Source: Balanoglossus misakiensis
Taxonomy: Eukaryota > Animalia > Hemichordata
Assembly (NCBI GenBank): GCA_040954595.2
Contig: CM082590.2
Span: 5,208,001 to 5,272,000 of the forward strand
DNA length: 64,000 bases
Reading direction: 5' to 3'
Both the position numbers and the translations under genes were made by a program. Shown here piece after piece: positions 1 to 64,000 of the stretch (position 1 is its first letter; every line of letters begins with the position of its first letter). The notes under the pieces are model-generated. The model worked only from the letters and a program-made list of their open reading frames with translations, made no database searches and had not been told where the DNA came from.

Positions 1-30
1 TAGGAAAGTAAGAAAACATGTCGTTTAAGG

Positions 31-570
31 CTTGTTATTTTCAGAGACGGTTAAGAACATGATGGGATATAAATACATACATTTTTTTTAAAGTTGTTAC
101 CTGTACAGTAATGCCAGTAGCTATTGATACAAACTAGGTAATTCATAAATCTTACATGGACATTTTTGTTATATTGCCACTTTATTTTTGGCACACCAGT
201 TGATTTATTCTTGAAGATTTCACATAAGGTCTTCAATATGTTTTAGAGTAATGATTGGCGATCTCCAAACAGGGTACACTTTTAAGATCGACCTACTCCA
301 AGTGTGTAAAATCTGATTTAATAACATGCATCCACTGTTCATGTAATACATGGGCAAGTTTAAATTAGGGACCAGTGTTTATCACTTACCTTAGCTTCAT
401 TTCTCTTCATGATTGCATTGGTTCATTTCCTGTAGATTATTGTGCATGTTACAACAGATTGACTTCAAAAGTACTGCATTTTAAAGTCGCCAGTACTTAG
501 GAAGTACACCTATTGGACAGCACTTTAAACCACTGCATCTTCTTCAAAACATGTATGTATTTATTGAGTG
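31..570 (+). repeat. ~540-bp direct repeat, copy 1 (copy 2 at ~4455-4991)
   Basis: Near-identical from cttgttattttcagagac to catgtatgtatttattgagtg in both places. Confidence 0.9.
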
Positions 571-614
571 CATGTTAGTGTGTGTCAGTGTTATGATAAT
601 ATTAATAATAATTA

Positions 615-990
615 TAATGTTACAAAGATGTTATAAATAAATAAGTACATTGAAAATAATCTGTTGAAAAGTATACGTATTACATTACAACATTACAAAT
701 ATTAAATAAGTGACTTAATAATAATGCTTTTCAAAAAGATATGTTACAGAGACATTATAAATAAATAAGTACTTTGAAAATGATCTGTTGAAACGTATAC
801 ATATTACATTATAACATATTACAAATATTAAATAAGCGACTTAATAGTAATGTTTTTCAAAAAGATATGTTACAGAGACATTATAAATAAATAAGTACAT
901 TGAAAATGATCTGTCGAAAAGTATAAATTCTACAATACAACATATTACAAATATTAAATAAGTTCAAAAAGATATATTACAAAGACATTT
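615..990. repeat. AT-rich tandem repeat, ~125-bp unit, ~3 copies
   Basis: ttataaataaataagtac(a/t)ttgaaaat recurs at ~632, ~755 and ~881. Confidence 0.8.
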
Positions 991-1026
991 AATATGTAAG
1001 AATACGTGTGTGTATATGTGTGTTTG

Positions 1027-2304
1027 TTAGTTTGTCTTTGAAGTTGCTTTTTCTCTCTTATCTACCCTATTAATTCTGTCCTTTCTTATTCTTAATTGAC
1101 GTATGGACACGGTGGCAAATTTGTTTGGTTGAGAATTCCGCCATTTCATCAGCCAAAGTTGGGTTGTCTTCTTGTACTTTTCAACATCTTTGCTGCTAAC
1201 TTTACCAACTGCTATCTCTTCTGCAAACATTTCTTTAAGGGCTTGCTAAAAGTGCGACGGCCGTGTTTAATACTTTGGCCTGAAGTTTGACTTATATTGT
1301 CCCCCCCCCCCCCTGTACCAGGGCTGCCAGTCATCTCCACACCACCCTCATCTGTATTGTCAACAAAAGGCCTTTTGGATATGGTCAGTTTTGAAAACAA
1401 CTGATATGGGTGGTGGTCAATGCTGGGTGGTTACTATGCTTCCCACTGAACTCTCATCATTTTCATATTGCTCAGTTGCAACACAATTCACGCGTTGAAT
1501 AGGTAACACTCGCAGATTCCTGCACACCTTTTGTCATGGCATAAAAAGATGCCTGTGTGTGGGAACTATGTGCCATGTGTGACGTGAGGGGCACTGCAAG
1601 ATCAGGATCGTTCAGCAAAACGTATGTAACGATAGATTTGCGTAAAATTGTTGTGGTCAGTTCTTTTGAAATGACATCCACGAATCGTCAGGCAGCTCTC
1701 AGCGCTTTCGCGAACAAACTCGAGTTAAAATCCCCGCCATGATGCATCCTGAACAACCTGGTAGAGTTATCATTCCCCCTCCCCCTCACAAAAGGGTAAT
1801 ACGTGTTCAATATACATCATAGCCAGTTTATACAGTGTAGACGAGAAAACAATTCTCGTGGGCCCTGATGTTGCTGAAGTTTTATTTGCCGCAATAGTCA
1901 CAACCAACCTCTTGTCAGTCTCTTTGGCTGCTCTAACATCCCCAACTGTTAAGTTTTTTATAGGCACAATTTCTTTGCGCATTGTCTAGGACTAGTTGCA
2001 CTATAATGTGGCCTGACATTAAACAAAAATCTTCTCGTGAAACGTGTGGTCTGCCCTCCCCCACACAGCTAAACTCCACAAAAGCCTTGTTGGCGTGGAT
2101 CACCACTTCGCACATCTCATAGGATGAAATCTCCTCAGGAGTCAAGATCTTCTCCTGTTCTGCATCCTGAAAAACACTTCCCCTTAATTTTACTTCTTTT
2201 GTCAGACTCTGAGCCCAACGGCTACACTGATCTATCACACCAGTTTGTTTATTTCTTAGGCTTTCACTCTGATTGTTCAATATGTTGATTTTTTTAATAT
2301 ACAC
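1027..2304 (-). pseudogene. Disrupted tyrosine recombinase (Crypton-like DNA transposon)
   Basis: Three consecutive minus-strand ORF pieces carry YR motifs in the right order: LVLDNAQR (Arg I), NKT...GP (Lys), TTILRK (HxxR equivalent), HMAHS..T...FY (His and catalytic Tyr). The frame is broken near 1980 and 1770. The 1027-1470 part is assigned tentatively. Confidence 0.75.
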
Positions 2305-2549
2305 TTTGCTTTTTTAAGATTATTTTTTTATTTTAAGCATTTCAAAGATGAAACTTTGGGTAGACCATTATGAGATGTTATAGAATATTGAAAAGTTTAC
2401 ACTTTTAAGATTGGACACCATTAAATATTTCAAATAATGCTGCAAAATAGACTGAAATAACTCCCATTGACTTAACATGTATAAAAACAAAAGACTAAGT
2501 TTTTGGGGACACTTGGAGATTTTTTTATGTTGAAAACTCGGCGAAAAAC

Positions 2550-2910
2550 GGGTTGTTTTATGCTTATTCTAACGAATATCTTAAAATCCAATATATGGTT
2601 TTTAAGCTCAGATTCTGGGCTCTCTAACCCTGGCAACTGTTTTCCAAAAATCATAGAAATAAAATCAGAGAGCCAACGATTAAAATTTGTTACGATCATA
2701 TTTTGCACTCACTTCCGGGTTTCGGCGAATTGCAGACAAATACTTTTTATAAAAGGCTTCGTTTTATGCTTATTCTAACAATTATCTAACAATCCAATAT
2801 ATGGTTTTAAAGCTTAGAATCTTGGCTCTCTAACCGCTGAAACCGTTTTTCAAAAATCGTAGAATTGAAATCAGGGAGCCAACGATTACAATTTGTTATG
2901 GTCTTTTTTC
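2550..2910 (+). repeat. Two-copy tandem repeat, ~205-bp unit
   Basis: ttttatgcttattctaac...atccaatatatggtttt...gagccaacgatta at ~2556 and ~2762. Confidence 0.75.
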
Positions 2911-3283
2911 GTGTGTAGGGTTAGGTACTTATGGATTTTGGCGACAGGCAAAATCCTCACATTTTTTAGGTTAAGTTTACATCACTTCTGACTCACTTAG
3001 AGTGGGCCGTTCTTTAAAGTGTAACGTGTTTTGAAATCGTCAATTACTGCTCTAAAACATGTTAAAGACTCGAGTTGGTATCTTTTAGAATAAATTAATA
3101 GGTTTACTAAAAATAAAGTGATGTTTAAGTGATTCTTTTGTTTTTATGCATGTTAAAGAATAGGACAAATTATAATATTTGTGACCCTATCCTGATTTGT
3201 ACAATGAAAGTAGCTTGAGTACTGTTTTTTTCAGGATGTATAGACATTTGAATTCTCTATGCTATAGTACATTATTTTTTTTA

Positions 3284-4200
3284 ATGCAGACAAGAAGTTA
3301 TAAAACTGTAATTATGAAAAATAATGTCAGTGCCCCATAGGCTTTACACTGTAGACAACAGGGTGTCATAGGTTAAAATTTTGGAAAGTAAGAAAACATG
3401 TTGTTTAAACCTTGTTATTTTCAGAATGTGTAAAGAACATGATGGGATACTCCATACATTTTTTTTAAAGTTGTTACATGTACAGCAATGCCAGTAGCTA
3501 TTGAGTCAAAATAGGTAATTCATATATCTCACAATGACATTTTGGTTATATTGCCATGTGTTTGCAAAGTTGCTATAAACACTTAGCATTGTCCAATTTA
3601 AAAACAATTTTCTGTTTTGAAAAGGGTATAAAAAACTACATAACAGATTGAAGAATCAAATTGATAGTGTTAGGAATAAGGAAACCGCATTGTTCCAAGA
3701 AAGGCGCTGTCAATCGACAAAGTAGACAATGCTGTTTGACCCCTTTAACAGCATATATTATCACCCAAAATTGACATTGTTTGTACCACTGTGGTTTCTT
3801 ATTTATTCAGCAATGAAGTTCACACTTTAACAATATTTTAAATACATATTGTTCTTTATAATACATATGAAACAGTTTTAAAATCGGATGATTCTAAGTG
3901 TTTAAACCAACTTTGCAAACATATATTGCAATATAACAAAAATGTCATTGTCAGATTTATGAATTGCCTATTTTGATTCAATACCTATTGGCATTACTCT
4001 TCATGTAACAACTTTAAAAAACATGTATGGAGTATCCCATCATGTTCTTAACACATTCTGAAAATAACAAGCATTAAACAACATGTTTTCTTACTTTCCT
4101 AAATTTTTACCTATGACACCCTGTTTTCTATATTGTAAAGCCTATTGTTCACTAACATTTTGTTTCATAATTATACTTTTATAACTTCTTGTCTACATTG
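3284..4200. repeat. Long inverted repeat, arms ~3284-3572 and ~3908-4200, ~335-bp spacer
   Basis: aagaacatgatgggatactccataca (~3433) is the reverse complement of tgtatggagtatcccatcatgttctt (~4024), and the match extends ~290 bp. The arms are homologous to the 1-180 and 4455-4600 repeat. Confidence 0.85.
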
Positions 4201-4454
4201 TCTCATTTAGAGTGGGCCGATCTTTAAAGTGTAATCTGTTTTGAAATCGTCAACTACGGCTCTAAAACATATTGAAGACCTGATGTGGTATCCTTAAGAA
4301 TACATTAATATTTGTGCCAACAAAAAAAGTGATGTGTAAGTGATTCTTTTGTTTTTATTCATGTTAAAGAATAGTACAAATGATAAAATATAAGACCCTA
4401 CCCTAAGATGTACAATAAAGGAGATTAAGTACTGATTTTTTCATGAATAATAAG

Positions 4455-4991
4455 CTTGTTATTTTCAGAGACTGTTAAGATCATGATGGGATACTACATA
4501 CATTTTTTTAAAGTTGTTACGTGTACAGTAATGCCAGTAGCTATTGATACAAACTAGGTAATTCATAAATCTCACATGGACATTTTTGTTATATTGCCAC
4601 TTTATTTTTGGCACACCAGTTGATTTATTCTTGAAGATTACACATTGGGTCTTGAATATGTTTTAGAGTAATAATTAGCGATCTCCAAACAGGGTACACT
4701 TTTAAGATCGACCTACTCCAAGTGTGTTAAATCTGATTTAATAACATGCATCCACTGTTCATGTAATACATGGGCAAGTTTAAATTAGGGACCAGTGTTT
4801 ATCACTTACCCTTAGCTTCATTTCTCTTCATGATTGCATTGGTTCATTTCCTGTAGATTATTGTGCATGTTACAACAGATTGACTTCAAAAGTACTGCAT
4901 TTTAAAGTCGCCAGTACTTAGGAAGTACACCTATTGGGCAGCACTTTAAACCACTGCATCTTCTTCAAAACATGTATGTATTTATTGAGTG
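4455..4991 (+). repeat. ~540-bp direct repeat, copy 2, ending at the LINE junction
   Basis: Matches 31-570; similarity stops at ttgagtg|attggc where the LINE ORF begins. 4205-4445 also repeats ~2995-3240. Confidence 0.85.
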
Positions 4992-6150
4992 ATTGGCTAA
5001 TCAAGCTAACAAGGCGTTGACCCTGCTGTCAGTTGCCAGGTGGAAACTAGAGTATTTGCAATTTGAATGTCACTTCAAGGTGTTTGATGCCATGATCTTA
5101 CCCATTCTCTGTTATGGATCGGAGATTTGGGGTTTTCAGTTTTATGACATCTTAGAAAAAGGCAAAGAACGTGGTGCAAGATTTTTCTAGGTGTGCCAAG
5201 GAGCACTACCAATGAAGCTGTAATTGGAGAATGTGGGCGGTTGCCAGTGTATGTTCACACAATGAAACGTTGTATTCGTTACTGGGTGAAACTTTTTGAG
5301 ATGCCACAGGAAAGACTCCCTAGGCAAGCATATTTAATGCTATGTAATCTTGACCGTTTAGGCCGTCACACTTGGGCAACATCGGTGAAACACATTTTAT
5401 TTTTGTATGGGTTCGGGCACGCCTGGATTTCCCAGGAAATAGGCAATAAGCGTTTGTTCCTTTCAGCATTTGAGACAAGAATTTCAGATATTTTGAAGCA
5501 ACAATGGAAGTCCCACTGTTCGTCCAAAACCAAACTCCGTACATACACACTTTTTAAATCATTGTTACAGCCTGAAAAATATCTCAATGTCAACTGTACA
5601 CGAAATGTCAAACAAATTTTTGCATGTTTTCGCTGTTCTGCCCTTCCTCTTGCAATAGAGGAGGAAAGACATCTGAACGTGGACGTTTCAGAGAGACACT
5701 GTAGGCTATGCTCTGGTGAACAAATAGAAGACGAGTATCACTTTTTACTTGTTTGCCCCTTATATGATAATCTTAGAAAACAATATATTGGTGACATTAA
5801 GAATCCTCACTTCCAAATGGTTGTAAACTTCATGAGTGCATCAGAATCCTCCAAGATTCTTTCGCTATGTAATTATGTTTACAATGCTTTTAAACTTAGA
5901 GAAACTGTGTTAAAAAACCATGAATCCATACAATAAGCTGTTAAGTTTCTCACTTTGTATCCTGAGTATGTAATTCCACACATTTGCTTTTTGATGTTGT
6001 CACTTGTACTATTTAAGTACATGTATTATTTAATTCATTTTTGTACAATCTTCTTATTACCTTTATACCCCCGTGCTTATGGGCTGGAGGCCTTGGAAAG
6101 CAATAAACGTGCACTGTTGTGCACCTGAACTGAACAACAACAACAACAAC
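4992..6150 (+). mobile_element. 5'-truncated non-LTR retrotransposon (LINE, probably RTE-X-like): ORF2 C-terminus plus 3' UTR
   Basis: Post-RT motifs PILCYGSEIWG and GECGRLP, and C-terminal zinc knuckle CRLC...EDEYHFLLVCP. Frameshift at ~5190. AATAAA at ~6102 followed by (ctgaa)2 and (caa)n tail. Clade assignment is tentative. Confidence 0.85.
5193..5936 (+). pseudogene. LINE ORF2 C-terminal fragment with CCHC zinc knuckle
   Basis: 247-aa open stretch that continues the 4993-5190 piece after a frameshift; no RT core or endonuclease upstream. Confidence 0.8.
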
Positions 6151-6400
6151 CAGACAAACAAACAATCAATCAACAACAAAAACATAATTATTCACCCCAG
6201 GAAAATCAGTTTAGAGCCAAAAGTACTATTTCTTCTCTATAATCAGAAAAGTTGTTTGTACTTAGTTGAGTCATCAGCCTTTCTATTCTGTTTTAGAAAA
6301 CGAAAACATACGAGCATGTTTTCCCATTCTGAGCGTTTTTGGCCTTTAAATTTTCATCATTGCTGGTGCTGGACATACACTGAATAAATTCAGACGTTAC

Positions 6401-6811
6401 CTGCATCTGCAGTGCAGTTCTTCGTCCCTGCCTGAGCAGCAGTGGTACCAAAATCAGCACAGGCCATGTTGTTGGTGACGTCATCATCCGTCACTGTGAT
6501 TGAACCACAGACTTTGGTGTAGGCATCGCAGTTAGTAGCGTCGAGGGTAAGTGACGCCACTAGATAAGCGTAGCTTCCGGACACCGTTACTGCTGTCCCA
6601 TCAGGTGCATTTGTCCCAGTCGCGGTCACTTCGGTTGATTTCGTGGAGCCATTGGCATTGCTGAAATACACTTTGACGTCACTAGGCGACCCCCCATTTC
6701 CAGTTACTGTATATGCCAATGTGAAAGTGGTGGAGACGGATTCTCCAACGCGGAATATCCCACTTGCAGGAGCAGGCGATGTTACCGTCAATGTCGAAGC
6801 AGCAATATCAT
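6401..6811 (-). CDS. Exon (411 bp, phase 1-1) encoding an uncharacterised Thr-rich Ig/CARDB-like extracellular domain with 4 Cys
   Basis: ttttAG acceptor at 6813-6812 and GTaac donor at 6400-6399; open frame; strong similarity to the exon at 7739-8140 (TTFTLAYTVTG, VKxYFSNAxGSTKS, NCxAYTKxC, ITVTDDDxTNNxACxDFG, AGTKxC). Confidence 0.8.
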
Positions 6812-7059
6812 CTAAAAAGGAAGACACGGTGTTGCTCAGTTACTTTGCACTTTCATTTGTGTTTCAAATTTAAATGGAGAAAGTCTCTCTCTCTCGCCGC
6901 CATCGTACTGATTTGCACTGGTTTGGTCTGAGGGTCTCCTCATATAGGCCCTACTGATTAACACACACTTGGCAGTCTAACAGGCCTGGGAGCCAGGATT
7001 CTAGGCACCCTGGAAATCAAACCAGTTTCAACCGACTTGGCAGTGTTAGGGTTAATTAA

Positions 7060-7395
7060 AGGGACAAAATCACTCTCTCGCTGCCCTTTTTCCATTAATT
7101 ATGTTTGATACACCGTTTATGTTATTCTATATGTGGATATATAGTGAATCAACGTTCGCACACATCTTCCATCCCGTTTGTAGGATATGGGAGTAAAAAT
7201 CTCGCCAAAATGAATAAATAGCAGATACCGATTATTCATTTTGGCGAGTTGTTCACTCTTATGTCTATAAGTGGGATGAAAGTTGTGTGTGATTGAAAAT
7301 TGATTCGCTATAACCACATTGTATAATTACATTAACATTGTCTGCTATCAAACATAATTAATGGCAAACGGGCAGCGAGAGGGGGCTTTGTCCCT
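7060..7395. mobile_element. Kolobok-type MITE, family K1 (AGGGACAAA TIR)
   Basis: TTAA on both sides; termini AG...CT; long imperfect TIRs (ctctcgctgccc / gggcagcgagag). Confidence 0.85.
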
Positions 7396-7738
7396 TTAAT
7401 GTGCATGCATGTCACCACCGTCCAATAACAATCAGATACGATAAAGGAATATTCATGTTTTCCAAACATTCTGCAGTTATGTAAATGTATTTCTTAGAGA
7501 CAATTGAGCTTATTTTGTCTGTTAGTATATTAAGATAACATTCATGACTAATTGCCAAAAAATTAAAGAAAGCTCAGTACAGTCAGAAATTCAGGCAATT
7601 TTAAAAAAAGAAAGTGAAATATTTCAATGAAAAAGAAAACTATAATGTCTCAGTGGAGTACATTTACATCCATTTGTTTTAGTGGCCAGATCACGTGATT
7701 GATAGTAAAGAATAGTTCCGCAATAATTTAATACTCAC

Positions 7739-8140
7739 TACAGATTTTGGTGCCGGCTTTGTCAGCGCCAGCGCCAAAGTCAACACACGCCTCGTTGTTG
7801 GTGGCGTCATCATCCGTCACTGTGATGGCAGCACACAGTTTGGTGTATGCGGCACAGTTAGCGGTGTAGAGTATTAGCGAAGCCGTGAGGTCCCGGAAAC
7901 TCCCAGAAGCTCCATATTGTATAGTGCCGCGCGGTGCATCCATACCACCTGCCGTGACTTCACCCGACTTTGTTGAGCCGTCAGCGTTGCTGAAGTAGAT
8001 CTTCACAGCGCTAGGTGTTGCTCCAGCCCCTGTTACAGTATATGCAAGTGTAAAGGTGGTAAATACACCCGTCCCATCTGTAAATCCACCTGTTATTGGG
8101 TCTGGTACGGTTACCGTTAATGTTGTCGCTGCCATGTCAT
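7739..8140 (-). CDS. Exon (402 bp, phase 1-1), paralogous Ig/CARDB-like domain
   Basis: tttcAG acceptor at 8142-8141 and GTgagt donor at 7738-7737; open frame; repeat of the 6401-6811 domain. Confidence 0.8.
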
Positions 8141-8404
8141 CTGAAACACGAAACAAACAACACTGATTTCTACATTTGTACATAATTAAATATTAATTCG
8201 AAATTGATGACGCATTTATTTGTTATTATCACTATTTACTGGTTTGTTCCCACCTGCTTGTGTTTAACAGTGAGGGTATGACGAGTCTTCAGGGTCTATT
8301 TAACTAGTGGAAATACATGGACCGATTTTTATTGTGTGACCGGAACTACTTTCGGGAATTGATCGGCTGGCTGGTACACAGCGTGAACGGTTACGCCCAG
8401 TGAT

Positions 8405-8630
8405 CAGTATACACATGATGACTGACAATGAGGGCAACAGTATACACATGATGACTGACAATGAGGGCAACAGTATACACATGATGACTGACAATGAGGG
8501 CAACAGTGTATTTTTGATGACTGAGGGCGCTGCTAGTCACAACTAAAACAGTCTGCTTTGGTGTGACTGGCAGTCCTAAGGTCATCAAAAATACACTGTT
8601 GCCCGAATATGTCAGTCATCATGTGTTTTA
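8405..8630. repeat. 33-bp minisatellite (~3.5 copies) with a downstream inverted copy
   Basis: cagtatacacatgatgactgacaatgagggcaa x3; inverted ctgttgccc...tgtcagtcatcatgtgt at ~8596-8626. Confidence 0.85.
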
Positions 8631-9074
8631 TAACACACCAAAAACGGAATTATATCAAGACGGGGCAACAGTACCGGGCAGAAACCGATTGAACTGATGC
8701 CAAAGAGAACAGTTCGAAATTACTAAGGTGACGGCGTATTGACGAATCACGATCGAGGGTTCGCTGCATGGTGTGTTATAATGTTGTTTATTTGATTTAT
8801 TTACCATTTAAAAATTGACAACACATTAAAATACATTGAAACAGTCTTCCTCTGGTGCCTCGATAACACAGAAATTCGTTGAAAACTATATATTAGATAC
8901 AACATGGAGCTATAAGCGAGATACATTCATGCTAAGACTATGACAAATAATCGCAAATCGAAGAGATTGCAAAAGATTAAACAGTTAATTTACCTAATGA
9001 AAATATCTTGACTAAAACTAGTTTCTAAAAATTGATAAAACCTAACACACGAAAAGCCTTACCATGAGACATGG

Positions 9075-9515
9075 ACGGATTGTTTTATTACTTTTTATTA
9101 ATTAATTTACCTTACTGTGGAATTCTGGTCGGTGCAGCATTTGACCAAAATAAAAAGTAAAATTTTGGTGTTACCTGTGACACCTGCTTATCTCATTAAT
9201 TATGTACATATCGAATTCCAGGATAACCAATATGGCTAGAGGTCTGGTTTATGTTGGACATGAACCAGTATGGGGTCAAAAAATTTTGCCGAAATTTTGG
9301 GTGACCTTAGGTGACCCTGACCTACTTTCCCATATCTCGGCATCCAGAGCACATACAGCCTTGGCATTTGGAGGGATGGAACACCTAATGGAGTCTCACA
9401 CTTGACCTCATCCACTGTTATGGTGCGCGAATTCGATGGTTGACCTATGTTGACCTCATTCACGCCATGTGCCAGTTTGGCGAGGGCCCCGCTACTGCTG
9501 CTTGCAGCTATATTT
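9075..9515 (+). mobile_element. Solo 5'-truncated Helentron-like element related to array family B
   Basis: Shares tgtggaattctggtc, acctgtgacacctgc and ctcattaattatgt with the array; ends gagggccccgctactgctgcttgcagctatatt. Confidence 0.8.
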
Positions 9516-10138
9516 TTTTTGCAGTGTATACATACCTGGAATTTGAGCCTGGCATATAGACAGGAAACCGAGTAGGGAAACGAGAGCCAGTGGCAGACAG
9601 AGGGACCTGTGATTGATTGAATGAATGCAAAGAAAAGGAGTGAAACATTACAAACATGCAGCGTCAGACACATCTTGTGTTTCTCTCGTCTGTATTCAAT
9701 ACACGCAATTTGTTCAAGGAAATACCTTCATTAAAGGCCCATTTCTCGATCCCAGGGCAGAACAATGGATTCAAACATGAAAGCCTTTGTCTTAGCACGT
9801 AACTGTTTCTGGAAACAAAAGATTTGACCCACTGTTGAGTAAGGCCTTTAAAGGCACACAAGCTGCATCTTTTGGGATAATTATCATATTTTTTTCAAAC
9901 TGTACAAACATTAGCCCATGCAAATGTACGCACTGAACTATATACAAGTATTAAAATCGCTAAATATGAGTGCTCTTTCCCAACCTAAGAAACGTGTACA
10001 TGGTGATAATATTCTACGTGGTAGAAGTTGATTGCGTGAAGGAATACAAAGGGACCCGCTGGCAACGTAAGTGGAATGGCATAAGGCGTAAGTACCGGAG
10101 GTTTTGTGAGTCCTTTACCGCTCCGATCCCCATATTAA

Positions 10139-10460
10139 AGGGACAAAGTCTCTGTCTCACTTAATTATGTTTGATTCAAGACACTGTTTATGTTATTCTA
10201 CATGTGGATATATAGCGAATCAATGTTCGACCACACACAACTTTCATCCCGTTTTTAGGATAAAGGCGTAAAAATGTAGCCAAAATGAATAAATGGTAAA
10301 CACCGATATTCATTTAGGCGAGTTTGTGTCTACAAGTTGGATTGAAGTTGTATGTGGTTGAACGTTGATTAACTATATATCCACATGTAGAATAACATAA
10401 ACAGTGTCTCTTATCAAATATTATTAATGGAAAAAGGGCAGCGAGAGAGACTTTGTCCCT
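10139..10460. mobile_element. Kolobok-type MITE, family K1
   Basis: TTAA-AGGGACAAAGTCTCT ... AGAGACTTTGTCCCT-TTAA. Confidence 0.85.
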
Positions 10461-11164
10461 TTAACAAAGTTTAAAGATAAAAAGTTCACCAAGTTCACGT
10501 AAAGCAAATGTTGAAGTTATCAATGCAGATATTTAACAAAAAAGACCAAAGCATCTGATCCATCACAACGATACTGAGTAAAATGAAAATGTCAGCAGGC
10601 GATATTTCGTCATGGCAGCAAAGAGTATGTTAGCCAAATAAAGCCACTGAATTTTGAAACCTACCCCATTTTTCAGCTTCAGTGTTACAACCAGCGATGT
10701 ATTTGGAAGTTGTCTTCAATGCAGAAGTGCGCGAACTACTGGGACGAGGGCAACAGAACTCTCTATATATAAACAGTGCAACAAAGTGTTTTGCATAACA
10801 AGACTGATTGGTTCGTTGCCAAAAAACCGAGATATACTTTCTGGGTTATACTGTACTATAAAGTGCACCTTTGAGTTTGGTGACCGTGAGTACACTTATG
10901 AAGTCGCGGTGTGATGAGCACGTTATTGTAAAAGAAACCGGGCTATGGTCAACAAACACTATTGTTTGGAATGCATTGTTTTGTGAGATAAACCACACAG
11001 ATGACTGTCCTTCATCATAAGAATGACCGACAACACGTACAGAGAGAATAAAAAAGTAGTTTCTTTCAATACACCACATCACTCATAAAGATAACTTCTG
11101 TACGGCACAGATCACGCGCAGAGGTCATGAAGTTCTACATATTCTTCTATATGTTCTTTGTCTC

Positions 11165-11525
11165 TGGCAAAATGAGATCTAGCCAATCACATATTTTCAG
11201 TGGGTGGCACATGCGAAAAAAAGAGCGCCACCATATGTTCTTTAGAACCCTCAAATACTCAATTTCAGCCATATATGGGCGTATGTAAATTGGAGGTGAC
11301 TGTATACCTTTAATCAATTGACTGTGTTTTTTATTCAATTGATGTTAAACGTATACAGTCTCCTCCAATTTACCAATTTACATACGCCCATATATGGCTG
11401 AAATGGTGTATTTGAGTGTTCTAAGGAACATATGGTGACGCTCTTTTTGTTCGCGTGTGCCACCCACTAGATCTCAATTTGCCATGGTAACTATAGCTAA
11501 TTTTCAATAGGTGACCGTATACCTT
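11165..11525. mobile_element. Two oppositely oriented Kolobok-type MITE pieces (AGGTATACAGTCACC TIR family) forming a palindrome
   Basis: 11165-11312 is the reverse complement of ~11345-11483; termini ggtgactgtatacct-ttaa (~11309) and ggtgaccgtatacct-ttaa (~11524). Confidence 0.7.
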
Positions 11526-12030
11526 TAATGGTGTTCGACTAGAAACAGTTCTACACCACCTGCACAAGATGATTGGTTTACAAAACAAGAATGAAAAGTC
11601 AGCTTTATAATGCTAAAACATAACAAAAAGTATCAATCAGATATATGTCGTTTGTTTTTTACATTACTTTCGTACGGCGTTTAGAGAGCCGGGGTGAAAG
11701 CGTTTATACATACTTATTATAGAAGGGACATAGCTGTATTTGTTGGTTTTGTTTTCAGCATTTTGTGTTCTGTGTACCAAATGCAACGTTTTGTTCTACT
11801 GCCAACAGAATGGTAATATATATCTAGTACTTCGCTTGTCACCATAGCCTGTAAGTGTGTAACTGCCATTGTTGTTGCTGACAAATGAATTCTAGTCCAG
11901 ACTAGAATGTTTATTCTGAACAATAACAATGCTGACTATACACATATAGGTTGTGTTGATAAGCTGGATACTGGGCATGTTATCATACTTCAGGCATTTG
12001 AACAAGAAACTGCAGAGGATACACAAAACA

Positions 12031-12227
12031 TGTAGAATAACACAAAATGTGTCTTGTATCAAACATAATTAATAGAATAAGGGCAGCGAGAGAGAGACTT
12101 TGTCCTGGGAGGTGTGTGTGGTCGAACATTGATTCACTATATATCCATATGTAGAATAACATAAACGATGTCTTGTATCAAACATAATTAATAGAAAAAA
12201 GGCCAGCGAGCGAGAGACTTTGTCCCT
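12031..12227. mobile_element. Partial K1 MITE, duplicated right end only
   Basis: Two successive right TIRs: actttgtcc|tgggaggtgtgtgtggtc...actttgtccct-ttaa. Confidence 0.75.
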
Positions 12228-13489
12228 TTAATTGAACACGTGTGAAAAGAGCTCTAAACACTAAACGTACAATCAACCTGTAAAAATAGCACTGGTGTTA
12301 ACGCGTACAATGAAATGCTTCATCTGAATACAAGTAAAAGAAATCATCTTCCAAAGAGCTTCCCTTTCATTGACATCACCGTGCAGGCGCTGAGTGTATA
12401 AAGAAGGCCTTGTTAATCATCGTGACCTGGTTTCTGCTAACTTTGATCGGCGAAGGTTAAATTTGTCCTCCCCAACAGAGTTGAGTTAATTTGCTTTTGA
12501 GTTCATTAAAATGCAGATTTGATCTCTGTATTTAATAAAATTTTCTAACATGGGAGGGGGGCACCCACTCCCAAACCCGTCTTTACCAATTCTACTTACT
12601 ATTGTAATGACTTGTCCTTTTAATTTTTTCATATATTAATTTAATTATTTTAATGTATTCATATATGTAAATTTCCATTGTAAGTCATTCACCACCAGAA
12701 TGTTGGTTAAATTTGCCCTCCCCCCCCCCCCCCCAACCATGAATTGCTTCCTAAGCCCCTGGCCTCGCAAATTATTCGTACAATGTGTACTTTCATCCAT
12801 TTGGGCTTAGATTATTCCTCAAATAATTTAGCGAAAACATAAACAGAAAATCATTTCAAACAAATGCAACACAATTTGAATGATGACCAATGGGCTATTC
12901 ATTGTCCTATCTTAGAACATTGAAGGGTATATGAATAAGGCTTTCCAACAAAAGGTACTACATAATTAGATTTAAAAATTACTTTTCGCTTATAATGAAT
13001 AAAGTGCAAATAAATTCTGAAAATATTGTCTCAATTTTATTCAACAAAATTGCCAATATTTAAATGAATTCTTCAAATACATGTCATCAATAATTGAAAA
13101 ATCAACCTGTCTTCTTTATTAGTATATGTAGAAATCTTAAAACACTATCATTATCATTGATTGTGCTGAGGAGATGGGGGTTTTAAGAATAACAGAAATG
13201 TCATTTATGAGCTGAGTACTTGATCTACAAGGTTTGATTGTGTTTGGACATTTTGAGGTTGTTCATCCAAGCAATAAAACAACCAAACATGTTTTGAAAT
13301 ATAGCAACTTATGGTGGTTTGTTTTCCACTTTATGAAAACTAAACTTCTCCTTGAATCCTCTGCCATAACAAATGATAAGAAAACATTAATATAATCTTT
13401 ACGCACACGAATATTTTAAATGTAGCTATTAAATTAAAACGTACCACCTGATTTTTTGGCTCAATTTCTCATATTGTCAAGACTAACAG

Positions 13490-14042
13490 CAATATTGTCA
13501 TTTGTGACAGTTGCATTTTCCTTTAAGATATATTGTCCCATGCGTTTGTACAACTATACCAGTGTCACTAATACTGACATAGCTTAACCATAGAGGTATA
13601 AGTAAAGGTATAAATTTAATAAAAAGACTAAAAAATTCATAAAAAATAAAACATCCATGATATCAACTTAACACTTACAGGTCGGTGTGAGGTTGACATA
13701 AGGTACATACTTATCAATTTTCAAAGCAATCTGACCAGTAATTGTTGACTTACAGAGTTTTGATCAATTTCACATTTTACAAGCTAATTTGCATATTTTT
13801 GGGCCTGGCAACTTCGTTTGGACAAAGTCCCATCTACAGCCCAGCCTGCACCTACACACCAAATATTGAGGTGATACGCACAGCGGTTTTCAAGTTTTTG
13901 ATGTGGACGGACATACAGACATACATCCATACATCCATACATCCATACATCCATACATCCATCCATCCATACATACATACAGACGCAACCCATCCCATAA
14001 GGTCCCATGGTATATAGGCCTATACCAATGGGACCTAAAAAA
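13490..14042 (-). mobile_element. Probable Helentron/HINE-like non-autonomous element of another family
   Basis: Terminal hairpin aggtcccatggtata/tataccaatgggacct (14000-14036) beside an A-run, adjacent (CATA/CATC)n microsatellite at ~13912-13981, and a candidate sub-terminal repeat gtcccatg at ~13535. Left boundary uncertain. Confidence 0.55.
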
Positions 14043-14849
14043 CTATATTTCAACACACATCAAATCTGTTCTGGCTAATGAAACAAAAACCATCTTCACG
14101 GCCAAAAACGAATATCACTCACAATTTTTCTAATCTTTAAATAAATGCCATTACTACTAAAAGGAAAACATCACATACAGTGATTCTAAACCTTGAATAC
14201 ATATGTCATTACAAATAAACATGAAAACATCACCTAAAATGAATATTTTCAAAAAGGAGGGAATTTTCCTAAATCCGTCATTTCAAGACTGAAAAAAAAA
14301 TGCCCCTCGTAGGGCAGATTTTGATGATAAAGACTAAAAATAATGATGTACATTTTGTTGTGACAAAACAGAAAAAATAACAAAATGATCCACTTTATTT
14401 CTCTATAATGAGCACTGATGTATATTACTGATCATTTGTTGTGGCTTGTAAACTCAACATGCCACTTTCTTTGTATTTAACCATTTACACTCACTTCATT
14501 TGGCCAATCTTGTGATGCTGACATGGCATCATTTTCGTCACTCATTTCTTTTCAATTATCCAATAAACCCACTTTCATTGGATGCAGCCTAAATGTATTT
14601 CTTTGATCTTGTCGTCTTCAGTTGTGTCATCTCTATCAGCATTTTCTCTGATTTGGCTTTTGGAATATTTTCTTTGTCAATAATGTGTGTGTCGCTTTAT
14701 CCGTCAACTTCAAATTCTCTTATTCAACCGTTGTAACATTTTCTGAATGACGTTGTTTGTTTAAGATTTATATCCTTGGTCTGGCATCTTCTTATCTTCA
14801 GTTGTGTCACTTGTACCGATATTTTCTCCAATTCAACTGTTGAAACATT

Positions 14850-15085
14850 TTCTGTGTCAATGTTGTTTCTATGGCATTATCATTCTTCAACTCCAACATC
14901 CTTATCTTCAACTCCATAACTATTCCAGAAAGTCGTAATCTGTGTCAATGTTGTTTCTATGGCATTATCATTCTTCAACTCAAACATCCTTACCTTCAAC
15001 TCCATAACTATTCCAGAGAGTCGTAATCTGTGTCAATGTTGTTTGTATGGCATTATCATTCTTCAACTCCAACATCCTTATCTTC
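14850..15085. repeat. ~88-bp tandem repeat (3 copies) overlapping the Roco stop codon
   Basis: tgtgtcaatgttgttt(c/g)tatggcattatcattcttcaactc at ~14853, 14941 and 15029. Confidence 0.85.
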
Positions 15086-16303
15086 AGCGGCTGCTGATTG
15101 TTCCTTGCTATGGCTTGACACACCCAGCCTTCTGAACATTTCGTGGATTACACTCTGGGCATCTGGTCTGCTTCTTTCTTCCTGGTTCAATGCTGACAAC
15201 AAACAGGAGAAATTACTCCGATAGAATTTCTTTCCTTCTGTTGACACTGCACTACGGAGTGTACCATCCGCGCTCCTTTTAGACCACTCGGATATGACGA
15301 ACACTGTGGTTGACATCGGCTTGTCTTCCCAACCTTCAACTTCCTTGTACCAGATCCCCAACATGTCTGCCAAAGCTTTGTAGTCAAAACCAATGGGCCG
15401 TCTGACATCCATTAATATGGCAAACTCTTTGAGGGCATCCTTCAGCATCCACTTGACATCACTTTCATATCCATATTTACGGAGGAATGTGGTATCATAC
15501 CCAGCACAGAGCAAGTCAGGGACAGCTTCTTCTTGACCTGTTTGCTCATCATACACTCCACTTCCATTCTGCTCAGCTTCTGTGATTTTCTGCATTGGGT
15601 AGAATCTTACATTCTCTGGGTTGCTGTGAATTCGCAGCGAGTGGGCGCTGAGAATATGGGTGTCGACCTCGATACCCGGACAGCAGATCTCTATGACATC
15701 ATAGATATCATTGGTCACCATTTCCAGTAACTGGTAACATGCCCCTATGTCATCTCCCTTTTCTGCTCTGACACAGGTGTGGATTGCCGTCCATCCATCT
15801 GTCATGTACACCAATCCTTCTACGATGCGGCAGACTTTGATACCATTCTTCCATATTCCACTGGGAGGGTAACCCATTTCCTCAAAGTGACGGTAGAGCC
15901 TGGTCTGTAGGTGTGGGAACAAACCTGGTGTGAAGCTGTCTGTTTCATCATGGCATTCGATTCTTCTACCAAAATAGTGATGCTTAGTGGGATCCGATTC
16001 CCATTGATTTGCTGGCATTTTATCTTCCAAGAGTCCAGGGATGATGTAAGATTTTGGATTGGACTCATCTTCATGGAGAAGCTCAAAATGCTTGAGAAGA
16101 GCCATGACTAAGCTGGTATCACCGTAACCACTGAATACTCGAGCAATTTCTGTCTCGTGATAGAACTTCTGGTTTTTTGGCAGTTTGTCGCTGTATTGAA
16201 CGAAGATATCAGTTGCCATCAGTCGACCTAAGATTTCTGAACACAACCATTGACCATCAAGAACAATGATATCATCACCAAGTGGATTCTTGACAAAGAT
16301 AAT
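15056..16303 (-). CDS. Roco gene last exon: COR domain and death domain
   Basis: IVLDGQWLCSEILGRL, YIIPGLL, FGRRI, FTPGLFPHLQTRL and IWKNG resemble DAPK-type COR; DYKALADMLG...VISEW...LLSAL resembles a death domain; ttgcAG acceptor; TGA stop. Confidence 0.9.
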   Translation of the reverse strand: MIFVKNPLGDDIIVLDGQWLCSEILGRLMATDIFVQYSDKLPKNQKFYHETEIARVFSGYGDTSLVMALLKHFELLHEDESNPKSYIIPGLLEDKMPANQWESDPTKHHYFGRRIECHDETDSFTPGLFPHLQTRLYRHFEEMGYPPSGIWKNGIKVCRIVEGLVYMTDGWTAIHTCVRAEKGDDIGACYQLLEMVTNDIYDVIEICCPGIEVDTHILSAHSLRIHSNPENVRFYPMQKITEAEQNGSGVYDEQTGQEEAVPDLLCAGYDTTFLRKYGYESDVKWMLKDALKEFAILMDVRRPIGFDYKALADMLGIWYKEVEGWEDKPMSTTVFVISEWSKRSADGTLRSAVSTEGKKFYRSNFSCLLSALNQEERSRPDAQSVIHEMFRRLGVSSHSKEQSAAAEDKDVGVEE

Positions 16304-16816
16304 CTGCAACAAACAAGAAGACAATGAAATAAACTTAAGATGTTAACAAAAGTTGATTGAAAGAAATAATGTATTGATCAATGAGATGAGAAGGCAAGAT
16401 GACTGACTGACTCACTGAATGAATGAATGAATGAATGAATGGTTGAAGGCCATAGATATATGGTCTGATCAGTGGATGAATTGATGGTGTTCTGAAAATT
16501 TACCTCGCCAATGCTTTCCAGATATGATGTAGCTATCCTCAGAAATGGCTCTTGAACATATTTATCAATCTCCTGAACTCTTTCCACATATGTCGTCCAG
16601 TACAGAACAGGGAACTTCTTGTTTTTTAGCCACCTCTGCTTCTTGTCAGCAATTTTAGCACATAGGTTTGGTATATTTTCTTCCTTCTGTAATGCAATAA
16701 ACGATAGATAATTGTATAAGAGGACAATGCTTGTAAATCCTCCATTATCCCGCACAAAAGACCATACATTCCAAATTGATACATACATACATACATACAT
16801 ACATACATACATACAT

Positions 16817-16851
<35 letters not shown>

Positions 16852-19800
16852 TGCACACACACATACATACATACATACATACATACATACATACATACAT
16901 ACATACATACATACATACATACATACATACATACATACATACATACATACATACATACCCGGTACACTCCAATAAATACATACGAAAGTGCAAAAAGAAT
17001 GGAAGGGATCTGTTCACATGAAACTCATCCAGAAGAAACGGACTACAGATCAGCTCTATTAATCCAACCAGGAAAACCCTTATCATTCTATTGGAATTAT
17101 CGTTTTTGCTGTAGTATTATCACTTTCTGACTAGACGGATTTTCAAATCAAAATGTTAATATAAATAGTTATGCATTTATGTTAAACTCACCTTGAACCC
17201 ATGTAAGATGACACGTAGTCTGCCCATTGCTTCACTTTGAGAATCATGACAATTTAACAAAAGTGTCTCATCCACGATATTCAAATAATCGCCAAATTTC
17301 TTCTTCAACTCTTTGCGTACCTTTTCTACAACCCGTTTGGCTATATTAGAAAACATAAAATAAAAAAATGGGTGCTGATATTTAAGTATCAGTACCCATT
17401 TAAGGATGTACATGCAGGACGTAAACGTGTAAACTGCATGAACTTATGGGCATGTCACTATTCCTATGAAATAGAAAAAATTGGGTATTGGTATTTAACT
17501 AGTATTCAAAGTAGGCACCTTCTGACTAAACGATTGTAAGTAATTATGTCAGATCTTTTTGAAAAAATACTATCGTGCATCACCTTACAATGTACTGCTA
17601 CTTAAATACCATTAACATTTGGATGCAGAGACAGATTTGTCCAAATTAATTATGGTTTTACATGTACATGCTAGATGGTGTGTGTGCATGTACCAGTGTG
17701 TTTAACAGTACATTCATGTTGTAACTGCACTCAAACTAATTTACTTACCACTCTCTTGTTGAGATTCATACAACATATCAGCTCTACTTGCGATCAATAT
17801 CACAGTTGGTTTGGTGTCTTCACTCCGAGACGAAGCATCATCACTCTTTGGTATGCTGCTTATCATGCCTTTGAAGAACTGGGCCCATATGTTGGTCTGA
17901 AAATTATCACAATTAATTATTTAATTACCCAATTACAATCAGTCAATCAATCAATCAATCAATCAATCAATTTAATTAATTAATATTTTTTAATGCAAAT
18001 ATTTAAGTGTTGTGGCACGTTTTACATGTGTTGAGGGTGTTCGCTCGAAATAGTTTAATTGATTTCACAACTTATCGTCACTCCAGGTATGGATTGATTT
18101 CTATATACACTACGATCCAGTCATTTAAAAAAATACCTAAGTGCATCGCTACATACTTTGGCATTCACACGTGACCTTCGCTTCCACTACATAAAGATTG
18201 TCTTGGGGATGCAATTGGCAGAATATTTCATAATAGTGGCACTGTAATGCCACACATAAACCATACTTCAATCAAGTTCAGAGCTTACAAAAACACGCAA
18301 GAAATTATAACAGTCTGTATCTGTTAGGCATTGCATCTGTGGACCACTCCATCCCCCAACCCGTCCTCAAATGACCAGTTCTATATTTGGACATAGTAGG
18401 TTCAAAAGTAGAATTCATTCCGGTGTGTGTGTTGGTGTTTGTTTGTTTGTGTGTGGCCGTTCTCAAATGACTAGTTCCATATTTGGACATACATGTAGTA
18501 GGTTAAATTGGAAATACTTTACAGTTTCTATTTCGTTCCGGTGTGTTTGTGTGTGAAGGGTCATGTCTCACCTCGTTCAGTGCTTGTTCCAACATCTCTA
18601 TAGGCTTCTTCAAATGTTTTGGGTCATCTTTCACCATTTCTGTTATTTTAAACAGAAGCATAAACACAGCATCTTCTGCTCTCAGGAACATGTTGTGTGT
18701 CACATAGTACTCACACTGTCCAGCAAAATCCATGACAATGTATTCTCCAACCTTTGGTATGTCGACAGTTTTTACATCAATACCGGGAGTCGGTGTGTAC
18801 CCAGTCTTGTCTGGTGGAGGGGCTTTTTCTGCAGCTCGTTGAGTGACATTCGCTGTCCAGAAGCCCTTTATGAAAGCAGTATACATGAAATAGCAGTAAG
18901 ATGGGCGAGTAACACTATCATTTACGCAAACTATTTCACCTGGACAACATGATAATGTGTAATAGATTTTAATAACAATAGTTTGGTGAACTGTTTATGT
19001 ATGCTGTACATTACAATATTCAGAAAAAAAGTGAATAAATGAATAATTTCATAGTATCACTGCAATAGATAAATAAAAACTTGAAACATCGATGAAACAT
19101 TCGAAGTGGAAAATGGTGTGACCATACAATGTTTGACAAAGATATAACTTCATATATAAAATATATTGTTACCCGTTGCAAAGATTTCACAAGGGTTGTC
19201 TTTCCAACACCACCAAATCCACAGACATGAACCCTGCTACTATTTCGGGTGATGCCTGGTTCTCTCATCAAAACACTGAATTCAATTTTCCTCTGTTCGG
19301 CCTGTTGTTAACAAAAAGAACAACATTAACAACAGTCAACAGCATTCTCAGAAGACTGGCCAAATATTGTCAAAATGGAATGTGATATCAAATGAACACT
19401 ACACTGCATTAATGACAAAATTTGGCTATGACAGCCTCGTATTTAGTGTACTTAAAGGGACAAAATCTCTCTCACTGCCCCTTTTCCATTAATTATGTTT
19501 AATACAAGACACTGTTAGGTTAATGTACATGTGGATATATAGTGAATTAATATTCGACCACACACACCTTTCATCCTGCTTGTAGACACGAGAGTGACAA
19601 ACTCGCCAAAATGAATAATTGGTGTTTACCGTTTATTGATTTTGGGGAGATTTTTACTCTCATATCCTACAAAGGGGATGGAAGTTGTGTGTGGTCGAAC
19701 GTTGATTTAAAATATATCCACTTGTAGAATAACATAAACGGTGTTTTGTATCCAACATAATTAATGGAAAATGGCAGTGAGAGAGAGACTTTGTCCCTTT

Positions 19801-22800
19801 AATTCAAAGAACCAAGTAGAGTGATGTTTTAAGAATGAAATGAAACATTACTTGTTATTTGGTGTATAATATTTTCACAACCCGTTTTCACTACAATAAG
19901 AATTTTTCACTACTTGTCATATAGCTATACATGTTAGTTTTTTATTGTATGGTGCTTGTATTAGAAGCAGTTGCCACCTACAGATTTACTCAGTAATGTA
20001 TATCTGGTTAAAAGGCTGACCTCGATTAGTTGCTCACGCAACTACTGTTCAGTCTTTTTCTCTCTTCAACTTTCTACTGTTGATGCTGACTTGTATTTAA
20101 GTTGTTATGATTATGATCTGATTTGATTTGAGAATAAACTATTATTATTATTATTATTATTATTAAATAGGCCAAAATATACCGCCTACCTGAAAGACAC
20201 GGATAAGTCTGGTGTGTAATGCATATGTCAAAATGCAGCAATTATGAATTGTGGATGAAACACTGAATAACAACGATGATACATGTATGTATCATTTATT
20301 GGTAACAGAAACTTGAAAGTAACGTAACAATAGTATTGTCAGTATTGTCAACAAGTGCACAAGTTCCTATTAAAATCACCTAAGTAAGGAGTACAATATT
20401 TTAGACCAACCAATTAATGTAAATTAAACGAACATATAGCCACAGCAATGGTTTCACTTTGAAATTTAAATTAGAGTGTACAAAGAGGTAAAAACTAATC
20501 TCCACTCTCCAAATTGTTTCTTTCAGTTTTGTTCTGGAAATGAATAACTTGATCTCATTGATGGTTGTATTACAAGTAATAGAGTTCCTTTTGAATATGA
20601 CAGTTACTTGTAGTTATGGGAAATATTACCTTCAGCAGGGATTTGACTCTTCTGTCGTCTGCAACATCCAGAGGTGTCTTTCTGTACTGTAAGGTGGAGA
20701 AAAGATTTTAAGCCCATTGCTATGATTTGGTTAAAACTGCTTCATGACGTTTTATATGGACTCTTCACAAATCTAATATTTGCAAGGCACGTACGCCTCT
20801 GATTGGAATTTCTTGAGTATCGAAATGTGACAGTTGGGACAATTTTCATGGTTTTCTTGTGTTAAACTTTAAAGGGGAGTTCTCGTGGCGCTTTGTTTGC
20901 GCCCTAGGGTGTCTCCCTTGATTAAAGGGACAAAGTCTCTCCCTCGCTGCATTTTTCTGTTAATTATGTTTGATACAAGACAGTGCTCACATTATTTTAC
21001 ATATGGATATATTGTGAATCAACCTTCGACCACACAACTTCCATCCAGCTTGTAGCCACGAGAGTGAAAAACTCGCCAAAATGAATAATTGGTGTTTACC
21101 ATTTATTCATTATGAGAATATTTTACTCTCATATCCTACAAACGGGATAGAGGTTGCGTGTTGTCCAACGTTGATTCACTGTATATCCACATGTAGAATA
21201 TCATAAAGGGTGTCTTGTATCTAACATAGTTAATGGAAAAGGGGGCAGCGACAGAGAGACTTTGTCCTGGGAGGTGTGTGTGGTCTAACATTGATTCACT
21301 ATATATCCACATGTACATTAACATAAACGGTGTCTTGTATCTAACATAATTAATGGAAAAGGGGCAGCGAGAGAGAGACTTTGTCCCTTTAACTCATTTC
21401 CCAGAATGCCTCACTAATCTCTGCAAATAAAAACGGCTGCTATGGATAATATTTAAGCAAGTGTCACTGACAGTACATTTTCAACTACTAGTATAATGGT
21501 GACAGTACATGTTTTGTGCGAGAGAGGGTGGTGTCAGAAGGACTGACATGAGACGACATTATGAAAGTGATAGTACAAGCATCATATTGCATTCGAGCTG
21601 TTTTTATCCTCGAGCAGAGTCGCACCACTGATGCAATGCCTTTATAATAATGCACTGCTGTTAAAATGGGGAGGCATAACAAACATTTTCATATCGATTG
21701 TGCATTTTGTGATAAAAGCTCAGATGGGTGTTAATGTGTAATTAACTCCATCGGCCATGTAAGGCCGGGACACACAGACTTGTACGCAGGGCTAGGAACA
21801 TACATTCCCATACGCACAGACACATACGACACAACCCAACACAGAACTCAGCATGAAATGTACAAACCAATTAATCCATCGAGACCATGACCCTATTTAC
21901 ATGCAGACTCATTTGAATGTCAATTTTGCATTGGTTTTATGGCCGCCAAGCTAAACGTTGTTTTTCAGGGTTTTGACAAATAACATCGGAGGAGGCAAGT
22001 GACAGGCAAAATCAGGAAACAGATAATGTCTCATGACACACGGGGACAGTGTGATTTTCAACATTACCTACACAGTCATCAACTTCGACAACATTTGGTG
22101 GGAAGGTATTTAAAACAACACGCTAAATTCTAACAGGAACATTGCGATCGTACTGTTGAACTTGTAGGGCTTCCCAACAGCCAGCAATCTGGACTTATCA
22201 ACTGAAGACATAGTTGTGGAAACGCAGCTGTTCCGCCGGCGAAGGGGGGAGATGCGGGGAATTACTATATCCCCCCCCCCCGGTGGAAAAGCTGCATTTA
22301 CACAGCTACTGAAGATCCAACTCCGAAAAAGTTGGATTTCAGAAATTTAATTCCACTTTCCTCATGCAACGGAAGATTCAGAACGTGCTTTCCAAAAATC
22401 TACGCTGGACGCCCATTTACGTAATACGCCCTTTACGGTAACAATATACTTTACCCAGAAACGCCTACACTAGATAATTTTATGTTTTCGTACAAACACA
22501 GACAAATAAACTGTCCGGTTTGATCCCCCTGAAATTTTTCCTCAAAGCAAAAGACAATGATTTTTCAAGACATCGACCGATCGTGTTATGGCAAGTGTCC
22601 ACGGCTGTTTAGCCAACATCATCGCGAAACTTAGATTTAAGCTTATATTGAGCCTTTTTTAAATCATGTTCAAACATTCCATAATTATACAAGACATGCT
22701 GTCATTGTTAAAATAGGTTGTAAAGTCTGGGTCGTTGGGAATAAGGCAGAGGAATAGTCGCTAACTATTTATTTTTATTAACCTATTTTCAAAAATGTGT

Positions 22801-25800
22801 GTTATTGATAATAAAACTTGTCCACTGATGTATGAGTGCAGAATAGAATTAGTGTGATTACAGTAACTTACATTATCCTGCACATCGACGCTGGCATTGG
22901 ATTGCAGTAGAAGTCTCACCGTGTCACTATAGCCATTTGCTGCTCCATAGTGTAACCCTGCCCAACCACGCTGTGGGAATACAACAAAAAATGTGTCATT
23001 GAAAATCCCTGACTATAACCTTCATATGGAACACGCAATGTTTCATTAAGCATGCACTGTTATACACATTCTGAAACATTCATTTTGGAGATGGGGGGGG
23101 GGATACATTAATAGTAGGATACATCCCAGTCCCCCACGTAATGGACATGAATGCTTGATGTGGTGATAGGGCAGTGTCCTTTATTACCTCTTAAAACTGC
23201 ATAGGAATTAGCCAATCGAAGAACATCAATTATGAATCAAAGTTAAGTAATATGCGGAACCGCTATTGACATTCAAATGATTATGGTGGACTTCAGCCAG
23301 ACAACTTTTTTTAGTCTCGCCAGCCAGACCACTCTCTCTGTCATTCGACGGCATAGCCACACGAAGTGCGCCACGAGCAGCGGGGCCATACATCCTCGCC
23401 GCTTGAGGCACACCTCGTGTACCTGTGCGCGGCGTCGACGGATAGCGAGGTGTTGCCAGCAAGAATAACGTTTCTTTAGAGTCAGTTTCGTATTGGTGAC
23501 TGCATGATGACGGTTTATGAAAGAATCCCACTTTGTAGATTTTCGGTTGAAAAGTCATCCCAAGTTTGTTTATTTTTCTGTTGAAAAGTGACCCTTCTGG
23601 GTGGCACATACCCGTACACATTCCTATGGGAGAACCCCCCCCCCCAACCTGTTGTGCAGGATACATGGCACCCCGACATTTTACAATTATTTATTCTCAA
23701 AACTTTACTTCGCTTCGCCGTTGTTACTGACAGCTATTACACTACAGTTTGTTTAAATATAAAATAAATGTCTCATCGTGCATGTAGCAATAATTCATGG
23801 TTAGGTCCCTAACTTTCCGGTCAAAAAGTTAACTATTGGTAGATTATTTATCGAAAAATCGAATTATGAATTTCGATATGAACAACCTGATCCCAACCTC
23901 TCGAATTCCTCGACGTTTTAATAAAATATTGCTTTATAGTGGTATGATATTCAAAAGTGAATTGGTTGGTCTCAAAAGAGATAAGAATTTAACTTGGCCG
24001 CAGGTATAGCCAGGGTCCAAAAACTCTCCCTCAAACTCTTTCATACTCTTCATAATCCTATTATGTGTGTCAGTTTATTGCAGTAACACTGGTTTCATGA
24101 TTGACATCCCAAAGGTCATCAACACTACAGTACAGTGTCACCTTTTTGGCCGTTCGGGCTATTGGTGAGTGAGCATGTAAAGCCACTTACCCCATCCTTA
24201 GCATTGACGTCAGCTCCATGGTCGATCAACATTTGTGCCGCTTCCAGTTTATTTCCCCAGGCTGCAGCATGCAATGCTGTGCATCCAGACTGAAATTGAC
24301 AAATTCATTTGAATTAAAATAAACACAAGCTATGTTCCAATGTTGGACTTGTAAGGTTACATGGCTATAATTTCACTGGAATAGATTTGTAACTGTAAGT
24401 GTTGACTGTGTTGAGTTAAACGTGTGTAGCATCTATACCGATAGGTGTTTTAGAGCAAAACACTATTGTTTCAGAGAACATTTATAACGTATCCTATAGA
24501 TTTTTCTAACAAGTGTAACACTATAAAATTCTAATATAATGTAGCGCACTATACATGTTTATGCACACTCATAGGTGCAACAGGTCTAAATATCATTTCA
24601 TAAATTACATTGATATTTTCAAATTTTCAATCACACCAAGTACTCTAACAGATAAACATGGCGGATGTGATACACCCGACACACACAATCCCCTGTTTCT
24701 CTGTTGATGTTGGTACGTACGGTACATCAATGTTATAATTATTGAATGTTGCTAGGAAACATCAGAAAAAGAATTGTCTAAACCAATCTGGACATTTCTC
24801 TTAAATTTGTCTTTTTTAAAAGCGTTTGTAGTATCCATTGAATGGAACTGAAATCACATATGTCTGGTTCACTGAATTTATGTGACAATCTGATTAAAAT
24901 CAGATGTAGAGTTAGGCGTTGTCTTTATCTGTGGTGATCATTTAGGTTGATCTGTTCTCTGTCTTAGCCGTTCTCGGGTGGACAGTCCCTTTCCGAACAG
25001 TAGGGCCAAGAATCAGCAATAGTTATGACACTGCCTAACTCTACAGCCGATTTAACCAGATAGTTTTGTGACAATCCGAGACGGTCACTAAGCTCACAAT
25101 GGCACATAATGCATGTGACACATGCAATCAATGGCTTCCTTCACAAATAAAGATATCGTCCAAATGGCAACTCTCCAGCCTGCAATGACACAGATTCCAC
25201 ATATTCTTCGAGTCTCCACAAATGAAACAGTTCAGCCCGGCCTTGTCACGACTCTGATATTCTCCCTGTATTCCCCATAGACAAGCACTATGTCCTTACT
25301 CTGGCATTGTTCTATGTCCATTGAGGTACAATAACACGTTCATCTCCACACATGTGTGTTTACTCAATCAAGTAATTTCTACAGCTAAGATATCCATCGA
25401 AGAGCCAGAGGAAATAAATATTACAATCAATCAACAGCTGACCAACCTCAAATATTCAAATCACGCCTTAAGAGTACACTTGTACTACAAACACCACGGA
25501 CTAAAGAAATCCACACTTTTCGTGTATAAAGGCAACCAACGGCACTTTTTTCCAATGACCATATTCACCTGAATTCCGGATTGACTTACGACGCGGGATT
25601 TTTAATCTCTATTGTGTCGCTTTTGGGGTTTCAATTATTTGTTAACACTTTTATTTTCTATGACATTTGCAAACATCGATCTGGATTTGTCAATAACCTG
25701 GCCACAGACTGTTACTGATCACAATATACGGATATGGACGTTACAGCCAACATTATTTTCTTATTCGTTTCGGCTTCAAATTTCTCTTTCTAACCTCAAA

Positions 25801-26086
25801 TAGCTATAAGAGAAGCAAAGGATGAAACAAGTTTTATTTTTTGACACATGTTTTCTATTTCAAATGCATTAAGCTTGTATATCAAATACAGGAAAGGTTT
25901 GTGTTCATCATGAGTCAAATCTTTTGCCGCTTCAGATTCGATACCTGTGTGACTTGGTTGTATGTGTGAAATGTTGAGTGAGGCAGTGCAAATACTTACA
26001 ATGTTCTTTGCATTGACATCGTACCCATCAGCTATCAACGACCGAATCCTGGCAACATCACCATTCCCAGCGGCATTAATGAGATC
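15056..26086 (-). CDS. Spliced Roco-family gene: ankyrin repeats-ROC GTPase-COR-death domain (DAPK1-like, no kinase domain seen); 10 exons, ~830 aa, start exon not found
   Basis: Exons 26086-26000, 24289-24191, 22970-22872, 20686-20630, 19301-19173, 18865-18572, 17896-17749, 17340-17192, 16686-16504 and 16303-15056 all have AG/GT boundaries and join in one open frame. Confidence 0.88.
16504..16686 (-). CDS. Roco gene exon, start of COR
   Basis: 183 bp, phase 0-0; IPNLCAKI...FPVLYW...ATSYLESIGE. Confidence 0.85.
16779..16957. repeat. (ATAC)n/(AC)n microsatellite, intronic
   Basis: Direct reading of the sequence. Confidence 0.97.
17192..17340 (-). CDS. Roco gene exon, end of ROC (G5 region)
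   Basis: 149 bp, phase 1-0; KKFGDYLNIVDETLLLNCHDSQSEAMGRLR. Confidence 0.85.
17749..17896 (-). CDS. Roco gene exon, ROC G4 region
   Basis: 148 bp, phase 0-1; WAQFFK...KPTVILIASRAD; ttttcAG and GTaagt sites. Confidence 0.85.
18572..18865 (-). CDS. Roco gene exon, ROC G2/G3
   Basis: 294 bp; TPTPGIDV and DFAGQCEYYVTH. Confidence 0.9.
19173..19301 (-). CDS. Roco gene exon, ROC P-loop
   Basis: 129 bp; VHVCGFGGVGKTTLVKSL. Confidence 0.9.
19456..19798. mobile_element. Kolobok-type MITE, family K1 (intronic)
   Basis: TTAA-AGGGACAAAA ... CTTTGTCCCT-TTAA. Confidence 0.85.
20630..20686 (-). CDS. Roco gene exon, partial ankyrin repeat
   Basis: 57 bp; YRKTPLDVADDRRVKSLLK; acAG and GTaat sites. Confidence 0.8.
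20926..21388. mobile_element. Kolobok-type MITE, family K1, long form with duplicated right end
   Basis: TTAA on both sides; an internal right TIR at ~21240-21267 followed by a second right arm. Confidence 0.85.
22211..22308. mobile_element. Small hairpin MITE-like element
   Basis: tagttgtggaaacgcagctgttccgccgg pairs imperfectly with ccggtggaaaagctgcatttacacagcta. Confidence 0.55.
22872..22970 (-). CDS. Roco gene exon, ankyrin repeat
   Basis: 99 bp, phase 0-0; RGWAGLHYGAANGYSDTVRLLLQSNASVDVQDN. Confidence 0.88.
24191..24289 (-). CDS. Roco gene exon, ankyrin repeat
   Basis: 99 bp, phase 0-0; SGCTALHAAAWGNKLEAAQMLIDHGADVNAKDG. Confidence 0.9.
26000..26086 (-). CDS. Roco gene exon, N-terminal ankyrin repeat
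   Basis: 87 bp, phase 0-0; DLINAAGNGDVARIRSLIADGYDVNAKNI. Confidence 0.85.
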
Positions 26087-26812
26087 CTATAACATTCAGT
26101 GACACATACAATTGTTATTTTTTAAATAGTCTGTTAAAAATAAAATTCTTCAGTATTTGAACTGATCTTTGATTATGAACAAACAAAATCACAATCACCA
26201 TGAAGGTGATAGCTAAACTGTTACATCACGTTGTGTAAACCATGTGCATCGATGATATGGTAAAGTATTCTAATTACACATAAACGTATACGGCTTTCAC
26301 GAAAACATACATACTGGAAAATGCCCGGATGAGCCCATGGACTCATGATAAGGCAACAGTTTTAAGAGAACGGTGAAGAAATGAAATGAAGGTATCACCA
26401 TGAATGTTTGTCCAAACTGTGTGGGCAAGTTATTGTGTAGCTGTAGTAGTGTGTGGGTCGTGCGACAGCTTTGTATACCTGGTCGCTGATGTGCTTCCCA
26501 AGAAGCATTTTTGACTGTTTGATAGGGCTTGCATGATTGTCATAAAAGAAACGTGAACAAGGTTATGGTCAATTCACTGGCTAGCCACTCTATTGTTATA
26601 GTCTACAGATTTGGGATGTCGTCCCGTTGGTCAGAACACGGAATCCACAACCGACGGTCAACAAAGAACGTCACAGCACGGCTGTCACAACACGGCCAAA
26701 CGGATAATACTTGTTTCCGTTGTGATCAGCCACAAAGTCACGGTCCATGTAGACTAGTTCCTTTCTATCGGTTAGAATGTCTCACTTTTATAGTAGTTAA
26801 CCGTAAGCGCTT

Positions 26813-26984
26813 AGGGACTTGTCAGTTTCTTCGGCCGGGGGTTGATTCTTTTTTGTGGATATCAAAAAGTGACTGACCGCACCCCTCCTTCATTGACCAT
26901 GGAAAAGTGGGTGACCCCCCCCCCCCATCACCCAATTCCAAAACAGGGTGACCTCCCCCAGGCCGAAGAAACTGACCATTCCCC
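26813..26984. mobile_element. Short MITE with ~28-bp TIRs
   Basis: agggacttgtcagtttcttcggccgggg versus ccccaggccgaagaaactgaccattcccc. Confidence 0.7.
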
Positions 26985-28501
26985 TATTTCTTGATTTATA
27001 TGCCATTATTCTTTAGAGTTGTGGATAATCAACGCACGCGCACAATATCCCTTCATGGGGAAACTGTGATTTTATTTTTACTTTTGATCGCGAATAATAA
27101 AACATGGTGCAGACATTGCTGAAAGGAAACCATTCCATCGGTGAAATTATGATCACAAAATACTGGAATTCCAACAAAACGAAAACAATAAAAGATACGA
27201 CATTCCAGGATAACGACAACCGGCCCATAATGCACTACTGAGCACAAGATGTCTGACTTGTAAATTTGAACAGATGAAGAACTCGCTGGTGTATAACCCC
27301 CCCCCCCTCGTCTTGTACATGAAGGCAGAAGACAATAAACCATACTGAAATGTGCTAGTACCTCAAAATTTTTGGTTTGTAGACATAACTGTTTATTAGA
27401 AAAAAGAACTGATGCATGGTGTACCTTAATCTTACGTTGAATTGGGATTGAAGCGTTCATTAGCAACTTCTTCACTATGGTATATTAGTGTCACGAGTTT
27501 TGGAACAAACATTCTGTGATGAAATTATTGTTTATGGTGAGTACATATCACAACTTTATGTTTACACACGCACCGATTTAATTTCATTTTTTGGGGGTTA
27601 CAACAAATATGTGTTCTTGGAGAGAGAGTCGGTGTAAAAACGTCGAGGGGATAAAATATTCATTGCTTTTTGTTGTTCCAAACTATAAGCGAGCGGTTTG
27701 GGGTCAAACGAAAATAGTTGCATTTGACATGCCTCACGTCATGCATTATTTTCGTGACTTTACTATCAAAGTTCAGTTGGTTCATTTTAAAAAGCTTACT
27801 CGCGGGTATGCACACATGTATCATCAACCTGTCGTGTCGTCTGTCGGCAAAGGATACGGAGAAGATTGAGTCAGCTCATGGGGAATTAATAATTATCCAC
27901 GACCCCTTATGACAAACACCATGCCTGCGTCACCTTGAATGAACTCATTTCGGGTCAAAGGATATAATTTGATTTGGCGTCAATCTGACTGCCCCATATA
28001 GAGACACATTGCCGGAATGGTTACAAAGTAACACAGACATGGATTTCAATGGGTGTTTTTTTCATTTAGCTAGAACTCGCTCATAAAATTGTGTTTACCT
28101 GGGACTTGATCAACCGGTAAAATATTTTTTGAAAAATATCGTTCAATGAGACTTGGACTTGTGAATGGAAAACATTGTGATTAGTGTGACTTTTTTGTCA
28201 ACTGGGTAATTGTTTATTTATGAATGCACTATATAGTAATACACACAGACACTAGAAGTTTCTATATTTTCCGTGTGTTGGGCAAGCTGACCCGTTGAAA
28301 AATAATAAATCTATTAGGCACCGACTAGCGCCACAAGTCTTAACGAAACAGTCATTTGTTTTGTGACCAAAATGTCTGGTTAAATTAACGTGCATGGGGT
28401 TGAATGGAGAAATTTTGAACAACAGTCCTCAGTCCACAAAACAAACAAAATGTAAACCACTTGTAAAAACAGTCGTCGTACGCGTCACTGCCAGACATCA
28501 A

Positions 28502-29772
28502 GGGCGTTCTCACTGGCATGATTACACCGGTGCTACAGCGGTGTAGATTTGACACCGACGGAAAAAAACAAGTGAGAACGCTTTACACCGGTGTTGGGCC
28601 GGTGTTAATTTGCGACGGCGATGGGTGGTGGGTCAGGGCCAGTGCTGGGCCAGCGCTCCGACGCAAATATGCAGTGAGAACGCAAAGATAAACAAACACA
28701 GTTCAAAAGCGCCACCCTGCAGTGACTTTTGGGTATGTTTATTAGGTATAGCCCATTGTCTTTGGTCAGTTTCCATTGTGAAGTCAATCACACTGGACGC
28801 GAGTGGTTTTCAAACCATTCGCAGTTTGCCAGGTCTGCAACACTTCTGTCTGCTACCAACTTTCAGAAGGTTCTCTCGATCACCGAAAAGCTGAGGCATT
28901 TTCCATTTATGGATTAACATTCATTTACTTCTAAACATTATCAAAACTGTCACAAAGTCGTCTAGAACGCATATGCAGGTATAGAAACTTAAAGGGCCTA
29001 TGACATGCCCTATACAACCACACGTAAAATCACTCTTTGGGTCTTGAAGTTAACGTATGTTTCTATCTGGCATTGCGTATCACCCTCTGTGCTTAGATAA
29101 CAAGCAAGTAAAAGTGGCGGGTGGGCGTGTACCCCTAACCCAACTCAGTCGATTTTTTTCGGCGTTTCGAAGTTAAGCCGAAGACTTATCTTGATGTGGA
29201 CAAATAGTCTTTCACACCTTTGTAAATCCTCTGCCTGCAATGTGAGGCAAGGGCTTCCTTTGCTTTGAACACTGTTTATATAGCTTGTCTTTGTCTGTGG
29301 ACTTAATTACTCATGGACCGCTAATTACACTTTACTGTAAACAGAATGGTACACTAGGACCTAGTGTACTTGTTTGTCCATATGCAAATACCTTCGCCTG
29401 GCTCGAGTGCGAAGTGGCTCTCTGATCACAGGCATGAAAAAAGGGGGCAAATTCCGGCATTCGCGCACATTTTTCGGAACCGAAACAATAGGCAATGCAT
29501 AGACAGGTACCCTAGCTGAGCTTTTGACGGGGAAAATGAAAACTTTTTAAAGCATGTCATAGACCCTTTAAACATGTTGCTGTAATGTCCTCGACGTCCT
29601 CAATTTTGTTTGTTGCCGTGTTGCTCAACATGGCCATTTAGACGGTGTTTATTTCAAAACAGTGGCCAAAAGTTTAGTGTGTGGACGCACAGAGATTCTG
29701 TGGGCTAATCCCCTGTGTTTACAGAGAGTAAACACTGGCCCTACACCGGTGTCGAAACTTTTAGTGAGAAAA
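28502..29772. mobile_element. Possible Harbinger-like non-autonomous element interrupted by a Kolobok MITE
   Basis: Left gggcgttctcact with repeated agtgagaacgc and tacaccggtg motifs; the same motifs recur at ~29735-29770. No clean TSD. Confidence 0.4.
28993..29567. mobile_element. Kolobok-type MITE (AGGGCCTATGACATGC TIR)
   Basis: 16-bp TIR with one mismatch; TTAA on both sides. Confidence 0.8.
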
Positions 29773-31544
29773 AGACAATCGTTGCTTTTGGTGTGAAATG
29801 TCGGTTGTTATAGTTAACAGTTCACTTACCAGTGGATTTTTAGCTTTCCTGGAAGCCATGATTACGTCATTGACATTGTGTTGGAATACTTTAAGAATCT
29901 GGATCTGTACCACCACTCTCGAGTTGAACAAGTCAGCTTCGTAAATGTTCCATAATGGCGTCGTCGCCCACCTGGTCAGTTGATGTTGACAACAAGTTGG
30001 GGAAAACCCCGATAAATAAGGAAGTACACTACAAAGTAAAATAATGACAAGAGTTGGGTCAAGGTTCATGACGCCATAAAAGTGTGGCATATACACTTCA
30101 ATACTGTGGTGACGACACAGCAGAATTCCTAGATTTCTGTTTAAATCACTAAACTAGTTGGCACCAACAATTTGAATATTTTTGTTTCATGACAGTATGA
30201 GCAGTGGAATGAAGTGGCCTATTCCCACTTCACAAGCTTCAGTACAGGACATAGTCTCACTTTGCAAACTCTTCTCGCTTCACTAGTTCGCCACTGTCGG
30301 TGTGAGAATGCGAGGAGCGAAACCAAAAGTGTCAGGGGAGAACACAGTCGCATGAGGATTGTGTTGTGTTTATACGACGATCGCCTATGACACTTTTCTG
30401 TGTCATAGGTGATCGACGTGATATACAATTCAACCCCCGTGCGCCTGTGGGGGAGAATCACTGCATTCCATTGTGATGACGTACACACAAGACAGGCAAT
30501 GAATTTAACTATTACAAAGGACCCTTGACCTAGTTGACTTTCAGTCAATGCGTGTTGTGCCAGACAGTATGTGACTGACCGACAGGCCCCGTCGAAGTTG
30601 ACAGCCCAGTGCAGTATAAGATATCATATACGTGCACTGTGTAATCATGTGATTGTGAGTGAATATCATTGCACGTCTACGACTACATGAATCAAGGATT
30701 TTGTTTCGTCTGTCAGTTGTGGCTGATTTCCTGTTAGTGTTGAGAAATTTAGTATTTCCCGTCTTTGCAAATTGGCATTTTTTCCATAATGTAGTATTAT
30801 AGGCAAATACTACATTATTGCCAACTGTGTCTTTAAATTTTGAATTGTTGCATGAGACATTGAAAATCAGACTACTATAGAAATGAATCCACTCTCATAC
30901 AATCAATTTTAAGTGGTCAATGACCTTTAAAGTACTGTACATAAACATTTAAGAGATAATTCATGAGATATACAAGTAGGAAAACTTTTCTCAAATATAA
31001 TTCAAGTGACCATCCAAAATAATCTATAAACTCAAAAATCTCTGGTAGAATGAAGCTGAGGCAAGTGCTGGCAATTAATGATTTATCTCACCATGGTGGT
31101 TTAACTTAAATTAATTGTTTTCTAGAGTAAAATTGGACCTCTATAGCAGGAAATGGGGTTGAAAGGATTAAGGTAGTCTTGTACCTTGAAAAATAAAATC
31201 TTAAATTTAGGCCAAAAATGTTGGGTCATGGTGCAAATTTAAATGAGAGAACTAGGCGATATTATCTCTACCACGTTGTTTCATGAGTCACTGGACTGAC
31301 CCATCAGAAGACTAAACTGACCAGTTTATTGGGGGCACAAGCGCCCTCAGGCGGCTTGTGCCCCCATTGTTATTGTTGGAATTTTTACGGGCCCAAGCCA
31401 AGCCAGGCTTGGGCCCGTATTGGTTTCGTTGGGGTTTTTAGGGCCCAAGCGCATACCAGCGCTTGGGCCCTATTGGTTTCGTTGGGGTTTTTAGGGCCCA
31501 AGCGCAAGCCAGCGCTTGGGCCCTATTGGTTTCGTTGGGGTTTT

Positions 31545-34500
31545 TCTGTCTTTCCTTCTTTCTTCTTTCTTCTTTCTTTCTTTATTCTTGTGTCAATTCT
31601 TTGTCGCTCTAGATCTCAGACACCGCTGCAGGTACACTTCTGAAACTTGCTACAGTGGTCAAGGTCAATGAGTAGTCGTGCATTGAACCTGTGAATTTTT
31701 AATTAGTCACGTGACCTGGCGGCCATCTTGGATTTTCTGAAAAAATGCAAATCTCAGATCTCAGAAACTACAAGTCAGATCAACTTCAAATTTGGCATGC
31801 TGGTAGACTACCTTCTGCCCATCATTTTTGTAATTGGAAATTATGCTGACAATGTTGCAGTTTTTTTGCTACAATTTTATTTCTGAAATCTGACTTAAAT
31901 TTCAAAAATCTTCTTCTCCAGAACCGGTGATAACCGAGACACGGGGTTTGAAGTATGTGGTCACCTAACTGATGTCTATCAAGTTTGCGAAGATCATTGT
32001 GATTGGTCGAAGATTATGGCGGCCATATTGGATTTTCGAAAAACCATAGTAAAACTTCAAAAATCTTCTTCTCAAGAACCGGCGATAATTGAGTCACAAG
32101 ATTTGGGCAGTATGGTCACTATACTGATGTCTATCAAGTTTGCAAAGAGCATTGTGATTGGTTGAAGATTATGGCGGCCATATTGGATTTTGCGAAAAAC
32201 GATTAAAAAGTAAAAATTCCCTTTTCTAGCCTAAAAATTGATAGCACAGAAATTCTTTTTATGGATATGAATCATCATATGACTACAATGTGCTTCAAAT
32301 ATTTTGGTAATTTTGGCAATGACCTTTGACCTACTTTTGACGCATCATTTTTCTGCATATCTTATTCCAGGCTAACCAATAGGGCTATAAGTTTGGTTTT
32401 TGATGTATGTGGATTAGTGTGTGATCAAAATATTTTGCTACTTTTCACGACCCCTTTGACCCCTGCTGACCTCATTAATTATGTGCATAGCTAATTACAG
32501 GCGAACCAATAGACCTAGAGGTTTTGTTTTTGTTGGACAGGACCAGTATGGGGTCAAATGTTTTTACCCAAATGTTGGGTGACCTCGGGTGACCTTTGAC
32601 CTACTTTTGCATATCTTGACATCCATAGCAGATACAGCGTTGGCGTTTGGAGGTATGGGGCCATAATGAAAAGCCAAAGTTTTGGGTCACCTCTGACACC
32701 TGCTTAACTCATTATTTATGTGCATACCTAATTTCGGGCTAACCAAAAGGGCTAGAGATCTGGTTTTTGTTGGACATAGACCACTATGGGTCAAAATTTT
32801 CTGCCCAAATTGTGGGTGACCTCTAGGTGACCTTTGACCTACTTAACACTATATCAACACCAAACATAGATATAACCTTGATATTTCATGGGATAAAACA
32901 CAGCATTATGTTCCTACTCATTAATTATGTGCATATCTGATAATCAGATCAGATAATAGAGCTTGGGCCCGGACAATGCTGCTTGCAGCTTTAATTCTGT
33001 CTTTCCTTCTTTCTTCTTTCTTCTTTCTTCTTTCTTTATTCTTGTGTCAATTCTTTGTCGCTCTAGATCTCAGACACCACTGCAGGTACACTTCTCAAAC
33101 TTGCTACAGTGGTCAAGGTCAATGAGTAGATGTGCATTGAACCCTTGAATTTTTAATTAGTCACGTGACCTGGCGGCCATATTAGATTTTCTGAAAAAAT
33201 GCAAATCTCAGATCTCAGAAACTACAAGTCAGATCGACTTCAAACTTGGTGTGCAGGTAGTCTACCTTCTACCCATCATTTTTGTAATTGGATATTTTGC
33301 TGTCAATGTTGCAGTTTTTTTGCTACAGTTGTTTTTCTGAAATCTGGTCAAAATTTCAAAAATCTTCTTCTCCAGAACCGGCGATAACCGAGTCACGCGG
33401 TTTGGGGTATGTGGTCACCAAACTGAGGTCTATCAAGTTTGCGAAGATCATTGTGATTGGTGGAAGATTATGGCGGCCATATTGGATTTTCGAAAAACCC
33501 TAGTAAAATTTCAAAAATCTTCTTCTCAAGAACCGGCGATAACCGAGTCACAAGATTTGGTGTGTGTGGTCATTAAACAGATGTCTATCAAGTTTGCGAA
33601 GATCATTGTGATTGGTGGAAGATTATGGCGGCCATATTGGATTTTCGAAAAACCCTAGTAAAATTTCAAAAATCTTCTTCTCAAGAACCGGCGATAACCG
33701 AGTCACAAGATTTGGTGTGTGTGGTCATTAAACAGATGTCTATCAAGTTTGCGAAGATCATTGTGATTGGTCAAAGATTTTGGCGGCCATATTGGATTTT
33801 GTGAAAAACAATTAAAAAGTAAAAATTCCCTTTCTAGCCTAAAAATTGATAGCACAGAAATTCTTTTTATGGATATGAATCATCATATGCCAAGAATAAG
33901 CTGTAAATATTTTGGTAATTTTGGCAATGACCTTTGACCTACTTATCATGCATTATTATTTCTGCATATCTAATTCCTGGCTAACCAATAGGGCTATAAG
34001 TTTGGTTTTAGATGTATGTGGATTTGTATGTGATCAAAAAATTTTGCTACTTTTCATGACCCCTTTGACCTCTGCTGACCTCATTAAATATGCATATACC
34101 TAATTACAGATGAACCAATAGACCTAGAGGTTTTGTTTTTGTTATACATGGACCAGTATGGGGTCAAAATATTTTGCCCAAATGTTGGGTGACCTCGGGT
34201 GACCTTTGACCTACTTTTGCATATCTCGACATCCACACCAGATACAGCCTTGGCGTTTGGAGGTATGGGGCCATAATGAAAAGCCAAAGTTTTGGGTCAC
34301 CTGTGACACCTGCTTTACTCATTAAATATGCACATACCTAATTACAGATGAACCAATAGACCTAGAGGTTTTGTTTTTGTTATACATGGACCACTACGGG
34401 TCAAAATTTTCTACCCAAATTTTGGGTGACCTCAGATGACCTTTGACCTACTTTTGCATATCTCAGCATCCAAAGCAGGTACAACCTTGGCGTTTGGAGG

Positions 34501-34843
34501 TATGGGGCCATAATGAAAAGCCAAAGTTGTGGGGTCACCTGTGACACCTGCTTTACGCATTATTTATGTGCATACCTAATTCCGGGTTAACCAAAAGGGC
34601 TAGAGGTCTGGTTTTTGTTGGACATTGACCACTATGGGTCAAAATATTCTGCCCAAATTGTGGGTGACCCCTGGGTGACCTTTGACCTACTTAACACTAT
34701 ATCAGCACCAAACATAGATATAACCTTGATATTTCATGGGATAAAACACTGCATTATGTTTCTACTCATTAATTATGTGCATATCTAATAATCAGATCAG
34801 ATAATAGAGCTTGGGCCCGGACAATGCTGCTTGCAGCTTTAAT

Positions 34844-34875
<32 letters not shown>

Positions 34876-36694
34876 TATTCTTGGTTCATTTCTTTCGCGC
34901 GCTAGATCTCAGACACCGCTGCAGGTACAGTTCTCAAACTTGCTACAGTGGTCAAGGTCAATGAGTAGATGTGCAGTGACTTGTGAATACTTAATTAGTC
35001 ACGTGACATGGCGGCCATATTGGATTTTCTGAAAAAATGCAAATCTCAGATCTCAGAAACTACAAGTCAGATCGACTTCAGATTTGGTGTGCTGGTAGTA
35101 TACCCTCTGCCCATCATTTTTGTAATTGGATATTTTGCTGTCAATGTTGCAGTTTTTTTGCTACAGTTGTTTTTCTGAAATCTGGTCAAAATTTCAAAAA
35201 TCTTCTTCTCCAGAACCGGCAATAACCGAGTCACGCCGTTTGGGGTATGTGGTCACCTAACTGATGTCTATCAAGTTTGCGAAGATCATTGTGATTGGTC
35301 GAAGATTATGGCGGCCATATTGGATTTTCGAAAAACCATAGTAAAACTTCAAAAATCTTCTTCTCCAGAACGGGCGATGACTGAGTCACAAGATTTGGTG
35401 TGTGTGGTCATTAAACAGATGTCTATCAAGTTTGCGAAGGGGAATGTGATTGGTCGAAGATTATGGCGGCCATATTGGATTTTGTGAAAAACGATTAAAA
35501 AGTAAAAATTCCTTTTCTAGCCTAAACATTGATAGCACAGAAATTCTTTTTATGGATATGAATCATCATATGACAAGAATAAGCTATAAATATTTTGGTA
35601 ATTTTGGCAATGACCTTTGACCTACTTTTGACAAATCATTTTTCTGCATATCTAATTCATGGCTAACCAATGGGGCTATAAGTTTGGTTTTTGATGTATG
35701 TGGATTTGTATGTGATCAAAAAATTTTGCTACTTTTCATGACCCTTTGACCTCTGGTGACCTCATTAAATATGCGCATACCTAATTAATGATGAACCAAT
35801 AGACCTAGAGGTTTTGTTTTTGTTATACATGGACCAGTATGGGGTCAAAATATTTTGCCCAAATGATGGGTGACCTCGGGTGACCTTTGACCTACTTTTG
35901 CATATCTTGACATCCACACCAGATACAGCCTTGGCGTTTGGAGGTATGGGGCCATAATGAAAAGCCAAAGTTTTGAGTCACCTGTGACACCTGCTTTACT
36001 CATTATTTATGTGCATACCTAATTCCGGGCTAACCAAAAGGGCTAGATGTCTCGTTTTTGTTTGACATGGACCACTATGGGTCAAAATTTTCTGCCCAAA
36101 TTTTGGATGACCTCAGATGACCTTTGACCTACTTTTGCATATATCGGCATCCAAAGCAGGTACAGCCTTGGCATTTGGAGGTATGGGGCCATAATGAAAA
36201 GCCAAAGTTTTGGGTCACCTGTGACACCTGCTTTATGCATTATTTATGTGCATACCTAATTCCGGGCTAACCAAAAGGGCTAGAGGTCTGGTTTTTGTTG
36301 GACATGGACCACTGTTGGTCAAAATTGTCTGCCCAAATTGTGGGTGACCTCTGGGTGACCTTTGACCTACTTAACACTATATCAACAACAAACATAGATA
36401 TAACCTTGATATTTCATGGGGATAAAACACAGCATTATGTTTCAACTCATTAATTATGTGCATATCTAATAATCAGATCAGATAATAGAGCTTGGGCCTG
36501 GACAATGCTGCTTGCAGCTTTAATTCTTTATTATTACGGGCCCAAGCCAAGCCAGGCTTGGGCCCGTATTGGTTTCGTTGGAGTTTTTTACGGGCCCAAG
36601 CCAAGCCAGGCTTGGGCCCGTATTGGTTTCGTTGGGGTTTTTACGGGCCCAAGCCAAGCCAGGCTTGGGCCCGTATTGGTTTCGTTGGGGTTTT

Positions 36695-36726
<32 letters not shown>

Positions 36727-39700
36727 TATTCTTGGTTCATTTCTTTCGCGCGCTAGATCTCAGACACCGCTGCAGGTACAGTTCTCAAACTTGCTACAGT
36801 GGTCAAGGTCAATGAGTAGATGTGCAGTGACTTGTGAATACTTAATTAGTCACGTGACATGGCGGCCATATTGGATTTTCTGAAAAAATGCAAATCTCAG
36901 ATCTCAGAAACTACAAGTCAGATCGACTTCAGATTTGGTGTGCTGGTAGTATACCCTCTGCCCATCATTTTTGTAATTGGATATTTTGCTGTCAATGTTG
37001 CAGTTTTTTTGCTACAGTTGTTTTTCTGAAATCTGGTCAAAATTTCAAAAATCTTCTTCTCCAGAACCGGCAATAACCGAGTCACGCCGTTTGGGGTATG
37101 TGGTCACCTAACTGATGTCTATCAAGTTTGCGAAGATCATTGTGATTGGTCGAAGATTATGGCGGCCATATTGGATTTTCGAAAAACCATAGTAAAACTT
37201 CAAAAATCTTCTTCTCCAGAACGGGCGATGACTGAGTCACAAGATTTGGTGTGTGTGGTCATTAAACAGATGTCTATCAAGTTTGCGAAGGGGAATGTGA
37301 TTGGTCGAAGATTATTGCGGCCATATTGGATTTTGTGAAAAACGATTAAAAAGTAAAAATTCCTTTTCTAGCCTAAACATTGATAGCACAGAAATTCTTT
37401 TTATGGATATGAATCATCATATGACAAGAATAAGCTATAAATATTTTGGTAATTTTGGCAATGACCTTTGACCTACTTTTGACAAATCATTTTTCTGCAT
37501 ATCTAATTCATGGCTAACCAATGGGGCTATAAGTTTGGTTTTTGATGTATGTGGATTTGTATGTGATCAAAAAATTTTGCTACTTTTCATGACCCTTTGA
37601 CCTCTGGTGACCTCATTAAATATGCGCATACCTAATTAATGATGAACCAATAGACCTAGAGGTTTTGTTTTTGTTATACATGGACCAGTATGGGGTCAAA
37701 ATATTTTGCCCAAATGTTGGGTGACCTCGGGTGACCTTTGACCTACTTTTGCATATCTTGACATCCACACCAGATACAGCCTTGGCGTTTGGAGGTATGG
37801 GGCCATAATGAAAAGCCAAAGTTTTGAGTCACCTGTGACACCTGCTTTACTCATTATTTATGTGCATACCTAATTCCGGGCTAACCAAAAGGGCTAGATG
37901 TCTGGTTTTTGTTTGACATGGACCACTATGGGTCAAAATTTTCTGCCCAAATTTTGGATGACCTCAGATGACCTTTGACCTACTTTTGCATATATCGGCA
38001 TCCAAAGCAGGTACAGCCTTGGCATTTGGAGGTATGGGGCCATAATGAAAAGCCAAAGTTTTGGGTCACCTGTGACACCTGCTTTATGCATTATTTATGT
38101 GCATACCTAATTCCGGGCTAACCAAAAGGGCTAGAGGTCTGGTTTTTGTTGGACATGGACCACTGTTGGTCAAAATTGTCTGCCCAAATTGTGGGTGACC
38201 TCTGGGTGACCTTTGACCTACTTAACACTATATCAACAACAAACATAGATATAACCTTGATATTTCATGGGGATAAAACACAGCATTATGTTTCAACTCA
38301 TTAATTATGTGCATATCTAATAATCAGATCAGATAATAGAGCTTGGGCCCGGACAATGCTGCTTGCAGCTTTAATTCTTTCTTTCTTTCTTTCTTTATTC
38401 TTGGTTCATTTCTTTCGCGCGCTAGATCTCAGAAACCGCTGCAGGTACAGTTCTCAAATTTGCTACAGTGGTCAAGGTCAATGAGTAGATGTGCAGTGAC
38501 TTGTGAATACTTAATTAGTCACGTGACATGGCGGCCATATTGGATTTTCTGAAAAAATGCAAATCTCAGATCTCAGAAACTACAAGTCAGATCGACTTCA
38601 GATTTGGTGTGCTGGTAGTATACCCTCTGCCCATCATTTTTGTAATTGGATATTTTGCTGTCAATGTTGCAGTTTTTTTGCTACAGTTGTTTTTCTGAAA
38701 TCTGGTCAAAATTTCAAAAATCTTCTTCTCCAGAACCGGCGATAACCGAGTCACACCGTTTGGGGTATGTGGTCACCTAACTGATGTCTATCAAGTTTGC
38801 GAAGATCATTGTGATTGGTCGAAGATTATGGCGGCCATATTGGATTTTCGAAAAACCATAGTAAAACTTCAAAAATCTTCTTCTCCAGAACGGGCGATGA
38901 CTGAGTCACAAGATTTAGTGTGTGTGGTCATTAAACAGATGTCTATCAAGTTTGCGAAGGGGAATGTGATTGGTCGAAGATTATGGCGGCCATATTGGAT
39001 TTTGTGAAAAACGATTAAAAAGTAAAAATTCCTTTTCTAGCCTAAACATTGATAGCACAGAAATTCTTTTTATGGATATGAATCATCATATGACAAGAAT
39101 AAGCTATAAATATTTTGGTAATTTTGGCAATGACCTTTGACCTACTTTTGACGAATCATTTTTCTGCATATCTAATTCCTGGCTAACCAATGGGGCTATA
39201 AGTTTGGTTTTTGATGTATGTGGATTTGTATGTGATCAAAAAATTTTGCTACTTTTCATGACCCCTTTGACCTCTGGTGACCTCATTAAATATGCGCATA
39301 CCTAATTAATGATGAACCAATAGACCTAGAGGTTTTGTTTTTGTTATACATGGACCAGTATGGGGTCAAAATATTTTGCCCAAATGTTGGGTGACCTCGG
39401 GTGACCTTTGACCTACTTTTGCATATCTTGACATCCACACCAGATACAGCCTTGGCGTTTGGAGGTATGGGGCCATAATGAAAAGCCAAAGTTTTGGGTC
39501 ACCTGTGACACCTGCTTTACGCATTATTTATGTGCATACCTAATTCCGGGCTAACCAAAAGGGCTAGAGGTCTGGTTTTTGTTGGACATGGACCACTGTT
39601 GGTCAAAATTTTCTGCCCAAATTGTGGGTGACCTCTGGATGACCTTTGACCTACTTAACACTATATCAACAACAAACATAGATATAACCTTGATATTTCA

Positions 39701-39809
39701 TGGGGATAAAACACAGCATTATGTTTCAACTCATTAATTATGTGCATATCTAATAATCAGATCAGATAATAGAGCTTGGGCCCGGACAATGCTGCTTGCA
39801 GCTTTAATT
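31545..39809 (+). repeat. Family A bodies (five, 1.4-1.85 kb)
   Basis: Tails end at ~32996, 34844, 36525, 38376 and 39809; internal ~125-bp and ~238-bp subrepeats. Confidence 0.9.
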
Positions 39810-39862
39810 AGGGCCCAAGCGCATACCAGCGCTTGGGCCCTATTGGTTTCGTTGGGGTTTTT

Positions 39863-42800
39863 AGGGCCCAAGCCCAGCAGGCTTGGGCCCTATTGTTTTT
39901 ACTGGAGTTTTTCTTTTTAGGGCCCAAGCCCAGCAGGCTTGGGCCCTATTGGTATTACTGGCTTTTTTTAGGGCCCAAGCCCAGCAGGCTTGGGCCCTAT
40001 TGGTATTACTGGGGTTTTTTAGGGCCCAAGCCCAGCAGGCTTGGGCCCTATTGGTATTACTGGCTTTTTTCTTCTACTTCTTCTTCTTTTTCTTCTTCTT
40101 CTTCTGTCGTTTTTTTGGTCAGCTAGATCTTGAAAACGGCTAAACCTACCAATTTCAAACTTGGCACAATGGTGCAGGCCAATGAGAGCTAGTGCAGTAC
40201 CCTTGTGAATGTTTAATTAGTCACGTGACCTGATGACCATATATGGGCAAAATTTTCAAATCCGCCTTATTTGCATATGAATGGAGATATCACAATTCTT
40301 TTAGCAACTTTTGCGGACCATGTGGTCAGTGTCCTACATGCCAAATGTCAAGGCCATTGGCCATTCCAATTTTGAGAAGAAGATTTTTAAGTATTATTTT
40401 CCATATTTTTTGACCAAGCCATGGGCCTATACTTTCCATAGTAAAGCTATGACCACATATTATTTTGGATAAATATGCATACATATCTCAAAATCTGTTT
40501 GGCCAATCATCTCCAACTTTGGTGTGCAGCTAGCCTAGCATTTGTCAATAATTTTAAGCGAAAAAAAATAATATGAAAAATCGACCGATTTTTTTATATT
40601 AATTTTTTTATTAAATTTATACCTTTAATTATACCTCTATGATTAAGCTATGTCCATGTCTTATTGTGGAATTCTGGTCTGTGCAATAGTCCTGTACAGT
40701 GACTGTCTTGTGGTCAGTGAGCACAATGGCATCAAACTAAAAGGCAAAATTTTGGGCTCACCTGTAACACCTGCTTAACTCATTAATTATGTGCATACCT
40801 AATTCTGGGCTAACTAAGAGGGCTAGAGGTTTCGTTCTTGTGGGACATGGACCAGTATAGGGTCAAAATTTCTTGCCCAAATTTTGGGTGACCTCAGGTG
40901 ACCTTTGACCTACTTTCCTATATCTCGGCATCCAGAGCAGGTACAGACTTGGTGTTTGGAGGGTTGGGACTAAAATTGAAAAGCCGAAATGGGGGTCACC
41001 TGTGACACCTGCATATCTTATTAATTATGTGCATACCTAATTCCAGGCTAACCAATAGGGCTATAGGTTTGGTTTTTGTTGAACATGGACCAGTATAGGG
41101 TCAAAATTTCTTGCCCAAATTTTGCATGACCTCAGGTGACCTTTGACCTACTTTACCATATCTTGGCACCCAGGGCAGGTACAGACTTGGCGTTTGGAGG
41201 GTTGGGACTAAAATTGAAAAGCCAAAATTGGGGGTCACCTGTGACACCTGCATATCTCATTAATTATGTGCATACCTAATTCCAGGCTAACCAATAGGGC
41301 TATAGGTTTGGTTTTTGTTGAACATGGACTAGTATAGGATCAAAATTTCTTGCCCAAATTTTTGCATGACCTCAGGTGACCTTTGACCTATTTTTCCATA
41401 TCTTGGCATCCAGAGCAAATATGCTTATTGCTATGTTGCTATGTGCTATGTTGGCTTGGGCCCGCTATTGCTGCTTGCAGCTATATTCTTCTACTTCTTC
41501 TTCTTTTTCTTCTTCTGTCATTTTCTTTGGCGAGGTAGATCTGGAAAACTGCTAAACCTACCAATTTCAAACTTGGCACAATGGTGCAGGCCAATGAGAG
41601 CTAGTGCAGTACCCTTGTGAATGTTTAATTAGTCACGTGAACTGATGACCATATATGGGCAAAATTTTCAAATCCGCCTTATTTGCATATGAATGGAGAT
41701 ATCACAATTCTTTTAGCAACTTTTGCGGACCATGTGGTCAGTGTCCTACATGCCAAATGTCAAGGCCATTGGCCATGCCAATTTTGAGAAGAAGATTTTT
41801 AAGTATTATTTTCCATATTTTTTGACCAAGCCATGGGCCTATACTTTACATAGTAAAGCTATGACCACATATTATTTTGGATAAATATACATACATATCT
41901 CAAAATCTGTTAGGCCGATCATCTCCAACTTTGGTGTGCAGCAAGCCTAGCATTTGTCAATAATTTTAAGCAGAAAAAAATAATATGAAAAATCGACAGA
42001 TTTTTTTATATTAATTTGTTTATTAAATTTATACCTTTGCTTATACCTCTATGGTTAAGCTATGTCCATGTCTTATTGTGGAATTCTGGTCAGTGCGATA
42101 GTCCTGTACAGTGAGTGTCTATTGGTCAGTGAGCACAATGGCACCAAAATAAAAGGCAAAATTTTAGGCTCACCTGTAACACCTGCTTAACTCATTAATT
42201 ATGTGCATACCTAATTCTGGGCTAACTAAGAGGGCTAGAGGTTTTGTTTTTGTGGGACATGGCCCAGTATAGGGTCAAAAATTTTTGCCCACATTTTGGG
42301 TGACCTCAGGTGACCTTTGACCTACTTTCCTATATCTCGGCATCCAGAGCAGGTACAGACTTGGCGTTTGGAGGGTTGGGACTAAAACTGAAAAGCCAAA
42401 ATGGGGGTCACCTGTGACACCTGCATATCTCATTAATTATGTGCATACCTAATTCCTGGCTAACCAATAGGGCTATAGGTTTGCTTTTTGTTGAACATGG
42501 ACCAGTATAGGGTCAAAATTTCTTGCCCAAATTTTGTATGACCTCAGGTGACCTTTGACCTACTTTACCATATCTTGGCATCCAGAGCAGGTACAGACTT
42601 GGCGTTTGGAGGGTTGGGACTAAAATTGAAAAGCCAAAATGGGGGTCACCTGTGACACCTGCATATCTCATTAATTATGTGCATACCTAATTCCAGGCTA
42701 ACCAATAGGGCTATAGGTTTGGTTTTTGTTGAACATGGACCAGTATAGAGTCAAAATTTCTTGCCACAATTTTGTATGACCTCAGGTGACCTTTGACCTA

Positions 42801-45800
42801 CTTTACCATATCTTGGCATCCAGAGCAGGTACAGACTTGGCGTTTGGAGGGTTGGGACTAAAATTGAAAAGGCAAAATTGGGGGTCACCTGTGATACCTG
42901 CCTACCTCATTGATTATGTGCATACCTAATTCCAGGCTAAATAATAGGGCTATAGGTTTGGTTTTTGTTGAACATGTACCAGTATAGGGTCAAAATTTCT
43001 TGCCCAAATTTTGCATGAACTCAGGTGACCTTTGACCTACTTTACCATATCGTGGCATCCTGAGCAGATATGCTTATTGCTATGTTGCTATGTGCTATGT
43101 TCGCTTGGGCCCGCTATTGCTGCTTGCAGCTATATTCTTCTACTTCTTCTTCTTTTTCTTCTTCTGTCATTTTCTTTGGCGAGGTAGATCTGGAAAACTG
43201 GTAAACCTACCAATTTCAAACTTGGCACAATGGTGCAGGCCAATGAGAGCTAGTGCAGTACCCTTGTGAATGTTAAATTAGTCACGTGACCTGATGACCA
43301 TATATGGGCAAAATTTCCAAATCGGCCTTATTTGCATATGAATGGAGATATCAAAATTCTTTTAGCAACTTTTGCGGACCATGTGGTCAGTGTCCTACAT
43401 GCCAAATGTCAAGGCCATTGGCCATTCCAATTTTGAGAAGAAGATTTTTAAGTATTATTTTTCATATTTTTTTACCAAGCCATGGGCCTATACTTTCCAT
43501 AGTAAAGCCATGACCACATATTATTTTGGATAAATATGCATACATATCTCAAAATCTGTTAGGCCAATCTTCTTCAACTTTGGTATGCAGCTAGCCTAGC
43601 ATTTGTCAATAATTTTAAGCGAAAAAAAATAGTATGAAAAATCGACCGATTTTTTTATATTAATTTTTTTATTAAATAATACCTTTACTTATACATCTAT
43701 GGTTAAGCTATGTCCATGTCTTATTGTGGAATTCTGGTCTGTGCAATAGTCCTGTACAGTGACTGTCTATTGGTCGGTGAGCACTATGGCACCACAATAA
43801 AAGGCACAATTTTAGGCTCACCTGTAACACCTGCTTAACTCATTAATTATGTGCATACCTAATTCTGGGCTAACTAAGAGGGCTAGAGGTTTCGTTCTTG
43901 TGGGACATGGACCAGTATAGGGTCAAAATTTCTTGCCCAAATTTTGGGTGACCTCAGGTGACCTTTGACCTACTTTCCTATATCTTGGCATCCAGAGCAG
44001 GTACAGACTTGGCGTTTGGAGGGTTGGCACTAAAATTGAAAAGCCAAAATTGGGGGTCACCTGTGACACCTGCATATCTCATTAATTATGTGCATACCTA
44101 ATTCCAGGCTAACCAATAGGGCTATAGGTTTGGTTTTTGTTGAACATGGACCAGTATAGGGTCAAAATTTCTTGCCCAAATTTTGTATGACCTCAGGTGA
44201 CCTTTGACCTACTTTACCATAGCTTGGCATCCAGAGCAGGTACAGACTTGGCGTTTGGAGGGTTGGGACTAAAATTGAAAAGACAAAATTGGGGGTCACC
44301 TGTGACACCTGCATATCTCATTAATTATGTGCATACCTAATTCCAGGCTAACCAATAGGGCTATAGGTTTGGTTTTTGTTGAACATGGACCAGTATAGGG
44401 TCAAAATTTCTTGCCCAAATTTTGGGTGACCTCAGGTGACCTTTGACCTACTTTCCTATATCTTGGCATCCAGAGCAGGTACAGACTTGGCGTTTGGAGG
44501 GTTGGCACTAAAATTGAAAAGCCAAAATTGGGGGTCACCTGTGACACCTGCATATCTCATTAATTATGTGCATACCTAATTCCAGGCTAACCAATAGGGC
44601 TATAGGTTTGGTTTTTGTTGAACATGGACCAGTATAGGGTCAAAATTTCTTGCCCAAATTTTGGGTGACCTCAGGTGACCTTTGACCTACTTTCCTATAT
44701 CTTGGCATCCAGAGCAGGTACAGACTTGGCGTTTGGAGGGTTGGCACTAAAATTGAAAAGCCAAAATTGGGGGTCACCTGTGACACCTGCATATCTCATT
44801 AATTATGTGCATACCTAATTCCAGGCTAACCAATAGGGCTATAGGTTTGGTTTTTGTTGAATAGGGTCAAAATTTCTTGCCCAAATGTTGGATGACCTCA
44901 GGTGACCTTTGACCTACTTTACCAGATCTTGGCATCCAGAGCAGGTACAGACTTGGCATTTGGAGGGTTGGGACTAAAATTGAAAAGCCAAAATTGGGGG
45001 TCACCTGTCACACCTGCCTACCTCATTAATCATGTGCATACCTAATTACAGGCTAACCAATAGGGCTATAGGTTTGGTTTTTGTTGAACATGGACCAGTA
45101 TAGGGTCAAAATTTCTTGCCCAAATTTTGCATGACCTCAGGTGACCTTTGACCTACTTTACCATATCTTGGCATCCAGAGCAGATATGCTTATTGCTATG
45201 TTGCTATGTGCTATGTGCTATGTTGGCTTGGGCCCGCTATTGCTGCTTGCAGCTATATTCTTCTACTTCTTCTTCTTTTTCTTCTTCTTCTGTCGTTTTC
45301 TTTGGCGAGGTAGATCTGGAAAACTGCTAAACCTACCAATTTCAAACTTGGCACAATGGTGCAGGCCAATGAGAGCTAGTGCAGTACCCTTGTGAATGTT
45401 AAATTAGTCACGTGACCTGATGACCATATATGGGCAAAATTTCCAAATCGGCCTTATTTGCATATGAATGGAGATATCAAAATTCTTTTAGCAACTTTTG
45501 CGGACCATGTGGTCAGTGTCCTACATGCCAAATGTCAAGGCCATTGGCCATTCCAATTTTGAGAAGAAGATTTTTAAGTATTATTTTTCATATTTTTTAC
45601 CAAGCCATGGGCCTATACTTTCCATAGTAAAGCCATGACCACATATTATTTTGGATAAATATGCATACATATCTCAAAATCTGTTAGGCCGATCATCTCC
45701 AACTTTGGTGTGCAGCTAGCCTAGCATTTGTCAATAATTTTAAGCGAAAAAAAATAATATGAAAAATCGACCGATTTTTTTATATTAATTTTTTTATTAA

Positions 45801-48554
45801 ATAATACCTTTACTTATACCTCTATGGTTAAGCTATGTCCATGTCTTATTGTGGAATTCTGGTCTGTGCAATAGTCCTGTACAGTGACTGTCTATTGGTC
45901 GGTGAGCACAATGACACCAAAATAAAAGGCACAATTTTAGGCTCACCTGTAACACCGGCTTAACTCATTAATTATGTGCATACCTAATTCTGGGCTAACT
46001 AAGAGGGCTAGAGGTTTCGTTCTTGTGGGACATGGACCAGTATAGGGTCAAAATTTCTTGCCCAAATTTTGGGTTACCTCAGGTGACCTTTGACCTACTT
46101 TCCTATATCTTGGCATCCAGAGCAGGTACAGACTTGGCGTATGGAGGGTTGGGACTAAAATTGAAAAGCCAAAATGTGGGTCACCTGTGACACCTGCATA
46201 TCTCATTAATTATGTGCATACCTAATTCCAGGCTAACCAATAGGGCTATAGGTTTGGTTTTTGTTGAACATGGACCAGTATAGGGTCAAAATTTCTTGCC
46301 CAAATTTTGTATGACCTCAGGTGACCTTTGACCTACTTTACCATATCTTGGCATCCAGAGTAGGTACAGAATTGGCGTTTGGAGGGTTGGGACTAAAATT
46401 GAAAAGGCAACACTGGGGGTTACCTGTGACACCTGCCTACCTCATTAATTATGTGCATACCTAATTCCAGGGTAACCGATAGGGTTATAGGTTTGTTTTT
46501 TGTTGAACATGGACCAGTATAGGGTCAAAATTTCTTGCCCAAATTTTGCATGACCTCAGGTGACCTTTGACCTACTTAACCATATCTTGGCATCCAGAGT
46601 AGGTACAGAATTGGCGTTTGGAGGGTTGGGACTAAAATTGAAAAGGCAACACTGGGGGTCACCTGTGACACCTGCCTACCTCATTAATTATGTACATACC
46701 TAATTTCAGGCTAACCAATAGGGCTATAGGTTTGGTTTTTGTTGAACATGGACCAGTATAGGGTCAAAATTTCTTGCCCAAATTTTGCATGACCTCAGGT
46801 GACCTTTGACCTACTTAACCATATCTTGGCATCCAGAGCAGATATGCTTATTGCTATGTTGCTATGTGCTATGTTGGCTTGGGCCCGCTATTGCTGCTTG
46901 CAGCTATATTTCTTCTTCTTCTTCTTCTTCTTCTGTCGTTTTTTTGGTGAGCTACATCTGGAAAACTGCTAAACCTACCAATTTCAAACTTGGCACAATG
47001 GTGCAGGTCAATGAGAGCTAGTGCAGTACCCTTGTGAATGTTTAATTAGTCACATGACCTGATGACCATATATGGGCAAAATTTTCAAATCGGCCTTATT
47101 TGCATATGAATGGAGATATCAAAATTCTTTTAGCAACTTTTGCGGACCATGTGGTCAGTGTCCTACATGCCAAATGTCAAGGCCATTGGCCATGCCAATT
47201 TTGAGAAGAAGATTTGTAAGTATTATTTTTCATATTTTTTCACCCAGCCCTGGGCCTATACTTTCCATAGTAAAGCCATGACCACATATTAGTTTGGATA
47301 AATATGCATACATATCTCAAAATCTGTTAGGCCGATCATCTCCAACTTTGGTGTGCAGCTAGCCTAGCATTTGTCAATAATTTTAAGCGAAAAAAAATGG
47401 TATGAAAAATCGACCGATTTTTTTATATTAATTTTTTTATTAAATAATACCTTTACTTATACCTCTATGGTTAAGCTATGTCCATGTCTTATTGTGGAAT
47501 TCTGGTCTGTGCAATAGTCCTGTACAGTGACTGTCTATTGGTCGGTGAGCACAATGGCACCAAAATAAAAGGCACAATTTTAGGCTCACCTGTAACACCT
47601 GCTTAACTCATTAATTATGTGCATACCTAATTTTGGGCTAACTAAGAGGGCTAGAGGTTTCGTTCTTGTGGGACATGGACCAGTATAGGGTCAAAATTTC
47701 TTGCCCAAATTTTGGGTGACCTCAGGTGACCTCTGACCTACTTTCCTATATCTCGGCATCCAGAGCAGGTACAGACTTGGCGTTTGGAGGGTTAGGACTA
47801 AAATTGAAAAGCCAAAATTTGGGGTCACCTGTGACACCTGCATACCTCATTAATTATGTGCATACCTAATTCCAGGCTAACCAATAGGGCTATAGGTTAG
47901 GTTTTTGTTGAACATGGACCAGTATAGGGTCAAAATTTCTTGCCCAAATTTTGCATGACCTCAGGTGACCTTTGACCTACTTTACCATATCTTGGCACCC
48001 AGGGCAGGTACAGACTTGGCGTTTGGAGGGTTGGGACTAAAATTGAAAAGCCAAATTGGGGGTCACCTGTGACACCTGCATATCTTATTAATTATGTGCA
48101 TACCTAATTCCAGGCTAACCAATAGGGCTATAGGTTTGGTTTTTGTTGAACATGGACCAGTATAGGGTCAAAATTTCTTGCCCAAATTTTGCATGACCTC
48201 AGGTGACCTTTGACCTACTTTACCATATCTTGGCACCCAGGGCAGGTACAGACTTGGAGTTTGGAGGGTTGGAACTAAAATTGAAAAGCCAAAATTGGGG
48301 GTCACCTGTGACACCTGCATATCTCATTAATTATGTGCATACCTAATTCCAGGCTAACCAATAGGGCTATAGGTTTGGTTTTTGTTGAACATGGACTAGT
48401 ATAGGATCAAAATTTCTTGCCCAAATTTTTGCATGACCTCAGGTGACCTTTGACCTAATTTTCCATATCTTGGCATCCAGAGCAAATATGCTTATTGCTA
48501 TGTTGCTATGTGCTATGTTGGCTTGGGCCCGCTATTGCTGCTTGCAGCTATATT
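39863..48554 (+). repeat. Family B block: four heads (loop ccagcag) and five bodies
   Basis: Heads at 39863, 39919, 39970 and 40021; tails gcttgggcccgctattgctgcttgcagctatatt end at ~41487, 43136, 45259, 46910 and 48554. Confidence 0.9.
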
Positions 48555-51500
48555 TCTGTCTTTCTTTCTTCTTTCTTTATTCTTCTGTCATTTCTTTGTC
48601 GCTCTAGATCTCAGACACCACTGCAGGTACAGTTCTCAAACTTGCTACAGTGGTCAAGGTCAATGAGTAGTCGTGCATTGAACCCATGAATTTTTAATTA
48701 GTCACATGACCTGGCGGCCATCTTGGATTTTCTGAAAAAATGCAAATCTCAGATCTCAGAAACTACAAGTCAGATCAACTTCAAATTTGGCGTGCAGGTA
48801 GACTACCTTCTGTCAAACATTTTTGTAATTGGAAATTATGCTGTCAATGTTGCAGTTTTTTTGCTACAATTTTTTTTCTGAAATCTGGCTTAAATTTCAA
48901 AAATCTTCTTCTCCAGAACCGGTCATAACCGAGACACGGGGTTTGGGGTATGTGGTCACCTAACTGATGTCTATCAAGTTTGCGAAGATCATTGTGATTG
49001 GTCGAAGATTATGGCGGCCATATTGGATTTTCGAAAAACCCTAGTAAAATTTAAAAAATCTTCTTTTCGAGAAACGGCGATAACCGAGTCACAAGATTTT
49101 GTGTGTGTGGTCATTCAACAGATGTCTATCAAGTTTGCGAAGAGGAATGTGATTGGTCAAAGATTATGGCGGCCATATTGGATTTTGTGAAAAACGATTA
49201 AAAAGTAAAAATTCCCTTTCTAGCCTAAAAATTGATAGCACAGAAATTCTTTTCATAGATATGAATCATCATATGCCAAGAATAAGCTATAAATATTTTG
49301 GTAATTTTGGCACTGACCTTTGACCTACTTTTGACGCATCATTTTTCTGCATATCTCATTCCAGGCTAACCTTTAAGGCTATCATTTTGGTTTTTGATGT
49401 ATGTGGATTTGTATGTGATCAAAACATTTTGCTACTTTTCATGACCCCTTTGACCTCTGCTGACCTCATTAAATATGCACATACCTAATTACAGATGAAC
49501 CAATAGACCTAGAGGTTTTGTTTTTGTTATACATGGACCAGTATGGGGTCAAAATATTTTGCCCAAATGTTGGGTGACCTCGGGTGACCTTTGACCTACT
49601 TAACACTATATCAGCATCAGATCAGATAATAGAGCTTGGGCCCGGACAATGCTGCTTGCAGCTTTAATCTTTCTTTATTCTTATGTCAATCTTTGCTCTC
49701 CTAGATCTCTGAAACGGCTACAGGTACACTTCTCAAACTTGCTACAGTGGTCAAGGTCAATGAGTAGATGTGCAGTGGCTTGTGAATATTTAATTAGTCA
49801 CGTGACCTGGCGGCCATATTGGATTTTCTGAAAATATTTAAATGGCTTCTCCTCAAAAACCACAGGGCCAATCAAGTTCAAATTTGGTGTATGGTACACA
49901 TGTCCTCTGCCCTTCAAAGTTTGACAATAAAATCCTGAGCGGTCACATGACTTTGGCCGCCATATTGGATTTTCCAAAAAGTACAGTAAAATCTTCAAAA
50001 ATCTTCTTCTCCAGAACCGGCAATAACCGAGTCATGGGATTTAGGGTATGACATCACCTAACTGATGTCTATCAAGTTTGCGAAGAGCGTTGTGATTGGT
50101 CGAAGATTATGGCGGCCATATTGGATTTTGTAAAAACCAGTGAAAATTAAGAAATCATTTTTCTAGTCTAAAAATAGATAGCATACAAATTCTTTTTGTG
50201 GATATGAGTCGTCATATGACTAGAATATGTTGCAAATTTTTTGGCAATTTTCACATGACCTTTGACCTACTTTTTTAAGAACATGCATATATGCATATAT
50301 AGCTCATACTACATGTTCTAAATGTACCAGAGTTCTGATTTTTGTGCACATTGGTATCACCCCTGCCAGGACCTACCCCAAATATTTTGGTAATTTTGGC
50401 AATGACCTTTGACCTACTTTTGACACATCGTTTTTTCTGCATATCTAATTCCAGGCTAACCTATAGGGCTATCATTTTGGTTTTTGATGTATGTGGATTT
50501 GTATGGGATCAAAAAATTTCGCTACTTTTCATGACCCCTTTGACCTCTGCTGACCTCATTAAATATGTGCATACCTAATTACAGATGAACCAATAGACCT
50601 AGAGGTTTGGTTTCTGTTGGACATGGACCAGTATTGGGTCAAAAATTTTTGCCCAAATGTTGGGTGACCTCGGGTGACCTTTGACCTACTTTTACATATC
50701 TCGACATCCACAGCAGATACAGCCTTGGCGTTTGGAGGTATGGGGCCATAATGAAAAGTCAAAGTTTTGGGTCACCTGTGACACCTGCTTAACTCATTAT
50801 TTATGTGCATACCTAATTCCGGGCTAACCAAAGGGCTAGAGGTCTGGTTTTTGTTGGACATGGACCACTATGGGTCAAAATTTTCTGCCCAAATTTTGGG
50901 TGACCTCAGATGACCTTTGACCTACTTAACACTATATCAGCACCAAACATAGATATAACCTTGATATTTCATGGGATAAAACACAGCATTATGTTTCTAC
51001 TCATTAATTATGTGCATATCTAATAATCTGATCAGATAATAGAGCTTGGGCCCGGACAATGCTGCTTGCAGCTTTAATTGGGGGCACAAGCGCCCTCAGG
51101 CGGCTTGTGCCCCCATTGGTATTGTTGGAATTTTTCTTTATTAGGGCCCAAGCGCTTGCTTGCGCTTGGGCCCTATTGGTTTCGTTGGGGTTTTTAGGGC
51201 CCAAGCGCAAGCAAGCGCTTGGGCCCTATTGGTTTCGTTGGAATTTTTTACGGGCCCAAGCCAAGCCAGGCTTGGGCCCGTATTGGTTTCGTTGGAATTT
51301 TTCTTTCTTAGGGCCCAAGCGCAAGCCAGCGCTTGGGCCCTATTGGTTTCGTTGGGGTTTTTCTTTCTTCTTTCTTTATTCTTGTGTCAATTCTTTGTCG
51401 CTCTAGATCTCAGACACCACTGCAGGTACAGTTCTCAAACTTGCTACAGTGGTCAAGGTCAATGAGTAGTCGTGCATTGAACCCATGAATTTTTAATTAG

Positions 51501-54500
51501 TCACATGACCTGGCGGCCATCTTGGATTTTCTGAAAAAATGCAAATCTCAGATCTCAGAAACTACAAGTCAGATCGACTTCAAATTTGGCGTGCAGGTAG
51601 ACTACCTTCTGACAAACATTTTTGTAATTGGAAATTATGCTGTCAATGTTGCAGTTTTTTTGCTACAGTTGTTTTTCTGAAATCTGGTCAAAATTTCAAA
51701 AATCTTCTTCTCCAGAACCGGCGATAACCGAGTCACGCCGTTTGGGGTATGTGGTCAGCAAACTGAGGTCTATCAAGTTTGCGAAGATCATTGTGATTGG
51801 TCGAAGATTTTGGCGGCCATATTGGATTTTCGAAAAACCCTAGTAAAATTTCAAAAATCTTCTTCTCAAGAACCGGCGATAACTGAGTCACAAGATTTGG
51901 TGTGTGTGGTCATTAAACAGATGTCTATCAAGTTTGCGAAGATGAATGTGATTGGTCGAAGATTATGGCGGCCATATTGGATTTTGTGAAAAACGATTAA
52001 AAAGTAAAAATTCCCTTTCTAGCCTAAAAATTGATAGCACAGAAATTCTTTTTATGGATATGAATCATCATATGCCAAGAATAAGCTATAAATATTTTGG
52101 TAATTTTGGCAATGACCTTTGACCTACTTTTGACGCATCATTTTTCTGCATATCTAATTCCAGGCTAACCAATAGGGCTATAAGTTTGGTTTTTGATGTA
52201 TGTGGATTTGTATGCGATCAAAAAATTTCGCTACTTTTCATGACCCCTTTGACCTCTGCTGACCTCATTAAATATGCGCATACCTAATTACAGATGAACC
52301 AATAGACCTAGAGGTTTGGTTTTTGTTGGACATGAACCAGTATTGGGTCAAATTTTTTGCCCAAATGTTGGGTGACCTCGGATGACCTTTGACCTACTTT
52401 TGCATATCTCGACATCCACAGCAGATACAGCCTTGGCGTTTGGAGGTATGGGGCCATAATGAAAAGCCAAAGTTTTGGGTCACCTGTGACACCTGCTTAA
52501 CTCATTATTTATGTGCATACCTAATTCCGGGCTAACCAAAAGGGATAGAGATCTGGTTTTTGTTGGACATGGACCACTATGGGTCAAAATTTTCTGCCCA
52601 AATTGTGGGTGACCTCTGGGTGACCTTTGACCTACTTAACACTATATCAACACCAAACATAGATATAACCTTGATATTTCATGGGATAAAACACAGCATT
52701 ATGTTTCTACTCATTAATTATGTGCATATCTAATAATCTGATCAGATAATACAGCTTGGGCCCGGACAATGCTGCTTGCAGCTTTAATTTCTTTCTTTAT
52801 TCTTGTGTCAATTCTTTGACCCACGAGATCTCAGACATCGCTGCAGGTACACTTCTGAAACTTGCTACAGTGGTCAAGGTCAATGAGTAGTCGTGCATTG
52901 AACCCTTGAATTTTTAATTAGTCACATGACCTGGCGGCCATCTTGGATTTTCTGAAAAAATGCAAATCTCAGATCTCAGAAACTACAAGTCAGATCGACT
53001 TCAAATTTGGCATGCTGGTAGACTACCTTCTGGCAATCATTTTTGTTATTGGAAATTATACTGACAAAGTTGCAATTTTTTGCTACAATTTTTTTTCTGA
53101 AATCTGGCTTAAATTTCAAAAATCTTCTTCTCCAGAACCGGTGATAACCGAGTCATGCGGTTTGGGGTATGTGGTCACCTAACTGATGTCTATCAAGTTT
53201 GCGAAGATCATTGTGATTGGTCGAAGATTATGGCGGCCATATTGGATTTTCGAAAAACCATAGTAAAATTTCAAAAATCTTCTTCTCAAGAACCGGCGAT
53301 AACTGAGTCACAAGATTTGGTGTGTGTGGTCATTAAACAGATGTCTATCAAGTTTGCGAAGAGGAATGTGATTGGTCGAAGATTATGGCGGCCATATTGG
53401 ATTTTGTGAAAAATGATTAAAAAGTAAAAATTCCCTTTCTAGCCTAAAAATTGATAGCACAGAAATTCTTTTTACAGATATTAATCATCATATGCCAAGA
53501 ATAAGCTATAAATATTTTGGTAATTTTGGCAATGACCTTTGACCTACTTTTGACACATGATTTTTCTGCATATCTAATTCCAGGCTAACCAATAGGGCTA
53601 TAAGTTTGGTTTTTGATGTATGTGGATTTGTATGTGATCAAAAAATTTTGCTACTTTTCATGACCCCTTTGACCTCTGGTGACCTCATTAAATATGCGCA
53701 TACCTAATTAATGATCAACCAATAGACCTTAGAGGTTTTGTTTTTGTTATACATGGACCAGTATGGGGTCAAAATATTTTGCCCAAATGTTGGGTGACCT
53801 CGGGTGACCTCTGACCTACTTTTGCATATCTCGACATCCACACCAGATACAGCCTTGGCGTTTGGAGGTATGGGGCCATAATGAAAAGCCAAAGTTTTGG
53901 GTCACCTGTGACACCTGCTTTACTCATTATTTATGTGCATACCTAATTCCGGGCTAACCAAAAGGGCTAGATGTCTGGTTTTTGTTGGACATGGACCACT
54001 ATGGGTCAAAATTTTCTGCCCAAATTTTGGATGAACTCAGATGACCTTTGACCTACTTTTGCATATATCGGCATCCAAAGCAGGTACAGTCTTGGCATTT
54101 GGAGGTATGGGGCCATAATGAAAAGCCAAAGTTTTGGGTCACCTGTGACACCTGCTTTACGCATTATTTATGTGCATACCTAATTCCGGGCTAACCAAAA
54201 GGGCTAGAGGTCTGGTTTTTGTTGGACATGGACCACTATGGGTCAAAATTTTCTGCCCAAATTTTGGGTGACCTCAGATGACCTTTGACCTACTTAACAC
54301 TATATCAACACCAAACATAGATATAACCTTGATATTTCATGGGATAAAACACAGCATTATGTTTCTACTCATTAATTATGTGCATATCTAATAATCAGAT
54401 CAGATAATAGAGCTTGGGCCCGGACAATGCTGCTTGCAGCTTTAATCTTTCTTTCTTTCTTTCTTTCTTTATTCTCCTGTCAATTCTTTGGCCAACGAGA

Positions 54501-57500
54501 TCTCTGAAACTACTGCAGGTACACTGCTCAAACTTGCTACAGTGGTCAAGGTCAATGAGTAGATGTGCAGTGACTTGTGAATACTTAATTAGTCACGTGA
54601 CCTGGTGGCCATATTGGATTTTCTGAAAAAATGCAAATCTCAGATCTCAGAAACTACAAGTTAGATCAACTTCAAATTTGGCATGCAGGTAGAATACCTT
54701 CTGCCCATCATTTTTGTAATCGGAAATTATGCTGTAAAAGTTGCAGTTTTTTTGCTACAATTTTTTTCCTGAAATCTGGCTTAAATTTCAAAAATCTTCT
54801 TCTCCAGAACCAGTGATAACCGAGTCACGGGGTTTGGGGTATGTGGTCACCTAACTGATGTCTATCAAGTTTGCGAAGATCATTGTGATTGGTCGAAGAT
54901 TATGGCGGCCATATTGGATTTTCGAAAAACCATAGTTAAACTCCAAAAATCTTCTTCTCCAGAACGGGCGATGACTGAGTCGCAAGATTCGGGGAGTATT
55001 GTCACTACACTGATGTCTATCAAGTTTGCAAAGAGCATTGTGATTGGTCGAAGATTATGGCGGCCATATTGGATTTTGTAAAAAGCAGTGAAAAATTGAA
55101 ATTCCTTTTTCTAGTCCAAAAATTGATAGCATTCAAATTCTTTTGATGGATATCAATCGTCATGTGACTAAAATATCTTACAATTTTTTGGCGATTTTTC
55201 ACATGACCTTTGACCTACTTATCACGCGTTATTATTTCTGCATATCTAATTCCAGGCTAACCTATAGGGCTAGACGTTTGGTTTTTGATGAATGTTGATT
55301 AGTGTGTGATCAAAATATTTTGCTACTTTTCATGACCCCTTTGACCTCTGCTGACCTCATTAATTATGTGCATAGCTAATTACAGACGAACCAATAGAGC
55401 TAGGGGTTTGGTTTTTGTTGGACATGGACCAGTATAGGATCAAAATTTTTTGCCCAAATGTTGGGTGACCTCTGGTGACCTTTGACCTACTTTCGCATAT
55501 CTCAGCATCCAGAGCAGATACAACCATGGCATTTGGTCGGATGGGACCAAAATGTAAAGCCACATTTTTGGGTCACCTGTGACACCTGCTGACCTCATTA
55601 TATATGTACATACCTAATTACAGGCGAACCAATAGAGCTAGAGTTTTGGTTTTTGTTGGACATGGACCAGTATGGGTCAAAAAAATTGCCCAAATGTTGG
55701 GTGACTTCAGGTGACCTTTGACCTACTTCACCCTATTTCAGCAGCAAAAATACACACATCCTTGTTATGTCATGAGATAATACATCCGATAGAAAATTCT
55801 GTTTCTTCTCATTCATACTGTGCATATATAATTCAAGATCAGCGCTTGGGCCCGACAATGCTGCTCGCAGCTTTAATTCTTTCTTTCTTTCTTTTTTCTT
55901 GTGTCAATTCTTCGGCCAACTAAATCTCAGAAACTACTGCAGGTACACTGCTCAAACTTGCTACAGTGGTCAAGGTCAATGAGTAGATGTGCAGTGACTT
56001 GTGAATACGTAATTAGTCACGTGACCTGGCGGCCATTTTGGATTTTCTGAAAAAATGCAAATCTCAGATCTCAGAAACTACAAGTCAGATCGACTTCAGA
56101 TTTGGTGTGCAGGTAGTGTACCTTCTGCCCATCATTTTTGTAATTGGATATTTTGCTGTCAATGTTGCAGTTTTTTTGCTACAGTTGTTTTTCTGAAATC
56201 TGGTCAAAATTTCAAAAATCTTCTTCTCCAGAACCGGTGATAACCCAGACACGAGGTTTGGGGTATGTGGTCACCTAACTGATGTCTATCAAGTTTGCGA
56301 AGATCATTGTGATTGGTCGAAGATTATGGCGGCCATATTGGATTTACGAAAAACCATAGTTAAACTCCAAAAATCTTCTTCTCCAGAACGGGCGATGACT
56401 GAGTTGCAAGATTCGGGGAGTATGGTCACTACACTGATGTCTATCAAGTTTGCAAAGAGCATTGTGATTGGTCGAAGATTATGGCGGCCATATTGGATTT
56501 TGTAAAAAGCAGTGAAAATTTGAAATTCCTTTTTCTAGTCTAAAATTTGATAGCATACAAATTGTTTTTATGGATATCAATCGTCATGTGACTAAAATAT
56601 GTTACAATTTTTTTGTGATTTTTCACATGACCTTTGACCTACTTATCACGCGTTATTATTTCTGCATATCTAATTCCAGGCTAACCTATAGGGCTAGACG
56701 TTTGGTTTTTGATGAATGTGAATTAGTGTGTGATCAAAATATTTTGCTACTTTTCATGACCCCTTTGACCCCAGCTGACCTCATTAATTATGTACATAGC
56801 TAATTACAGGCGAACCAATAGAGCTAGAGGTTTTGTTTTTGTTGGACATGGACCAGTATGGGATCAAATTTTTTTGCCCAAATGTTGGGTGACCTCTGGT
56901 GACCTTTGACCTACTTTCTCATATCTCAGCATCCAGAGCAGATACAGCCATTGCATTTGGTAGGATGGGACCAAAATGTAAAGCCAAATTTTTGGGTCAC
57001 CTGTGACACCTGCTGACCTCATTAAATATGCACATACCTAATTACAGGTGAACCAATAGAGCTAGAGTTTTGGTTTTTGTTGGACATGGACCAGTATGGA
57101 TAAAAAAAAATTGCCCAAATGTTGGGTGACCTCAGGTGACCTTTGACCTACTTCACCCTATTTCAGCAGCAAAAATACCCACATCCTTGTTATGTCATGA
57201 GATAATACATCCGATAGAAAATTCTGTTTCTTCTAATTCATACTGTGCATATATAATTCAAGATCAGCGCTTGGGCCCGACAATGCTGCTCGCAGCTTTA
57301 ATTAGGGCCCAAGCGCACGCAAGCGCTTGGGCCCTATTGGTTTCGTTGGGGTTTTTTACGGGCCCAAGCCAAGCCAGGCTTGGGCCCGTATTGGTTTCGC
57401 TGGGGTTTTTCTGTCTTTACGGGCCCAAGCCAAGCCAGGCTTGGGCCCGTATTGGTTTCGCTGGGGTTTTTAGGGCCCAAGCGCACGCAAGCGCTTGGGC

Positions 57501-60460
57501 CCTATTGGTTTCGTTGGAATTTTTACGGGCCCAAGCCAAGCCAGGCTTGGGCCCGTATTGGTTTCGCTGGGGTTTTTCTGTCTTTCTTTCTTTCTTTCTT
57601 TCTTTCTTTATTCTTGGTTCCATTCTTTATCGCTCTAGATCTCAGACACCGCTGCAGGTACAGTTCTCAAACTTGCTACAGTGGTCAAGGTCAATGAGTA
57701 GATGTGCAGTGACTTGTGAATACTTAATTAGTCACGTGACATGGCGGCCATATTGGATTTTCTGAAAAAATGCAAATCTCAGATCTCAGAAACTGCAAGT
57801 CAGATTTACTTCAGATTTGGTGTGCTGGTAGAGTACCTTCTGCCCATCATTTTTGTAATTGGATATTTTGCTGTCAATGTTGCAGTTTTTTTGCTACAGT
57901 TGTTTTTCTGAAATCTGGTCATAATTTCAAAAATCTTCTTCTCCAGAACCGGCGATAACCGAGTCACGCGGTTTGGGGTATGTGGTCACCAAGCTGAGGT
58001 CTATCAAGTTTGCGAAGATCATTGTGATTGGTCGAAGATTATGGCGGCCATATTGGATTTTCGAAAAACCCTGGTAAAATTTCAAAAATCTTCTTCTCAA
58101 GAACCGGCGATAACTGAGTCACAAGATTTGGTGTGTGTGGTCATTAAACATATGTCTATCAAGTTTGCGAAGGGGAATGTGATTGGTCAAAGATTATGGC
58201 GGCCATATTGGATTTTGTGAAAAACGATTAAAAAGTAAAAATTCCTTTTCTAGCCTAAAAATTGATAGCACAGAAATTATTTTTATGGATATGAATCATC
58301 ATATGCCAAGAATAAGCTATAAATATTTTGGTAATTTTGGCAATGACCTTTGACCTACTTTTGACGCATGATTTTTCTGCATATCTAATTCTAGGCTAAC
58401 CAATAGGGCTATAAGTTTGGTTTTTGATGTATGTGGATTTGTATGTGATCCAAAAATTTTGCTACTTTTCATGACCCCTTTGACCTCTGGTGACCTCATT
58501 AAATATGCACATACCTAATTACAGATGAACCAATAGACCTAGAGGTTTTGTTTTTGTTATACATGGACCAGTATGGGGTCAAAATATTTTGCCCAAATGT
58601 TGGGTGATCTCGGGTGACCTTTGACCTACTTTTGCGTATCTCGACATCCACAGCAGATACAGCCTTGGCGTTTGGAGGTATGGGGCCATAATGAAAAGCC
58701 AACGTTTTAGGTCACCTGCGACACCTGCTTAACTCATTAATTATGTGCATACCTAATTCTAGGCTAACCAAAAGGGCTAGAGGTCTGGTTTTTGTTGGAC
58801 ACGGACCACTATGGGTCAAAATTTTCTGCCCAAATTTTGGATGACCTCAGATGACCTTTGACCTACTTAACACTTAAACAGCACCAAACATAGATTTAAC
58901 CTTGATATTTCATGGGATAAAACAGCATTATTTTTCTACTCATTAATTATGTGCATATCTAATATCAGATCAGATAATAGAGCTTGGGCCCGGACAATGC
59001 TGCTTGCAGCTTTAATTCTTTCTTGCTGTCTTTCTTTCTTTCTTTCTTTATTCTTGTGTCAATTCTTCGGCCAACTAAATCTCTGAAACTACTGCAGGTA
59101 CACTGCTCAAACTTGCTACAGTGGTCAAGGTCTATGAGTAGATGTGCAGTGACTTGTGAATACTTAATTAGTCACGTGACCTGGCGGCCATATTGGATTT
59201 TCTGAAAAAATTCAAATCTCAGATCTCAGAAACTACAAGTCAGATCGACTTCAAATTTGGCATGCAGGTAGACTACCTTCTACCCATCATTTTTGTAATT
59301 GGAAATTTTGCTACAGTGTTGCAGTTTTTTTGCTACAATTTTTTTTCTGAAATCTGGCTTAAATTTCAAAAATCTTCTTCTCCAGAACCGGTGATAACCG
59401 AGACACGGGGTTTGGGGTATGTGGTCACCTAACTGATGTCTATCAAGTTTGCGAAGATCATTGTGATTGGTCGAAGATTATGGCGGCCATATTGGATTTT
59501 CGAAAAACCATAGTTAAACTCCAAAAATCTTCTTCTCCAGAACGGGCGATGACTGAGTCGCAAGATTCAGGGAGTATGGTCACTACACTGATGTCTATCA
59601 AGTTTGCAAAGAACATTGTGATTGGTCGAAGATTATGGTGGCCATATTGGATTTTGTAAAAAGCAGTGAAAAATTGAAATTCCTTTTTCTAGTCTAAAAA
59701 TTGATAGCATACAAATTCTTTTTATGGATATCAATCGTCATGTGACTAAAATATGTTACAATTTTTTGGCGATTTTTCACATGACCTTTGACCTACTTAT
59801 CACGCGTTATTATTTCTGCATATCTAATTCCAGGTTAAACTATAGGGCTAGACGTTTGGTTTTTGATGAATGTGGATTAGTGTGTGATCAAAATATTTTG
59901 CTACTTTTCATGACCCCTTTGACCTCTGCTGACCTCATTAATTATGTGCATAGCTAATTACAGGCGAACCAATAGAGCTGGAGGTTTGGTTTTTGTTGGA
60001 CATGGACCAGTATGGGATCAACATTTTTTGCCCAAATGTTGGGTGACCTCTGGTGACATTTGACCTACTTTCGCATATCTAAGCACCCAGAGCAGATACA
60101 GCCATGACATTTGGCAGGATGGGACCAAAATGTAAAGCCACATTTTTGGGTCACCTATGACACTTGCTGACCTCATTAAATATGCACATACCTAATTACA
60201 GGCGAACCAATAGAGCTAGAGTTTTGGTTTTTGTTTGACATGGACCAGTATGGGTCAAAAAAATTTGCCTAAATGTTGGGTGACCTCAGGTGACCTTTGA
60301 CCTACTTCACCCTATTTCAGCAGCAAAAATACACACATCCTTGTTATGTCATGAGATAATACATCCGATAGAAAATTCTGTTTCTTCTCATTCTTACTGT
60401 GCATATATAATTCAAGATCAGCGCTTGGGCCCGACAATGCTGCTTGCAGCTTTAATTCTG

Positions 60461-60492
<32 letters not shown>

Positions 60493-63400
60493 TATTCTTG
60501 GTTCCATTCTTTATCGCTCTAGATCTCAAACACCGCTGCAGGTACAGTTCTCAAACTTGCTACAGTGGTCAAGGTCAATGAGTAGATGTGCAGTGACTTG
60601 TGAATACTTAATTAGTCACGTGACATGGCGGCCATCTTGGATTTTCTGAAAAAATGCAAATCTCAGATCTCAGAAACTACAAGTCAGATCGACTTCAAAT
60701 TTGGCATGCTGGTAGACTACCTTCTGCCCATCATTTTTGTAATTGGAAATTATGCTGACAAAGTTGCCGTTTTTTTGCTACAATTTTTTTTCTGAAATCT
60801 GGCCTAAATTTCAAAAATCTTCTTCTCCAGAACCGGTGATAACCGAGACACGGGGTTTGGGGTATGTGGTCACCTAACTGATGTCTATCAAGTTTGCGAA
60901 GATCATAGTGATTGGTCCAAGATTATGGCGGCCATATTGGATTTTCGAAAAACCCTAGTAAAATTTGAAAAATCTTCTACTCAAGAACCGGCGATAACCG
61001 AGTCACAAGATTTGGTGTGTGTGGTCATTAAACAGATGTCTATCAAGTTTGCGAAGATGAATGTGATTGGTCGAAGATTATGGCGGCCATATTGGATTTT
61101 GTGAAAAATGATTAAAAAGTAAAAATTCCCTTTCTAGCCTAATAATTGATAGCACAGATATTCTTTTTATGGATATGAATCATCATATGACAAGAATAAG
61201 CTATAAATATTTTGGTAATTTTGGCAATGACCTTTGACCTACTTTTGACGCATCATTTTTCTGCATATCTAATTCCAGGCTAACCAATAGGGCTATAAGT
61301 TTGGTTTTTGATGTATGTGGATTTGTATGTGATCAAAAAATTTTGCTACTTTTCATGACCCCTTTGACCTCTGCTGACCTCATTAAATATGCATATACCT
61401 AATTAATGATGAACCAATAGACCTAGAGGTTTTGTTTTTGTTATACATGGACCAGTATGGGGTCAAAATATTTTGCCCAAATGTTGGGTGACCTCGGGTG
61501 ACCTTTGACCTACTTAACACTATATTAGCATCAGATCAGATAATAGAGCTTGGGCCCGGACAATGCTGCTTGCAGCTTTAATTCTTTCTTTCTTTCTTTA
61601 TTCTTGGTTCCATTCTTTATCGCTCTAGATCTCAAACACTGCTGCAGGTACAGTTCTCAAACTTGCTACAGTGGTCAAGGTCAATGAGTAGATGTGCAGT
61701 GACTTGTGAATACTTAATTAGTCATGTGACATGGCGGCCATCTTGGATTTTCTGAAAAAATGCAAATCTCAGATCTCAGAAACTACAAGTCAGATCGACT
61801 TCAAATTTGGCATGCTCGTAGACTACCTTTTGCCCATCATTTTTGTAATTGGAAATTATGCTGACAAAGTTGCAGTTTTTTTGCTACAATTTTTTTTCTG
61901 AAATCTGGCCTAAATTTCAAAAATCTTCTTCTCCAGAACCGGTGATAACCGAGACACAGGGTTTGGGGTATGTGGTCACCTAACTGATGTCTATCAAGTT
62001 TGCGAAGATCATTGTGATTGGTCGAAGATTATGGCGGCCATATTGGATTTTCGAAAAACCCTAGTAAAATTTGAAAAATCTTCTACTCAAGAACCGGCCA
62101 TAACCGAGTCACAAGATTTGGTGTGTGTGGTCATTAAACAGATGTCTATCAAGTTTGCGAAGATGAATGTGATTGGTCGAAGATTATGGCGGCCATATTG
62201 GATTTTGTGAAAAACGATTAAAAAGTAAAAATTCCCTTTCTAGCCTAATAATTGATAGCACAGAAATTCTTTTTATGGATATGAATCATCATATGACAAG
62301 AATAAGCTATAAATATTTTGGTAATTTTGGCAATGACCTTTGACCTACTTTTGACGCATCATTTTTCTGCATATCTAATTCCAGGCTAACCAATAGGGCT
62401 ATAAGTTTGGTTTTTGATGTATGTGGATTTGTATGTGATCAAATAATTTCGCTACTTTTCATGACCACTTTGACCTCTGCTGACCTCATTAAATATGCGC
62501 ATACCTAATTACAGATTAACCAATAGACCTAAAGGTTTGAGTTTTTTTGGACATGGATCAGTATGGGGTCAAAATATTTTGCCCAAATGTTGGGTGACCT
62601 CCGGTGACCTTTGACCTACTTTTGAATATCTCGGCATCCAAAGCAGGTACAGCCTTGGCATTCGGAGATATGGGGCCATTATGAAAAGCCAAAGTTTTGG
62701 GTCACCTGTGACCTCTGCTGACCTCATTAATTATGTGCATAACTAATTACAGGCGAACCAATAGAGCTAGAGGTCTGGTTTTTATTGGACATGGACCACT
62801 ATGGGTAAAAATTTTCTGCCCAAATTTTGGGTGACCTCAGATGACCTTTGACCTACTTTTGCATATCTCGGCATCCAAAGCAGGTACAGCCTTGGCATTT
62901 GGAGATATGGGGCCATAATGAAAAGCCAAAGTTTTGGGTCACCTGTGACACCTGCTTAACTCATTATTTATGTGCATACCTAATTACGGGCTAACCAAAA
63001 GGGCTAGAGGTCTGGTTTTTGTTGGACATGGACCACTATGGGTCAAAATATTCTCCCCAAATTGTGGGTGACCCCTGGGTGACCTTTGCCCTACTTAACA
63101 CTATATCAGCACCAAACATAGATATAACCTTGATATTTCTTGGGATAAAACACAGCATTATGTTTCTACACATTAATTATGTGCATATCTAATAATCAGA
63201 TCAGATAATAGAGCTTGGGCACGGACAATGCTGCTTGCAGCTTTAATCTTTCTTTCTTTTTTCTTGTGTCAATTTCTTCGGCCAACGAGATCTCTGAAAC
63301 TACTGCAGGTACACTTCTCAAACTTGCTACAGTGGTCAAGGTCAATGAGTAGATGTGCAGTGACTTGTGAATAATTAATTAGTCACGTGACCTGGCGGCC

Positions 63401-64000
63401 ATATTGGATTTTCTGAAAAAATTCAAATCTCAGATCTCAGAAACTACAAGTCAGATCGACTTCAAATTTGGCATGCAGGTAGACTACCTTCTACCCATCA
63501 TTTTTGTAATTGGAAATTTTGCTGTCAATGTTGCAGTTTTTTTGCTACAATTTTTTTTCTGAAATCTGGCTTAAATTTCAAAAATCTTCTTCTCCAGAAC
63601 CAGTGATAACCGAGACACTGGGTTTGGGGTATGTGGTCACCTAACTGATGTCTATCAAGTTTGCGAAGATCATTGTGATTGGTCGAAGATTATGGCGGCC
63701 ATATTGGATTTTAGAAAAACCATAGTTAAACTCCAAAAATCTTCTTCTCCAGAACGGGCGATGACTGAGTCGCAAGATTCGGGGAGTATGGTCACTACAC
63801 TGATGTCTATCAAGTTTGCAAAGAGCATTGTGATTGGTCGAAGATTATGGCGGCCATATTGGATTTTGTAAAAAGCAGTGAAAAATTGAAATTCCTTTTT
63901 CTAGTCTAAAAATTGATAGCATACAAATTCTTTTTATGGATATCAATCGTCATGTGACTAAAATATGTTACAATTTTTTGGCGATTTTTCACATGACCTT
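48555..64000 (+). repeat. Family A subfamily bodies (eleven, last truncated) with head clusters at 51080-51360 and 57304-57575
   Basis: Tails end at ~49668, 51079, 52789, 54446, 55878, 57303, 59017, 60457, 61583 and 63247. Confidence 0.9.

Follow-up and report, generated by a model that had tools for sequence, protein, structure and literature searches.

How can more than 32 kb of DNA come to consist of clustered 5′ hairpins, each cluster followed by a run of bodies that have no hairpin of their own? The question is raised by a 64,000-nucleotide stretch of the Balanoglossus misakiensis genome, which is referred to below as the window. Analysis of this region revealed it to be a nest of approximately 22 non-coding Helentron-like copies, the 5′ hairpin heads and bodies of which are paired like brackets.

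Results

Organisation of the stack

Five clusters accounted for the 22 hairpin heads found between positions 31330 and 64000 of the window; of the 21 bodies there, 20 were complete and one was cut off by the window edge (Table 1). As the original prediction had claimed, the heads were found in clusters (four at 31331–31545, three at 36536–36695, five at 39810–40070, five at 51080–51362 and five at 57304–57577) and nowhere else. Sixteen heads belonged to family A, four to family B and two to the GGGGGCACAAGC type, designated G; all 20 tails of the array in the window were on the + strand and none on the − strand. The order of heads and bodies given in that prediction was reproduced: family A was balanced, with 16 heads against 15 complete bodies and one partial body, and the sole imbalance was one extra B body. 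The two GGGGGCACAAGC heads had been left out of this order; it otherwise stood without them, but the G heads are the outermost open brackets and not noise.

The nesting depth reached a maximum of 7 and never returned to zero after 31330. At base 64000 it was 3, with H0, H12 and H17 still open. As the stack is not closed at the right window edge, the 33 kb originally given as its extent is a lower bound on its length and not the total. The stack has the shape of a tree and not of a single chain, since H4, H7, H12 and H17 each adjoin a closed sibling that occupies the same site.

Table 1. Coordinates of the nested stack and its components within the window
Feature	Position	Strand	Remarks
Whole nested stack as visible in the window	31330..64000	+	Open on the right at depth 3; left boundary also from a contig leaving the flank at 31330
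Head cluster 1: H0 (G), H1 (A, C), H2 and H3 (A, T1)	31330..31545	+	H0 outermost, its body outside the window
Bodies b1–b3	31546..36524	+	b1 (to 32995) closes H3; b2 (to 34843) closes H2; b3 (to 36524) closes H1
Remnant of the T/(TAT)n tract of the G element	36525..36534	+	10 nt, exposed between two inserts
Head cluster 2: H4, H5, H6	36535..36695	+	All A, subtype C
Uninterrupted example element, H6+b4	36642..38375	+	1734 bp
Bodies b4, b5	36696..39808	+	b4 (to 38375) closes H6; b5 (to 39808) closes H5
Head cluster 3: H7 (A, T1), then H8–H11 (B)	39809..40070	+
Family B bodies b6–b10	40071..48554	+	Five bodies for four heads; b6 closes H11, b10 closes H8
Bodies b11, b12	48555..51078	+	b11 (to 49668) closes H7; b12 (to 51078, interior divergent) closes H4
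Head cluster 4: H12 (G), H13 and H14 (A, T2), H15 (C), H16 (T1)	51079..51362	+	H12 open; three junctions crossed by exact short contigs
Bodies b13–b16	51363..57302	+	Close H16, H15, H14 and H13 in turn
Head cluster 5: H17–H21 (T2, C, C, T2, C)	57303..57577	+	Deepest point, depth 7
Bodies b17–b20 and partial b21	57578..64000	+	Subtypes mirror cluster 5: C, T2, C, C, T2

Anatomy and classification of the elements

The example element H6+b4 carried on its 5′ side a hairpin head with a subTIR, a T-run and a (CTTT)n microsatellite; these were followed by 155-bp and 238-bp internal repeats, a 3′ subTIR 24 nt before the end and a GCTGC/GCAGC palindrome. The 5′ subTIR and its inverted repeat formed 13–16-bp stems starting at the first base of the element, with fold energies of −16.6 to −20.7 kcal/mol (seven heads folded); the cluster 1 hairpins gave −18 to −21 kcal/mol when folded as DNA. 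In 19/19 closed elements the 3′ subTIR was complementary to the 5′ one over 8–13 nt and ended 24–27 nt from the element end. The 3′ palindrome was present in 20/20 tails, its fold being weak (−3 to −5 kcal/mol over the last 40 nt). The microsatellite was (CTTT)n in family A and (CTT)n in family B, and the central tandem repeats consisted of 155-bp units in A and 237–239-bp units in both families.

No coding capacity was found in the array, where the longest stop-to-stop frame (211 aa) ran across repeated heads without a Pfam match, and none of the array's open reading frames represented an autonomous partner or RepHel. An Rfam search matched no family. The features of canonical Helitron1 (HLE1) elements (5′ TC, 3′ CTRR, AT target, no TIRs) were also absent; the ends found here were T plus hairpin and TTTAAT/TATATT with subTIRs, and the targets were T^T/T^C. 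By their anatomy the elements are non-autonomous HLE2 of the HINE/DINE-1 type. A search with the head/tail pattern returned no match in viral contigs or prokaryote genomes. Its three metagenome matches were rejected as chance hairpins, the two inspected (L001 and L002) being bacterial-type coding sequence.

Pairing of heads and bodies

Nesting could be tested because family A has distinct head and body subtypes, three for heads (C, T1 and T2) and at least three for bodies. Last-in-first-out pairing restored the junction in 16/16 family A elements, compared to 8/16 for first-in-first-out pairing, which failed both the subtype and the junction tests. The restored T-run comprised five T and the start of the microsatellite in all 16 A elements, though the visible runs vary, and the varying numbers of T and the spacer letters next to the heads had their exact complement beside the bodies, 1.5–14 kb away. 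Head subtypes also mirrored body subtypes, and the expectation that excision of the innermost elements would regenerate intact ones was thus borne out. With body subtypes classed by eye after inspection of the data (two bodies received no class), and with a junction pattern that was relaxed after a stricter form had rejected two intact-looking junctions (under which no pairing passed, nested included), the 207,360 admissible pairings included 288 that were subtype-pure, 96 that restored all junctions and four that did both, strict nesting being among the four. When the innermost pairs were fixed, two of 1,152 pairings satisfied both tests.

As a long-range check, the three completed T2 heads paired with three bodies of the second tail type, with subTIR matches of 12–13 nt versus 8–11 nt in the other 16 closed pairs. 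Rank correlation of head and body distances was of only moderate significance: 216–308 out of 20,000 pairings drawn at random scored at least as high as the nested one, which was not the maximum. A pairing of H0 (G) with the divergent b12, suggested by equal numbers of heads and bodies (12 each) as far as 51078, was rejected because an A head would then have to be closed by a B body and the T count would be broken, and because G heads precede a TAT-type tract in contigs whereas b12 begins with CTTT. The head-to-tail repeats of one monomer that define a satellite or concatemer order were not observed in the array; heads were followed by bodies in mirror order.

Insertion sites

All 21 internal insertions were located 4–14 nt into the T-run or microsatellite behind a resident head, in one orientation, and none was in a body, a count from a single locus chosen as extreme that overstates any genome-wide preference. 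Together with the 16 restored junctions, this supports the original prediction that each copy entered the T-tract just behind an earlier 5′ hairpin. Thirteen insertions were at offsets 4–6, the hairpin-proximal edge, and eight were at 10–14, inside the microsatellite; the deepest was 14 nt in, in microsatellites of 20–40 nt. In five intact elements, the 15 nt behind the head held 5–9 of the 309–372 TT/AA steps per element (~2%) and 1 of the 36–46 T4/A4 runs, and each body contained approximately ten T5 runs, none of which was used as an insertion site.

Of the 19 closed elements, 14 had entered at a T^T step and five at a T^C step, where the assignment of the terminal T to element or target is a chosen register on which the B steps depend. 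The clean restoration at 16/16 A junctions showed target-site duplication to be absent. Both results agree with the insertion at TT or TC without duplication that characterises HINE/DINE-1-type elements, and T^T/T^C steps are known for Helentron/Helitron2 elements from the available text of PMC13085455.

Surplus B body and divergence between copies

Family B had five bodies and four heads, one of b7–b9 being unpaired. The B bodies included no near-identical pair (differences of 3.5–4.9%), and recent exact duplication was rejected as the source of the extra body, the closest pair (b8/b9) differing by 2.2–2.7% at the ends and 3.5% overall. Most simply, the extra body would reflect either 3′-end bypass from a nested donor with one head and two bodies, a process demonstrated experimentally for Helraiser (PMC4778049), or the loss of a 51-bp head.

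Outer and inner copies differed by 4.6–26.6% in 11 of 12 family A pairs; the inner copies are therefore not local self-copies. Adjacent bodies were mostly 4–15% different and individually distinct. Near-identical neighbours were also present (H5 was identical to H6; b3/b4 differed by 0.2%, or four substitutions between an outer and an innermost copy; b4/b5 by 0.8%) and the bodies were mosaic, which shows that recombination acts at the locus. An age gradient with older outer copies was not found, private substitutions fitting it in 6/12 pairs, although this comparison is uninformative because the donors differ. The stack records the order of insertion, as had been proposed, but a partial and not a total one.

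Evidence from public contigs

The public contigs came from one sample, the flank of which was ~2% different from the window. Some of their heads led directly into the microsatellite and others followed unrelated flank; these solo copies were one-headed. A G head was followed by the predicted TAT-type tract, and the letters behind G heads (loose ends at 31386) were identical to the 10-nt remnant in the window. A candidate empty site was represented by a contig that diverges from the window at 31330, where the flank gives way to different sequence, beginning ACTTTTTGCC; this site and the solo flanks were T-rich but were not microsatellites. Additionally, head-behind-head and tail-tract-head junctions absent from the window were present. 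Exact contigs of 39–53 nt, none with 31 letters on both sides, crossed the tail-G, G-T2 and T2-C junctions. Contig depth was not used for copy number or for the share of nested heads, as the single-copy depth was unclear, and gaps in the contig cover of the stretch were given no weight.

Discussion

The nest probably arose as rolling-circle copies of several subfamilies repeatedly entered the T-run behind a resident 5′ hairpin, giving last-in-first-out pairs. A RepHel transposase encoded elsewhere would have performed the insertions. Each would supply a fresh head and T-run, so that the target would be regenerated and the stack would grow from inside, its heads shifting to the left and its bodies to the right. 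As to the choice of site, we lean slightly towards a transposase that binds the resident head, a hairpin carrying the GGGCCCAAGC-like subTIR, and makes its nick at the closest T^T or T^C step, ~19–20 nt past the stem; the common subTIR arm would account for the A, B and G families targeting one another. More tentatively, HLE2 transposases may land by resident 5′ hairpins, at a fixed distance behind them, across subTIR-sharing families and genome-wide, which would constitute a self-regenerating safe harbour. If so, satellite-sized nested blocks could arise by transposition alone and would hold a base-resolved record of the order of subfamily activity. We know of no reconstituted HLE2 system.

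The same nesting could arise with hairpin recognition unneeded if the transposase favoured a T-run with (CTTT)n or (TAT)n anywhere, which we regard as doubtful but a serious contender. HINEs favour T-rich targets in the available portions of PMC4067079 and PMC7492417, Paramecium Helitrons insert into telomeric repeats in that of PMC13085455, and a lepidopteran Helitron-like family disrupts (GAAA)n microsatellites according to the title of the paper describing it. The eight insertions inside the microsatellite, 10–14 nt in, and the contigs with tail-(ATT)n-head junctions point the same way. A preference for the tract would not, however, lead one to expect 13/21 insertions at the hairpin-proximal offsets and none past 14 nt, nor the unused T5 runs of the bodies, nor solo flanks and a candidate empty site that are T-rich without a microsatellite.

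It is unlikely that part of the nest's depth was imported as composite units formed elsewhere, starting at an outer head and bypassing inner tails, in place of 21 separate local insertions. Multi-headed Helitron2 copies transpose in Fusarium (available text of PMC5148889), the extra B body and the missing age gradient are compatible with composite moves, and the outer b3 and innermost b4 are only four substitutions apart; but the documented stop at the first tail would yield surplus heads, yet family A stands at 16 to 16, and three bypasses would be required to move a four-deep nest intact. Separate multiplication of heads and bodies by slippage or unequal crossover, with a coincidental balance, would suit the near-identical neighbours and mosaic bodies but is highly improbable: the alternating T2, C, C, T2, C of cluster 5 is mirrored by its bodies, most adjacent bodies are well diverged, and the exact complementation of T counts and spacer letters in the pairing test largely refutes it. 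We give equally little credence to collapse or mis-ordering of repeats during assembly. No listed contig spans the stretch, and a local collapse could account for the missing B head; against this, the bodies are individually distinct, mirrored subtypes and conserved T counts are not expected from an assembler, and exact contigs cross three junctions in a sample with a diverged flank.

Target choice by Helitron-like elements beyond the dinucleotide is an open question, for which repeated insertion behind resident hairpins at this locus provides a hypothesis, hairpin-tethered versus tract-driven targeting, that is precise and testable, with 21/21 insertions within a 10-nt interval behind the elements' own hairpin. 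The stack also supplies the balanced intermediate predicted by the Fusarium multi-head model, and a route to satellite-sized blocks without concatemers or unequal crossover. Software for repeat annotation will misread such loci, reporting short tandem repeats and headless satellites.

Preferential insertion into earlier copies generates nested clusters of Zepp, DIRS-1, MITE multimers and Alu-in-Alu, which are retroelements or cut-and-paste elements and involve no rolling circle. The closest relatives in anatomy are HINE/DINE-1 elements such as Drosophila DINE-1 and oyster Cg_HINE (PMC4067079, PMC7492417), with which, as far as the available text of these papers describes them, the present elements have in common subTIRs, a 5′ inverted repeat, a microsatellite, tandem repeats, a 3′ palindrome, a T-rich target and no target duplication. 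The available portions report dispersed copies, clusters and tandem arrays, and no repeated insertion behind the 5′ hairpin; the main text of the oyster Cg_HINE paper never uses the word 'nested'.

Self-insertion near the 5′ end has already been proposed for the Fusarium oxysporum Helitron2 (FoHeli), which has multiple 5′ termini (PMC5148889). In the available text of that study there are mostly several heads on one tail and nesting is hypothetical, whereas in the present stack the bodies are kept, the brackets balance and reach a depth of 7, three families target one another and the junctions can be reconstructed at single-base resolution. The novelty originally suggested for this architecture therefore does not extend to the idea of self-insertion, but a balanced, cross-family, seven-deep nest with base-level proof was not found in the literature searched, where figures S11–S13 of PMC5148889 may bear on the depth in fungi.

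The centromere arrays of truncated Helitrons in plants (Xiong et al. 2016, as presented in the available text of PMC12628747) likewise string together Helitron parts over long distances, with several 5′ ends in succession. They are rolling-circle tandem concatemers with many 5′ ends and one 3′ end, whereas here there is a separate tail for every A head, and neighbours are of mixed subfamilies. Satellites of transposable elements seeded by double insertion at a preserved target (PMC5932611, the main text of which mentions neither 'Helitron' nor 'DINE') and the Paramecium telomere Helitrons (PMC13085455) likewise convert a target preference into satellite-like blocks of one orientation. In the available text of both papers the target is a host sequence and the products lie side by side, whereas each insertion into the present stack renews a target that is part of the element itself.

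Bracket structure of the array

The DNA of the window was animal-like (~38% GC, introns present) and, from 31330 to its right edge, was composed solely of one repeat type. A pattern scan located 22 hairpin heads in five clusters (16 of family A, 4 of family B and 2 of type G), 20 tails, all on the + strand, and one further body truncated by the window edge. Subtypes C, T1 and T2 of the A heads were defined by stem and loop. In a family-aware stack parse every A bracket closed and one B tail was left over, with a maximum depth of 7. The head and body order of the original prediction, in which family A closed and one B body was in surplus, was borne out by scan and parse, with the G heads H0 and H12 now counted as open brackets. 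These two and a third head, H17, were still open at the window edge (final depth 3); therefore, the stack runs on past the window.

Uninterrupted elements measured 1.1–2.1 kb and started with a 13–16-bp hairpin at the first base, followed by a T-run and a (CTTT)n or (CTT)n microsatellite. Internal repeats were 155-bp units, in family A only, and 237–239-bp units. The hairpin arm recurred as a 3′ copy, which ended 24–27 nt before the element end in 19/19 closed elements, and a short palindrome was present at the 3′-end. The array elements had no long ORF, their longest frame had no Pfam match and Rfam returned 0 matches. Outside the array lay an older member of the same superfamily that lacked a head, no head motif being found upstream (table).

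Features of the window and their positions
Feature	Position (nt)	Strand	Observation
Frame of 262 aa	5148–5936	+	No Pfam match
Related exon-sized frames	6390–6839, 7728–8192	-	~150 aa, Thr/Ala/Gly-rich, conserved Cys; no Pfam family
Headless older relative	9111–9520	+	~83% identity to 238-bp unit; B-like tail ending in T-run
Exons of candidate ROCO-type gene	15056–16342, 18503–18994, 19020–19307, 25796–26086	-	Weak COR-B match (15056–16342)
Example of uninterrupted element	36642–38375		
Body b11	48555–49668		Short (1.1 kb)
Body b12	49669–51078		Single 155-bp unit; typical 3′-end
H13 and H14 loops	51143–51228		Reverse complements; arms identical
Body b19	60457–61582		Short (1.1 kb)

Excision of inner elements and pairing of subtypes

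The visible host T-runs and spacers differed, with 4 or 5 T before the next head or 10–12 letters into the microsatellite, and body starts varied in a complementary manner. An element was defined as T plus head through to tail, inner elements were excised by script and the host junction was inspected. Under last-in-first-out pairing 16/16 A elements regained five T and a microsatellite start, compared to 8/16 under first-in-first-out pairing, as counted with a relaxed pattern, a stricter version of which had rejected two junctions. This excision, named in the original prediction as the check that should regenerate intact elements, did so at every A junction. In family B, head H8 retained five microsatellite letters and body b10 was without the usual start; therefore, the two pair.

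Nested pairing also mapped body subtypes X, Y and Z, called by eye on the 24 nt past the microsatellite, one-to-one onto head subtypes (6 X bodies with C heads, 4 Y with T1 and 4 Z with T2), the singleton bodies b12 and b14 being unconstrained. Within the last block, heads were ordered T2, C, C, T2, C, against C, T2, C, C, T2 for the bodies. Among 207,360 admissible pairings, 288 were subtype-pure, 96 restored every junction and 4 satisfied both; when the innermost adjacent pairs were kept fixed, both held for 2/1,152. The other passing pairings differed merely by exchanging heads of like subtype. Independently, the three completed T2 heads paired with the three bodies bearing a second tail type, with subTIR matches of 12–13 nt between partners 1.4 kb apart. 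A cruder rank-correlation test was weaker, as 216–308 of 20,000 random pairings attained the nested value. Nested insertion was well supported; the element type itself is ordinary, and what is unusual and informative is its arrangement.

Target site and mechanism

Counted from where the T-run behind a resident head begins, all 21 internal insertions fell at 4–14 nt, with 13 at 4–6 nt and 8 at 10–14 nt (17 from the tabulated set, with H9 taken as 6, and four sibling cases). Insertion steps were T^T in 14/19 and T^C in 5/19 closed elements, in a register chosen by the analyst. In each of five intact elements counted, the 15 nt directly behind the head contained 5–9 of 309–372 TT/AA steps (1.6–2.5%) and one of 36–46 runs of at least four T or A. 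No insertion inside any body or in opposite orientation was seen in the window stack; the locus was selected as extreme, and the site preference here overstates any genome-wide bias. Outer A elements diverged from inner ones by 4.6–26.6% in 11/12 pairs (0.8% in the remaining pair), B elements were nested in A and A in G; therefore, targeting operated in trans between subfamilies.

The inner copies are nested, each behind a resident hairpin. Circle crossover, concatemers or unequal exchange of whole elements would, by reasoning, yield head-body-head-body order, unlike that observed. Linear head-to-tail units would instead have inserted behind resident heads, each supplying a fresh target. A T-run and microsatellite tract might suffice as that target, a possibility to which we give some weight but which we doubt, as insertions were concentrated at the hairpin-proximal edge and the remaining T-runs were unused. 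For the same reasons, tethering to the resident hairpin is favoured over plain tract preference and, on balance, probably guided insertion. In the available part of PMC4778049, rolling-circle transposition of bat Helraiser depends on the left end, whereas the right one can be bypassed, and proceeds via circles, without local hopping.

Misfits and recombination

Family B had four heads versus five bodies, and these bodies were 3.5–4.9% apart with no near-identical pair; any one of three events would be enough to explain the surplus: 3′-end bypass in a nested donor, a lost head or a local collapse. No G bodies were seen within the window. Private substitutions gave no outer-older gradient (6/12 pairs). 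Body b3, an outer one, and b4, innermost in the next nest, differed by 4 substitutions over 1.68 kb, which implies either that copies from diverse donors stacked up very rapidly or that gene conversion acted.

Bodies were mosaic along their length. Bodies b11 and b19 had a shortened 3′ form in common, with 1.9% divergence across their final 260 nt, but differed in 5′ subtype (8.9% apart); both are chimeric elements. The interior of b12 was 19–27% from other complete A bodies, suggesting a further subfamily or a recombinant. For the H13 and H14 loops we infer a flip, as expected of template switching at an extruded hairpin.

Public contigs and neighbouring genes

Three public runs from one sample covered part of the left flank. 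Their contigs differed from it by ~2% (e.g. 5/226 letters) and so probably represent either a second haplotype or a paralogous copy. Over 29800–31330, flank contigs showed several depth classes, 2–10% off the window; this flank may therefore exist in several copies, with the empty site belonging to a paralogue. Among the 18 of 163 loose ends listed for 29800–31700, one contig tracked the flank to 31330 and then ran on through 105 letters of different sequence, which marks a candidate empty site precisely at the left boundary of the stack. Four contigs from two runs carried G heads followed by the tract predicted by excision, and heads directly followed by microsatellite, or preceded by unrelated flank, represented solo one-headed copies. 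Among the 16 of 844 pieces listed at 100% identity over 51020–51400, exact contigs of 39–53 nt spanned the tail-G, G-T2 and T2-C junctions; on at least one side of the junction, each of these had fewer than 31 letters. Other pieces held junctions foreign to the window (a G-head variant then a head, tail-(ATT)n-head, and, at the position of H13, a switch to a loop of B type), which suggests nesting at other sites too.

The stack lay ~5 kb upstream of the last seen piece of a probable ROCO-type gene, predicted from exons that include a COR-B match (E 3e-5) under the curated cut-off. P-loop-like and ankyrin-like pieces without Pfam match are presumably among these exons. We take the 262-aa frame to resemble the C-terminal end of a LINE reverse-transcriptase ORF.

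Comparison with known systems

Self-targeting occurs in other TE classes, and a lepidopteran family reportedly, from a reference title, occupies (GAAA)n tracts. The array elements had the same anatomy as DINE-1 and oyster Cg_HINE in the available parts of PMC4067079 and PMC7492417, and shared it with HLE2 generally in that of PMC11417382; assignment to Helentron proper or other HLE2 hinges on the transposase. The original prediction knew of no such architecture at this depth. This held in that no balanced multi-family nest so deep was found described in the open-access literature, which excludes most subscription papers, but insertion near the 5′-end had already been proposed for Fusarium Helitron2, with copies bearing several 5′ termini and one nested case, alongside a three-copy case in Metarhizium (PMC5148889, accessible in part). 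That was the sole report of Helitron self-insertion found in the same literature. Plants are known to carry arrays in which many 5′-ends are accompanied by a single 3′-end (PMC12628747, in the portion available). Target-driven double insertion (PMC5932611) and telomere-targeting Helitrons (PMC13085455), as far as the accessible text of each describes them, are conceptual neighbours of the stack.
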